Shown here piece after piece: positions 1 through 43,939 of a stretch of DNA of 43,939 nucleotides. The stretch's first letter is position 1. Every line of letters begins with the position of its first letter. Under the pieces are notes generated by a model. That model ran no database searches. It worked only from the letters and a program-made list of their open reading frames with translations, and was not told the origin of the DNA. The translations under genes and the position numbers were made by a program. This DNA comes from Euryarchaeota archaeon UBA550 (lineage in GTDB: Archaea; Thermoplasmatota; Poseidoniia; Poseidoniales; Poseidoniaceae), in contig DAYA01000075.1 of NCBI GenBank assembly GCA_002506705.1, forward strand, positions 1 through 43,939. The letters are read 5' to 3'.

Positions 1-848
1 TCGTGCAGGTCACCCCATGTTCTACCCATGTCACGAGCGAATTCCATGACTTCTGCAGTTGTTGTGATTCCTGTCTCGGCACCGTTCATAATTACTACAC
101 GCGGGCAATTTGACCACATCTCAAGTACACTTTCTGTTGTCAATCCATGACCCTCCGGGAGAGTAGCCACGATTGAGTGTACGTGCATAATTGTGGTAGG
201 AACGGCCACTGCTAGAGAGTTAATCTTGATTTCAGGTTTTACTGTCATTACATCTGGACCATGATGGCTAGGTACCTTCAGAACAGGTTTGATTGCGTTG
301 ATAGGTCCTTTCTTTGAATCTCCGGGATCTGCTGCTCTGCGTATCATTGTACACTCAACCGATAACTCACCACAATGCTCGTACAAAGGGACAAGTGTTC
401 TTGATAAACCGGTCGTATTACATGAAACAACTCTCGTACCTTCCACATTCATGTTTGCCGCATGGTTAGCACATGAGGTGTAGGACATACCTGTCATTGC
501 GTGTTTTTCGCCGCCTTGGAAAATCCATTTTATTCCTGCAGATTGATACTTTGCCTTATTTTCTGCACCAAGTTTCCCAGGTGAACAGTCGATGACAATA
601 TCTGCTACTGAGAGCAAATCGGAAAGACCACCATGACATTCGTATCCTGCACTAGCGAATGCTGCAATTTTTTCTTCATCGTCAAAGGTACAATACAATG
701 GATATCCTTTTCTTACGGCTAAATCACAACCGAATGCTGGGCGAGTTTTTGTCACCCCAATGATTTCCATGTCATCTTGGCAAGCTACTGCATCCGCAAC
801 TCGCTTTCCAATTGTACCGTATCCGTTGATTGCAACTTTGATATTCAT
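1..848 (-). CDS. gap: Glyceraldehyde-3-phosphate dehydrogenase, archaeal type II (phosphorylating); C-terminal part runs off the window
   Basis: Absent from the ORF track because it is open at the window edge. Reverse translation from the ATG (complement of 846-848) gives MNIKVAINGYGTIGKRVADAVACQDDMEIIGVTKTRP...RVVSCNTTGLSRTL...KVPSHHGPDV...VPTTIMHVHS. This shows the Rossmann N-terminus, the catalytic SCNTT cysteine motif and the PSHHGPD motif typical of archaeal GAPDH. Confidence 0.85.
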   Translation of the reverse strand, partial: MNIKVAINGYGTIGKRVADAVACQDDMEIIGVTKTRPAFGCDLAVRKGYPLYCTFDDEEKIAAFASAGYECHGGLSDLLSVADIVIDCSPGKLGAENKAKYQSAGIKWIFQGGEKHAMTGMSYTSCANHAANMNVEGTRVVSCNTTGLSRTLVPLYEHCGELSVECTMIRRAADPGDSKKGPINAIKPVLKVPSHHGPDVMTVKPEIKINSLAVAVPTTIMHVHSIVATLPEGHGLTTESVLEMWSNCPRVVIMNGAETGITTTAEVMEFARDMGRTWGDLH

Positions 849-958
849 GCCATTCCCTGTGGGGGGTGCCCTCGCGGAACTCTCATGAACCTTACTTCGC
901 GAAATTTCCCTCTCCTACAGGCAAACTGTTCATCAAAGAGAACACCACCGGCTGGTTG

Positions 959-2470
959 ATGGCAACTATTGAAGAGGTCGTTGCGAGTTCTATGAGTATT
1001 AACTCGAGATTACCTGCTCAGCTCGAGAAAGCGCTTGAGAGAAACATAGTTCTTAGAATTGGGTGGACAACAAATGGCGACCCCGTTCCAAAAGATGGAG
1101 AAATGGGGCTATGTCCAAATTTACCCGCTGGGTCAAAGGTGAGAAGTCTTGGTTATCTCGGATCGTTCACAGCAGCATTTGGACAAGGTGGGTCATTCAC
1201 TCACCAAGGCGATGTAGGTTCTTTCCTCGGTGCCGGAAACAATGGAAACAAAATCACTTGTGAGAGAACTGCGGGTAATTGTACAGGTTTTGGCCAAAAA
1301 AGTGGTCGAATAACAGTTCTTGACGGGACTGGAGATGATGCTGGTGCAAGAATGAGCGGAGGCTTGTTAGTGATCAGAGGAGATACAGGAATCCGAACCG
1401 GAGGTGGCATGTCAGGAGGTGACATCGTTGTCCACGGAGATGTTGGCGGCGACCCAGGTGCTGGTATGACTGGGGGACGAATTATCATCAATGGACGTTG
1501 CCCAACCCCACCTCCAGGAGTCCTTTTGAGGACACTGGATAAAGACGAACTCAAGAAGATTAACAAGGAACTTGGTGATGAAGAGTTACAAGTTCCGGCA
1601 GATGCTGTGTGCCTAGTTTCTGATGGTACTATCAGTGAAGGAATTATGTCAGATTGCAGAGACGACCTTTCTGGAATCTCAATTATTCCTATGACAACAA
1701 ATCATAATCCCAGTTATTCTACATGCGATACTGTTGTTTTGCTCGGGGAGGAAGACTCACTCGCCCTCCCAATCCCATTGCTACCCTATGTACCCAAGGG
1801 AGTTCAAGATGACTTATTCCACCCATGTCTTGTCAAGGAGAACCCTAGAGATTGCGACATAGTAATAATCGACTCTGATAACATCGCAAGCGCTGCTGAT
1901 TTGATTAAATCCGCTGCAGGATTTGCGATTGATTTAGACTCACTTCCAAGGCTAGATGGCGCAGCTTTAGATGGCCTACTTGTTGCACTAAAGTGTACTG
2001 CTCCTGCAAATTCGAAAGTAATTCTAGTAAGAGGAGTGGGGCAAACTGCATCACTACACACAGACTCACAACACCACGATGCAGATTGCGCTGTAAGCGT
2101 CCTAAACGATGGAAGTGGAATAAGTGCAGCTGCATCATTACCGATGGTAGGAAGGTCTGCTGCAACCAATCTAGAAGACGGTACTATTGCATCAATGTGG
2201 ATCCCATGGTCTGCAACAAGTGAAGATTTGGCAATTCTTTGTGCCTCAAACGTCGCCTTCACTATTTGCCCAGCACCCGATGAGAATATTGCCGGATGGA
2301 TTGCACAAGTCACATCCGGCTTGTCCGCTCATCTGAACAGACTAGGCTTAGCTTCGATCGATTCGCTGACAAGAGGGAATCTAAGAGCATTTGACCAAGA
2401 CACAGCCGCTGTTAGTGGCCTTAGATTAGCTGGCTATGATAGGCCATTGCCACACTGGTTCGCAAGGTGA
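959..2470 (+). CDS. GltB-like protein: N-terminal GXGXG beta-helix domain (glutamate synthase domain 3 / FwdC-like) plus a C-terminal degenerate FMN-barrel-like region
   Basis: The track ORF 866-2470 starts at a GTG only 17 nt from the divergent gap start. The first in-frame ATG is 959 (MATIEEVV). It carries repeated G-x-G-x-G rungs: GQGGSFTHQGDVGSFLGAGNNGNKI and GQKSGRITVLDGTGDDAGARMSGGLLVIRGDTGIRTGGGMSGGDIVVHGDVGGDPGAGMTGGRIIING. The C-terminal ~280 aa loosely resembles the glutamate synthase FMN domain (LNDGSGISAAASLPMVG; LGLASIDSLTRGNL near the end). Confidence 0.6.
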   Translation: MATIEEVVASSMSINSRLPAQLEKALERNIVLRIGWTTNGDPVPKDGEMGLCPNLPAGSKVRSLGYLGSFTAAFGQGGSFTHQGDVGSFLGAGNNGNKITCERTAGNCTGFGQKSGRITVLDGTGDDAGARMSGGLLVIRGDTGIRTGGGMSGGDIVVHGDVGGDPGAGMTGGRIIINGRCPTPPPGVLLRTLDKDELKKINKELGDEELQVPADAVCLVSDGTISEGIMSDCRDDLSGISIIPMTTNHNPSYSTCDTVVLLGEEDSLALPIPLLPYVPKGVQDDLFHPCLVKENPRDCDIVIIDSDNIASAADLIKSAAGFAIDLDSLPRLDGAALDGLLVALKCTAPANSKVILVRGVGQTASLHTDSQHHDADCAVSVLNDGSGISAAASLPMVGRSAATNLEDGTIASMWIPWSATSEDLAILCASNVAFTICPAPDENIAGWIAQVTSGLSAHLNRLGLASIDSLTRGNLRAFDQDTAAVSGLRLAGYDRPLPHWFAR

Positions 2471-2474
2471 TGAT

Positions 2475-4142
2475 ATGCCAACGATTAGTGTCGAGCAATC
2501 ACTTCTTCGAAGCTTTGTCGAAGCAAAAGGAAGGAAGCACGATATCGATGATCTAGCATTCCGACTTCCCCTCATGGGTACGGACATAGACCATTGCGAT
2601 GAAGAAAAATTGGATATTGAAATCTTCCCTGACAGGCCAGATTTACTTTCGCCTGAAACTCTATTTCATGGTATGATGCCGTTTTTACATGACTCTCCAG
2701 CAAACCCAAGACTTGCAGTCAACCCGGGTACTATTTCGATGACAGTTTCTCCCGAATTAGCAAAAATAAGGCCTGTGATACTTGGAGCAGTTGTCAGAGG
2801 TGTCGATATTGATGATGATATAATCAAGCGATTGATGGACCATCAAGAAAAGTTACATTTTGCCCTAGGTAGGGGACGAAAGCGAGCATCGATTGGTGTA
2901 CATGACCTGTCAACAATTTCTCCACCATTCCGAGTCGAGGCTGCGACAAGGGACCTGTCATTCATCCCTCTCGCAACGGAAAAAGAGATGACAATTGATG
3001 ATATCTTGAAATCACATCCTAAAGGCATAGATTATGCTCACCTTTTGGAAGGTATGGACAAAGTGCCAATTATTTACGATTCGAATGATGCAGTATTGTC
3101 TTTCCCACCAATCATCAACGGCGACCATACAACAGTCACAACAAAGACTCGCGATCTATTCATCGATGTCACAGGCTTAGATTTCAGGGCATGTGAATCA
3201 GCATTGATGTTAGTTTGCTTGCAACTATCAGTTTTGGGTGGCAAAATAGAATCAGTAAGAGTCACGACATGTGAAGGAAAAGAATGGAGTTTAAACGGCT
3301 CCCCTGTTGAACACATAGTTGAAAGAAATTTGGTGGAAGGAATCCTTGGAAACTCATTCACCGACGATGAAATAGACAACGCCATCTGTAGGATGGGAGG
3401 AATTTACAACGGCGATTCTGAAGGAAATCTCTCAATTTCAATGCCAAGGTGGAGATTTGACATACTTCACCCAATCGATTTGGTAGAAGAAGTTGCTATC
3501 GGACATGGTTATGATGACCTCGCATATGATGTGCCGAAAGCACCACTAACTGCGATACCTCGCCAAGATGGCCATTTGCGACGTAGAATTAGAGAAGCAC
3601 TGCAGGGACTTGGTCTAATCCAAATCCAATCATTAACTCTCTCTAATGACAAGGACCAGTTTGAAAGCGTGAGGTGGAAACCAGATGGGGAAATTACTCG
3701 CATGACAAACCCAATCACCATTGAACACACAATTCTCAGACAGAACATACTGCCTGGACTGTTGAGACTTTTGGCGGCCAATCGCCATCATGAACTTCCA
3801 CAAGGAGTTTACGAGTTAGGAAGTGTTGTAATAAATCACCAAAATCGGGATAAATTTGCTTTCCTAGTAGCAGAAAATTCAGGTGGCTTTGCATCCTTAC
3901 GTGGACGTATTCAAGCGCTCATGAGAGATCTTGGCTGCACTGACTGGACACTCGAACCAATAGAAACCGGCCCTTGGTTAGCAGGAAGAGCGGCCAATAT
4001 TGTCGTCAAAGGAACAGTTGTCGGAGAATGCGGAGAAATCGACCCACGTGTCTCACAGGATTTCGAATTAAATGTTCCAATGAGCGGCGCACAACTTGAC
4101 GTATCCATCATGAATAGTGTATTGAGCGACCCTGTGGTTTAG
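2475..4142 (+). CDS. pheT: Phenylalanyl-tRNA synthetase beta subunit, archaeal type
   Basis: The in-frame ATG at 2475 lies 4 nt after AGGTGA (SD-like). The product starts MPTISVEQSLLRSFV, is ~555 aa, and has archaeal PheT-like blocks (GTDIDHCDEEKLDIEIFPDRPDLLSPE, VHDL, PIINGDHT, EEVAIGHGYD, GVYELG). The track start at 2436 overlaps the upstream gene. Confidence 0.9.
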   Translation: MPTISVEQSLLRSFVEAKGRKHDIDDLAFRLPLMGTDIDHCDEEKLDIEIFPDRPDLLSPETLFHGMMPFLHDSPANPRLAVNPGTISMTVSPELAKIRPVILGAVVRGVDIDDDIIKRLMDHQEKLHFALGRGRKRASIGVHDLSTISPPFRVEAATRDLSFIPLATEKEMTIDDILKSHPKGIDYAHLLEGMDKVPIIYDSNDAVLSFPPIINGDHTTVTTKTRDLFIDVTGLDFRACESALMLVCLQLSVLGGKIESVRVTTCEGKEWSLNGSPVEHIVERNLVEGILGNSFTDDEIDNAICRMGGIYNGDSEGNLSISMPRWRFDILHPIDLVEEVAIGHGYDDLAYDVPKAPLTAIPRQDGHLRRRIREALQGLGLIQIQSLTLSNDKDQFESVRWKPDGEITRMTNPITIEHTILRQNILPGLLRLLAANRHHELPQGVYELGSVVINHQNRDKFAFLVAENSGGFASLRGRIQALMRDLGCTDWTLEPIETGPWLAGRAANIVVKGTVVGECGEIDPRVSQDFELNVPMSGAQLDVSIMNSVLSDPVV

Positions 4143-5065
4143 CCGATCAGTAGTTCTCTTTCGTTGATTTCAACATCTATGGTTTCATAGTAAACTACAA
4201 TCTTGATTGAGCATGGCCCATTACAGAGGTTGATTTGGTTCTCAAACAACTGTATGGTTTCATTGGCATTCCAATAATCATTGTCTATGTCATCGGAAAC
4301 TATCTTACAAGGGGAAGGGACTACCAAATCGGGGTCATTTAAAGCGGGAAAGTCTGACTCTCCAATTGCCGCAATTTGCATCGTAGGATAGCGATTTTCG
4401 TCTTGTTCATTGTAATAGGTTAGAAAATTTACTTTGAACGCCAGTTCATCCTTGACAAAAACATACACTCCATCGTTTGGATTAACTCGATGCACAGACA
4501 TATCGTATGTGTACCATTCCAATCTTTCCGAAGTCTCATTGCTTAGGTCCTCAGGAACCTCGTTAACTTCAGACAATTCTGCGCCTTCAATAAATGTCCA
4601 GGAAATTCCCTCTGAGAGATAGATGTCTGTTGATGAAAACTTCATCCAGTAACCTGTAATGTTTGACTCCAACTGGCCTGGCAAATCAAAATGAGTATAT
4701 GATTCAGAATCTGTTGCATCAATTTCTGTTGTAAATGTGGAACCGTCTGCACCTAACTTAGGAACCACCTTTCCATCTAGGCTAGCTGAGTTGGATTGAG
4801 CACCGAATGAACATCCGTATTTTGTTTCCTCAATAATCAGATTAATCTCAAGTGATGGCCAAGCCAAGTCCTCAGCATCGTCATCAAAACTCAATTCGAA
4901 TAGCAAGTTGTCTTGTCGATTATCACTGATTGTGGATTCTGTGTCGACAAGTATCACGTTTGATGTACCCAATTCGGATTCATATGTAGTGATCAAATAG
5001 GTCCAAACCGCCGCTGCAACAACAACTGTAATTGCTGCTGCAGCGGCTAGTTTTTTCCAATTCAT
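4139..5065 (-). CDS. Hypothetical membrane-anchored acidic protein (N-terminal hydrophobic helix, extracytoplasmic domain)
   Basis: 308 aa ORF. The N-terminus MNWKKLAAAAAITVVVAAAVWTYLI is a signal-anchor, and the rest is D/E-rich with N-x-S/T sequons. It starts 6 nt downstream of the FAS1 gene stop on the same strand, so it is probably co-transcribed. No family recognised. Confidence 0.6.
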   Translation of the reverse strand: MNWKKLAAAAAITVVVAAAVWTYLITTYESELGTSNVILVDTESTISDNRQDNLLFELSFDDDAEDLAWPSLEINLIIEETKYGCSFGAQSNSASLDGKVVPKLGADGSTFTTEIDATDSESYTHFDLPGQLESNITGYWMKFSSTDIYLSEGISWTFIEGAELSEVNEVPEDLSNETSERLEWYTYDMSVHRVNPNDGVYVFVKDELAFKVNFLTYYNEQDENRYPTMQIAAIGESDFPALNDPDLVVPSPCKIVSDDIDNDYWNANETIQLFENQINLCNGPCSIKIVVYYETIDVEINERELLIG

Positions 5066-5071
5066 GTGGTA

Positions 5072-7054
5072 TCACAGCTCGTTTTCTTGACGCTTTCTTG
5101 CGACAAGGACTGCGCCCAATGTTGCAAGAATTGCTGTCAGTCCTAGGAAGCCAGGTGTATTATTGTCTTTCTTGTCATCCTTGTCTTCATCGACAACTGC
5201 TGGTTCTGCTCCACCGTCGCCGACAATGACCTTTCCAAACATCTCCATTCCGATGTGTGGCTCACACGCATAGTAGAATGTGGTGTCCTCGGTAAAGGTG
5301 TGGTGGAAATCAACAGTCTTTGCAGATGCACCGGAATATACGCCGTTTTCTACGTATGTTGTTGACTTCAGTCCTGCGACTTCTTTGACGTTGTGTGCCA
5401 TAGATTCATTGGTCCACTTCCAGCAAACTGTTTCACCGACTGCGATTGTTGTGGATGCTGGAGTGAATCCGTACCCATCAGATGTGATTCCTATTGTTGC
5501 AGCGCAGACAACCTCTGGCTCTTCTGGCTCGGTAGGCTCATCTGCTGGTGGCAAGATCACCTTGTCAATAACGTGGATTACACCATTGCTCGCTGGGACG
5601 TCAGCAAGCACTACAGTTGCTCCCTCCGCACCAACTGTCACCGTTCCTTCTGCGACCGTAACAATCAGTTCATCACCGTTTGCTGCTGTGACAGCATTAG
5701 CACCATCAGCGAGGTCAGTTGATGCTATTTCTCCCGCTACGACGTGGTATAGTAAGATATCAGCAAGTGCTGAAATTTCTTCATCGGTATCGTAATCCGC
5801 TAGGTTGATACCTGCGGCTGCAAATGCATCATCTGTCGGTGCAAAGACAGTGTAATTGTCATCTCCAGACAATGTGTCAACCAGTCCTGCGACACCTAGG
5901 GCTGCTACTAGAGACGTGTGGATTGAAGTCGCTGCTGCAGTTGTTGCAATGTCAACTGCTGCAGTCCATATGTAAGCTGCACAAACTGCTTCAGATACTT
6001 CGGTAATTTGGTGCGTTACGGTGTTGTAACAACCTGTGTAGTTTTGGCCGTCCATTTCAGTGTTGTTTAGGTACATGTATCCTTCACATGTTGCTTGGTC
6101 TGCACCAGGGACGATGGTGTGGGTTACTGAGTTGTAACAAATCTCACCTTCTACAATTTCCGGTGGCATTAGCACCTTGTCAATCACGTGGATTACACCG
6201 TTACTAGCAACTACATCTGCTTGTGTTACGGATGCATCGTTTACGATTACACCACCCGGTGTAACACCAACTCTAACCTGCTGTTGGTTAAGCATGGTAA
6301 CAAGTTGACCATCACTCAAGTCACCTGACATGACAGTGCCCATTGTGACGTGATAAGCAAGCACGTTACCTAGTGCAGCAATACCATCATCACCTGAAAA
6401 GTCTGCGAGGTCAATCCCTGCGTCAGTAAAAGCCTGATCTGTTGGTGCGAATATTGTGTATGGTCCTACGTCAGAAAGAGAATCGAGCAGACCTGCTTGG
6501 ATAATTGCGTCAACAAGTACATCGTGTACTCCTGTGTTAGACGCAATAGTTGGAATGTCACCTGGACCATCTACAGGAGGCAGCAAAACCTTGTCGATTA
6601 CGTGGATTACACCGTTACTGGAAACAACGTCTGCTAGTGTTACTGTAGCATCGTTTACAGTCACGTTGTCGCCTACACCTATAGTGATATTATCGCCATT
6701 TAGTGTCTCTACGCTCATGCCGTCTGTTAAGGCTGAGGAAAGTACTTCACCAGAGACAACGTGGTAAGTCAGTATATCGACTAAAGTTTGGTTTGCTTCC
6801 TCTGTATTGAAGTCTGCCAAATCAATTCCTGCATCTGTAAATGCTTGGTCTGTTGGCGCAAACACTGTGAACGGTCCAACACCGGAGAGTGTGTCTACTA
6901 GTCCTGCATGGGCAAGTGCAGCAACCAGAGAATTATGGTTCCCGGTTTCGGTCGCATTTGTTGGTATGTCTTTGGTTTCATCTGCTGATACTGATAGCGG
7001 CATTGCAGTCAATAGCAGTAGGGCGATTAGTGCGGTTGAGAGTCTTCTCTGCAT
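5072..7054 (-). CDS. Secreted 3x fasciclin (FAS1) - Cys-rich insert - type 1 copper (cupredoxin) protein with PGF-CTERM archaeosortase signal
   Basis: - Sec signal: MQRRLSTALIALLLLTAMPLSVSA.
- Three FAS1 repeats, each with (F/Y)T(V/I)FAPTD.AF, YHV and NGVIHVIDKV(L/I)(L/M)PP.
- Cupredoxin ligand pattern: AHNV ... YYACEPHIGM (C-x2-H-x2-M, as in amicyanin).
- C-terminus: NNTPGFLGLTAILATLGAVLVARKRQ, i.e. PGF motif + TM helix + basic tail. Confidence 0.85.
   Translation of the reverse strand: MQRRLSTALIALLLLTAMPLSVSADETKDIPTNATETGNHNSLVAALAHAGLVDTLSGVGPFTVFAPTDQAFTDAGIDLADFNTEEANQTLVDILTYHVVSGEVLSSALTDGMSVETLNGDNITIGVGDNVTVNDATVTLADVVSSNGVIHVIDKVLLPPVDGPGDIPTIASNTGVHDVLVDAIIQAGLLDSLSDVGPYTIFAPTDQAFTDAGIDLADFSGDDGIAALGNVLAYHVTMGTVMSGDLSDGQLVTMLNQQQVRVGVTPGGVIVNDASVTQADVVASNGVIHVIDKVLMPPEIVEGEICYNSVTHTIVPGADQATCEGYMYLNNTEMDGQNYTGCYNTVTHQITEVSEAVCAAYIWTAAVDIATTAAATSIHTSLVAALGVAGLVDTLSGDDNYTVFAPTDDAFAAAGINLADYDTDEEISALADILLYHVVAGEIASTDLADGANAVTAANGDELIVTVAEGTVTVGAEGATVVLADVPASNGVIHVIDKVILPPADEPTEPEEPEVVCAATIGITSDGYGFTPASTTIAVGETVCWKWTNESMAHNVKEVAGLKSTTYVENGVYSGASAKTVDFHHTFTEDTTFYYACEPHIGMEMFGKVIVGDGGAEPAVVDEDKDDKKDNNTPGFLGLTAILATLGAVLVARKRQENEL
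5559..6619 (-). repeat. Intragenic DNA repeat: a ~32 nt block conserved three times inside the FAS1 gene
   Basis: The blocks are accttgtcaataacgtggattacaccattgct (5559-5590), accttgtcaatcacgtggattacaccgttact (6174-6205) and accttgtcgattacgtggattacaccgttact (6588-6619). Each encodes NGVIHVIDKV on the minus strand. This is a domain duplication, not a non-coding repeat. Confidence 0.8.
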
Positions 7055-7167
7055 CGAGCCCTAACGGATTGCGTTGGTATATACCATTTTGTTTCGATAC
7101 GCAAACGGAAACCGTGACATGTAACAAAAATGCGCTTCATTATTATGTGTGAAGCCCTAGAAAGCAT
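7055..7167. promoter_or_regulatory. Divergent promoter region with two TATA-like elements about 26 nt from each start codon
   Basis: The palindromic GGTATATACC (7076-7085) is centred ~26 nt upstream of the minus-strand ATG (7052-7054). TTCATTATTATG (7137-7147) is centred ~26 nt upstream of the plus-strand ATG (7168). Neither start has an SD, which fits leaderless or near-leaderless archaeal transcripts. Confidence 0.35.
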
Positions 7168-9540
7168 ATGCGCCGATGGGTGGTAGTACTTCTCGTCGCA
7201 CTTATGCTGCCTAGTATACCTGCCAGCGCAGACCAAGATCCATTCAACTTCTACATCGATGATGAGATAGTTGCTCACCCGGGCGAAACTGTTCAACTTC
7301 GCATTGCATGGCAGAACATTGTAAGTACGGCTAGACATTTTTCGGTTTCCCTCAATAGTACCGGAGATAACTTGACTGTAAGCGATATACCTAATGATTG
7401 GACAAGAGTAGCGTCAGGTAGGCTCGGAGAGATGCTAATCAATGTTACAGTAGCTCCCAACTCAAACTTTGAAACCCAAACATTCAGTCTGAATTTTCTG
7501 TGTCAAGAAGTAGAAAATTGGAGTCTTACACACGACGTAGATGTCCTTATCTCCAAATGGTCAAACATAATGTTCGGTTCTAATGATGGGTCTGAGTTCT
7601 ACGTTTTACAAGATGTAAGAACCGGTTTCGCAATCAATGTTAGCAATCAAGCAGACTACGATGATACTGTAAAGCTGAAATTCAACACACAAACAAACTG
7701 GGAATACGGGTTTGATGATGATTTGAATAATGACGGCGAATTGGTGATTGACCTACAATCAGGCGACTACGAGTTCATCAACTTCTACATACAAACTCCT
7801 CCTATCCTTGATGGTGGCCCCTTAGCAGGAACTGGTCCACAATTTTCCCTAGAAGCAATCTCAAATCTGGATAGGAGGGTGAGTTCATGGAACTTTAGCC
7901 TCAGAATGGAGACCTATCACAATATGACAATCGATGTTGTTGAAGACAACTTAACCATCGAACCAGGGGACAATGAGCGGCTTGAGGTTGTCGTTAGAAA
8001 TAACGGTAACACAGCCACATACCTCGATGCTGGTTTACTCTACGGAGATTCTAGAGAAGACCGTTTTGAAATAGATAACTGGACAGTTGCAATATTCAAT
8101 GCATTTGAATTTCAACCTCTTGAACCAAATGAATCTAGGAGTATAGAAATAGGCTTCAACGCTCCAAATATCAATCTTGGTTCCGTTAATTTGGAACTTG
8201 ATATAATGCCCCAATCATTCCCACAAAGAGCGACTTCTGTGGAAATTTCATCTTCGATCGATTGGCAAAAAAATGGCAGTTTAAGCAAAATTGGAGACTC
8301 TTGTACGGAGGTTGAATGGAACCAAACCTGTCAACAATTTATTCAAATTGAGAATACTGGTAACTTCTTTCAAAACTACCAACTAGAAATTCGTGATTCC
8401 AGTGGGATGTATTTTGAAATAACACAAGAGACAATCGGTCTTTCAAGAGGCCAAAACAGCATAGAAATCCCGCTGAACATTACCCCGATTGAAAATGCAG
8501 AAGCATTCACTGCTGGCTCTGCTGAATTAGTCCTAAGATTAACTGACGGCACGTTGGTGGATTCGTTAGATATTTCATCCAAGACTGCACCAAGAGTGTT
8601 TTGGATATGGGAAGATTCTACTACATCGGTTAGTAACGGAAGACTCGAAATGGCAATAACAATGAGGAATGATGGTAACACTGCAGATGGTTTGGTGGTT
8701 AGGATGACTTCTTCATACTTCACAGAGATGAGTTTCATCCCTCCTAACAATGCAATCGTAGAGGATGGTTCAAAGAACATACGTTCCTTTGAAATCGTCA
8801 ATATCGACAAAGGGGCCAATTTTACTTTCAGAGCCTGGGCAAAGATCCCTGATAACCAAAATTCAGCTGATGATTTTTACATCAACATAACAGCGCATAG
8901 TCGCCTTGCGGATGACAAGCCATTCAAATTCACCGCTAATACATCATTCGATGCAGCCACATCAAACAACGATAATCAGGAAGGTATCGTAGACTCCATC
9001 GGCGATATTGTTTCAATGATTTTTACTGTAATCTGGGCGTGGAAATGGATTGCTATCGCTACCATAGCGAGTGGGTTGATGATAAACAAATCAATCAGAG
9101 ACCGTAGAGCAAGGCTTGCGGATATGGAATTAATGAATTCACAACAAAATGTAGAACAAAAACCGGATGATTGGATGGCAGAATTCGCTACCAAAAAACA
9201 GCCAGCCCCAGAAATCGCTCAATCACCTCAAATTCCTTCTGAAGTGTTTACTGGTATGTTCCAAGCGGTTGGAGGTGGACAGAAACCAGTTGCAGAACCT
9301 GTTGATTCAAGGCTGGTTGGTGCTGCTAGTACGGTATTAGACCATCACGATACAGTTGCTACAAAATCAAAACTCGACGATTTAGTAGAGAATCTAGCAG
9401 CTGGAAATGTCAGTACCCCGCACAAGGCAAATGTTGCATTACCTGATGACATTATTCCTGTAACAGAAAGAACTGTGCCAAAGTCTCAGGCAGATGTTTC
9501 TGTTCCAACAATGCTCGATTTGGATGACCTCGATTTGTGA
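7168..9540 (+). CDS. Secreted, C-terminally membrane-anchored surface protein with CARDB/NEW3-like repeats
   Basis: Sec signal MRRWVVVLLVALMLPSIPASA. Repeated V-x-N-x-G-N-x-A type strands (LEVVVRNNGNTATYLDAG, MAITMRNDGNTADGLVVRM, FIQIENTGNFFQNY) and many N-x-S/T sequons. One TM helix (IFTVIWAWKWIAIATIASGLMI, aa ~615-639) is followed by a ~150 aa cytoplasmic tail ending LDLDDLDL. Confidence 0.7.
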   Translation: MRRWVVVLLVALMLPSIPASADQDPFNFYIDDEIVAHPGETVQLRIAWQNIVSTARHFSVSLNSTGDNLTVSDIPNDWTRVASGRLGEMLINVTVAPNSNFETQTFSLNFLCQEVENWSLTHDVDVLISKWSNIMFGSNDGSEFYVLQDVRTGFAINVSNQADYDDTVKLKFNTQTNWEYGFDDDLNNDGELVIDLQSGDYEFINFYIQTPPILDGGPLAGTGPQFSLEAISNLDRRVSSWNFSLRMETYHNMTIDVVEDNLTIEPGDNERLEVVVRNNGNTATYLDAGLLYGDSREDRFEIDNWTVAIFNAFEFQPLEPNESRSIEIGFNAPNINLGSVNLELDIMPQSFPQRATSVEISSSIDWQKNGSLSKIGDSCTEVEWNQTCQQFIQIENTGNFFQNYQLEIRDSSGMYFEITQETIGLSRGQNSIEIPLNITPIENAEAFTAGSAELVLRLTDGTLVDSLDISSKTAPRVFWIWEDSTTSVSNGRLEMAITMRNDGNTADGLVVRMTSSYFTEMSFIPPNNAIVEDGSKNIRSFEIVNIDKGANFTFRAWAKIPDNQNSADDFYINITAHSRLADDKPFKFTANTSFDAATSNNDNQEGIVDSIGDIVSMIFTVIWAWKWIAIATIASGLMINKSIRDRRARLADMELMNSQQNVEQKPDDWMAEFATKKQPAPEIAQSPQIPSEVFTGMFQAVGGGQKPVAEPVDSRLVGAASTVLDHHDTVATKSKLDDLVENLAAGNVSTPHKANVALPDDIIPVTERTVPKSQADVSVPTMLDLDDLDL

Positions 9541-9548
9541 GTGGTATA

Positions 9549-10184
9549 ATGAAAATTGGAGTTGATGAAGCAGGCAGGGGCTCGGTTATCGGTCCTTTGG
9601 TAGTGTGTTCATTTGCCAGCATTTCTCAAACCGAACTCCTTGAGTTAGGAGTAAAAGATTCGAAAGACCTCAGCAAAAAGAAGAGGGAAGAATTGTATCA
9701 AATACTTGTGAAGATGCCTCACAACGTGATAATTTGCGAACCAAAAAGGATTGACAATTCGCCAAACCTCAATCAACTTGAAGTCGAGTTATTTGCGGAA
9801 TCTCTTTCGGTTATGCCTGATGGTGAGATTATGCTAGACGCATGTGACGTTGATGCTGCGAGATTTGCAAGAAATGTCTCAATCCTATCAGAACGAGACT
9901 GTGAAGCCGAACACAAAGCGGATGAAAATCATCCCGAAGTTAGTGCGGCAAGCATAATCGCAAAGGTGACACGCGACAACTGTGTAAAGCAATTGTGTCA
10001 AGACTTGAAGATGGATTTGGGAAGTGGTTACCCATCAGATCCAAAAACCAAATCTGCTGTTAAGATTCTCTCTGCAGGAGATTACCCACACGATTGCCTA
10101 CGTTGGTCATGGAAAACGGTAAGTGACGCCAGAGGAAGTCCTGTGCCACCACGTCCTGATGGACCACAACAAACCTTGTTTTGA
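9549..10184 (+). CDS. rnhB: Ribonuclease HII
   Basis: MKIGVDEAGRGSVIGPLVV carries the DEAGRG catalytic motif. It also has DSKDLSKKKRE, the C-terminal GSGYPSD motif, and a length of ~212 aa. The track start (GTG 9537) overlaps the upstream stop; the ATG at 9549 is preferred. Confidence 0.9.
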   Translation: MKIGVDEAGRGSVIGPLVVCSFASISQTELLELGVKDSKDLSKKKREELYQILVKMPHNVIICEPKRIDNSPNLNQLEVELFAESLSVMPDGEIMLDACDVDAARFARNVSILSERDCEAEHKADENHPEVSAASIIAKVTRDNCVKQLCQDLKMDLGSGYPSDPKTKSAVKILSAGDYPHDCLRWSWKTVSDARGSPVPPRPDGPQQTLF

Positions 10185-10209
10185 ATAACTAAGAGCCCCA
10201 CGGATTGAC

Positions 10210-11880
10210 ATGGACTGGCAGCCGGACCAACCAACTTTGGACTTGATTCGTCACCTTGCCTTGCAAAACAGTTACCAGTATGCTGGGAAAGGACAGGCTG
10301 GTTCTGTAATTAGTAGGATAATGGGCAGCCGAGCAGATTTACGGCAACATGGTAAGGTCATCGCTCCACTGGTTGGCAAAGAGGTGGCCAAAGCAAACGC
10401 TATGGCCCAAAAGGACGGGCTTGATGCCGTAAGAGAGATTCTAGAAAATGAAGCACCTGAATTATTGGAAAAGAAAGTCCAAACTCGCAGAGAAGGATTA
10501 CCAGAACTTCCCAACCTAAACAGCAGAAAACCGGTTCTCAGATTCGCACCTAACCCAAACGGACCACTTTCATTTGGACATTCCCGAGGCTTGGTAATTA
10601 ACGGTCAGTACGCAAAGGAATTAGATGGAGAACTTATTCTAAGATTTGACGACACAGATACTACAGTTAAGCCCCCAATGCTTGAAGCATACGATTCAAT
10701 CCCAAAACAGCAGGAATGGCTATGTGGATTTCCTGCGCACAGGATAGTAATCGCTAGTGAGAGGATGGACAAATACCACGAATATGCGACTAAAATGCTG
10801 GAAGGAGGATTTGGTTATGTTTGCACTTGCTCCGCTGAATCCTTTAGAGAATTTAGAGTCTCAAAGCAAGAATGCCCTTGCAGAGGAAATTCTGTTGATG
10901 AAAATTTAGAACTATGGCGCAAGATGAACGACCCAGAGGGATTTCAACCTGGTGAAGCAGTCCTACGGGTAAAGACTGACATGACGCTAAAAAACCCTGC
11001 ACTCAGAGATTGGCCAGCAGCTAGAATACAAACCAATCCACATCCAAGAGTAGGAAATAAATGGCGAGTTTGGCCACTCTTAGATTTTCAATCTGCTATC
11101 GAAGATTATCTTCAGGGTGTGACTCACATCATTCGAGGAAAGGATTTGATGGATTCTACGCGAAAGCAGACGCTGCTCTATGCGCACTTTGGCTGGGATT
11201 ATCCGGAGACAATTTACTGGGGACGAGTAAAAGTACACGAATTCGGAGCATTCTCAACCTCACAGATGAAGAGGGATATCGCAGAAGGAATTTTTGATGG
11301 ATGGGACGACCCAAGGCTACCGACCCTCTCTGCCTTGTCCAGAAGGGGAATAAAGGCTGATTCACTTCGTGCATTTTGGATTGAGTTAGGTCTAACTCAA
11401 AAAGACATATCAGTACCTTTGTCAACACTTTATTCACACAACACTAAGGCTATCGATGCGCAAGCACCTCGCCTTGCTTTCGTTAGAAATGCGTATCCAG
11501 TTAAGTTAAGTGGAGATTTTCCAAAAACTGGAACAATTTCCTCACACTCAGATACAGAAATGACTCCTAGGCAATATTCGATAGACGAAGGCGTTTGGAT
11601 TGAAGAAGATGATTCTGGCAAACCAATTAGATTGAAGGATTTGTGCGACATAGATTCAACGGGCAATGTCGAGAGCATAGATAGAAGTGACAAACGTAGT
11701 GTCGTTCATTGGGTAGCGGGTGGAACACCATCCAAACTAACGATTGCTGACGGTCAGGAAATAACGACCGTTGAAGGAATTTTGGAAGACCACAATTATC
11801 CAGTTGGAACTATTCTACAACTAGAAAGAATTGGATATGCAATCGTTGAGGATGATGGCTTACTTATGGTCCATGACTAA
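10210..11880 (+). CDS. gltX: Glutamyl-tRNA synthetase, archaeal type
   Basis: Class I HIGH region RFAPNPNGPLSFGHSRG, followed by LRFDDTD, HIIRGKD and a FSTSQMK (KMSKS-like) region. The ~100 aa N-terminal extension and 556 aa length are typical of archaeal GluRS. Confidence 0.9.
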   Translation: MDWQPDQPTLDLIRHLALQNSYQYAGKGQAGSVISRIMGSRADLRQHGKVIAPLVGKEVAKANAMAQKDGLDAVREILENEAPELLEKKVQTRREGLPELPNLNSRKPVLRFAPNPNGPLSFGHSRGLVINGQYAKELDGELILRFDDTDTTVKPPMLEAYDSIPKQQEWLCGFPAHRIVIASERMDKYHEYATKMLEGGFGYVCTCSAESFREFRVSKQECPCRGNSVDENLELWRKMNDPEGFQPGEAVLRVKTDMTLKNPALRDWPAARIQTNPHPRVGNKWRVWPLLDFQSAIEDYLQGVTHIIRGKDLMDSTRKQTLLYAHFGWDYPETIYWGRVKVHEFGAFSTSQMKRDIAEGIFDGWDDPRLPTLSALSRRGIKADSLRAFWIELGLTQKDISVPLSTLYSHNTKAIDAQAPRLAFVRNAYPVKLSGDFPKTGTISSHSDTEMTPRQYSIDEGVWIEEDDSGKPIRLKDLCDIDSTGNVESIDRSDKRSVVHWVAGGTPSKLTIADGQEITTVEGILEDHNYPVGTILQLERIGYAIVEDDGLLMVHD

Positions 11881-12202
11881 CCAGTACTGGTTCACCATCT
11901 TCTGTTACAACGACATACTTTGGTCTCCACATTGATGCTTTCACAGGGTCAGGATCAACCAATATATCCAATTCACAGACTTGACCGCAATTCCCTTGTT
12001 TCTCAAGGTGCGCTTCTGTTAGTACGCCAATGATTTTTTCTTGACCCCAAACCACCAGTAGGTCGTTACCAATCAAACGACTTTTTGCTTCCTCAAGGGA
12101 GTCCTCTGCGCCGATAGATGAAAATTCCATGTTCTCGGTTTCACAATTCAGTCCTTCAACTATCCCATAGGTGGGTTCAAGATGGTTGACCTCTAGGGCC
12201 AT
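11864..12202 (-). CDS. Small hypothetical protein, possibly a single CBS-like domain
   Basis: The ORF runs 11864-12244, with in-frame ATGs at 12202 and 12130. The segment AEDSLEEAKSRLIGNDLLVVWGQEKIIGVLTEAHL resembles half of a CBS pair. It overlaps the gltX 3' end by 17 nt (convergent). The start is uncertain. Confidence 0.35.
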   Translation of the reverse strand: MALEVNHLEPTYGIVEGLNCETENMEFSSIGAEDSLEEAKSRLIGNDLLVVWGQEKIIGVLTEAHLEKQGNCGQVCELDILVDPDPVKASMWRPKYVVVTEDGEPVLVSHGP

Positions 12203-12204
12203 AC

Positions 12205-12555
12205 ATGGCAATCGAGCGTCTGTTAACAGGGAACATCGGTGCACAAGTCAAAGAATTGATGGCGACAGAAGACATTGTCATTGAGGCCGTTCGAGATTTG
12301 GTCAAAGATGAAATCAAGAGTTACATCAGACAAAAAGTAGACGCAGATGAAGAACTGAAAGGCGAACTTAAGGAGGCCATCTCATACTACTTCAACGCTA
12401 AAGCACGCTCAGTTTATGCAGAAATGAAGGCAAGTAGGGCTGCGGCAAGACTAGGATTAAGGATTCTACCTGACGACCTTCAAGGAGAAGTTGGGGAAGC
12501 TCTTGTCGGCCTTTTCGAAAAGGAACTCGGCAACTTGTTGGAAAAAGCACTTTGA
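12205..12555 (+). CDS. Hypothetical small helical, charged protein (116 aa)
   Basis: Clean ATG ORF with K/E-rich helical sequence and no TM segment. A GC hairpin follows immediately. No family recognised. Confidence 0.5.
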   Translation: MAIERLLTGNIGAQVKELMATEDIVIEAVRDLVKDEIKSYIRQKVDADEELKGELKEAISYYFNAKARSVYAEMKASRAAARLGLRILPDDLQGEVGEALVGLFEKELGNLLEKAL

Positions 12556-12570
12556 GCCCCTTAGGGGCTC
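12554..12570 (+). terminator. GC-run hairpin overlapping the stop codon (GAGCCCC-TTA-GGGGCTC)
   Basis: Perfect 7 bp stem with a 3 nt loop, starting inside the TGA (12553-12555) and followed by GTTTGG. It sits between two co-oriented genes. Confidence 0.4.
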
Positions 12571-12628
12571 GTTTGGCCACAGTCTTGAATAGTGTAATGC
12601 TTGCAGACAAGGTTGGTAGGTATTGACA

Positions 12629-14647
12629 ATGATGAAATTCAAACCAATCCTACTCGGCATATTACTGCTATGTTCCTGCATACCAATCCCAACAGTATCA
12701 GCAGATAGTGTGGAAGTCTGTTGTGACTCTGGGCCAGTTGAACTTTATTTGATCGGACCTGCAGGTTCAGGAGAAATGTCACCGTTTGATGCAGCTTTAT
12801 CAGATGAGTCTGAAGAACTAACGATTTCTGACGCGATTGCTCAACAACAGGAGATTGCAAGTTGGAAAATTGACCCCGCATGGAGTGGAGCTTATCCTTC
12901 ATCGACGTGGGAGTTTGCAATCGACTATTCTGTGGAAAACGCTGGAGGTGTACAAATCAACGCGTCCGTTAGCATCACAATCGGTGGAGAAGAATATGTT
13001 GGGGGTACGGACCAATCGAACTCTTTCCTCCCATCCGGTGAGGGGACACTTAGCATTGATGTCGGAGTAGATGCAGGTTCGATTTCCTCATCGAGTAAAA
13101 TCGAAGTCATTCTCTCCGCTCAAACCGTTGTATTTAGCGTGCCAAACACAGACGCAGGATTGACTTTCATCTGGGGGGGCAGTGGAGATGATTCTTCAAT
13201 AACTGGAGATATTCCACTTGTTGATTTGATTATAGAGGAGCCTGTCACTGAAGGAATGGATGTCTACATCTCAATGATTGTTGCATCACCATTTGGTCAA
13301 ATGACCGCTGCACACGCAGAAAGTCTCAGTGTCAGCGTAAATAGCGGAGTGCTATCTGGTGACCCGATAGTAACCAGTAGCGGAGATTATGTTAGGTTAA
13401 CATGGACCTGGACATCTACTACCCCAGGCACTCAAGACATATCTGTCGCAGGTAGTATTCAAATTCAGTCGGGGAGCCCAATTCTAACAGGATCTACCAC
13501 TTTCAGCATAGAAACCGCTGACACGGGTTCCAATACCGGTGGCGGTTTCTATCCGACGGAAGAACCACTACGTTCTGATGGAGGAGGTTCGAAACTAGTT
13601 GCTAGTATTAGCATGGAACTGGATAGGACTGATGAATTTTTGACACTTGAACGTAAAATTGACCTCACGATTGATGGGGAAATGTCCTACTGGATGAGAT
13701 GGGGAATGGATAACATCGGCTCCGATGATTCATCACTATCGCAGCCGTTACGAATTTTCAAATCTGGAACTGTCAGCGACGAAGACAGGAGAAATCGTGT
13801 GATTGATGATGTTGAAAGAGCGGAATTTGAGAGTCAAATGGTCAATTTGGGTGTCACATACATGAACGACGGTATGGCACTTGAGCTTGAGGAACTAATT
13901 GGAAATGATGTACAAGACCTGGAGAGAATTTCGTTCTCTGTCGATTTGCAAGGAAAGAAAAACGTCGTACCACATCCACTGACCTTATCAATAACCACTC
14001 TAGAGATCGTCGAAGAAAACAAAGAATCTGTGCTACTAAGAAATTTCATTATCGTTCAACCAACGCCTATCTGGTCGAGCATGGACATGAGTATCAGCAT
14101 AGATACCGGGATGATGGCAAGCCTTACTGGTGCTAACGTAAAGGGCGAAGATTCTATTGACATTTCTCAAAGGAGAACACCTCTAGGGGAAACCATTGAA
14201 ATTAGTGTTGAGAATCTAAAACCCAGTGCAACTTTCTCATTCAGTGCTTATCCAACAAGCAACTTGTTGAATGCTCCTCTCAGCCTATCATTGATTACAT
14301 TGGCAATAGTTGGAGGAGGAATGTGGTTTGCATTTACCCTAACCAAGAACAAGAGGCGTGGAGCACTTTGGATTGAAATGATTTTGATTCCGGTTGTGCT
14401 TCTTGCACTATTCCTAGGGTACAATCCATTCACCGTTGGCGCTATTGCAGGAATTTCAGTAGCTCTATGGACAATCACTGCAATTGCTAGCCCGAGAAAG
14501 AAGGGAATTCCACCCAAATCGAATCCTATCGCATTCCCAGTTATTGAGTGCCCTGCATGCGGAACACCGAATTCAATAACAACTGATGAAAGACCATTCA
14601 GACTTCCATGTGAAGGATGTGGCAGAGTCCTGAAGATTGTAGAATAA
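12629..14647 (+). CDS. Surface protein: signal peptide, ~560 aa ectodomain, three TM helices, cytoplasmic C-terminal zinc ribbon
   Basis: The ATG at 12629 gives MMKFKPILLGILLLCSCIPIPTVSA. TM helices near the C-terminus are LSLITLAIVGGGMWFAFTL, LWIEMILIPVVLLALFLGY and VGAIAGISVALWTITAIA. The last 32 aa, CPACGTPNSITTDERPFRLPCEGCGRVLKIVE, form a CxxC...CxxC ribbon. Confidence 0.7.
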   Translation: MMKFKPILLGILLLCSCIPIPTVSADSVEVCCDSGPVELYLIGPAGSGEMSPFDAALSDESEELTISDAIAQQQEIASWKIDPAWSGAYPSSTWEFAIDYSVENAGGVQINASVSITIGGEEYVGGTDQSNSFLPSGEGTLSIDVGVDAGSISSSSKIEVILSAQTVVFSVPNTDAGLTFIWGGSGDDSSITGDIPLVDLIIEEPVTEGMDVYISMIVASPFGQMTAAHAESLSVSVNSGVLSGDPIVTSSGDYVRLTWTWTSTTPGTQDISVAGSIQIQSGSPILTGSTTFSIETADTGSNTGGGFYPTEEPLRSDGGGSKLVASISMELDRTDEFLTLERKIDLTIDGEMSYWMRWGMDNIGSDDSSLSQPLRIFKSGTVSDEDRRNRVIDDVERAEFESQMVNLGVTYMNDGMALELEELIGNDVQDLERISFSVDLQGKKNVVPHPLTLSITTLEIVEENKESVLLRNFIIVQPTPIWSSMDMSISIDTGMMASLTGANVKGEDSIDISQRRTPLGETIEISVENLKPSATFSFSAYPTSNLLNAPLSLSLITLAIVGGGMWFAFTLTKNKRRGALWIEMILIPVVLLALFLGYNPFTVGAIAGISVALWTITAIASPRKKGIPPKSNPIAFPVIECPACGTPNSITTDERPFRLPCEGCGRVLKIVE

Positions 14648-15580
14648 TCAGAAATGACCTTTCGTGATAAGCCCATCAAGGATAGTACTTGCATGCACTT
14701 TTGCTTCGGTTTCATCCTGAGGCCACTGACTTTGGGCCTGATGTAATTGGCTTGCAATGTCAATATCATTACCGGGAATCATGGCTCTATGCCAAACCAG
14801 TTCCTCCAGACGCATGGTTGAAATTCCTTCAATCCTTAATGATGGAAGGACCAGCTCACTAATTGCCGAACTTCTCTGTTCAATATCCATCTTTGGCCAA
14901 CTCCTTTGCAAACGATTGAGCATCATTTTTGATAGGCCCGGAATCATACTAACCTCTGGGCTAGGAACCTCCGGGAGAGGCCTTATCTCAATTGAACCCT
15001 CATTATCTAGATGGTCTCTAAGTATTGACAACACTGGGTCGTAGTTAGCATCTGCACCACTACGCAACCAACTACCTGCAATGGTCAGTGGACGCTGCTT
15101 GCGGACCCTTGATCCATCAGGAGAAAGAATACTTGCCAGGGCAGCACACAATGCAGTGCAATCTACAGCACCATTGTGAGTTCTTGAGGAGTTTGGAAAG
15201 TTAACACTTACAGAAATTGGGAATAATTGGATGTAGTTTTCTTCAATATGTGTGGCACTTTGTGTCTCTTGGAAAGGACTGATGTGTATCACTAAACCTT
15301 CTACCTCTGGTATGATTTCCTTATTGTCTCGACTAACATGTTTTCGCGGAGGTAAGATTCTTCGAAGGTAGTTCTTTGAATTATCTAGTAAGGCCGATTC
15401 TAACTGTGATAGGGCAAGAACTCCTTCAACATCAGCAGGAGCCATCAGGTGTACGACATTAGCTGACTGTATGCGATTCGCAATATCTAGTAGTTGGCTT
15501 TCTAGAGTGACAAAAACCGCACATTGTAGTAGGTTTTTCATCGACTCACCGAACTGATTGAAACAGCCGATGGTTATCAA
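14648..15580 (-). CDS. RecJ/Cdc45-like DHH-domain protein with degenerate catalytic motifs
   Basis: VVHLMAPADVEGVLALSQLESALL aligns by eye with DHH motif II (H-x-x-x-D-x-DG), but the aspartates are replaced. No DHH triad is seen. IAGSWLRSGADANYDPVLSILRDHLDNEGSIEI and PEVSMIPGLS resemble the archaeal GAN/RecJ linker region. It lies directly downstream of rps15, a gene association I recall from archaeal genome comparisons (from memory, not verified here). An alternative start is the ATG at 15541. Confidence 0.45.
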   Translation of the reverse strand: MITIGCFNQFGESMKNLLQCAVFVTLESQLLDIANRIQSANVVHLMAPADVEGVLALSQLESALLDNSKNYLRRILPPRKHVSRDNKEIIPEVEGLVIHISPFQETQSATHIEENYIQLFPISVSVNFPNSSRTHNGAVDCTALCAALASILSPDGSRVRKQRPLTIAGSWLRSGADANYDPVLSILRDHLDNEGSIEIRPLPEVPSPEVSMIPGLSKMMLNRLQRSWPKMDIEQRSSAISELVLPSLRIEGISTMRLEELVWHRAMIPGNDIDIASQLHQAQSQWPQDETEAKVHASTILDGLITKGHF

Positions 15581-15592
15581 AGTGAGTGTACA

Positions 15593-16051
15593 TCACTCGA
15601 CCATCAGTCGAAGTTCATCTCTCTTGTATTTCCAGTCTGCTGAGAGGCGACCTTCGTTGATGTAATACTTTGCAAGGCGTCGAATCTTTGCCTCTGTAAG
15701 TTCTAGCGATCTCTTGTTGTGAATGTCCTTGTGGTTACCGGAACCAAGGTGGTCAATGATTCCTACAGCCTTGCGCATGAGGTTCATCATGTCTTCAGGA
15801 TAGGAACCTCCGATTCCGTTCTCTGCCATTACTGCGGAGATTCTCTTGCCGAGGACCTTTCTTGCGTCTGGTACTGCGTGTTGGTCTCTAAGAATAGTAC
15901 CGATTGATGCGGAAGAGTGACCAGCCTTACCTAGTTCTACAACTAGTTCTGTGACTGCCTTAGCATCAGTGTTTGACCACTCTGGTAGAGATTCATTGTG
16001 TGGCTTTGTGGAACCGGACTTACCTTTCCTCTTAGCGTACATACGTGCCAT
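15593..16051 (-). CDS. rps15: 30S ribosomal protein uS15 (S15P/S13e)
   Basis: MARMYAKRKGKSGSTKPH... with the C-terminal S15 fold (IHNKRSLELTEAKIRRLAKYY). GGAGG (complement of 16059-16063) lies 7 nt upstream of the ATG at 16051. The track start at 16069 is a short extension. Confidence 0.9.
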   Translation of the reverse strand: MARMYAKRKGKSGSTKPHNESLPEWSNTDAKAVTELVVELGKAGHSSASIGTILRDQHAVPDARKVLGKRISAVMAENGIGGSYPEDMMNLMRKAVGIIDHLGSGNHKDIHNKRSLELTEAKIRRLAKYYINEGRLSADWKYKRDELRLMVE

Positions 16052-16122
16052 ATTCAAGCCTCCGAGCATTTCGCCGACCTATCTCCCATTCTTAACCGCT
16101 ACGCATGGGAAAATTCCAAATT

Positions 16123-17859
16123 TCAGAGTCTTTGGTGCATTTTTGCTAGCCTTCCGGGTGTAGATGACCATTCCCAAGCAGGAGCTGAAGCCCTTGCTAA
16201 ACCAACGCACTGCGAGCCTTGCATTACCAACAAATCCTCACCTGCCCTGATTGATTTGTCATATGATTCCAAGTTGACCAAATTCACATCGCCCTTCCAT
16301 TTGATTTCCGGTTTCAAATGAATTCGTTTTAGCGAGTCTGTTGAATCGATTAGCGGTACGCAGGCTTTGGCGATTGAGAAACTGCCTCTTTCTGGAGCCC
16401 ACATTGCAATTTGTTCTCCATCTTTGAGAATTTTCCAACGGGGGAATCTTCCACGAACTTGGATGTCATCCAGCCAGTCATCGTTTAGATGATGGAATCT
16501 TGCGACAGAGCGGAAATTTGCAATATTTATCTGCTCTCCACTTCGCTTTTTCACCTGAATTTGTTCTGAAACAGTAGCTCCTAGAATTTCCAAGGCAGCA
16601 TGATTGGTTGCTGGACTTCCTTTTCTGGTGTCAATAACAGGTAGGGATGATTCATAATCAAATCCAGAATGATTGATTATCACTCTGTAATTGTTCCTTT
16701 CAATAAGTGAATCTAGCATATCTGTAACTCTTTTCATTTCGTCAAGTGTCCAATCTCCAGTAACAGGGATGTCATAATGACCAGCGGGCCATACTTCCTC
16801 CAAATCTCTTGGAACTAAACCAAGAGGAGACGTCACTATAACCTCGTGGGCAGATGAATGGTTTATCGCTCGTCTGAACGCCTTGTGACTTCTTGATGCC
16901 GAGTAAGGTTTTCTCGCAGAGCATGGAAGTAAAATTAGGACATCATCTAGCCCATCGGGTTTCTTGTACCGATTTGAGATGAAATCTACCCAATCCAAAA
17001 TCACAGGTTCATTGTGTGATTCAACACTGTGAATTCTGAGTGCTGTACCTTTGCTAACTACCTGTGAAAGAATTCCTTCTGATTCTGCGATAATTTTGTC
17101 GTGATTCCTCAAGTGTTCAACTAACCTCGGGCTATTCAAGGATTGAGATTGAGCAAGTTCCCTGAGTCGATTATCGGCAATAGCAGAGCGTACATCTGCA
17201 ATCGCACTTTTCCAGTGGGAATTTGTAGATTCATTGTCATGTGCCAATCTTGGACCATTCCATGTAATAACAGCACCATGTGATTCTGCTTGCTTAACCC
17301 TTGTAGTGTCAAACAAATCTACTCCAAACCAAGCGAGGACTGCGCAGTTATCGGGACCACCAATTCCCGGAGTCCACAATAGAGAACCGGGAAATCGATT
17401 TTTGATTACATGTATTGCTTTGACAAGTTGACCCGGTCTATTTGCAAGTTGTAATGCATCGCTTAGAATTACCACATGTGGTTTGAGTTGCGGATCGAGC
17501 AACTCATCATCATGATTCAGAGATTGCCAAGATATCGAAATAATCTCACCCTTGGATGCCACCTCACCTGCATCAGCCTCATCCAATGATGGTGGCAATA
17601 CATGACCAATTGACGCTGAAAGGGTTGGACCGTTATCCTCGGACTCCCAAGGAGCAAATGGAGCCCTTGATTCAAGCTGTATTGTCCTTGGAATTCCTCC
17701 ATCACTAGACACACTAAATGGTGCATAATCAACATCAAAGTCGTCTTCCGTAACAACAAGACCTGGAGTTTTGGATTGAGGACTGGACCTATCGCCCAAA
17801 GCCCACATTCTTGCCATTCTTTGGCGGGCTAAGACTGTTCTACCCAAACCCGCCATCAT
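16123..17859 (-). CDS. arcS: Archaeosine synthase ArcS (TGT-like N-domain, DUF5591-type core, C-terminal PUA)
   Basis: LPCSARKPYSASRSH (16885-16926) matches the published ArcS signature PC-X3-KPY-X2-S-X2-H exactly. The C-terminal part is PUA-like (GDVNLVNLESYDKSIRAGEDLLVMQGSQCVGLARA). The 578 aa length fits ArcS. Confidence 0.8.
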   Translation of the reverse strand: MMAGLGRTVLARQRMARMWALGDRSSPQSKTPGLVVTEDDFDVDYAPFSVSSDGGIPRTIQLESRAPFAPWESEDNGPTLSASIGHVLPPSLDEADAGEVASKGEIISISWQSLNHDDELLDPQLKPHVVILSDALQLANRPGQLVKAIHVIKNRFPGSLLWTPGIGGPDNCAVLAWFGVDLFDTTRVKQAESHGAVITWNGPRLAHDNESTNSHWKSAIADVRSAIADNRLRELAQSQSLNSPRLVEHLRNHDKIIAESEGILSQVVSKGTALRIHSVESHNEPVILDWVDFISNRYKKPDGLDDVLILLPCSARKPYSASRSHKAFRRAINHSSAHEVIVTSPLGLVPRDLEEVWPAGHYDIPVTGDWTLDEMKRVTDMLDSLIERNNYRVIINHSGFDYESSLPVIDTRKGSPATNHAALEILGATVSEQIQVKKRSGEQINIANFRSVARFHHLNDDWLDDIQVRGRFPRWKILKDGEQIAMWAPERGSFSIAKACVPLIDSTDSLKRIHLKPEIKWKGDVNLVNLESYDKSIRAGEDLLVMQGSQCVGLARASAPAWEWSSTPGRLAKMHQRL

Positions 17860-17921
17860 GACTTTCCACTAGTATGCTATTCTTGAATGATTTGAAGGAT
17901 GATGAGGTTACCGCCCCAATC

Positions 17922-19961
17922 ATGGGAAGAGTCACATGGTGGCTGGTCAGCATGATTCTAATCATGCCCGTAGTAGCCGCTGGCCAATCCCATGTCTACA
18001 ATACCAGCGATGGTGACGTTTGGTTTGATTGTGAAAACTCTTGGGCTAATATCACTACCGAAGACGGCAGTTTAGTCGGAAACGGCAGTGATTTCACTGC
18101 GACGATTGAAGAAGGTAACCACACCGTTTCATTTGAAGAGCAAAACAAATGCCAATTCGTAATTCCTGTAAATGGCGACTTGCCGAACATGAGGCCCGCC
18201 CCTACAGATTCTTTTGAAGCACTGAATACACACGTCTGCAGTCAATCAGATTACCAAAGTGATTCATGTGATAAGTACCTAGTATCTGGTAATGTAAGCG
18301 ATGGCGACGATGATATTTTCGCAGTTGATGTATCTAAGGGTCAATTAGTATCTGTGATGCTAAGTGCAGCATCTTCTGCAATCGAGATTGAGGTTCATTT
18401 CCAAAACGAACTTAGTGAAACTAAATTGAATAGTGGGATATCAATTGCACTAAACACATCAATCTCAGAAACAAACCAAATATTAATTCCAGCTACTGAG
18501 GATGGAAGAGTTCTGTTTACTGTATCTAGTCCGCATCAGGGAACACTATGGATGACAAGCCTAGAGATTTTTACTACCGGAGGACATGACCTTTTGACCG
18601 GTCTAGGCGACATATCAGGAGTAGGAAATGTATCTTATCAATTTGGATTGAGTGAAGATGAATCGATTCTAGTAACTTCATCTGAAGACATCACCAACGG
18701 TGTAAATTTAGGACTCAAATACCGCTACGCATTCACTGAGACACTATTTTCTGAGTGGAATAACATATCTTCAACCGGTGTAATTGCTGGAATAGACAGT
18801 ATCATCGGAATCGAACTGTGGTGGGATTGTGACTGTGAGTGGAAGTCCACTCTCATCCATAGGACACACTTTGATGCCGGATGGCAAGGAGATGCCCCTG
18901 GATTCAAGCCACTTTCAGCAATGAGTGACAATTCATCCTATCCATTGATTCCAATGGATGGCACTCCATATGTTGGAGAAATAACACTCTTTATGGATGA
19001 TTATCAAGACGTACTAAGGGTAGAGACAAGCGGTTGGAATGAATCAGTGCATCTAGTTGATGTAACTGTTGAAGGAGATGTTTACGAACTGCAAGTATTG
19101 ATATTGAACATGGACCAAAACACCTGGGATGTTTTGGACCAAGTATCAGCAACATACTCAATGGACAAGATTAGAATCACCCTCGATGTAGGATTGGGGA
19201 CTCATTTCGTGAAAATTCAACACCAAAACGGTAGTTCTGCACTCGATGAAAATGCAGAATCATTGGATTGGACAGTACGCATTAACACCGCAGTTCTCGA
19301 AGAGGGAGAAGAACCATGGTTCCCAGCATCAAATGCTGTGAAAGAAGCAGCAGACGTATTCTATTGGTTGATTGGGTTACTTCTAATTTTACCATTCATA
19401 ATTTTCTACATCAATGTAAACAATAACAAAAAATTCGCTGAAGAATTTGCAAGAAAGAAAAACAGATTGCAATGGTTAAGCGACAAATTGGATGAAGGAG
19501 AATTCTCTCCTACAGACCTTTCTAGAGCACTGAAGTCAGTATCTTCCTTAGAATGGGAAGAGGCATTAGAAGTCTGGGGCCAGCCCGAGACTAGACATTA
19601 CACCAATGGAATTGACATGGCAGTTTGGGCGCTAGATGAAAGGATTTCAGATTCGGGTTCATGGCCAATTCTAATTGGACTTACACCTCAAGATTACGAA
19701 TGGAGTGTTGCTGCTCTAAAATTCGAGGCTAATGAGGGCACAGACTGGACTGTTAGCAGTGTTGAGCCAAAACTACTTTCAAGAGCAAACGAGGTTTTCT
19801 TGGATACCATTTTCACCAACGCTCGAGTATTCATTCGCGTCGATTTATCTGGCAATGCAAAGTCACTAGACGTATATCTATCTGGAATGGTTAATGGTGA
19901 ACCTATCGCAGCAAAGCCTGCAAATACGATATATCGTAACTCTGCGGAATCCGAAGAATGA
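17922..19961 (+). CDS. Hypothetical surface protein: signal peptide, ~480 aa ectodomain, one TM helix, ~190 aa cytoplasmic domain
   Basis: The ATG at 17922 gives MGRVTWWLVSMILIMPVVAAG; the track start at 17874 is also an ATG. The TM helix is VFYWLIGLLLILPFIIFYINV. The cytoplasmic part begins with a SHOCT-like helix pair (RLQWLSDKLDEGEFSPTDLSRAL). Confidence 0.65.
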   Translation: MGRVTWWLVSMILIMPVVAAGQSHVYNTSDGDVWFDCENSWANITTEDGSLVGNGSDFTATIEEGNHTVSFEEQNKCQFVIPVNGDLPNMRPAPTDSFEALNTHVCSQSDYQSDSCDKYLVSGNVSDGDDDIFAVDVSKGQLVSVMLSAASSAIEIEVHFQNELSETKLNSGISIALNTSISETNQILIPATEDGRVLFTVSSPHQGTLWMTSLEIFTTGGHDLLTGLGDISGVGNVSYQFGLSEDESILVTSSEDITNGVNLGLKYRYAFTETLFSEWNNISSTGVIAGIDSIIGIELWWDCDCEWKSTLIHRTHFDAGWQGDAPGFKPLSAMSDNSSYPLIPMDGTPYVGEITLFMDDYQDVLRVETSGWNESVHLVDVTVEGDVYELQVLILNMDQNTWDVLDQVSATYSMDKIRITLDVGLGTHFVKIQHQNGSSALDENAESLDWTVRINTAVLEEGEEPWFPASNAVKEAADVFYWLIGLLLILPFIIFYINVNNNKKFAEEFARKKNRLQWLSDKLDEGEFSPTDLSRALKSVSSLEWEEALEVWGQPETRHYTNGIDMAVWALDERISDSGSWPILIGLTPQDYEWSVAALKFEANEGTDWTVSSVEPKLLSRANEVFLDTIFTNARVFIRVDLSGNAKSLDVYLSGMVNGEPIAAKPANTIYRNSAESEE

Positions 19962-21086
19962 CTATCTTCTTCTTTCTGAGGCATCGTCCATTATTCTGTC
20001 AACTACGTCTTTTGTCCCCGATAAGTTAACGCGGAGTTGTTCTAGAGATTTTTTTGTTGCTTTGTCGAATTTTTTCGGCATGTGGAGTTTGCACAATACA
20101 ACAACATCTCCTCTTCCAATACCGCGACTAGACGGCACTCCTCTCGAGTTGATAGTGATAGTATCGCCTGAATTTGTTCCTGCTGGGACTTTGATTAGCA
20201 AATCCTTACCATCGATATGTGGAAGTTTCACAGTCGTACCCAAGGCGAGGTCACTAAATCCAAGAGGTAGCGACATTATCAAATCCATTCCATTCCTTTC
20301 AAACCAAGGATGTTCCTCAACAATCAGTTCTATGAATAAATCACCGGGGATTCCACGACCGAAGGGAGCAGGTTGCCCTTTTCCTCGCATTCGTAAGCGA
20401 GTTCCATCTTGGGCACCAGCTGGAATATTGAAACGTAGAACCTGAGATTCACTTTGAGTCCCACCACCTGAACAAGGCTTACATCTATCTTTGAATGTAC
20501 GACCTGAGCCATTACAATTTGGACAACTGCGGACTGAATCTTGAACGAACGGCCCAATTTGTTGCCGGATCCTAACCTGTCCTGAACCATTACATTCAGA
20601 ACACTGCGTTGTGACACCACCCTTTGCTCCTGTACCCTTACAATCCGAGCAAATCGTAGGCAGATCGATTTCTATCTCGTCCTTGCCACCTTCGAGAACT
20701 GATTCCAATGAAATCTCGTGCCGCACCAATATATCGTTGCCTTGGCTTTGTGCTGACCTCCTGCGGCCACCTCCAAAAATATTGGAAAAGAAATCTCCAC
20801 CTAATATGTCATCAAGGTTGATATTGAATCCTTGGAATCCTCCGGGACCAAAAGGAGAGCCACCGGGTGAATTATGGCCGAATCGATCGTAATTCCTACG
20901 CTTTTCAGAATCTGAGAGAACAGCGTATGCCTCCTGAATTTCTTTGAATTTTTCATCAGCATCAGGAGCATCGTTTTTGTCAGGATGATACTTTCTAGCC
21001 AGTGACCTAAATGCCTTTTTTAACTCCTTATCATCTGCATCTTTGGTGACACCGAGAACCTCGTAGTAGTCCCGCTTCTCTGACAT
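19962..21086 (-). CDS. dnaJ: Chaperone DnaJ (type I Hsp40)
   Basis: J domain: DYYEVLGV...KYHPDKN. G/F-rich linker. Four CxxCxGxG repeats: [32 protein letters not shown]. The ATG at 21086 has GAGGTGAT 4 nt upstream. The track start at 21155 is an extension. Confidence 0.92.
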
Positions 21087-21138
21087 GATATCACCTCGTA
21101 CAATATATCTGGTAGGGCAGGGGTTCTTCAGTCCAACG

Positions 21139-22056
21139 CTACAATTCACTTCCACAATTCATACAAAATCGCTCGCCTACAGAGTTTGGAGCATTGCAAA
21201 CTCTGCAGGTAGGCTTTGGAGCGAACCCAGAGTTTGGGTCATTTGGTTTTGTTGAAGAAACACCAAATGCCATCTCCTCTATTGAGACTCCTCTTTGAAC
21301 AGGGGCACTAACCTGATTCGTTTCTTCATCGATAGTGACAGATTCTGCACCATATTCTGTCATAGAAATCATTTCCATTGGCACCGGTTTCTTCTCCTCA
21401 GACTCTATTGGTTGGATTGGAGCAATAGGTCGTTGAGCAATCACAGGTGAATGATCACTCCTTGCCTGTAACTTTGCTCGCTTTGTTGCATCCCTTTCGG
21501 CTTTTCGATCTCTACCCCTTAGTGATGCAATCCAATCCAAGAATGAATCCATAGGCGAAGGTTTTCTCACCGAGCCCACCGTGGAATTTACTCCACTCTC
21601 TCCAAATTGTTCATCACCTGAAACGCGAGCCTGAGCTCTCCTTACGTGTTCGGCATCGACAAGCATTTCAACCTGTACTTCGGTGTTGATCTCTGTATCT
21701 GAGTTAGTAGAATAGGAACCGACTGCTGAACCAACTTTCCCTTTGAGATTAGCCTCTGCTTCCATTGAAAGGTTGGTATCCATAACCACGTCTTTTTCCC
21801 AGACGCCACTTTCTTCTGCCTTGAAGTGGCCTCCAACAGATTTTACAGCACGACTCCTCTGCCATTCATGGTCTCGAACAACTCTCGTCTTTCTGTATAG
21901 AAGGTACCCAACTCCAAACGCCCCTATGTGTAATCCGATGTCCAGGTTGTTTGATACTGCCATCATATCTCCGAGGGGATCTACGATGAACCTCAATGCG
22001 TTTAGTACGATTACAGGTGTGAATAACATCACTATGGAAGTAACCTGTCTCGCCAT
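21139..22056 (-). CDS. Hypothetical membrane protein: two N-terminal TM helices, long cytoplasmic region, C-terminal zinc ribbon
   Basis: The TM helices are [18 protein letters not shown] and [15 protein letters not shown]. The protein ends with [22 protein letters not shown] (CxxC-x10-CxxC). An SD-like GGAGAGGT lies upstream of the ATG at 22056. Confidence 0.6.
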
Positions 22057-22097
22057 CTAACCTCTCCTTATCCGTTTCATCAATGAAAGTTTGTGTA

Positions 22098-23072
22098 TCA
22101 TGTACGGTCAGTTGGTGCCTTACCGCTTCGAATCAAACCATCAAACATACCAATTGTAAATGCAGTGTGGAGCATCACTAAGCAAATTGGTATGCCAATA
22201 ATGGATGAAAGACTAGACCTAGAGTATAATACTCCTGAAATTACCAGTGCTAGTAGATAAGCAACAGGAGCATACCACCACTCAGGTAAAACGAATATGA
22301 GGAGTAAGCCAAATAGAGGTAACAATTCTCTTGGGTCCATTCTTTTTGGGTGTTTTAATACAACCTTTGTTCGCCAAAAACCATACCTGTGGCACATTTT
22401 CCACCAATTTTTGAGAGAGGAGCGTTTGTGCATGTAAACACAGGAAACATCCGAACGCCATAGTTGCCATCCCGCTGAAATTAGCCTCATTGACAAATCG
22501 CTATCTTGACTAGTAATGAATCTCTCATCCCATCCACCTACCGATTTCAGGGCCTCGACATTGTGCAAACAAAATGCAGGCACCTTTGTTTTATGGCGTC
22601 CTTCGAATCTTTGGAATTGGCCTCCACCCGAACCGATTGGAGACCTAAGAGCCCCTTCAATCCATGAAGAAACGTGATCATCAGAATCTGCGGATTCAGT
22701 TAAACACCCAATTGCTCCAACCCTTTTCCCTAAGGTTGTCTCTAAGTCAATGAGGTCATTCACCCTCTTCTCGACATGGTCACTGTCTATCCATGAATGA
22801 CCAATGAGCTCTAGGCAATGTGTGATGTCGTCTTCTAAGTGTTCTAAAGCTAGATTCCTTGCATTGGGAACACGCTTTCCTGGGTTATCAATTACACGAA
22901 TAGAATCCCCATAACTATCTAGAATATTCAGTGTTGAATCAGTTGAACCACCATCGAGTACCATTATCTTGACTGGTATGGTTTGTGCTAGGAGACTATC
23001 GATGCATCTCCTGATGAACTTCTCTTCATTTAGGACGGGTATAACTACGCATACCCGAATCTGCATGGACAT
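22098..23072 (-). CDS. Family 2 glycosyltransferase with C-terminal TM helices
   Basis: VCVVIPVLNEEKFIRRCIDSLLAQT and VLDGGSTDST are typical GT2 N-terminal motifs. Hydrophobic helices lie near the C-terminus. The ATG at 23072 (MSMQIRV) is preferred over the track start at 23105. Confidence 0.8.
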   Translation of the reverse strand: MSMQIRVCVVIPVLNEEKFIRRCIDSLLAQTIPVKIMVLDGGSTDSTLNILDSYGDSIRVIDNPGKRVPNARNLALEHLEDDITHCLELIGHSWIDSDHVEKRVNDLIDLETTLGKRVGAIGCLTESADSDDHVSSWIEGALRSPIGSGGGQFQRFEGRHKTKVPAFCLHNVEALKSVGGWDERFITSQDSDLSMRLISAGWQLWRSDVSCVYMHKRSSLKNWWKMCHRYGFWRTKVVLKHPKRMDPRELLPLFGLLLIFVLPEWWYAPVAYLLALVISGVLYSRSSLSSIIGIPICLVMLHTAFTIGMFDGLIRSGKAPTDRT

Positions 23073-23141
23073 TCCTGTTTGACTTCTAGTTGTCAATGTT
23101 AGCATAATAAATTCATTGAGTAAGTAGTTCTGGGGGGTTAC

Positions 23142-23648
23142 ATGCCGAGGCTGAAACTAACCGCTATCGACGAAGGTTACAATGTCGTGGTGTCAACTAG
23201 GCTACTTGGTGCAGACGACCCGAGCTTAGTTTACGATGCAATATTGAAATTATTTCCAGATTTCACCTGTGGTCTCCCTGAAAACCCAAAATTCCCCAGC
23301 GAACAAGATGACATATTGGCATCTGATAATGTAAGCATGCAAACATTCCTAGAGGTTATTCACAATCAGTTTATTCTTGACACTGCCCTGGACTACATGT
23401 CAGCAAACCTAGATGAGAATGGAACAGTGTTTCACATTTCGAGGCAGGCTGCAATGGCCGGGAAGGTCGCTTTCCCACTTCCAGGAGAAAACCCACTAGG
23501 CGGCCTAATTACAATAGAAATCGAAGGTGATAATCTGGGCGATTGGCTTGAAGCTGCTACTTGGCATAGCGGCCGTGAAAACATACCGAGAAGAATTGGT
23601 GATGAGTTTTCTATGCTAAGCGATGGTGATGCTTCAACCTGGCACTGA
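23142..23648 (+). CDS. UPF0201/COG1931 family protein (putative RNA-binding, DUF54-like)
   Basis: SMQTFLEVIHNQFILDTALDYMSANLDENGTVFHISRQAAMAGKVAF...NPLGGLITIEIEGDNLGDWLEAAT matches the conserved blocks of archaeal UPF0201 proteins as I remember them (HKQAA-VG--SF, SPLGAI, DWLAP-T). It has a ~28 aa C-terminal extension that overlaps the convergent gene. Confidence 0.6.
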   Translation: MPRLKLTAIDEGYNVVVSTRLLGADDPSLVYDAILKLFPDFTCGLPENPKFPSEQDDILASDNVSMQTFLEVIHNQFILDTALDYMSANLDENGTVFHISRQAAMAGKVAFPLPGENPLGGLITIEIEGDNLGDWLEAATWHSGRENIPRRIGDEFSMLSDGDASTWH

Positions 23649-24558
23649 TGGCTTCTGCAATATCCCTATCAGGTCCAAGCCATTCTACTTCATCAGGGCC
23701 ATCGCACCATTGTGTTTTGTCGTGTACGTGAAGTTTCATATCCCCACTGGAAATGAAACACTCCATAACGTGAAGCCGAACAACGACATCACCGTGGTCA
23801 AAAATCCATTTTCCAATCATTTCACCTGTAGTAACATCGAGTTCTAACTCTTCTTTGATTTCTCTAATCAAACACATTGAAGCATTTTCTCCATCCTCGA
23901 ATTTGCCACCGGGAAACTCCCACCAACCCGCATGCTTCTCTGATTGGGCCCTTCTGGCCGCTAAGAACTTACCATCCTGAATAATTGCTCCCGCACCAAC
24001 ATCGAGACAAGGCGGTCTAAGCATGCGATCTAAGCACTGCAGAGCAAGGCCTTTTGCATCGTTTTGCGCTAACGGCAGGTGAAGGAAAAAACAAGGCGTT
24101 CCATCAGAAATATTCAGCAATGTCCTGTAAAGAGTCTCGTTGCAGATATATTCACCTGCATCCTCACTTACGACAGGTGAATCAATCATCGAAGGTATGT
24201 CCCAATCATGATGGTTTATTGTTGAAAATAAGTCCCCTTTTCCACTTATTTTCGTATTAATAACCTGTCTTCCTGAATTATCAGGAATTCTAAAATCCAG
24301 TATGTCTCTAGCCTTGATTTCAATTCGAGGATGTGCAGAATTAGCAGCCAAACCAATGTGAAGAATTGCAGCAAATTCCTCCTTTTCAAGCATGCAAGCA
24401 ACTCTATTGCTGCCGTCAAAATCTACTGAAAGAACTAGTGAGCGTATTTTGTGCCCACGTACTTCCATGCCATCAAGAGATTTAGCAACACTCTCAGAGA
24501 CGTTTATCTCATGTTCTCCGAATGCTTCGAAACCGGTAACAAGAATCGGCTTCGCCAT
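23611..24558 (-). CDS. pcp: Fusion protein: pyroglutamyl peptidase I (peptidase C15) N-domain + MutT-type NUDIX hydrolase C-domain
   Basis: - N-domain: MAKPILVTGFEAFG, IEIKA (Glu), AGEYICNETLY (Cys) and FFLHLP (His), which together make the PCP catalytic triad context.
- C-domain: GWWEFPGGKFEDGENASMCLIREIKEELEL is a full Nudix box (23845-23913) of the MutT/NudG type.
- It is a single uninterrupted 315 aa ORF. Confidence 0.8.
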   Translation of the reverse strand: MAKPILVTGFEAFGEHEINVSESVAKSLDGMEVRGHKIRSLVLSVDFDGSNRVACMLEKEEFAAILHIGLAANSAHPRIEIKARDILDFRIPDNSGRQVINTKISGKGDLFSTINHHDWDIPSMIDSPVVSEDAGEYICNETLYRTLLNISDGTPCFFLHLPLAQNDAKGLALQCLDRMLRPPCLDVGAGAIIQDGKFLAARRAQSEKHAGWWEFPGGKFEDGENASMCLIREIKEELELDVTTGEMIGKWIFDHGDVVVRLHVMECFISSGDMKLHVHDKTQWCDGPDEVEWLGPDRDIAEAISARLKHHHRLA

Positions 24559-24634
24559 GTGTCATCTCAGTAATAGCACTGCAATGAGTATTTGCGTCGC
24601 CACATTGACAAGTGATACCACTTTGGACAATACT

Positions 24635-24973
24635 ATGCAGGACGATGATATGGCTCTAGAAGTCGTCGTCCCGGTAGACGAAAAGGACGTCGATTCGATT
24701 GCATTAGGAAAGACAATTTGGAATGAGATTACGGCTGGAGTTGGAATATGGGGAGCATTTAGACCAGTCTTTGCAGTAGCATTGTCTCTAGTTCCATTTT
24801 TGTTCCTAGGCCAACATTTCAATCGTAAACATCGAAGAGGATTTGATTGGTTTTTACTTCAGATACCGCTAGCATTCACGCTAGTTCTTTGGGTACTACT
24901 TTACGTTTGGTCAGTGTTTGATGCCTGGAGAGATGCTAGCGTTAACGTCGCAAACAGTCATGACCAAAGTTGA
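24635..24973 (+). CDS. Possible small membrane protein (two TM helices)
   Basis: The distal part of track ORF 24392-24973 starts at the ATG at 24635 (MQDDDMALEVV...). It has two hydrophobic helices (VFAVALSLVPFLFLG, LLQIPLAFTLVLWVLLYVWSVF). The proximal part of the ORF is antisense to pcp. Weak call. Confidence 0.35.
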   Translation: MQDDDMALEVVVPVDEKDVDSIALGKTIWNEITAGVGIWGAFRPVFAVALSLVPFLFLGQHFNRKHRRGFDWFLLQIPLAFTLVLWVLLYVWSVFDAWRDASVNVANSHDQS

Positions 24974-25716
24974 TCACTGCACTTTAGTTCCCCACTAGCC
25001 ATGCCCTCAAGGTCAGCTTTGTCATCATCATCGAATTCATCAGGAATGCTTCCTGAAAAGATATTCCCGATGCTACTGCTTTCAATAGCCCAGTACATCA
25101 CAGAGTCATCATTACTTGAGTGACCTGGATGGTCGGGATCTTCGTGGTCTATTGGAGAAGTGTATACCAAGTTTACCAAACCAAGCAAGTGACCTGCCTC
25201 ATGAACAGTGACTGCTCTTTCTATTTCCTCTGCTGATGGACGTCCCAAGAAGTTTTCAGAATCTTCAATTGAATCCTTGAATACTGCCACTGTAGATGCA
25301 TCTACTGCAACTCCCAATACCGAATCATCATTGTATGTCCCCTTTGGGAATAGGAAATACCAGTTGAGAGTATCAGAGCCCATGGCATCATCGCCATGTT
25401 TCCATCTGGCATCGCGCACGTCGTTTGCGCTCCATGAGTTGTCTTCACTGAAATCAACCTCTCGAGCAACGATTTGAATTCCGCCTGGTTTGTCGCAAAC
25501 CTGGTTTAGTCTTGTTTTGAGCAGATCCATCGCCACTGGATCATATCCGTTTTCAAACAAAAAGTGGATTTTCATCCCCTCAAATCGATCATCTTGAAGG
25601 CAAGCCAATGCTAGTCCACCAGGGATTCCGCGCTTTTCTTCAAACAATTCTTCTGTTCCGAAACAACCTGCGAGGCTGCTTGAAATTAGTACAAAGATTA
25701 CAAAGACTACTCGCAT
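24958..25716 (-). CDS. Secreted lipobox zinc metalloprotease (metzincin-like)
   Basis: MRVVFVIFVLISSSLAGC has a canonical L-A-G-C lipobox. HEAGHLLGLVN (HExxHxxGxxN, 25189-25203 for HEAGH) is followed by a SVMYW Met-turn-like motif. GGTGAT SD lies 4 nt upstream and overlaps the stop of the preceding gene. Confidence 0.7.
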   Translation of the reverse strand: MRVVFVIFVLISSSLAGCFGTEELFEEKRGIPGGLALACLQDDRFEGMKIHFLFENGYDPVAMDLLKTRLNQVCDKPGGIQIVAREVDFSEDNSWSANDVRDARWKHGDDAMGSDTLNWYFLFPKGTYNDDSVLGVAVDASTVAVFKDSIEDSENFLGRPSAEEIERAVTVHEAGHLLGLVNLVYTSPIDHEDPDHPGHSSNDDSVMYWAIESSSIGNIFSGSIPDEFDDDDKADLEGMASGELKCSDQLWS

Positions 25717-25724
25717 TTAATCAC

Positions 25725-26147
25725 CTAAAAATCATCTGGAATTTCTGTTGGGCTAAACAATTGTCCTGGACCTGCTGCTTGGGATAATTGGTTCCTTGCA
25801 AGGTGTTCCCATGAGCGCATTACTCCCAATGCGTCACTTACCAACATTTGTTCTTCTTCCAAAGTTACCCTAATCAGCGTATCAAGAATATCCATTCTAT
25901 CTCTATCGACCAATGATAGAGCCTTCTCAAGATCAAAACTTGCACTACTCTCTACTGGTTCAGAGTCTAGTGGCCAAGGCTCTGACAAATTGCTAGGCAG
26001 TTCGTTGGTGTGCTCTTTTAGTTGTGATAACAAACGATTTGTCCACCTTGATATTACCAAACTCGTTTCCAAGATTGGCATGTTTAGTTGGTTGATCAAA
26101 TTCACCAACCTCTCTTGCAATGTGACCATTGAATCTGCGCCACTCAT
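25725..26147 (-). CDS. Hypothetical acidic cytoplasmic helical protein (140 aa)
   Basis: No signal peptide or TM segment. GAGGT SD lies 8 nt upstream, and only 17 nt separate it from the stop of the 1790 aa gene. No family recognised. Confidence 0.55.
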   Translation of the reverse strand: MSGADSMVTLQERLVNLINQLNMPILETSLVISRWTNRLLSQLKEHTNELPSNLSEPWPLDSEPVESSASFDLEKALSLVDRDRMDILDTLIRVTLEEEQMLVSDALGVMRSWEHLARNQLSQAAGPGQLFSPTEIPDDF

Positions 26148-26164
26148 CTGACTACCTCAAATGT

Positions 26165-29100
26165 TTACTTACTATTTTGTAGATATTGGTGACCATAATG
26201 GTTCCATTGTTCCATAGTCCATCCTTCTGGCAAGCCAGTTGGAGGCAATGGAGGTGTAGCGCTGCCAGCACCTTGTGACAGAGGCGGAGCATTCTGCACA
26301 GGAGCTACAGGGGCGGCTTGCTGGATTTCAGGAACCATCTTTGTATCCATGGTTTCAATAACCTCAGCGGTCTGGTCTGATTCATCTACTTCCTCGCCAC
26401 GGCGAATTCTGCGCATCTGTACCATTGTCCAAACAGCAAACGACATTGATACCAATGCAATCAGATACATGATAACTGATAGCTGTGAATCTGCAACCTG
26501 GTTCGCAAGTGCAGTTCCATCTCTTTCAACTTCTTCTTTTACAAGGAGTGGTGAGATTGAGATTCTTTCTTTCTCTACTCCTGAGTCTAGAAGTAGTATC
26601 CTGTGTTCTAGCGTGTCATCTACTGCTCCGTCAGCGGTAGCGTCCAGCCTAACTTGTGCCTTCTTCCCACTAGAAATTTCAATTGACGAAGAGGAGATTG
26701 TTGCCCAGTCATCACCCGAAACAAGTCTCTGTAGAACAAATGTTACAGCTCCTGATGCTCCAGTGTTTCTAGCTTCGATGGTTAGTGTTACTGCTTCATC
26801 TGGATTTGGAGTTGGGTTAGACCATTCCCATGTTGTATCCGCCGCTCTCAGACTAACTTCAGGACCTGTCAAGGCCAGTGGCCAAGATGCCAATGGGTCA
26901 GAGACAGTATTTCCATCACTGTCGTAAGGATTTCCTGACTCATCTGAACCTGTAACCCAAATGTCGATTGTGTAAGATGGAAGGAGCATGGTAGCACCTC
27001 CATCTGTCAAGTCAAGATATCCCGTCCAGAAGAATTGATCCTCGAATGGTGTAGTATCCGGTAATGGAGATGACCCTCTGCTGATTTCAGCCTCGCCTGC
27101 CCTAACAAGGTAATGCAATACTGCAGGATCTTCTAAAGAGAATCCTTGATCATCTCGTGTTTCGAGCATGACTTGCAAGTTGTTTGCTAGGGATATCGGA
27201 ATTTCCTGATTAGGTTCAATTCCGCCTAAGGTTACGGCGTGAATTGTTGGTCTCTCACTATCGACTGCCAATCGGAGTCTTGGTTTGAACTCGGATTCAT
27301 CTTCAGCGAGTCCGGGCAGGTCTGTCAGTTTAGCACGTAGGTCGAGGTGGCCACTCCTGACATCTGGCACAAGCATGTCAATACTGAAGTATCCACCCTC
27401 TCTGCTTGTAGTTGTCCATTCATTTTCAAAATCCCCAAGTGATATTGTGAAAGTGCCTGCTGGAGCAGGAGTCTCATCCTCTGAGAAAATTACTCTTCCA
27501 CTGAAGCGTAGAGCTTGCCCCGCACCGATTAGAGTTTCATCAAATTCAGGATTGTAATGGTTGGTTCCATCTCGCAATTCGATTGCAAGAATGTGACCTG
27601 GCTGAGTATCAAAGCGTAAGTCATTATCAAGGCTCCACAAATCATTACCCAGTCCGGCTTTGTGTATGTTACAAGGAAGTTCTATGTCAATTCCACAGGA
27701 CTTATCCTCAATCCAGACCTTTGGAATGAAGTGCTCATTACCGTTCGTGTCCCAAACCTCTGGGAAGTTCCAAGTAAGTTGGAATTTAATCGATACAATC
27801 ATTCTAGATTGGCTATCTGGGTCCAAAATAATCGAAGAGTATAGATTGGAAACTGCTAATCCCGTACCTCCACTCTCGAGATGCATCTGTGGCATTCCTT
27901 CCGAGCTTTGTGAAATGTAAGCAAAAATTGAGGTTTCATCATCATCGAAATCTCCGGCTAAAGCCAAATGCACGAATTCTACGTCCCACCATCCGTTGAT
28001 ATCTGAAATCATGAAGGTTGCAGTGTATGGAATTCCAGGATGTAATGGAGCCATATCATCGTGCCCTGTTATGGTTGAGTTATCTACATCCATAATCGGT
28101 TCAAACTCCTCGCGTATTGTGTACCATGATAGAGAGTTATCCCATTCGGGTTTGACTTCACCAGGTTTGTCCCCACAGAATCCTCCAGGTTCTATGTCAC
28201 AAACTGGGGAACCACCCATGGCAATGACGTTGTCTTGACCATCTTTACCCGTTACATAAAAGGAAACCTTGTCTCCATGTACAAGCATTGAATCATCGAT
28301 TAATCCGTTGAATACATTCAATCCGCCTGTTAAAATCTCAGGCGTAGTTAACGTCTTAGATCTGTATTCGATAGGTTCGGGTAGTCCATTGAAATTCGAG
28401 TCATCACACCTCTCGTGAACTCCGGCTTCGCATCCAATCCAATAGTGCAGGTCAACAGTTTGTGGTGGGTCTACAGAATCTTGGATTATGATTTCAATCG
28501 CTTGACCACCTGGCGAAGGAGGTCCTTTGTGCATCTCCGAGGAGATTTCTGGACTTGCAAATAGGACAAGTGGAGAATTACCGTCAAAAATCAACTTTAC
28601 TGTATTGTACCCTGGATTGACGTAGGTGGAACCGTTTTCGAGATCAACAACTTCCACGTAAAGTACCATGCCACCTGGTGTTGATTCGATTGGAGAGCTA
28701 AAGGTCATGTTATATTGGCCAAACCCAGGATTACCTTCAGTATGAAGTACAGTAGGTTCTCCGATAGGGTCACCATCATAGGTTACGTTTTGACCAATAA
28801 CTCTGAGTGTAAATTCACCTGCTCTTGGTGAGAATGCTGAGTTTTCAAAGTTGATTCCTCCAGTGATTGAGAGATTTAATCCCCCTCGAACCCAATCTCC
28901 AGAATACAATTCTCTTCCTGTTTCCTCCCAGACCCTCATACCATCTAGCTGGATATCGTTCTCAATGTTCAGAGCGAGCGTGTCTGTTGTCCAACTATTC
29001 ACTTGTGGACCTAGGTCATCGCTCAAGGAAACAATTGCTTCCATCTTCCTCTCATCATCCCATGTCCAATTAACTCTAAGTGGCATCTTAACCGATACTA

Positions 29101-31537
29101 TTCCCTCGCTGTCCATTGTTGAGGTACAATTTCCAATGTCGAACTCGACGATACCTCCGCCATCACTCTCAACCGAGCAGGTATCACCACGCAGCCATCT
29201 AAATGCTGGGTTATCACCGTATGAATTATTCAAACCAATTGTAGCCTCTGTGACACGATCAACCAAATCTCCGTGAGCTAATCTAACAACTAAATTTCTG
29301 TATACACCATCAGGAGCAATCAAGCCTCCTTCGAGGCTTGCGTCCATTACTCTAGTGTTGAGTCTGTATTTGATGTCAAGGTCTGTAAGTTTGACTCTGC
29401 CGGGGGTGTTTGCTTTGACTGCTATCGGTATTTCGACTGTGCCAACCCCATTCGCCGGAATGTGGTCGTTGAATGCATCTACAAGGCTTGGAGTTTCTGA
29501 TACTACTGTTCCAACCGGTGAATCATCAGATGCAACAACAGAACTCTCGTTTAGGAACAGTATTGACTTCCAATCCCAGTCACCATCATCTCCGACATCT
29601 AACTGCGGAGCATCAGGATAGCCTTCCTCATACCACAAGATGAAGGAGTCGACGGAAGGAGTGACTGTATTGTCAGTAGTTGCTAAAATGATAGAATAGA
29701 GTAGTTCATTACCAGCGCCTGAGGTTGAGAATGAAACTTCCTGATTGTTTGTTGCAGACTCCCACGTCGAACCATTATCGTTGGAAACCATTACGCTAAT
29801 GCTCGAACTTGAGGGTTCATCAGCAGTCCATACAGCTCTAACTTTTCCAACATTAGTGCCTGTTGACACCTTTTGGCTTGTCCAGTCTCCAGAAGTTTGG
29901 TATGAAGTAGCGTATTCAAGGGAAACCCACCAAGATACGGCAGATGAACCTATGAGTTGCATTTTCCAAACTAATTGATTTCCTGGGTGTGTGAAGTGAA
30001 TGGTTTGGTTTTTCTCAACTGGCTCCCAGTGAGTGCCGTTGTCCGCACTTACCCAGTAGTCAACTCTGTCTCCTTGCGATGGCGCAGACCAGTGGTTCAT
30101 GAAATTAACAGCAAGAACTTCGTCTTCAGTCTCGATTGTCTCTCCAATCCAGGTAGTGGTACCAGGAGCAGGTGTTGTAGGGTAAGATATGCCCATTCCA
30201 AATTCCCGGTAGTAGAGAGTTTTTGAACCCCATGTCGAATATCCGGTATCGACTGTGATGATTCTTTCACCGTTGTAGAAGAGACCTAGCCCCTTCGCAG
30301 AAATATCTTGGGTACCTGTTTGTGGCACTAATGAAGAAGAACTGCCTGAAATAGCCCAAGCGCTCAGTTGGTCTGTGTCTTGATAATAGCTGCCTTTCAT
30401 GCACCGCATGTAGAAGAAGCCAGAATGGACCACGAGACCGTGCACGTTGCTGGAGGTCTTGCCACACTCGGTGTTAGAGGATGAACTTGAAGAAAATGAA
30501 TACTGTTCCTCTCCCCGAGTAAATTGTCCATTATCTCCAAAGTCGTATGATACGATTCTCCTCTGTTGTCCATGAGCAACCCAAATTTTGTCACTTTCTC
30601 TGTCGTATGAGATCGCACTATATTCGCCATATTGCGGTGAAATATCGTAAGAGTCGACACAGCGCCAAATCCAATCATCTGAAACATCTATTGCCAAAAC
30701 TCTACTGTGTTGAGTTGGGTTTGAATTACCGTACATGTACTTGTATGTTGTAAAAATACCATACAGCATTTCTTCGTCATTGATTGTCCAATCTTTGAAA
30801 CCATATGATTTGTAATAGGTCGAACTTGGGTCCTGTGGTAAAGTGCAAGCTGCTTCCTGTTGCAAGTCAACAACGATATCCCTTGTAACGTTGTTGGGGT
30901 GCATCCTTGTTACTACCTTGTCGAATTGGGTGCCAGTAAATGTTGACATGAAAAGCCAATCATGGTTTTCAAGAATTGCACCTTGACCTTGAGCCATCAA
31001 GTTTGAACTGGTCATTTTGACTTGGTTGCTGAACCTAGATTCGGTAGAATTCGAGGTGTGAGGTTGGCGTACGGCAAAGCTACCATTGTCTAGCCAAGCA
31101 TCTGAACCTGGTAGAGTTTCTTCACTCACCCCATGGGATGAGAACTCAAAATCACCATCACCAAATCCAAGTGTTAAGTCTCCACTTCGTGCGTCACTTT
31201 GACTAGAAACACCATCCATCCATTCTTCGTATGTATCGGTTGAAACTTGGGACCAACCTGTTGACGAAGCACCAGATAGGGTGACCTGTACGTCTAGAAC
31301 TTCAGCCCCCTTCGGCATTGCGACTACAGTTGTCTTGTCTGCGCCACCTTGGTACAGTGCGATATTTTCAACACTCCCGTCAGAGAATGTGTAAATGTGA
31401 CGAGATGAACTGTTTGCTTCCGCTTCGGTGATGAACATCTCTGAAAACGGACTCATTGGTGTAAGCACGAGAATGAATACCATCATTGACAGCGCGGCAC
31501 GAGATGAAAATTTCTGCGACATTTCCCAACGACCCAT
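26165..31537 (-). CDS. Giant (1790 aa) surface protein with C-terminal TM anchor and proline-rich cytoplasmic tail
   Basis: Signal peptide: RAALSMMVFILVLTPMSPFSEMFITEAEA. Two tandem ~90 aa modules each carry an Asp-box (VSADNGTHW, VSNDNGSTW; 29627-30154). TM helix: VIMYLIALVSMSFAVWTMVQ. The 83 aa tail ends PPLPPTGLPEGWTMEQWNHYGHQYLQNSK. A TATA-like GGTTAATTC sits ~29 nt upstream of the ATG. Confidence 0.85.
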   Translation of the reverse strand: MGRWEMSQKFSSRAALSMMVFILVLTPMSPFSEMFITEAEANSSSRHIYTFSDGSVENIALYQGGADKTTVVAMPKGAEVLDVQVTLSGASSTGWSQVSTDTYEEWMDGVSSQSDARSGDLTLGFGDGDFEFSSHGVSEETLPGSDAWLDNGSFAVRQPHTSNSTESRFSNQVKMTSSNLMAQGQGAILENHDWLFMSTFTGTQFDKVVTRMHPNNVTRDIVVDLQQEAACTLPQDPSSTYYKSYGFKDWTINDEEMLYGIFTTYKYMYGNSNPTQHSRVLAIDVSDDWIWRCVDSYDISPQYGEYSAISYDRESDKIWVAHGQQRRIVSYDFGDNGQFTRGEEQYSFSSSSSSNTECGKTSSNVHGLVVHSGFFYMRCMKGSYYQDTDQLSAWAISGSSSSLVPQTGTQDISAKGLGLFYNGERIITVDTGYSTWGSKTLYYREFGMGISYPTTPAPGTTTWIGETIETEDEVLAVNFMNHWSAPSQGDRVDYWVSADNGTHWEPVEKNQTIHFTHPGNQLVWKMQLIGSSAVSWWVSLEYATSYQTSGDWTSQKVSTGTNVGKVRAVWTADEPSSSSISVMVSNDNGSTWESATNNQEVSFSTSGAGNELLYSIILATTDNTVTPSVDSFILWYEEGYPDAPQLDVGDDGDWDWKSILFLNESSVVASDDSPVGTVVSETPSLVDAFNDHIPANGVGTVEIPIAVKANTPGRVKLTDLDIKYRLNTRVMDASLEGGLIAPDGVYRNLVVRLAHGDLVDRVTEATIGLNNSYGDNPAFRWLRGDTCSVESDGGGIVEFDIGNCTSTMDSEGIVSVKMPLRVNWTWDDERKMEAIVSLSDDLGPQVNSWTTDTLALNIENDIQLDGMRVWEETGRELYSGDWVRGGLNLSITGGINFENSAFSPRAGEFTLRVIGQNVTYDGDPIGEPTVLHTEGNPGFGQYNMTFSSPIESTPGGMVLYVEVVDLENGSTYVNPGYNTVKLIFDGNSPLVLFASPEISSEMHKGPPSPGGQAIEIIIQDSVDPPQTVDLHYWIGCEAGVHERCDDSNFNGLPEPIEYRSKTLTTPEILTGGLNVFNGLIDDSMLVHGDKVSFYVTGKDGQDNVIAMGGSPVCDIEPGGFCGDKPGEVKPEWDNSLSWYTIREEFEPIMDVDNSTITGHDDMAPLHPGIPYTATFMISDINGWWDVEFVHLALAGDFDDDETSIFAYISQSSEGMPQMHLESGGTGLAVSNLYSSIILDPDSQSRMIVSIKFQLTWNFPEVWDTNGNEHFIPKVWIEDKSCGIDIELPCNIHKAGLGNDLWSLDNDLRFDTQPGHILAIELRDGTNHYNPEFDETLIGAGQALRFSGRVIFSEDETPAPAGTFTISLGDFENEWTTTSREGGYFSIDMLVPDVRSGHLDLRAKLTDLPGLAEDESEFKPRLRLAVDSERPTIHAVTLGGIEPNQEIPISLANNLQVMLETRDDQGFSLEDPAVLHYLVRAGEAEISRGSSPLPDTTPFEDQFFWTGYLDLTDGGATMLLPSYTIDIWVTGSDESGNPYDSDGNTVSDPLASWPLALTGPEVSLRAADTTWEWSNPTPNPDEAVTLTIEARNTGASGAVTFVLQRLVSGDDWATISSSSIEISSGKKAQVRLDATADGAVDDTLEHRILLLDSGVEKERISISPLLVKEEVERDGTALANQVADSQLSVIMYLIALVSMSFAVWTMVQMRRIRRGEEVDESDQTAEVIETMDTKMVPEIQQAAPVAPVQNAPPLSQGAGSATPPLPPTGLPEGWTMEQWNHYGHQYLQNSK

Positions 31538-31592
31538 GTTTCGGTGTTATCCATAGGACTTGAATTAACCGGCGACAGGTCACAATCAGAAA

Positions 31593-31610
31593 TCCCCCCT
31601 TTAGGGGGGA
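31593..31610 (-). terminator. GC-run hairpin (TCCCCCC-TAAA-GGGGGGA) between the two giant genes
   Basis: Perfect 7 bp stem, 10 nt downstream of the 1895 aa gene stop (31620-31622). TTT follows on the transcribed strand. It lies upstream of the TATA-like element of the next gene. Confidence 0.45.
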
Positions 31611-31619
31611 ATTCTGTAC

Positions 31620-34600
31620 TCATGATGTGTTTCGACTATCGTATCGTATTGGTGAAGAATCACCACGCATTCCATCTTCTTCGTCGTCCTTTACTTCGAA
31701 CCAATCTACTAGCCAATCTCCATCGGTGTCCCAATTAAGAGGATCACTACCTTCTGCGATGTGGTCATCATCAAGGTCCAACAAGTACCAACCAAACTCG
31801 TGCTCGCCAAGGTCAACCGCAGGAGCGCGGTTTGTGCTTCCAGTGTAATACAAATCCCAGTTATCTGTGACATCTCCTGAACACAACAAAACATCATTTC
31901 CAGTGTCTAAGACAAGGAAATCTGTATCCATGTCATCGATTATTAATGCATAACTTAGGTCATCGATATTTTTCTTGTTCATACCGAGATAATTTGTCTG
32001 ATCTTCTGTGGATTCACCCAAACCTAGTGTGAAAGCTCTGAAATGCCACCACTCTGTAATTGGCGAGCCATTCCATGTTTCTCCAGACAGCCTTACAGAG
32101 TCTGGAGAGTCTAAATTTGGATTTGCAACCGCAAAGAATTCCATGAAATTGGTGTAAGCAGTGTATTCACAAGAAGCACCAGAGCAGTCCCAATTTCCAT
32201 CTTGGTCTGGGTCCTCATTAGCATCTAGAGGGTCCCTTGGGTCAAAGGTTGCCCAAGTCCAACCCAACTCTGGACGGGATAGTGTTCCAGCATCCTGTGA
32301 CAAAGGTCTGCAGGAAACTGTTGAAGAGGTACAAGCCCCACCTGTACCAGGGTCTATCCACTGAACTTCAACCTTCAATCTAGATGAGAAATTGTCGTTT
32401 GATTCATTCCAGCCTTTTTCGTACTCATACCAATCTGGCAGCATATCGCCATCAGTGTCGTTATCCATTGGATTCGTTCCATACTTGAAGACCTCTCTGC
32501 CATCTGAAAGATTCCAATCACGGTCATGGGAAACTACCTGGCCTGAACTGAGTAAAGTGTTGAATGTGACCGCATCATTATCCGAATCATTTGTGTCAGG
32601 TCTAGTACCGTTTAGATACTCCATTAAGTTGGTAAACGGTAAGTCTCCTATTCCACTTTGTATTACTTCTCCAGATGGCGTAAATTCTCTATTTTCCCAG
32701 TTACCTTGAGGAGCTGGAATATCGAATGAAGTTCGTCCATACCAGCCGTCACTGTCAGGGTCGTAGTTTACGTCAAATGGATTAACTGGATTTGTTGACC
32801 AATGATTTTGTGTGGTGGGGTCCGGCAAACCGTAAACGGCGTAACAGAACTCCCAACCGTCATCGATACCATCCTGGTCTGAGTCAGAATTAGTTGGGTC
32901 CGAAATACCAAACAAGGTTCTGTTAAAGGTGTTTGAATCTGCCGAATTAATCTTCATCATTCTTGCAGCAGAAATTGAGTCTTTACCAACAAAAGTGTTG
33001 AAGATTGCTCGTCTTGCTTCCGCCTCTGTGTAACCCTCCTCAACATAAGCATCGATAGTATCATCACCAAATCCAATCAACCCGGATCCGGTTGTAAGTC
33101 GCTGAGAGAACTTACCGTAAACTCGAGATTCATATTCGCGCTTATTTGTAAACTGTTCCTCGAGAGAAATGTTACCATCTCTATCGCAATCTACCGAATC
33201 CATATCACTATCCAACCACTGGTCTGAATCAATCAATGGGTTCATCGACCAGCGATTGTTTTCCAAGTCCCAACTTGTGAACCAATATTCGTAACCATCA
33301 ATCATTCCGTCGTCATCTGTGTCAGCGATTGTTGGATCGGTTATTCCCATCAGAGTTGAGATGAAATTATTGGCAATACCTGTCGATTGCCACTCGGTAA
33401 ACTGATCCAAATGCCTCTTTCCACGCTGCCCTTTATCGAGGATAATTGTATACACCCTTTGTGCCTTTTGTGTCGGATCATTTAAATCGCCATCAATGTG
33501 CAATAACGGCGCATCAATTGGGTGACTTTCTCCATTTTCAGGATTGGTTGTAACAAGAGAAAACTCTTGAGCATCTGTGAGAGCATCGTCATCTGCGTCG
33601 AATGAACCATCGCCTGGAACTAGAGGATTTAGAGTCCAAGTCTGTGCTGTATCATTCCATGCTGTGAACATTAGCTCCAATCCATCAAGGAATCCATCGC
33701 CATCAGTGTCTGGGTTTGTTGGATCAGTGGTCCAGCCAGAGACATTGATTATGTCCTGTCCAACAAATGATCCAAATGATTCAGTGTTTGTTATTCCTGC
33801 CCATTGTTGAATTGTATATCCAGCTCCGATTGTAGTTACATACCACTGAGGACTCGTTCGATTAGCATTAGTTTCGGAAAGTTCTGGAGAGATGCTGTTG
33901 TACTCTTCCCAATTACTCATTCCGTCATCATCTGAATCATCCCAGCGGTCTTCTGAATTAAGTGGGTCTAAGCTCCATTTAGAGTCTAATAATTCCCATC
34001 TAGCGTACCAAATTTCCCAACCATCCGGCATTCCATCAGAATCACTGTCTGCATCTGTAGGGTCGCCTGTAAGAATGCCATCTCCAAAGTTATCCTCTGG
34101 CGCGCCCCAATCGGAGATATTCCTAAACAAGTCTGTAGAGAAATTGTTTGGAAGTTCTTCGCCGTCTAGTGTCATATTTCCATCAAACAAATCATCACGA
34201 ATATTGTATTCTAACCAATTAACAAATGCCTCGTTTTCTTCAATAACACCATTGTGATTGATATCATAGCCATCCCCGTCAGGGTTTTCAAATGCATCAC
34301 TTCCGTTGAGTGGGTTTATTCCGACTCGAGAAACATCCCAGGTACAAGCACCTCGTGCCTCCCAACCATCTGGCAAGCCATCGCCGTCTGAATCTCTATT
34401 GTTGGGATCTGGCTCTACCCAGAGACCAACAGCAGATTCTGTTTCAAAGTGACTCTCGAGTAGGTCTCCAATCAGTCCTGCATCCTTGACTAGCGACCAC
34501 TGGTATTCACAAAGATTCGTCAAACCATCACCGTCTGCGTCCCATTCTGCATCGTTAGGGTCGCTTGGATCCATGGTCCAATTATTTGAGCCTGTGAATG

Positions 34601-37307
34601 ATGAACCAATCCATCTCCTATGCTCTAATTCCCAGCCATCCGGCATTCCATCGCCATCAGAATCCGGGTTGGTTGCGTCAGTACCTGAATCGATTCCTAG
34701 AGATTGGAGATATGTGTTGTTTGCAGCAAGACCTGCAGCATCATCACACACGTGCTCGAAATCATACTGGTTAGTGTAGTGACAATTCAGAGGAGTTACT
34801 TCATGGAATATGCCGAAGTATTCTGCTCCGTCACCAACCCCGTCACCATCTGTATCAACCACACGAGGGTCGGTTGCATTGTATCCATTTGCAGTTGTGG
34901 CAGTATATCTGAACTCATCCAAATTCCTCCACAATCTTTCATTGATTGGATCGCTATCGAGATTGACACCATCTGCATCAGCGTCAAGAAGTGCATCCCA
35001 AGGGTCGGTTGGGTCTAAGCCATACCTGACTTCCCAACCATCCAACATTCCATCTGCATCTGAGTCATTTGCCATTGGATCCATCAGTTCGAGATTCGAG
35101 AATTTTCCTGGTCCAATGCCAACAAAAATCTTGTCAACCCCTTCAACTTGATGGACTATTGCTGCTGAAATATAACCTGGAATCCACTCTTGATTTGTCA
35201 TTCCATAAACGGCAGCATATCCGCCATTTATCGACCACATACCCCATCCTGATCCAACTATGAGCTCGTTTCCAGTTGAGTAAATAGAGGAAATATCGTT
35301 TGCAAAGTCAACTGTCTCTCCATCTACACCTTGGTGTTCTAAGTCGCCACCAAAAGTGATTAGTCCGGAAAGAAGGTCATATCGATGTAGTCCCGAAGGA
35401 GTTCCAATCCATACTACTTGCTCTTGGCCCCCGTCTGGCCCGTCACCAAGTAGAGCGTTTACGTGTGCTGGGTTCTTGTCAACTTCGGCACCTATGGTTC
35501 TGAGTTCATCAATATCTGTAGCGATTAGAGTAGGTTCCGGAGAGAAGTAAAATCTCCAATTAGGTGTTGCTGCATCTCTAGCAGTGGTTGTTTCAACAGT
35601 CAGCAATCCTACATCTGTTCCTACAAACAGAGTCAGAGAACCTCCTGTCGCATCCACATGTACAATAGAGGTCGCTGTAGCATTCCCTGTGTTTAATGCA
35701 TTTGTGATTCCGGTTCCAACACTCAGTTGTGACACGGAAATCTCGTTAATTTGGAAAACAGAACCGAATCCAGAATACCCAAGTGCGAGGACATAATCAT
35801 CCCCGCCATCTGCAATCAACTTTGCACCGGCAGTGTACCTTCCAGGGTAGAATTCCCATTGGCTGATTGGCTCGATTTCACCCTCGTTGTATTCTGCAAT
35901 CCAAACTCCTGCTTCAGTTACCATAACCACATGATTCTCTAAAACAATCATGTCATGCAGATCGTGTCCTTGAGGCAATTCATAATCGGTTGAAACATCG
36001 TTTTCGAAGTCGATTATTGAAATACCTAACTTAGTACCAACCCACAACCTTTCATCGTCATCGTGGAATCCTCTTATGTCGTGGTGCATTACAGATACTT
36101 CGTCTTCATCCGCTTCTTGGGATAGAATGTATTCTGTGTAAGTTCCCTCAGTCGCACTGAGATCTGCCGATCTCATCCCTGATTTCACCATGTTTCCATC
36201 GTCTAAGTGCACGAAGTATTCTTCAAGAGTGGATAATTGTTCACCGAGGGCTAATGCTTCTTTCGAGCGTTGTAAATCAAGACTGATAATTCCATCTCTA
36301 TTGGCATCCCAACCGTCGTTATCTAGATCAATCAATGCATTAGAACGATTCAGTGGGTCAAGACCAAAGTGGATTTCCCAACCATCCGTGATACCATCTC
36401 CGCTAGATGGGAATAAACGACGGTGCTTAACACCGTCATAGTTGAATCTGTCACTATCATCTTCAATTGGGTTGGTACCCAGCCAAACGTATTCATCGAT
36501 GACGCCATCAGTTCCGTTTCTGGCACAGGCATCAAGAATGTTGGTTAGTTTGGTAGAGTTACTGTTTTCTGAGATAAATGGCCACTCACTCAATACCGAT
36601 GACTCTGGATTTGGGGCATGACATCTAAGTCCATCCAGTTCGTTTGTCCAATTTGCAGGTGCACCGTAGAGGTATTCCTCAGGAGAGGTAAGTAACTCAT
36701 TCACACTCATGAATCCATCACGGTTTACATCGAATCCATCGTCATCAGGATCTAAATCAGCATCACTTGCGTTCAATGGGTCAAACATTTCACAGACGTA
36801 TCTCTGTTCTTCGGTATCAAATCCACCGAGTTTTTCGCACATGTGTGCCTCATAGCCATCCGGCATTCCGTCTCCATCGGTATCTGCAACCCTAGGGTCG
36901 AGATACCAACGTTCACCAGATTCGTTAATCACTCCTGTAAGCCCCCTTGTAAATCCTGGGTCAACACATTCTGCTGGGTAAGGCCAACAATATTCCTCCG
37001 TAGCATTGAGGCCATCTAGGTCGATGTCAACGTAAGCATCGGAAGCATCGTCTTTATCCAACCCTTTCATCGCTACAGCCCTGTCATCAGGGGAAGAGAA
37101 ATTTATCCACTCGCTAAACAAATTCTCATGCACATCTGGAATATTGTCTCCATCTGAATCGGTAGCCGGAGGCCTTTCACCTTCCGTCAAGTTGGGATTG
37201 GTTGTACCCACGTTAGAGATAGCGGGTAATTGTGAAACGAAAAACAAACCTAGTACCACGAGAACAGTCATGAGAAGCGTTGATTGAGAGCGTCGCATTG
37301 TCATCAC
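31620..37307 (-). CDS. Giant (1895 aa) secreted protein: >20 thrombospondin type 3-like Ca-binding repeats flanking a Reg_prop-like beta-propeller
   Basis: - Signal peptide: MRRSQSTLLMTVLVVLGLFFVSQLPAIS.
- D-x-D-x-DG-x-x-D-x-(W/Y)-E motifs occur throughout: DSDGDNIPDVHE, DTDGDGMPDGYE, DSDADGMLDGWE, DSDGDGMPDGWE, DSDGDGLPDGWE, DSDSDGMPDGWE, DTDGDGFLDGLE, DTDDDGMIDGYE, DSDQDGIDDGWE, DTDGDMLPDWYE, DTDGDWLVDWFE and others.
- Propeller blades at aa ~405-740 (35088-36095): LWVGTKLGISIIDF, LFVGTDVGLLTVE, VVWIGTPSGLHRYD.
- No TM anchor.
- The track start is GTG 37305-37307. The ATG at 37296-37298 has AGGTGAT 4 nt upstream and is the likelier start. Confidence 0.9.
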   Translation of the reverse strand: MMTMRRSQSTLLMTVLVVLGLFFVSQLPAISNVGTTNPNLTEGERPPATDSDGDNIPDVHENLFSEWINFSSPDDRAVAMKGLDKDDASDAYVDIDLDGLNATEEYCWPYPAECVDPGFTRGLTGVINESGERWYLDPRVADTDGDGMPDGYEAHMCEKLGGFDTEEQRYVCEMFDPLNASDADLDPDDDGFDVNRDGFMSVNELLTSPEEYLYGAPANWTNELDGLRCHAPNPESSVLSEWPFISENSNSTKLTNILDACARNGTDGVIDEYVWLGTNPIEDDSDRFNYDGVKHRRLFPSSGDGITDGWEIHFGLDPLNRSNALIDLDNDGWDANRDGIISLDLQRSKEALALGEQLSTLEEYFVHLDDGNMVKSGMRSADLSATEGTYTEYILSQEADEDEVSVMHHDIRGFHDDDERLWVGTKLGISIIDFENDVSTDYELPQGHDLHDMIVLENHVVMVTEAGVWIAEYNEGEIEPISQWEFYPGRYTAGAKLIADGGDDYVLALGYSGFGSVFQINEISVSQLSVGTGITNALNTGNATATSIVHVDATGGSLTLFVGTDVGLLTVETTTARDAATPNWRFYFSPEPTLIATDIDELRTIGAEVDKNPAHVNALLGDGPDGGQEQVVWIGTPSGLHRYDLLSGLITFGGDLEHQGVDGETVDFANDISSIYSTGNELIVGSGWGMWSINGGYAAVYGMTNQEWIPGYISAAIVHQVEGVDKIFVGIGPGKFSNLELMDPMANDSDADGMLDGWEVRYGLDPTDPWDALLDADADGVNLDSDPINERLWRNLDEFRYTATTANGYNATDPRVVDTDGDGVGDGAEYFGIFHEVTPLNCHYTNQYDFEHVCDDAAGLAANNTYLQSLGIDSGTDATNPDSDGDGMPDGWELEHRRWIGSSFTGSNNWTMDPSDPNDAEWDADGDGLTNLCEYQWSLVKDAGLIGDLLESHFETESAVGLWVEPDPNNRDSDGDGLPDGWEARGACTWDVSRVGINPLNGSDAFENPDGDGYDINHNGVIEENEAFVNWLEYNIRDDLFDGNMTLDGEELPNNFSTDLFRNISDWGAPEDNFGDGILTGDPTDADSDSDGMPDGWEIWYARWELLDSKWSLDPLNSEDRWDDSDDDGMSNWEEYNSISPELSETNANRTSPQWYVTTIGAGYTIQQWAGITNTESFGSFVGQDIINVSGWTTDPTNPDTDGDGFLDGLELMFTAWNDTAQTWTLNPLVPGDGSFDADDDALTDAQEFSLVTTNPENGESHPIDAPLLHIDGDLNDPTQKAQRVYTIILDKGQRGKRHLDQFTEWQSTGIANNFISTLMGITDPTIADTDDDGMIDGYEYWFTSWDLENNRWSMNPLIDSDQWLDSDMDSVDCDRDGNISLEEQFTNKREYESRVYGKFSQRLTTGSGLIGFGDDTIDAYVEEGYTEAEARRAIFNTFVGKDSISAARMMKINSADSNTFNRTLFGISDPTNSDSDQDGIDDGWEFCYAVYGLPDPTTQNHWSTNPVNPFDVNYDPDSDGWYGRTSFDIPAPQGNWENREFTPSGEVIQSGIGDLPFTNLMEYLNGTRPDTNDSDNDAVTFNTLLSSGQVVSHDRDWNLSDGREVFKYGTNPMDNDTDGDMLPDWYEYEKGWNESNDNFSSRLKVEVQWIDPGTGGACTSSTVSCRPLSQDAGTLSRPELGWTWATFDPRDPLDANEDPDQDGNWDCSGASCEYTAYTNFMEFFAVANPNLDSPDSVRLSGETWNGSPITEWWHFRAFTLGLGESTEDQTNYLGMNKKNIDDLSYALIIDDMDTDFLVLDTGNDVLLCSGDVTDNWDLYYTGSTNRAPAVDLGEHEFGWYLLDLDDDHIAEGSDPLNWDTDGDWLVDWFEVKDDEEDGMRGDSSPIRYDSRNTS

Positions 37308-37385
37308 CTACGGGCGCGGTAGCACCCATACGGATTGTTACTACTGAATCAGCCTTAATATAGTGATGGAGCAATGTTCAGACTC

Positions 37386-37404
37386 AGATTACCTTTGGTA
37401 ATCT
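37386..37404. promoter_or_regulatory. Perfect 8 bp inverted repeat AGATTACC-TTT-GGTAATCT in the divergent intergenic region
   Basis: Read directly from the sequence. It sits ~80-100 nt from both the giant-gene start and the MBL start. It is either a candidate operator or an RNA hairpin. Confidence 0.3.
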
Positions 37405-37461
37405 AAAACGCTTAATCAAATCATCACAAAATAAGAAATTCAAGGGGTGAGTTCAAGGGCC

Positions 37462-37471
37462 CAACGCGTTG
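37462..37471. promoter_or_regulatory. Perfect 10 nt palindrome CAACGCGTTG, 18-27 nt upstream of the MBL start
   Basis: Read directly. It is embedded in a longer imperfect palindrome, AAGGGCCCAACGCGTTGCCGTCCCTT (37455-37480). It occupies the position where a TATA/BRE or repressor site would be expected. Confidence 0.25.
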
Positions 37472-37488
37472 CCGTCCCTTAGTTCGAG

Positions 37489-38307
37489 ATGTCCCTAACA
37501 TTCACCCACCTTGGAACTGGTAGTCGCGGTAATGCGACTCTGGTAGAGAGTGGTGATGCAAAAGTACTGATTGACCAAGGTTTCTCTGGCAAACAACTCG
37601 AAACTAGGCTTGCGAGGATGGAAATCAATCCAACAGAAATTGATGCGATTGTTCTAACCCACCATCATGGCGATCACGGAGGAGGCGCATCAATCGCTCA
37701 GAGGAGATGGAACATACCCATCTTTTGCAATGACAGAACAGCGACTGCACTGAATCTCGACTTGAAAGGGGTTCAACTTTTTGAAAGTCTAGAAGCACTA
37801 AATTTCGCAGACGACTTAGCACTATTACCCGTACCAGTACCTCACAGCGGCGCAGACAATGTCGCATTCATTGCAAGCCATAGAGGCGAGAGGGGAGCTG
37901 TAATCACAGATTTAGGCTCATGGACTGACGAATTGGTAACCCATGTTGCAGGATGCCAACATATCTCAATAGAAGCGAACTATGACCACAACAGGTTATG
38001 GAACGGTCCTTATCCTAGACGACTGAAAGACCGCATTGCGGGAAGAGGAGGTCACCTTTCCAACGACCAAACAGGACAATTCCTTTCACAAGTAGTTGAC
38101 AAAAATACTCGGTCCCTTGTTCTGACTCACTTATCAGAAAAGAACAATGCACCGCATATTGCTGAATCTAGCGTACTGTACCACATCGACGAAATGTTCG
38201 AAGGCGATATTCAGATTTCTCTACAAGATGGACCTGAATTCTCACACCACATCGGACAAACAGAAAGTGAGAGAGTTGCTCGGCGAGGATTAACACTTCG
38301 AGGATAA
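37489..38307 (+). CDS. Metallo-beta-lactamase fold hydrolase, YycJ/WalJ-like
   Basis: LGTGSRGNATLVESGDAKVLIDQGFSGKQLE...IDAIVLTHHHGDHGGG carries the HxHxDH motif. The overall N-terminal pattern resembles B. subtilis YycJ-type MBL exonucleases. 272 aa. Confidence 0.8.
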   Translation: MSLTFTHLGTGSRGNATLVESGDAKVLIDQGFSGKQLETRLARMEINPTEIDAIVLTHHHGDHGGGASIAQRRWNIPIFCNDRTATALNLDLKGVQLFESLEALNFADDLALLPVPVPHSGADNVAFIASHRGERGAVITDLGSWTDELVTHVAGCQHISIEANYDHNRLWNGPYPRRLKDRIAGRGGHLSNDQTGQFLSQVVDKNTRSLVLTHLSEKNNAPHIAESSVLYHIDEMFEGDIQISLQDGPEFSHHIGQTESERVARRGLTLRG

Positions 38308-38328
38308 GCCCTGTAAGGGCTTGTTTTT
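38306..38328 (+). terminator. Hairpin AAGCCC-TGTAA-GGGCTT followed by GTTTTT
   Basis: 6 bp stem starting inside the TAA stop (38305-38307), followed by a T5 run at 38324-38328. This is intrinsic-terminator-like. It lies 40 nt upstream of the first pilin-like gene. Confidence 0.5.
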
Positions 38329-38367
38329 GGTGAAACCCTAAGAGGGTGGTTCACTCTCTCCTACACA

Positions 38368-39405
38368 ATGAGGTCACAACGCAAGTCCGATAGTGACCTC
38401 GCAGTCAGTGAAGTCATCGGTGTTGTGATGCTACTTGCGATGGTGATCACAATGATGGGAGGGGTGTTTGTATTCCTTACCCCATATGTCAATGATTTTC
38501 AAGACAATACCGCATGGTCAAACGCAAATGGGATTGCTGAAAGGCTAGACGGAAGGATTGATGTCGTTGCAGGCGCAAGTGCTGACACCGGACTTAGAAC
38601 TACAATTCCCCTAACTATGAGCTCAATTTCTCCTATCATTAGTGCAGAAGTGTGGACTGTCTCAGCAGATTTGACTGCGGAAGAGATTGTCACAGTCGAG
38701 TACATTAATCAAACTACATTCAGTGTTACCTCGGAAAACGAAACAGCCGACCGTGCCATAATTTGGACTGAAAGCGGGGAAGTCGAAATAACATTCAATG
38801 AAACTTACGAAGAGGTTTTGATAACCCATAACTTGAGTGTTGCAGACATATACATCGTAACAATATTCGATGGGGAAAACGAGATTCATAAGCATGCAAA
38901 GATACCAATCTCAGGACTAATGGTAAAGACGAAAGTACAGACAGGTGAGCATTCTATTGGACTACTGAACGACGCTCGTTACGACAAATTCTCTGATGAA
39001 ACCTGGAGCATAACTTCATTTCCTGACATGAATATAGAAGAGTTATTCGACGGCACAATGAGGGCTAGTTTGTCTCTGAGAGACGTAGATACTGCCGGTG
39101 CGATTCCTGACGGCAGAAACGCAGTCTTCGACGTCCGCTCTGAAGGCCCAATTACTCTCTTTAGTGGTGATGCATGGAACTTCAGATTTACATTTGAATC
39201 ATCATTGGGCCCAACTGTCGCCCCACAGATGACTGAAGGATGGCTAACCGACTACAACCTTCACAGAGCGTCTAACACTTTAGACCAGCATAGAGGTATC
39301 AGTCCGTGGTTAAGGGCAAGCGGAATCGATGGTCTGACAATAGACCACGGTAATTCTGTTATCGATTTAGAAATCGAATTACAATTAGTGGAGGTTAGCA
39401 AATGA
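38368..39405 (+). CDS. Archaeal type IV pilin-like protein (class III signal peptide, DUF1628/Pilin_N-type N-terminus), 345 aa
   Basis: The N-terminus MRSQRKSDSDLAVSEVIGVVMLLAMVITMMGGVFVFL matches the archaeal Pilin_N pattern (charged n-region, A-V-S-x-V-I-G-V, ~20 aa hydrophobic helix). The stop overlaps the next start (ATGA at 39402-39405). Confidence 0.65.
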   Translation: MRSQRKSDSDLAVSEVIGVVMLLAMVITMMGGVFVFLTPYVNDFQDNTAWSNANGIAERLDGRIDVVAGASADTGLRTTIPLTMSSISPIISAEVWTVSADLTAEEIVTVEYINQTTFSVTSENETADRAIIWTESGEVEITFNETYEEVLITHNLSVADIYIVTIFDGENEIHKHAKIPISGLMVKTKVQTGEHSIGLLNDARYDKFSDETWSITSFPDMNIEELFDGTMRASLSLRDVDTAGAIPDGRNAVFDVRSEGPITLFSGDAWNFRFTFESSLGPTVAPQMTEGWLTDYNLHRASNTLDQHRGISPWLRASGIDGLTIDHGNSVIDLEIELQLVEVSK

Positions 39406-41450
39406 TTCGCAATAACCTCCGCAGAGACGAGGAAGCAGTAAGCGCTGCTGTAGCCACGGTCCTACTCTTCGGCGGAGTAATTTCAATTATTGGAATTATG
39501 TTACTTTCATTAATGCCAGTTATACAAGAATTAGAGGGTTCTCTCAAGAGGAACGACATGCAAGCTCAAATGGAAATAATGGCACATGAGGTCACATTAC
39601 TTTCTGAATCCGGATTACCCGGCGATTCAAGTCAAGTAGAACTTATTCCGGTCGATGGAGAACTTAGATGGGATAGATTCAGGGGAGGTATGTGGTACTC
39701 TGCATCTTGGTATGAAGGTGATACTTTCAGAATTCAAGGAGCTTTAGACTTGGATAGAAATATTGAGGTTAGGCATGCTGAAAGCAACGTACAAGCGATT
39801 TGCTACGAAGACATGAGACTAGGTCCGGATAGACCATTCATTTTTACACCTAATAATCAAACTGATACAGTATTAGTAACGCCCAAACACGGTTTGACAA
39901 TACCGCTTGGTCCTGTAGAAATTGAACACGCTGGGATAGAACACACCCTTTCGATAGGAGAAGTCATGAGTTTAGATTCAAACAGCCAAATCAAATCAAG
40001 TCATGATTTGGTTGGATTACAGTTGAAGGGAGATTCAGGGGTTGCACTAATGCCTCCCTCCAAGCCAGACCCCGCAACCGGTAAGGGGCAGCATTGGGCA
40101 ATTCCTTTACCATCGGGAGAAACGACAATTGAAGTCTTTGCAAACGATGATATTCTCGTTCAATGGCATACTCTCACCGATTCTGGGCAAGAGGCTGTAC
40201 CCCAAACCAATGCGGTTAGAATAGCGAATTCATGGACAAAAACATTCAACCTTTCAGAGATTAGTTTAGTGGAGATAGTTACTGACGTAGATGCTCATCT
40301 GATAATTTACCATGGAGATTCTGGCAAAACATCTCTACTGGGAGAAGAGGGTAATTATCTCTCTAAGCACTTCATAGCGCCTTCTCAATCTGGAAATTTG
40401 TCATTCTCTAATCCTAGTCAGAATGCTGCAACGATTACATGGAAAAATGGTGGTATCTCAGTGCCTGCCAACCAAACTATTGAAGTTGAGTGGCCTCCTT
40501 CAAACATCGATAGCGCTGCAATCTTAGAAAGTAGCGAGAATGTCATTATTCAGTGGAAACTAAATGGCAAGGGAATGACATTGTTGCCAGCCACAGATAC
40601 AGGCCAAATCACTGGTCTAGAATTCATTGAAGATAATTCACAGACGACTATCAACTACTCCTCTGAATATGATGACTACAAATCAATTTTAGCAAAAGAT
40701 GGAAATTCAGGAGTTCTTGCATTAGAGGATGATGGAGCCATGCGTTGTGTTGCAATAGACCAAACTGCATCAGGATGGATTTCAACAACTCTGCCGTGGA
40801 AATCAATGAATGGTATACCTGAAGGGCAAATCATCACTGCTTGGAGAGATGGGGATCACCCGGCAAGTATCGAGATAACTTTGATCGGGACTGAAGGAGA
40901 TGCAACCCACGCCAACCTAGCCACTGCATGGGCATTCCATATCTCAAGACTAACTTACGAATTTGATACCTCGATTACTGGACTGGAGGTGGCATGGTCC
41001 GCTGGTGCAGTTGTTACAAATCATCCCGAGTTGGACCCGACTATACTGGTCGGACCAACAGATAGACAAGGTCCCGGACCAAGGTTTAGCGCAACAATAC
41101 CTTCTATGCACCCTACAAAAACATCAGTTACTGGTAGCGGTATAATGGATCTCGACATTGAATTATCCATGAGAGAAAGTTTAGCGTCAACTACAGCATA
41201 TGATGTTAGAAGAGGATGGGTAGGACCATACGGAGATGCGGTTGCTTCTTGGGCAAGCACGAGCCTAGAGACTTCCGAAGACTGGATAGTTAACCCTGGA
41301 AGAATTGACTTACTAACTGACTATGTTGGCTGGGTCCCTGTTCCAACAGTTGGACCTAGTGAAGCTGTATGGCATACAGCAGGTCAACCAATACAATTCA
41401 ACCTGCAAATAAGCAGCCTGAATGTTGAAATTTCGGAGGCTGGGTCATGA
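39402..41450 (+). CDS. Large pilin-like protein with class III-type N-terminus, 682 aa
   Basis: N-terminus: MIRNNLRRDEEAVSAAVATVLLFGGVISIIGIMLLSLMP. GGAGG (39390-39394) lies 7 nt upstream of the ATG. The stop overlaps the next start (ATGA at 41447-41450). Confidence 0.6.
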   Translation: MIRNNLRRDEEAVSAAVATVLLFGGVISIIGIMLLSLMPVIQELEGSLKRNDMQAQMEIMAHEVTLLSESGLPGDSSQVELIPVDGELRWDRFRGGMWYSASWYEGDTFRIQGALDLDRNIEVRHAESNVQAICYEDMRLGPDRPFIFTPNNQTDTVLVTPKHGLTIPLGPVEIEHAGIEHTLSIGEVMSLDSNSQIKSSHDLVGLQLKGDSGVALMPPSKPDPATGKGQHWAIPLPSGETTIEVFANDDILVQWHTLTDSGQEAVPQTNAVRIANSWTKTFNLSEISLVEIVTDVDAHLIIYHGDSGKTSLLGEEGNYLSKHFIAPSQSGNLSFSNPSQNAATITWKNGGISVPANQTIEVEWPPSNIDSAAILESSENVIIQWKLNGKGMTLLPATDTGQITGLEFIEDNSQTTINYSSEYDDYKSILAKDGNSGVLALEDDGAMRCVAIDQTASGWISTTLPWKSMNGIPEGQIITAWRDGDHPASIEITLIGTEGDATHANLATAWAFHISRLTYEFDTSITGLEVAWSAGAVVTNHPELDPTILVGPTDRQGPGPRFSATIPSMHPTKTSVTGSGIMDLDIELSMRESLASTTAYDVRRGWVGPYGDAVASWASTSLETSEDWIVNPGRIDLLTDYVGWVPVPTVGPSEAVWHTAGQPIQFNLQISSLNVEISEAGS

Positions 41451-41917
41451 CGAGTAGATTGGTTGAGGACGAATCTGGAGCAAGTACAGAACTTGGCTAC
41501 ATTTTCACATTCATGCTCGGAGTATTGTTCCTGTCAATGTTTAGTGTATGGGCGTTTGGCCTAGAAACCTCAACAAGAGAAAATTGGAATACAACCGCTG
41601 TTGATGTAAACATGGCAGATATTGCTGCTGCGGTCGAAAGGGCCGACACTGCAAGCAGAGAAGACTCCAGTGTAAGTTATGCAGAAGTTGTGACATGGAG
41701 ATTAACCGAAGCTGATGAGACAGAATTTGTTCTCACCCTAGATGACACAGGATTATCACTTGACCATAGCGAGAATGAACTGGATAGGGAGGTTTCGATA
41801 TCAGGAACAGGATATGGCACATATGATGGAAGAATCAATCTTTCAGGAACCGCAGAAATTTGGATCGTCTACCACGAAGGCGTGACCTATCTATCAACAA
41901 CTAGACCAGATTTCTGA
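41447..41917 (+). CDS. Small pilin-like protein with class III-type N-terminus, 156 aa
   Basis: The N-terminus MTSRLVEDESGASTELGYIFTFMLGVLFLSMFSVWAF resembles the (A/G)-(V/S)-S-x-x-L-G-Y-(V/I) N-termini of haloarchaeal pilin-like DUF proteins. GGAGG (41435-41439) lies 7 nt upstream of the ATG. Confidence 0.6.
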   Translation: MTSRLVEDESGASTELGYIFTFMLGVLFLSMFSVWAFGLETSTRENWNTTAVDVNMADIAAAVERADTASREDSSVSYAEVVTWRLTEADETEFVLTLDDTGLSLDHSENELDREVSISGTGYGTYDGRINLSGTAEIWIVYHEGVTYLSTTRPDF

Positions 41918-43939
41918 TTATCTGCCCATCACAGCAGTATGTACCATCATCTGTACTTCCCGCATTCTAGTCTGGGCACCTAATTCTCTGAAAACCGATA
42001 ATGCTCTCTGAAGGTATTCCATCCTACGTTGTCTATCTGGGGCAACTCCGCCTAATCTCGCTAGTAGTTCACCGATTTGCATTCTCAAATCGTTTGCTTC
42101 GGAGATAACTAGTGCTTCTCGGTATCTCTCCAACGCTTCTTCGATTCTACCGCTGTCTTGGAGAACCTCGCCCAACAAAATTGATACTTCCACCAAGGCA
42201 AGCGGGTCTCCTGCTTCTCCCATTGTTGATAGGGCATCTGTATAGTGATGCAAAGCCAAATCAGAATCGCCAGTCTTTGCGTAATATCTTCCAAGAACAG
42301 CTCTAGCTCTTGCATGTAATATTGCATCATCACTTGATTCAGACCTCTCATAGGAGGATAAAGCGTGGTCTCTTGCTCTATCACTCTCACCCAAATCTAG
42401 TAACGCTCTAGCCAATACAATCTGAGCAGGAATTAATTCTGAAGAATCATTACTAGAAAGAATGCTCTCGACTTCACCATAAGCCTCCAATGCCTTTGCT
42501 TTGTCTCCGTTTCTTCGGAGGATATAGCCCATGTTGTTGTAAGAGCGAGCAGCCCCTATTGCGTCGCCCATGGATATGAATAATTCCAGAGCATTTCTGT
42601 GCATTCCAAGGCTTCCTTCTGAATCGCCTCTCTTCAGAGCAATGTCTGCTAAATTCGAAACAATGTCTGCGATAACGTCGTCTAAACCTGCTGCTTCGGC
42701 TGGTGGTTTCGCTTGGTTGAATGCTTCCTCAGCTTCATCGAAACGACCGAGAAGGGCTAGTACTTCTCCCCTGAGTCTATCGACCCTACATGCGCTGTCT
42801 GCACCTACTGATTTTGTATCGATGGATTCCAATAGGCCCAACAATTCAATGTGTCCTTCTTTGATTAAGTCTCTACCTTGCTCTACCACTAATTTTGTAG
42901 CATCTTCGTGCCTTGAAGAAGAAATTAGATGGTAGATTAACTCAAGAGCAATTTGGCTTGATTTGGTTTGTTTACTGTACCAAGCAACTGCTTTGTTGTG
43001 AAGATCTTCTCTGGATTGTTTGTCAAGACTTTGGAGAAGGAATTCTCTAATTAGATCGTGAACATCATAAGTGCCTGAATCAGCATTGCGTGCTAGACCA
43101 GATTCGACTAGTGAATCTAGTTCATCAGTATTCAGACCTTGTTCTGTTAGAGCCTCTAATTCGATAGGTTCACGGAACACAGATAGAGCCCCAAGTAATC
43201 TCTTCTGCTCACCCGAAAGTTTTGAGAAAATCTCGATATTTACATAATTTTCAAGAGATTCATGGAACGCACCTGCTGATGCTCCACGGTTAATCAATTC
43301 CAAGACTAAAGGATGGCCTCTACTCAAGGAGTGTATGTACAGTAATTTTTCTTGGTCCAAGTCATCAAATGCAGAGAGTAGGGACCTTGTTGATTCTTGG
43401 TCCAATCCTTCTAGTGGCAGAACCAATGAAACAATTCTTCCGTCTGCATCCTTCAGAGGAACGACCTCCTTGAAGGAGCGAGAGAAGATTACCAGTCCAA
43501 CGTCACCTTCACACTCGACAAGACCTCTGGACAATGCTTGAATTGTTTGATGCAGAGTCTTATCACTCACTTTGTGGTAATCGTCGATTACGATTAGAGC
43601 GGGTGAATTAGCAAGAGAATCAACCATTATTCTTGCTGCATCAGCAGACTTTGGAACCGGAGTAGCAGAGATGTAATCTGCTAACATTGAATCTCCAATA
43701 TTCGATAACCAATCAGCAATGCTTTCCAAGAATGCTCGACTTCCCTCCCAATCCTGACATCTATGATACATCAAGTTCCTTCGATGCATAAATGATTCAA
43801 TCACTTTTGCTGCCATAGAAGTTTTTCCTATACCCGCTATTCCAGGTACCATCAAAGTCGTTGACCTTGCTTCAAGCAGGTTGACCATGTTTTCTAATTC
43901 GGTTGACCGACCATAGAAATGCCTCAATCTTGGCAAGTC
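41918..43939 (-). CDS. STAND-class NTPase (AAA_16/NB-ARC-like) with C-terminal TPR array; N-terminus outside the window
   Basis: FYGRSTELENM. Walker A PGIAGIGKTS (43820-43843). Walker B LIVIDDYH. GHPLVLEL (GxP motif). Roughly 280 aa of TPR-like repeats follow (ARSYNNMGYILRRNGDKAKALEAY and others). The frame stays open to position 43939 and the track start is only a TTG, so the true N-terminal (effector or DNA-binding) domain is not visible. Confidence 0.8.
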   Translation of the reverse strand, partial: DLPRLRHFYGRSTELENMVNLLEARSTTLMVPGIAGIGKTSMAAKVIESFMHRRNLMYHRCQDWEGSRAFLESIADWLSNIGDSMLADYISATPVPKSADAARIMVDSLANSPALIVIDDYHKVSDKTLHQTIQALSRGLVECEGDVGLVIFSRSFKEVVPLKDADGRIVSLVLPLEGLDQESTRSLLSAFDDLDQEKLLYIHSLSRGHPLVLELINRGASAGAFHESLENYVNIEIFSKLSGEQKRLLGALSVFREPIELEALTEQGLNTDELDSLVESGLARNADSGTYDVHDLIREFLLQSLDKQSREDLHNKAVAWYSKQTKSSQIALELIYHLISSSRHEDATKLVVEQGRDLIKEGHIELLGLLESIDTKSVGADSACRVDRLRGEVLALLGRFDEAEEAFNQAKPPAEAAGLDDVIADIVSNLADIALKRGDSEGSLGMHRNALELFISMGDAIGAARSYNNMGYILRRNGDKAKALEAYGEVESILSSNDSSELIPAQIVLARALLDLGESDRARDHALSSYERSESSDDAILHARARAVLGRYYAKTGDSDLALHHYTDALSTMGEAGDPLALVEVSILLGEVLQDSGRIEEALERYREALVISEANDLRMQIGELLARLGGVAPDRQRRMEYLQRALSVFRELGAQTRMREVQMMVHTAVMGR

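What the first reader, a model, noticed from the sequence alone, without database searches (positions are those of the whole stretch)
24958..43939. Candidate uncharacterised cell-surface module: two giant proteins, protease, pilin-like triad and a STAND regulator in one 19 kb block
Seen in the sequence, reading by transcription direction:
- An 1895 aa anchorless Ca-repeat/propeller protein (31620-37307).
- A 1790 aa TM-anchored giant (26165-31537), SD-coupled to a 140 aa cytoplasmic protein and a lipobox metzincin (24958-26147).
- Across a 181 nt palindrome-bearing divergent region: an MBL hydrolase, then three translationally coupled genes with class III signal peptides (38368-41917).
- A STAND NTPase-TPR gene abuts convergently (41918-43939).

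There is no assembly ATPase, platform protein, prepilin peptidase, transposase or integrase in the block.

Inference: these genes may act together as a regulated adhesion or surface-filament apparatus. Pilin-like proteins would present or organise the giant Ca-dependent adhesins, and the protease would process them. I do not know of a described system with this composition. Co-function is only suggested by adjacency and shared control regions.
Basis: partly seen in the sequence, partly recalled or inferred. Interest (0 to 1): 0.7.

Follow-up and report, generated by a model that had tools for sequence, protein, structure and literature searches.

The report
Conserved surface-gene neighbourhood of Marine Group II
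The genes are real and sit in the same order in every Marine Group II archaeon examined, but unrelated housekeeping neighbours are kept in the same order too, so adjacency does not show that the giant surface proteins, protease, pilin-like genes and regulator form one machine.

Summary
The window is a Poseidoniaceae (Marine Group II) contig, and the block runs at least 18 kb past the window end: the full 841-aa wHTH-STAND-TPR protein, a 1431-aa beta-helix giant, an S8 protease and a 3179-aa STT3/AglB fusion.

The order giant–giant–MBL–three pilin-like genes–STAND–beta-helix giant–S8 is kept in every sufficiently long related locus (79 species-level genome loci; 80 metagenome loci for the left half). 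It is also kept in MGIIb and in the most divergent clade, at 27–52% protein identity. The giants are therefore core genes of fixed length, not strain-specific islands.

Ribosomal S15, arcTGT, DnaJ, a GT2 and Pcp-NUDIX are collinear to the same depth, so synteny does not argue for co-function. The block splits into separate transcription units. The 1790-aa giant and the metalloprotease are each missing in some clades.

The triad consists of class III signal-peptide (type IV pilin-like) proteins. The 682-aa family is confined to Poseidoniales, and no assembly machinery lies nearby.

Best reading: independently transcribed envelope or adhesion genes, plus a minor or modular pilin operon served in trans. 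An order-wide invariant 20-nt element sits in the promoter of the 1895-aa giant.

The parts
24958..25716 (-). 252-aa lipoprotein zinc metallopeptidase (metzincin-like), last gene of the 1790-140-252 operon
   Evidence: Lipobox LAGC and HEAGHLLGLVN...HEDxxHxGH...SVMYW are invariant in 8 orthologues. Peptidase_M10 is only 18.3 bits against a cut-off of 24. No PDB sequence hit. Absent in MGIIb L172 and in L173.
25725..26147 (-). 140-aa acidic cytoplasmic orphan protein, SD-coupled behind the 1790-aa gene
   Evidence: No TM segment or signal peptide. No Pfam or PDB match, even with a profile. Conserved order-wide at 30-43%. Sits directly behind the 1895-aa gene where the 1790-aa gene is deleted.
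26165..31537 (-). 1790-aa type I membrane giant: signal peptide, ~1650-aa ectodomain, TM at 1684-1708, Pro/Trp-rich cytoplasmic tail
   Evidence: Topology. No Pfam, NCBIfam or PDB match, also with profile A3. 36-86% identity and near-constant length across the order. Missing in the L035/38/46-48/51/52/55/132/150 clade.
31593..31611 (-). Terminator-like hairpin TCCCCCCtaaaGGGGGGA plus T-run after the 1895-aa gene, followed by a promoter-like GGTTAATTCAAG box for the 1790-aa gene
   Evidence: Conserved in the closer clades.
31620..37307 (-). 1895-aa secreted or N-terminally anchored Ca-binding giant with 12 TSP3-type repeats and a possible beta-propeller region (~aa 400-740)
   Evidence: TSP3_bac 1.1e-4. 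12 DxDxDGxxDxxE motifs. Only an N-terminal hydrophobic segment. Propeller hints are sub-threshold. 37-98% identity and length 1891-1965 aa in nearly all loci.
37312..37327 (-). Short hairpin just upstream of the 1895-aa start codon (minus-strand RNA GGGUGC-UACC-GCGCCC)
   Evidence: Apparent compensatory substitutions between clades were seen by eye. No formal covariation test was run.
37354..37383 (.). TATA-like CTTAATATA plus an order-wide invariant 20-mer TGATGGAGCAATGTTCAGAC; candidate promoter/operator of the 1895-aa gene
   Evidence: Core is present exactly once per locus in 74 of 85 loci; those lacking it appear to be short loci that do not reach this intergenic region. Also in MGIIb and the most divergent clade. 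Unique in the window. Lies 50-67 nt from the 1895-aa start in 59 of 68 loci, but 24-151 nt from the MBL start. No Rfam match.
37386..37404 (.).
   Evidence: Present, but conserved only in the closer clades.
37489..38307 (+). 272-aa cytoplasmic MBL-fold hydrolase, first gene co-directional with the pilin-like triad
   Evidence: Lactamase_B 3.7e-16 and Lactamase_B_2 1.6e-14. Only generic PDB relatives. 47-98% identity order-wide. Followed here by a hairpin plus T-run (38306-38328), but overlaps the next gene by 4 nt in L169.
38368..39405 (+). 345-aa class III signal-peptide (type IV pilin-like) protein
   Evidence: DUF7289 29.8 bits (cut-off 27). Pilin_N 23.9 (cut-off 25.2). Conserved (D/E)x(A/G)VSEV(I/L)GV(V/I)M N-terminus. 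The profile's only PDB hits are archaeal pilins 8fj5 and 8gi2, weak at E 0.05-0.2.
39402..41450 (+). 682-aa class III signal-peptide protein (large, modular pilin-like), translationally coupled
   Evidence: DUF7289 22.2 bits, below cut-off. Shares only its first 50 residues with the 345-aa protein (hhalign E 4.9e-5). Family of ~14 full-length 50%-identity clusters among 1.84 billion representatives. Every member that carries an informative name is Poseidoniales, or the broader labels Euryarchaeota or Thermoplasmatota. AF2 model is poor (pLDDT 44).
41447..41917 (+). 156-aa class III signal-peptide protein, the smallest and most pilin-like of the triad
   Evidence: DUF7266 28.0 bits (cut-off 27.6). 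AF2 pLDDT 79.5: one long N-terminal helix (10-72) plus a 7-strand beta domain. No significant Foldseek match in the PDB.
41918..43939 (-). C-terminal 672 aa of an 841-aa wHTH-NTPase(STAND-like)-TPR protein, cut by the window end
   Evidence: TPR_12 8.8e-26; AAA_16, nSTAND6 and nSTAND1 below cut-off. Walker A GIAGIGKT and the N-terminal winged-helix-like segment were read from the sequence. Most conserved protein of the block, 50-98%.

Best explanation
This is part of an order-wide conserved, core-genome neighbourhood of cell-surface genes in Candidatus Poseidoniales (Marine Group II). It is made of several independent transcription units rather than one demonstrated apparatus.

1. The 1895-aa Ca-binding TSP3-repeat giant is transcribed alone. 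Its promoter carries an invariant 20-nt element, and the gene ends at a hairpin terminator.
2. The 1790-aa C-terminally anchored giant, the 140-aa cytoplasmic protein and, where present, the lipoprotein metalloprotease form an SD-coupled operon.
3. A cytoplasmic MBL-fold hydrolase plus three translationally coupled class III signal-peptide proteins form a second operon.
4. Beyond the window, STT3/AglB, an S8 protease, a 1431-aa beta-helix giant and a wHTH-STAND-TPR regulator follow one another on the minus strand.

Inferred mechanism:
- The giants are constitutive glycoproteins of the cell envelope or adhesive coat. They are as conserved as the housekeeping neighbours and have fixed length.
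- The triad is a set of minor or modular pilins. A prepilin peptidase would process them, and an ATPase/platform pair encoded elsewhere (pilus or archaellum machinery) would assemble them.
- The 345- and 682-aa proteins would carry their own functional ectodomains rather than presenting the giants.
- The wHTH-STAND protein is a transcription regulator whose targets are unknown.

Shown: gene content, topology, conservation and operon anatomy. Inferred: every functional step.
For: - Taxon and identity of the contig.
- Gene order is identical in every sufficiently long locus of L007-L085, in MGIIb and in divergent clades.
- The giants have fixed lengths. At comparable divergence their identity (53-60%) equals or exceeds that of DnaJ (56-66%), arcTGT (45-54%) and GT2 (40-47%).
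- Terminator and promoter anatomy.
- Class III N-termini are conserved. Pfam DUF7289 and DUF7266 score above their cut-offs. The only PDB sequence hits of the 345-aa profile are archaeal pilins. The 156-aa model is a helix plus a beta domain.
- Pilin sets encoded away from their ATPase/platform are the norm in archaea (PMC4858521; PMC12448462). A PilA-type DUF1628 gene is among the most highly transcribed MG-II genes (PMC5069720).
- Archaellum operons with ArlI/J exist in MGIIa (PMC6336850, PMC6461757).
- Large modular minor pilins that act directly in adhesion are known (PMC8179133).
- Thermoplasmatales carry an unordered glycoprotein layer instead of an S-layer (PMC12448462). An STT3/AglB gene lies in the same neighbourhood.
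Against: - No expression, proteomic or structural data were available.
- The machinery in trans was not located. Genome scans were capped.
- The 156-aa model has no significant structural match to solved pilins. The 682-aa model is unreliable.
- An MBL hydrolase coupled to pilin-like genes has no precedent in type IV filament systems and is not explained.
- Order-wide retention of the same arrangement could still reflect functional coupling that this analysis cannot see.
- The 140-aa gene and the protease remain directly behind the 1895-aa gene when the 1790-aa gene is deleted. This hints at a link between the giants and those two genes.
Confidence: 0.55

Rival explanations
1. One reading: one regulated adhesion or filament apparatus. 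The pilin-like triad forms a stalk or tip complex that presents or organises the Ca-dependent giants. This would be analogous to bacterial minor pilins presenting the Ca-binding beta-propeller adhesin PilY1. The metalloprotease matures the giants and the STAND protein regulates the set.
For: - The genes stay together across the whole order, including MGIIb, at 27-52% identity.
- The triad operon and the 1895-aa gene diverge from one intergenic region that holds an invariant element.
- The 140-aa gene and the protease stay directly behind the 1895-aa gene where the 1790-aa gene is deleted.
- The anchorless 1895-aa protein needs some means of retention at the surface.
- The regulator is the most conserved protein of the block.
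Against: - Housekeeping neighbours are equally collinear (PMC10877094).
- The transcription units are separate, with a terminator between the two giants.
- The promoter-like box shared by the 1790-aa and MBL genes is generic.
- The invariant element is positionally tied to the 1895-aa gene only and occurs nowhere else in the held part of the neighbourhood (window; L001).
- The 1790-aa giant and the protease are dispensable in some clades.
- No assembly machinery lies nearby.
Confidence: 0.2
2. The triad does not build a filament. Class III signal peptides are used only for membrane insertion and processing, as in the Sulfolobus bindosome. This would leave three ectoproteins anchored by their N-terminal helices, working with the cytoplasmic MBL hydrolase in an unknown envelope process.
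For: - No ATPase or platform in about 54 kb around the genes.
- Two of the three proteins are far larger than filament-forming pilins (345 and 682 aa).
- The triad is coupled to a cytoplasmic enzyme, by a 4-nt overlap in L169.
- The three proteins share only their first ~50 residues.
Against: - Trans-encoded machinery is usual in archaea (PMC4858521, PMC12448462).
- The 156-aa protein has the size and the helix-plus-beta architecture of a pilin.
- Large minor pilins of 250-550 aa are common in euryarchaeal pilus loci (PMC4858521).
Confidence: 0.2
3. The MBL hydrolase and the STAND NTPase are an anti-virus defence pair (AVAST type 1-like) that happens to sit among surface genes.
For: Weak Avs1a and Apyc1-type hits for the MBL protein.
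Against: - All PADLOC hits are marginal, and the Avs1a hit (E 0.0036) is well below the NCBIfam cut-off.
- Both genes are single-copy core genes, in a fixed position across an entire order, at 47-98% identity. This is the opposite of defence-island behaviour.
- The STAND protein has a wHTH N-terminus and a MalT/AfsR-like TPR region.
- The two genes are separated by the triad and lie on opposite strands.
Confidence: 0.03

Closest known systems
Archaeal type IV pilin sets encoded apart from their ATPase/platform (Methanococcus maripaludis minor pilins EpdA/B/C; Haloferax PilA1-6; Cuniculiplasma CdiPA/B)
   Same: Several adjacent genes with class III signal peptides. There is no machinery in the locus. 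The sizes range from small to several hundred residues, and the ectodomains are all-beta (PMC4858521, PMC3875500, PMC12448462).
   Different: - The families are lineage-specific. The 682-aa family is found only in Poseidoniales.
- No prepilin peptidase lies in the operon, unlike the epd locus.
- The operon is coupled to a cytoplasmic MBL hydrolase.
- Its position between giant surface-protein genes is fixed order-wide.
Bacterial minor-pilin tip complex with PilY1 (Ca-binding beta-propeller adhesin)
   Different: There is no sequence or structural relationship. The propeller is unconfirmed. The genes lie in divergent, separate transcription units. Whether they interact is untested.
Modular type IV pilins (e.g. 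Streptococcus sanguinis PilB)
   Same: A pilin N-terminal module is fused to a large extra ectodomain, as in the 345- and 682-aa proteins (PMC8179133).
   Different: The example is bacterial. The module identity here is unknown, because the AF2 model is poor and Foldseek was uninformative.
Giant archaeal envelope glycoproteins with an associated subtilase (Staphylothermus tetrabrachion with STABLE protease; from my own knowledge) and the exterior protein layer of Thermoplasmatales (PMC12448462)
   Same: Very large, C-terminally anchored, sequon-rich surface proteins are encoded near membrane-bound S8 and metalloproteases and near the oligosaccharyltransferase.
   Different: There is no sequence similarity to any solved or annotated S-layer protein. 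The envelope of Marine Group II has never been imaged at this level.
Bacterial TSP3-repeat adhesion proteins (Myxococcus CglD, MtsD)
   Same: The 1895-aa protein has DxDxDGxxDxxE calcium-binding repeats, with weak NCBIfam hits to these families.
   Different: The scores are far below the cut-offs (23.6 against 400, 20.5 against 800). Only the repeats match, and no VWA domain was detected.

Membership tests
Archaeal type IV pilin-like proteins (class III signal peptide; Pfam Pilin_N / DUF7289 / DUF7266) | Short charged N-terminus, a small residue (G/A) at the cleavage site, then a ~20-residue hydrophobic helix | tested here: met
   All three proteins have it, and it is conserved in orthologues across the order. 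DUF7289 scores 29.8 against 27 for the 345-aa protein. DUF7266 scores 28.0 against 27.6 for the 156-aa protein. Pilin_N (23.9 against 25.2) and DUF7289 for the 682-aa protein (22.2 against 27) fall below their cut-offs.
Archaeal type IV pilin-like proteins (class III signal peptide; Pfam Pilin_N / DUF7289 / DUF7266) | Pilin fold: a long N-terminal alpha-helix packed against a beta-sheet or Ig-like head | tested here: inconclusive
   The 156-aa model (pLDDT 79.5) has a helix at 10-72 plus 7 strands, but no Foldseek hit to a solved pilin (best E 0.41). The 682-aa model is unreliable.
Archaeal type IV pilin-like proteins (class III signal peptide; Pfam Pilin_N / DUF7289 / DUF7266) | Cleavage by a prepilin peptidase (PibD/FlaK/EppA) | not testable with these tools
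   This needs biochemistry or a surrogate host.
Complete type IV filament system (ATPase + platform + prepilin peptidase + pilin) | An assembly ATPase, a TadC/PilC-type platform and a peptidase encoded in the locus | tested here: not met
   None was found among the ORFs of at least 100 aa in the 44-kb window or among the downstream genes in L001.
Metzincin metallopeptidases | HEXXHXXGXX(H/D) zinc motif followed by a Met-turn | tested here: inconclusive
   HEAGHLLGLVN has an invariant Asn at the third-ligand position. A conserved HEDxxHxGH and an SVMYW follow. Peptidase_M10 scores 18.3 bits against a cut-off of 24.
STAND NTPases with TPR sensor (MalT/AfsR-like regulators) | A P-loop NTPase of the STAND class, plus C-terminal TPR repeats and a DNA-binding domain | tested here: inconclusive
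   The TPR region is strong (TPR_12 8.8e-26). Walker A GIAGIGKT is present. AAA_16 (30.1 against 32.6), nSTAND6 (24.1 against 27.7) and nSTAND1 (21.5 against 27.1) fall below their cut-offs. The N-terminal winged-helix was read from the sequence only.
Bacterial/archaeal TSP3 calcium-binding repeat proteins | Tandem DxDxDGxxDxxE repeats | tested here: met
   There are 12 canonical motifs in the 1895-aa protein. TSP3_bac has E 1.1e-4 but scores 22.4 bits against a cut-off of 25.
Anti-phage AVAST type 1 (Avs1a MBL + STAND) | Significant match to the Avs models and patchy, island-like distribution | tested here: not met
   Avs1a E 0.0036 in PADLOC, and 18.5 bits against a cut-off of 420 in NCBIfam. 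The genes are core and positionally fixed order-wide.

The most novel reading that the evidence does not exclude
The ~40-kb neighbourhood encodes the so far unknown cell envelope and attachment coat of Marine Group II archaea as one system. In this reading:
- The secreted Ca-binding 1895-aa giant is tethered to the cell by a short pseudopilus built from the three pilin-like proteins.
- The C-terminally anchored giants are held from inside through their shared Trp-rich tails, possibly by the 140-aa protein.
- Surface proteases trim the coat.
- The wHTH-STAND regulator switches it through the invariant 20-nt operator in front of the 1895-aa gene.
Probability: 0.12. Interest if true: 0.75.

Novelty: new variant of a known kind. 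Interest (0 to 1): 0.4.

Why it matters
Marine Group II archaea are among the most abundant archaea in the surface ocean. They have never been cultured, and their cell envelope and their means of particle attachment are unknown.

This locus supplies a short list of candidates:
- order-wide, single-copy, fixed-length giant surface proteins;
- lineage-specific pilin-like proteins;
- a dedicated-looking regulator;
- an invariant cis-element.

These could serve as targets for metaproteomics, immunolabelling, cryo-ET interpretation and heterologous expression.

The analysis also shows that gene adjacency is a weak argument for co-function in Poseidoniales, because large stretches of functionally mixed genes stay collinear across the order.

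Tried and rejected
- **AF2 of the 682-aa protein.** With a shallow alignment the mean pLDDT was 44. The Foldseek hits had TM about 0.1 and are meaningless.
- **Foldseek of the good 156-aa model.** No significant PDB match.
- **Sequence and profile searches of the PDB.** Nothing useful for the 1790-aa, 1895-aa, 252-aa and 140-aa proteins.
- **Lenient Pfam scans** of the putative propeller, the 1790-aa N-terminal region and the 140-aa family gave only noise.
- **PADLOC.** No defence assignment.
- **Rfam** on the window and three loci found nothing.
- **tblastn** of the 345-aa protein against plasmids found no match.
- **Literature searches** for DUF7289, DUF7266 and related names returned nothing. 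No paper describing this cluster was found.
- **Second copies of the invariant element.** None in the window or in the 22-kb locus L001 that holds the neighbourhood, so it does not define a local regulon.
- **The TTCAAG box shared by the 1790-aa and MBL genes** was rejected as module-specific, because it also precedes arcTGT and another unrelated gene.
- **Tail motif scan.** A regex for the Trp-rich tail motif was too strict to be informative.
It was worked around through cluster look-ups.

Full report
**Observation**

The ORF list and translations reproduce every gene in the finding at the stated coordinates. A hydropathy scan and sequence reading give these topologies:
- The 252-aa protein has a lipobox (LAGC).
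- The 140-aa protein has no hydrophobic segment.
- The 1790-aa protein has an N-terminal signal, a TM helix at 1684-1708 and an ~80-residue cytoplasmic tail.
- The 1895-aa protein has only an N-terminal hydrophobic segment and 12 canonical DxDxDGxxDxxE repeats.

Pfam results:
- The MBL protein matches Lactamase_B (3.7e-16).
- The 345-aa protein matches DUF7289, Pilin_N and DUF7266.
- The 682-aa protein matches DUF7289 below cut-off.
- The 156-aa protein matches DUF7266.
- The last gene has strong TPR plus sub-threshold AAA_16 and nSTAND hits.
- The 1895-aa protein matches only TSP3_bac.
- The 1790- and 140-aa proteins match nothing.

The SD-coupled junctions, the two ATGA overlaps, the abutting stop codons and the 181-nt intergenic region with its palindrome (37386-37404) are all present.

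No ATPase, platform, peptidase, transposase or integrase is encoded among the ORFs of at least 100 aa in the window or in the genes held downstream of it.

Two descriptors are weaker than stated. The 'propeller' has only sub-threshold hints. 'Metzincin' rests on HEAGHLLGLVN plus SVMYW, with an Asn at the third-ligand position and a sub-threshold M10 score.

**Source and true extent**

The 682-aa protein occurs identically on Tara Oceans contigs and on GCA_002719055.1. Its relatives are named Candidatus Poseidoniales or Poseidoniaceae.

The rest of the window holds archaeal housekeeping genes (S15, arcTGT, GluRS, PheRS beta, RNase HII, DnaJ) and further secreted proteins.

The block is cut by the window end. 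Downstream lie, all on the minus strand:
- the complete 841-aa regulator, with a winged-helix-like N-terminus;
- a 1431-aa beta-helix giant with a C-terminal TM;
- a membrane-bound S8 protease;
- a 3179-aa STT3/AglB fusion.

**Conservation**

A scan of one genome per species returned 79 loci, with the 682-aa orthologue at 96-39% identity. tblastn with all proteins shows the order 1790–1895–MBL–345–682–156–STAND–beta-helix–S8 in every locus long enough to show it. Protein lengths are nearly constant.

The exception is one clade (L035, 38, 46-48, 51, 52, 55, plus metagenome loci L132 and L150). There the 1790-aa gene is missing, and the 140-aa gene with the protease follows the 1895-aa gene directly.

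A profile search of 1.84 billion cluster representatives found only about 14 full-length clusters of the 682-aa family. Every member with an informative name is Poseidoniales, including Thalassarchaeaceae (MGIIb), or carries only the broader labels Euryarchaeota or Thermoplasmatota.

Contexts for MGIIb, for the most divergent clade and for a third lineage show the same arrangement at 27-52% identity. The metalloprotease is absent in two of these three.

The giants are core genes, and the pilin-like genes never sit by a pilus locus.

**Why synteny does not prove co-function**

A metagenome scan anchored on the protease gave 80 loci. In these loci S15–arcTGT–695 aa–DnaJ–305 aa–GT2–168 aa–Pcp-NUDIX continue the collinear order in all long loci, down to the same divergence. 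Pcp-NUDIX, the 168-aa gene, GT2 or DnaJ also flank the block in MGIIb and the divergent clade. A published analysis describes another cluster of more than 10 functionally mixed genes that is syntenic across Poseidoniales (PMC10877094).

The giants are as conserved as these housekeeping proteins. This is unusual for adhesins and fits structural envelope components better.

**Transcription units**

- The 1895-aa gene ends at a 7-bp G+C hairpin with a T-run.
- The 1790-aa gene then has its own promoter-like GGTTAATTCAAG box.
- A TTCAAG box at -27 to -37 also precedes MBL, arcTGT and another unrelated gene, so it is a generic element.
- In this clade a hairpin plus T-run follows MBL. In distant clades the MBL–345 spacer is about 30 nt, and in L169 the two genes overlap by 4 nt. 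MBL therefore belongs with the triad.

**An invariant non-coding element**

The divergent intergenic region carries a TATA-like box followed by TGATGGAGCRNTGTTCNGAC. This element is unchanged across MGIIa, MGIIb and the most divergent clade. It is unique in the window and in L001 and has no Rfam match.

It lies 50-67 nt from the 1895-aa start in 59 of 68 loci, but 24-151 nt from the MBL start. It therefore belongs to the promoter region of the 1895-aa gene. It is a candidate operator, possibly for the adjacent regulator, but this is untested.

**The triad**

The three N-termini are conserved class III-type motifs. Profile comparison shows that the 345- and 682-aa proteins share only their first 50 residues. 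The 345- and 156-aa proteins share nothing significant.

The only PDB sequence hits of the 345-aa profile are two archaeal pilins, and these are weak.

AF2 of the 156-aa protein (pLDDT 79.5) gives a long N-terminal helix plus a seven-strand beta domain. It has no significant Foldseek match. The 682-aa model is unreliable.

The literature shows:
- archaeal pilin sets are commonly encoded away from their machinery (PMC4858521, PMC12448462);
- Methanococcus has a minor-pilin operon (PMC3875500);
- a PilA-type gene is highly transcribed in MG-II (PMC5069720);
- MGIIa have archaellum operons (PMC6336850, PMC6461757);
- large modular minor pilins can themselves be adhesins (PMC8179133).

**Verdict**

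The interpretation as one apparatus is neither shown nor excluded. Its main support, adjacency, is non-discriminating in this lineage. Two proposed parts are dispensable in some clades, and the units have separate promoters and terminators.

The most likely reading is a core neighbourhood of independently transcribed envelope or adhesion genes, plus a lineage-specific minor or modular pilin operon served in trans. Defence (AVAST-like) is rejected.

No paper describing this cluster was found in the library searches run here.

Noticed in passing
window 37354-37383 (also L166 ~7949, L169 ~8055): A TATA-like box plus the 20-mer TGATGGAGCRNTGTTCNGAC is invariant across the whole order Poseidoniales, while the flanking proteins fall to 27-45% identity. 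Its distance to the 1895-aa start is fixed and its distance to the MBL start is variable.
   Followed up: partly
window 37312-37327: A short hairpin lies immediately upstream of the 1895-aa start codon. It shows apparent compensatory changes between clades (GGGCGC..GCACCC, GAGCGC..GCACTC, GGCG..CGCC, AAGC..GCTT). This was judged by eye only.
   Followed up: no
window 26165-26500 (tail of the 1790-aa protein); L001 15096-15500 (tail of the 1431-aa beta-helix protein): Both C-terminally anchored giants have an acidic juxtamembrane stretch, a Pro-rich linker and a Trp-rich extreme C-terminus. The motifs are GWTxEQWxHYGxQY and HPGWxWDxxxNQWVPDPNY, each near-invariant within its family. They may be a shared cytoplasmic docking motif.
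   Followed up: partly
L035, L038, L046-L048, L051, L052, L055, L132, L150: This clade lacks the 1790-aa giant. The 140-aa gene and the metalloprotease follow the 1895-aa gene within ~30-40 nt.
   Followed up: partly
L172 21300-22250; L173 21000-22440: The metalloprotease is absent in MGIIb and in the most divergent clade, where small unrelated ORFs take its place. The 140-aa gene is retained.
   Followed up: partly
L001 20896-22049 and beyond: A 3179-aa protein fuses STT3/AglB oligosaccharyltransferase with CarboxypepD_reg-type domains. It lies in the same conserved array and is 2803-3545 aa in other clades.
   Followed up: no
L059 (CAXQWT010000067.1) and L075 (CAXRAI010000019.1): Contigs carrying this archaeal locus are deposited in MAGs labelled Salipiger bermudensis and Salinimicrobium sp. 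This is probably binning contamination.
   Followed up: no
window 26138-26164, 31538-31570, 37440-37460, 12170-12200, 17860-17900: A (G)TTCAAG box lies 27-37 nt upstream of several start codons (the 1790-aa gene, MBL, a 116-aa ORF and arcTGT). It looks like a generic promoter element with very short leaders.
   Followed up: partly
window 5072-7054, 7168-9540, 12623-14647, 17874-19961: The upstream half of the window also encodes several large secreted or anchored proteins with no family assignment. One is a 660-aa triple-fasciclin plus plastocyanin-like fusion.
   Followed up: no
L171 7569-8303 / L174 9260-9994: The gene caller placed a 244-aa ORF where tblastn finds an intact MBL orthologue (64% identity). 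This is probably a mis-call in that record.
   Followed up: partly

What the first reader, a model, noticed from the sequence alone, without database searches (positions are those of the whole stretch)
38368..41917. Three translationally coupled class III signal-peptide (pilin-like) genes with unusually large products and no assembly machinery in view
All three N-termini share one plan: a short charged n-region, a small residue, then a ~20 aa hydrophobic helix.
- ...SDSDLA|VSEVIGVVMLLAMVITMMGG
- ...RRDEEA|VSAAVATVLLFGGVISIIG
- ...EDESGA|STELGYIFTFMLGVLFLSMF

The first is a near-textbook archaeal Pilin_N (DUF1628) sequence. Stops and starts overlap as ATGA at 39402-39405 and 41447-41450. Both internal starts have GGAGG exactly 7 nt upstream, which implies stoichiometric co-translation.

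The product sizes (345, 682 and 156 aa) are far larger than typical major pilins. This suggests minor-pilin or tip-complex proteins, or a non-filament surface structure. No PilB/FlaI-like ATPase, PilC/FlaJ-like platform or PibD/FlaK peptidase gene lies within 44 kb.
Basis: partly seen in the sequence, partly recalled or inferred. Interest (0 to 1): 0.7.

Follow-up and report, generated by a model that had tools for sequence, protein, structure and literature searches.

The report
Pilin-like gene trio of MGII archaea
Three overlapping genes of a marine group II archaeon encode type IV pilin-like surface proteins, one very large; this trio is kept across the whole order and never sits near an assembly motor, so it is a known kind of archaeal surface gene set, but one not yet described in one of the ocean's most abundant archaea.

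Summary
ORFs A (38368-39405, 345 aa), B (39402-41450, 682 aa) and C (41447-41917, 156 aa) overlap by ATGA. B and C each have GGAGG 7 nt upstream.

All three start with a variable charged leader, then a G/A residue, then an invariant ~25-aa hydrophobic stretch. Pfam places A in DUF7289 (above threshold) with a borderline Pilin_N hit, C in DUF7266, and B just below the DUF7289 threshold. AlphaFold models of A and B show a ~60-residue N-terminal helix followed by all-beta domains, the pilin shape.

The window comes from a Poseidoniaceae (MGIIa) archaeon. The trio and about 22 kb of flanking genes are syntenic in ~150 Poseidoniales loci, MGIIb included. No pilus ATPase, platform or peptidase lies within ±10 kb in any of them.

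Best reading: a co-translated set of class III signal-peptide proteins forming a minor-pilin, tip-like or short-stalk surface complex, processed and assembled in trans. Unlinked and large pilins are already known in euryarchaea, so the kind is ordinary. B is a new, order-restricted family. Function, cleavage and assembly machinery remain untested.

The parts
38307..38328 (+). Hairpin (AGCCCT-GTA-AGGGCT, extendable) followed by TGTTTTT, directly after the stop codon of the upstream MBL-fold gene. It is a likely transcript end that separates that gene from the trio.
   Evidence: Sequence. RNA fold gives -18.3 kcal/mol with z = -6.0 against shuffles. A perfect hairpin plus T-tail is kept in only 10 of 73 loci, so it is clade-specific.
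38329..38342 (+). Conserved motif GGTGAAACCCTAAG (consensus GGYSAA-N4-TAAR). The TAAGA centre is 27 nt upstream of the ATG of A. Inferred to be the BRE/TATA-like promoter of a leaderless A-B-C mRNA.
   Evidence: The motif occurs in 74 of 116 Poseidoniales loci at fixed distances, 58 or 77 nt before the -1 codon of A. Promoter function is inferred, not shown.
38368..39405 (+). Gene A, 345 aa. Pilin-like protein with a 12-aa leader, site DLA|VSEVIG, an N-terminal helix and a ~280-aa all-beta ectodomain with 4 N-x-S/T sequons.
   Evidence: ORF. Pfam: DUF7289 29.8 bits (GA 27), Pilin_N 23.9-25.1 (GA 25.2), DUF7266 21-23. Family counts are 24/32, 16/32 and 11/32. AF2 pLDDT 75.7, helix 8-68 then strands. 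Site conservation. Sequons.
39390..39394 (+). GGAGG Shine-Dalgarno-like site 7 nt upstream of the start of B, inside the end of A.
   Evidence: Sequence. An SD-like 4-mer is kept upstream of B in 62 of 63 loci.
39402..41450 (+). Gene B, 682 aa. Large pilin-like protein with a 12-aa leader, site DEEA|VSAAVATVLL, helix 7-70, a ~610-aa multi-domain beta ectodomain, two invariant Cys (134, 449) and 5 sequons. The N-terminal ~285 residues are distantly related to A.
   Evidence: ORF. DUF7289 22.2-23.5 bits, below GA, over residues 12-88; 19/27 orthologues hit. AF2 pLDDT 86.7, pTM 0.86. hhalign A vs B gives probability 93%, E 2.9e-7 over 277 columns. Only 110 clusters among 1.84 billion representatives match. 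Invariant Cys.
41435..41439 (+). GGAGG Shine-Dalgarno-like site 7 nt upstream of the start of C, inside the end of B.
   Evidence: Sequence. Kept upstream of C in 60 of 63 loci.
41447..41917 (+). Gene C, 156 aa. Small pilin-like protein of the DUF7266 family, with site x[G/A]|A[S/A]TELGY[IV]FTF.
   Evidence: ORF. DUF7266 28.0 bits (GA 27.6) covering profile positions 2-133 of 145; 10/17 orthologues hit. Site conservation. hhalign B vs C is weak and limited to the N-terminal helix (67%, E 5e-5).

Best explanation
A, B and C are three type IV pilin-like proteins with class III signal peptides, made from one operon of a Poseidoniaceae (MGIIa) archaeon.

Shown:
- The operon has its own conserved upstream motif.
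- B and C start at ATGA overlaps behind GGAGG sites.
- Each protein has a variable 11-12-aa charged leader, a G/A at the predicted -1 position, and then an order-wide invariant hydrophobic segment.
- In the models of A and B this segment opens a ~60-residue helix that carries beta-rich ectodomains of about 280 aa (A) and 610 aa (B). C, about 120 aa beyond the hydrophobic segment, was not modelled.

Inferred:
- A PibD/FlaK-type prepilin peptidase encoded elsewhere removes the leader.
- The three mature hydrophobic helices bundle into a hetero-oligomer.
- This acts as a minor-pilin priming or tip complex, or as a short stalk, of a type IV filament. Its ATPase/TadC platform, and possibly a major pilin, are encoded in trans.
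- The complex displays the large A and B ectodomains for adhesion. This fits its place in a conserved island of giant secreted and surface proteins.
For: Gene anatomy:
- ORFs, overlaps and SD sites are, and they are conserved in 52-62 of 63 loci.

Family hits:
- A hits DUF7289 above threshold and Pilin_N at the threshold. C hits DUF7266 above threshold over the full profile length. B hits DUF7289 just below threshold.
- The hits recur in 24/32, 16/32, 10/17 and 19/27 orthologues.
- Precomputed Pfam tags PF23960 and PF07790 appear on most A orthologues.

Cleavage site:
- Position -1 is A/G in 73/73 for A and for C, and A/G/S in 73/73 for B.
- Positions +1 to +5 are invariant or nearly so.
- Mean column conservation is 0.44-0.61 in the leader, 0.89-0.90 at +1 to +25 and 0.60-0.66 in the rest of each protein.
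- In other genera A reads R-[A/G]|VSEV and B reads [E/D]-A|VS, like the Haloferax PilA sites RA|VS and DA|VS (PMC4371748 table 1).

Structure and relatedness:
- AF2 gives helix 8-68 plus strands for A and helix 7-70 plus strands for B at pLDDT 86.7.
- A and B are distant paralogues.

Precedent:
- Euryarchaeal pilins are often encoded apart from their ATPase/TadC, and large (250-550 aa) all-beta minor pilins are known (PMC4858521 section 11).
- MGIIa genomes carry the archaellum operon plus extra flaI/flaJ/tadC genes (PMC6461757, PMC6336850, PMC6864105).
Against: - No cleavage, filament or complex has been observed.
- No ATPase, platform or peptidase lies within the window, in 7.5 kb further left, in 10 kb further right, or within ±10 kb in ~150 related loci.
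- In the window's genus, position -2 of A (L) and of C (S) is not the charged residue usual for archaeal class III sites.
- Pilin_N for A and DUF7289 for B fall just under Pfam's gathering scores, and the DUF7289 matches cover only the N-terminal third of that profile.
- No candidate major pilin was identified.
- The trio also occurs in Thalassarchaeaceae, most of which are reported to lack the archaellum operon. Whether they keep any type IV machinery is unknown.
- Foldseek finds no pilin-like structural neighbour.
Confidence: 0.55

Rival explanations
1. Non-filament surface complex. The class III signal peptides serve only for membrane insertion and anchoring, as for the sugar-binding proteins of the Sulfolobus bindosome. 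A-B-C then form a membrane-rooted stalk or scaffold. It might hold the anchorless 1895-aa TSP3-repeat protein encoded divergently upstream, without an extension ATPase building a long pilus.
For: - No machinery is linked in any of ~150 loci.
- The trio is present in MGIIb lineages reported to lack archaella (PMC6336850, PMC6864105).
- No major-pilin candidate lies in the operon.
- The ectodomains are very large.
- The neighbours are giant secreted or surface proteins. One has a Sec-type signal and no C-terminal anchor. They are syntenic with the trio throughout the order.
Against: - Synteny covers the whole ~22-kb region and more, so it may reflect general genome collinearity rather than a functional link.
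- The extreme conservation of the mature hydrophobic N-termini (0.89-0.90) is what helix-helix packing in a filament core would also give.
- The bindosome itself needs a dedicated ATPase and membrane protein.
- No interaction evidence exists.
Confidence: 0.27
2. Ordinary uncleaved signal-anchor (type II) membrane proteins whose N-termini merely resemble class III signal peptides.
For: - The -2 residue is uncharged in A and C of this genus.
- Pfam scores are marginal for Pilin_N (A) and DUF7289 (B).
- No peptidase gene is in view.
Against: - The G/A(/S) restriction falls exactly at the boundary between the variable leader and the invariant segment in all three proteins, in 73 orthologues each.
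- Canonical R-[A/G]|V sites occur in other genera.
- There are three independent Pfam pilin-type family hits.
- The TM segment is the most conserved part of each protein, which is unusual for a passive anchor.
- The models show a ~60-residue continuous helix.
Confidence: 0.1
3. Accessory proteins of the archaellum, similar to FlaF/FlaG (ArlF/ArlG). One public annotation of an A orthologue suggests this ('FlaG/FlaF family flagellin').
For: - JGI gives that name to P0188.
- All MGIIa genera have the archaellum operon (PMC6461757).
- C has about the size of ArlF/ArlG.
Against: - A, B and C give no hit to the archaellin family PF01917 even at E<=1.
- The genes are not in or near an archaellum operon in any locus.
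- The trio is kept in Thalassarchaeaceae, where the operon is reported to be mostly absent (PMC6336850, PMC6864105).
- The JGI label probably comes from the generic COG3430/Pilin_N N-terminus.
Confidence: 0.05

Closest known systems
Haloferax volcanii adhesion pilins PilA1-6 (Pilin_N / DUF1628, PF07790), assembled by PilB3-PilC3 and processed by PibD
   Same: - The leader and site are alike: D/R-A|VS-P-VIGV in PilA against D-L-A|VSEVIGV in A and E-A|VSAAVA in B (PMC4371748).
- The weak PDB match of A to 8FJ5, a 'Pilin_N domain-containing protein', aligns this same motif.
- The PilA genes are also unlinked to the ATPase/platform genes.
   Different: - PilA proteins are small major pilins of about 150 aa. 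A is 345 aa and B is 682 aa.
- Pilin_N scores just under threshold for A and does not hit B or C.
- The PilA genes are scattered rather than forming a coupled three-gene operon.
Euryarchaeal 'clade 2' type IV pilus pilin sets: arCOG02911 minor pilins (250-550 aa, all-beta) and the large pilins of the Haloferax PilB4-PilC4 locus. The Pfam families DUF7289 and DUF7266 hit here may correspond to these sets (untested).
   Same: - These are large, FlaFind-type, all-beta pilin-like proteins occurring several per locus (PMC4858521 section 11; PMC4371748).
- A and C reach Pfam's thresholds for DUF7289 and DUF7266.
   Different: - In the described systems at least some sets sit next to their ATPase/TadC. 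Here this is never the case.
- The DUF7289 match covers only profile positions 2-77 of 238, so the ectodomains of A and B are not those of that family.
- B (682-768 aa) exceeds the described size range and is restricted to Poseidoniales.
- The genomic context of DUF7289/DUF7266 in haloarchaea was not checked here.
Bacterial minor-(pseudo)pilin tip complexes: GspI-GspJ-GspK of type II secretion, and PilVWX with the non-pilin adhesin PilY1 of type IVa pili
   Same: This is a resemblance in how it might work. In both cases a small, a medium and a large pilin-like subunit come from adjacent, coupled genes and are thought to form a heteromeric cap. A giant secreted, calcium-repeat, anchorless protein is encoded next door here, as PilY1 is there.
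   Different: - No sequence or fold similarity was found.
- The bacterial operons sit with, or are regulated with, their machinery and a major pilin.
- The analogy rests on general knowledge and not on a test done here.
Sulfolobus bindosome (class III signal-peptide sugar-binding proteins assembled by the Bas system)
   Same: Both involve large non-pilin ectodomains carried on class III signal peptides, which shows that such N-termini need not mean a long filament (PMC4371748, PMC4858521).
   Different: - A, B and C give no solute-binding domain hit.
- The bindosome has a dedicated ATPase and membrane protein. None is linked here.

Membership tests
Archaeal type IV pilin-like proteins (class III signal peptide substrates) | Short charged leader, small residue (G/A, rarely S) at -1, then about 20 uncharged hydrophobic residues at the very N-terminus | tested here: met
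   All three proteins fit. Position -1 is A/G(/S) in 73/73 orthologues of each, and the leader is variable while the segment after the site is invariant. A charged -2 residue is present in B, and in A of other genera (R), but not in A or C of this genus.
Archaeal type IV pilin-like proteins (class III signal peptide substrates) | Long N-terminal alpha-helix followed by a beta-rich globular domain | tested here: met
   AF2 gives helix 8-68 then strands for A (pLDDT 75.7) and helix 7-70 then strands for B (pLDDT 86.7, pTM 0.86). C was not modelled.
Archaeal type IV pilin-like proteins (class III signal peptide substrates) | Leader removed by an A24 prepilin peptidase (PibD/FlaK/EppA) | not testable with these tools
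   No peptidase gene lies in the window or in the flanks. The rest of the genome could not be fetched. MGIIa genomes are reported to carry archaellum operons (PMC6461757, PMC6336850), but none of the papers read lists a prepilin (FlaK/PibD) peptidase for MGII.
Archaeal type IV pilin-like proteins (class III signal peptide substrates) | Assembly by a PilB/FlaI-type ATPase and a PilC/TadC/FlaJ platform | not tested
   None lies in cis in ~150 loci. Extra flaI/flaJ/tadC genes in MGIIa are known only from the literature (PMC6864105).
Pfam Pilin_N (PF07790) | Score at or above the gathering threshold (25.2 bits) | tested here: inconclusive
   A scores 23.9 bits as the full protein and 25.1 bits as residues 1-141. 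16/32 orthologues hit at E<=0.01, and many orthologues carry the precomputed PF07790 tag. B and C give no hit.
Pfam DUF7289 (PF23960) | Score at or above the gathering threshold (27 bits) with a match along the profile (238 positions) | tested here: inconclusive
   A scores 29.8-32.9 bits, above threshold, but matches only profile positions 2-77. B scores 22.2-23.5 bits, below threshold, over the same region. 24/32 A and 19/27 B orthologues hit. Membership therefore holds for the N-terminal module only.
Pfam DUF7266 (PF23928) | Score at or above the gathering threshold (27.6 bits) over most of the 145-position profile | tested here: met
   C scores 28.0 bits over profile positions 2-133 of 145. 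10/17 orthologues hit, with a best E of 1.1e-7. The margin is narrow.
Archaellins and archaellum accessory proteins FlaF/FlaG (PF01917) | Match to the archaellin family, and a location in the fla/arl operon | tested here: not met
   No PF01917 hit at E<=1. No fla genes lie within ±10 kb in any locus.
Bacterial minor pilin tip complexes (GspIJK, PilVWX-PilY1) | Sequence or fold homology to GspI/J/K or PilV/W/X | tested here: not met
   No such Pfam hits. Foldseek against PDB gives no hit at E<=1e-3 for A, and only generic beta-sandwich hits with TM<=0.13 on the query for B. The resemblance is functional only.

The most novel reading that the evidence does not exclude
The trio is a stand-alone adhesion stalk and not part of a conventional pilus. 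On this reading it is a heterotrimeric pilin-like bundle, universal in Poseidoniales. It would dock the anchorless 1895-aa calcium-repeat protein encoded divergently upstream, as PilY1 sits on minor pilins. It would work even in MGIIb lineages that have lost the archaellum, and possibly all type IV extension ATPases. B would then be a new class of giant pilin-like adhesin scaffold.
Probability: 0.15. Interest if true: 0.65.

Novelty: new member of a known kind. Interest (0 to 1): 0.4.

Why it matters
Marine group II archaea are among the most abundant archaea of the surface ocean and remain uncultured. How they attach to particles and algae has so far been discussed only in terms of archaella, thrombospondin-like proteins and flotillin (PMC6461757, PMC6336850, PMC6864105).

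A pilin-like trio that is single-copy, present across the order and embedded in an island of giant surface proteins is a concrete, testable candidate for their attachment apparatus. It also exists in lineages reported to lack archaella. The trio provides:
- defined mature N-termini to look for in metaproteomes;
- a high-confidence model of a 682-aa pilin-like protein with no structural neighbour;
- a case for asking whether class III proteins can work without a linked motor.

In kind it is not new. Unlinked and large pilin-like proteins are established in euryarchaea.

Tried and rejected
- **Plasmid search for annotated haloarchaeal relatives.** tblastn of A and C against PLSDB plasmids found only chance hits or nothing. 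The low-complexity filter probably masks the hydrophobic N-termini.
- **PDB by sequence.** Profile searches with the A, B and C families gave nothing significant. The only suggestive row was 8FJ5, a 'Pilin_N domain-containing protein', at E 1.7 for A.
- **PDB by fold.** Foldseek gave no hit at E<=1e-3 for A. For B it gave only generic jelly-roll or beta-sandwich domains (enteropeptidase, PA5104, glycosidase sugar-binding domains, vicilins) with TM<=0.13 on the query.
- **A versus C.** hhalign was not significant, although Pfam DUF7266 weakly matches A.
- **Literature.** Searches for DUF7289/DUF7266 or for pili in MGII found no description of this trio. The Red Sea metatranscriptome paper mentions a highly expressed MGII DUF1628 gene, but its supplements hold nothing that would identify it.
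- **MGII prepilin peptidase or PilB/TadC.** I found no way to fetch these genes. The tools return only ±10 kb around a query, and I had no MGII sequence of those proteins. Generic motif scans would have been swamped by other taxa.
- **Rejected readings.** Sec-type cleaved signal peptide: there is no A-x-A after the hydrophobic segment, and the helix continues to residue ~68. Archaellum accessory role: see the rival explanations.

Full report
**What is there**

The window has about 44% G+C. Its closest relatives are metagenome-assembled genomes of Candidatus Poseidoniaceae, that is marine group II-a. On the + strand lie three ORFs: A (38368-39405, 345 aa), B (39402-41450, 682 aa) and C (41447-41917, 156 aa). 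The stop of A overlaps the start of B, and the stop of B overlaps the start of C, each as ATGA. GGAGG sits at 39390-39394 and at 41435-41439, in both cases 7 nt before the ATG.

**Upstream and downstream anatomy**

The upstream gene (37489-38307) encodes a cytoplasmic MBL-fold hydrolase. It ends in a strong hairpin followed by a T-run (38307-38328). The fold energy is -18.3 kcal/mol, z = -6 against shuffles, but the element is kept in only 10 of 73 loci.

Immediately after it comes the motif GGTGAAACCCTAAG (38329-38342). A version of this motif, GGYSAA-N4-TAAR, is found at a fixed distance upstream of A in 74 of 116 related loci. Its TAAGA centre lies 27 nt before the ATG of A. I infer a BRE/TATA-like promoter and a leaderless first gene, with B and C translated through SD sites and coupling. 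Only the motif and its conservation are shown; the promoter role is inferred.

Downstream and convergent is a STAND NTPase with TPR repeats. It runs off the window and is 841 aa in L001, where I read its N-terminal ~170 residues as a winged helix-turn-helix domain; Pfam matched only the AAA and TPR parts.

**Are they pilin-like?**

Each protein begins with a short charged leader, a small residue, and a hydrophobic stretch of about 20-25 residues.

*Pfam*
- A matches DUF7289 at 29.8 bits (threshold 27), Pilin_N at 23.9 bits (25.1 for the N-terminal 141 residues; threshold 25.2) and DUF7266 at 21-23 bits.
- B matches DUF7289 at 22-23.5 bits.
- C matches DUF7266 at 28.0 bits (threshold 27.6) along nearly the whole profile.
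- The hits are reproducible across orthologues: DUF7289 in 24/32 A and 19/27 B sequences, Pilin_N in 16/32 A, and DUF7266 in 10/17 C.

*Cleavage site in 73 non-identical orthologues of each protein*
- The residue before the hydrophobic segment is A or G in A (62 and 11), A, G or S in B (67, 5 and 1), and A or G in C (47 and 26).
- Positions +1 to +5 are invariant or nearly so.
- Mean column conservation jumps from 0.44-0.61 in the leader to 0.89-0.90 over +1 to +25. It then falls to 0.60-0.66 for the rest of each protein.
- In other genera, A has the canonical R-[A/G]|VSEV site, the same kind of site as RA|VS and DA|VS in Haloferax PilA pilins (PMC4371748).

*Structure*
- AlphaFold2 gives A a helix at 8-68 followed by an all-beta domain (pLDDT 75.7, pTM 0.69).
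- It gives B a helix at 7-70 followed by about 610 residues of beta domains (pLDDT 86.7, pTM 0.86).
- Profile-profile comparison shows that A and the first ~285 residues of B are distant paralogues (probability 93%, E 2.9e-7). B and C share only the helix.

Together these results meet the sequence and fold criteria of archaeal type IV pilin-like proteins. Cleavage itself cannot be tested here.

**What they are not**

- There is no archaellin-family hit.
- PDB holds no significant sequence relative.
- Foldseek gives no structural neighbour for A, and only generic beta-sandwich or jelly-roll hits for B.
- B is a narrow family. A phmmer search of 1.84 billion cluster representatives found only 110 matches. 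All appear to be B orthologues or fragments of them (full-length ones 610-768 aa). Nearly all genome hits carry Poseidoniales or unclassified-archaeon titles; one (L084) is titled as a bacterium, which I take to be mis-binning.

**Distribution and context**

I fetched about 150 loci from species-level genomes and metagenomes. The gene order is the same in Poseidoniaceae and in Thalassarchaeaceae (MGIIb):
- two giant secreted or surface proteins on the - strand (1790 and 1895 aa);
- the MBL-fold gene, then A, B and C on the + strand;
- the STAND regulator on the - strand;
- a 1446-aa protein (Big_7 domain, predicted C-terminal membrane segment), an S8 peptidase and a 367-aa predicted surface protein, all on the - strand.

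One clade lacks the 1790-aa gene. Identity to the window's proteins falls to about 30-35% for A and B while the order persists. Because genes further out are also collinear, this synteny cannot by itself prove a functional link.

In none of these loci is there a PilB/FlaI ATPase, a TadC/FlaJ platform or an A24 peptidase within ±10 kb. The window's own 44 kb has none, nor do 7.5 kb to its left or 10 kb to its right.

**How it most likely works**

*Shown:* the operon anatomy, the class III-type N-termini with a conserved G/A site, the pilin-like fold, and conservation across the order.

*Inferred:*
- A PibD/FlaK-type peptidase removes the 11-12-residue leaders.
- The three mature hydrophobic helices pack together.
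- The resulting hetero-oligomer acts as a minor-pilin priming or tip complex, or as a short stalk, that exposes the large ectodomains of A and B.
- It is built by machinery encoded elsewhere.

This fits what is known of euryarchaeal type IV pili. Pilins are commonly encoded apart from the ATPase/TadC module, and large all-beta minor pilins exist, such as arCOG02911 (250-550 aa) and the 'relatively large pilins' of the Haloferax PilB4 locus (PMC4858521, PMC4371748). MGIIa genomes are reported to have the archaellum operon and additional flaI/flaJ/tadC genes (PMC6461757, PMC6336850, PMC6864105). I give this reading about 0.55.

**Rivals**

- **Non-filament surface complex (about 0.27).** The class III signal would serve only to root a scaffold, perhaps for the anchorless 1895-aa calcium-repeat protein next door. 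In its favour are the complete lack of linked machinery and the presence of the trio in MGIIb. Most MGIIb lineages are reported to lack the archaellum operon, but I could not check this with the tools.
- **Plain uncleaved signal anchors (about 0.1).** This is made unlikely by the G/A restriction at the conservation boundary and by three pilin-type family hits.
- **Archaellum accessory role (about 0.05).** One JGI label suggests it, but Pfam, the genomic context and the distribution in MGIIb argue against it.

**Novelty and interest**

The kind of gene set is known. The Pfam families that A and C fall into already exist as domains of unknown function, and unlinked or large pilins are established. 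Three things are new:
- this particular trio is a universal, syntenic feature of Poseidoniales;
- B is a new order-restricted pilin-like protein of 680-770 aa with a confident model and no structural neighbour;
- none of the MGII papers in the held library mentions these genes.

I rate it a new member of a known kind, with interest about 0.4. The phyletic test in lineages without archaella could raise that rating.

Noticed in passing
window 4139-5065 (- strand): A 308-aa ORF with no Pfam hit even at E<=10. Its N-terminus, MNWKKLA|AAAAITVVVAAAVWTYLITTYESELG, passes my crude class-III-like filter. It could be a fourth pilin-like protein or simply a signal-anchored protein. It is called as a gene at the same position on two metagenome contigs that carry an identical PheRS-beta protein (L160, L161).
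   Followed up: partly
window 31620-37307 and 26165-31537 (- strand): Two giant ORFs lie divergent from the MBL-A-B-C block. The 1895-aa one has a Sec-type signal, many DxDxDG (TSP3-like) calcium-binding repeats and no C-terminal anchor. The 1790-aa one has a signal peptide and a C-terminal TM anchor. Neither has a Pfam hit above threshold: the 1895-aa ORF gives only a sub-threshold TSP3_bac hit and the 1790-aa ORF none. Both are syntenic with the trio across Poseidoniales, except that clade L088-L092 lacks the 1790-aa gene.
   Followed up: partly
window 41918-43936 (- strand, runs off the window); full gene in L001 12517-15042: A STAND-type NTPase with AAA_16 and TPR (MalT-like) domains, 841 aa; I read its N-terminal ~170 residues as winged-helix-like, with no Pfam match. 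It is convergent with gene C and conserved at 51-99% identity in all loci. It is a candidate regulator of the surrounding surface-protein island.
   Followed up: partly
L001 15096-21998 (beyond the right end of the window): Downstream of the STAND gene lie three more genes: a 1446-aa protein with a Big_7 domain and a hydrophobic C-terminal segment (Beta_helix tagged on its L032 orthologue), a 405-aa S8 (subtilisin-like) peptidase, and a 367-aa protein with a hydrophobic C-terminal segment. The trio therefore sits in a conserved island of more than 30 kb of apparent cell-surface genes.
   Followed up: partly
window 38329-38342: A conserved motif GGYSAA-N4-TAAR lies upstream of gene A in 74 of 116 loci, at fixed spacing. 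It is a likely archaeal BRE/TATA element, and its position implies a leaderless mRNA for A.
   Followed up: partly
window 23611-24558 (- strand): A single ORF fuses a pyroglutamyl peptidase (Peptidase_C15) domain to a NUDIX hydrolase domain, an unusual combination.
   Followed up: no
window 12623-14647 (+) and 17874-19961 (+): Two ORFs of 674 and 695 aa with an N-terminal hydrophobic, signal-like segment and internal or C-terminal hydrophobic segments. The first ends in a sub-threshold zinc-ribbon-like match. Neither has an informative Pfam hit.
   Followed up: no
L084 (contig NZEQ01000036.1): A contig carrying the complete Poseidoniales-type syntenic block is deposited under the title 'Verrucomicrobiales bacterium isolate ARS100'. 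This is probably a mis-binned or mislabelled MGII contig.
   Followed up: no
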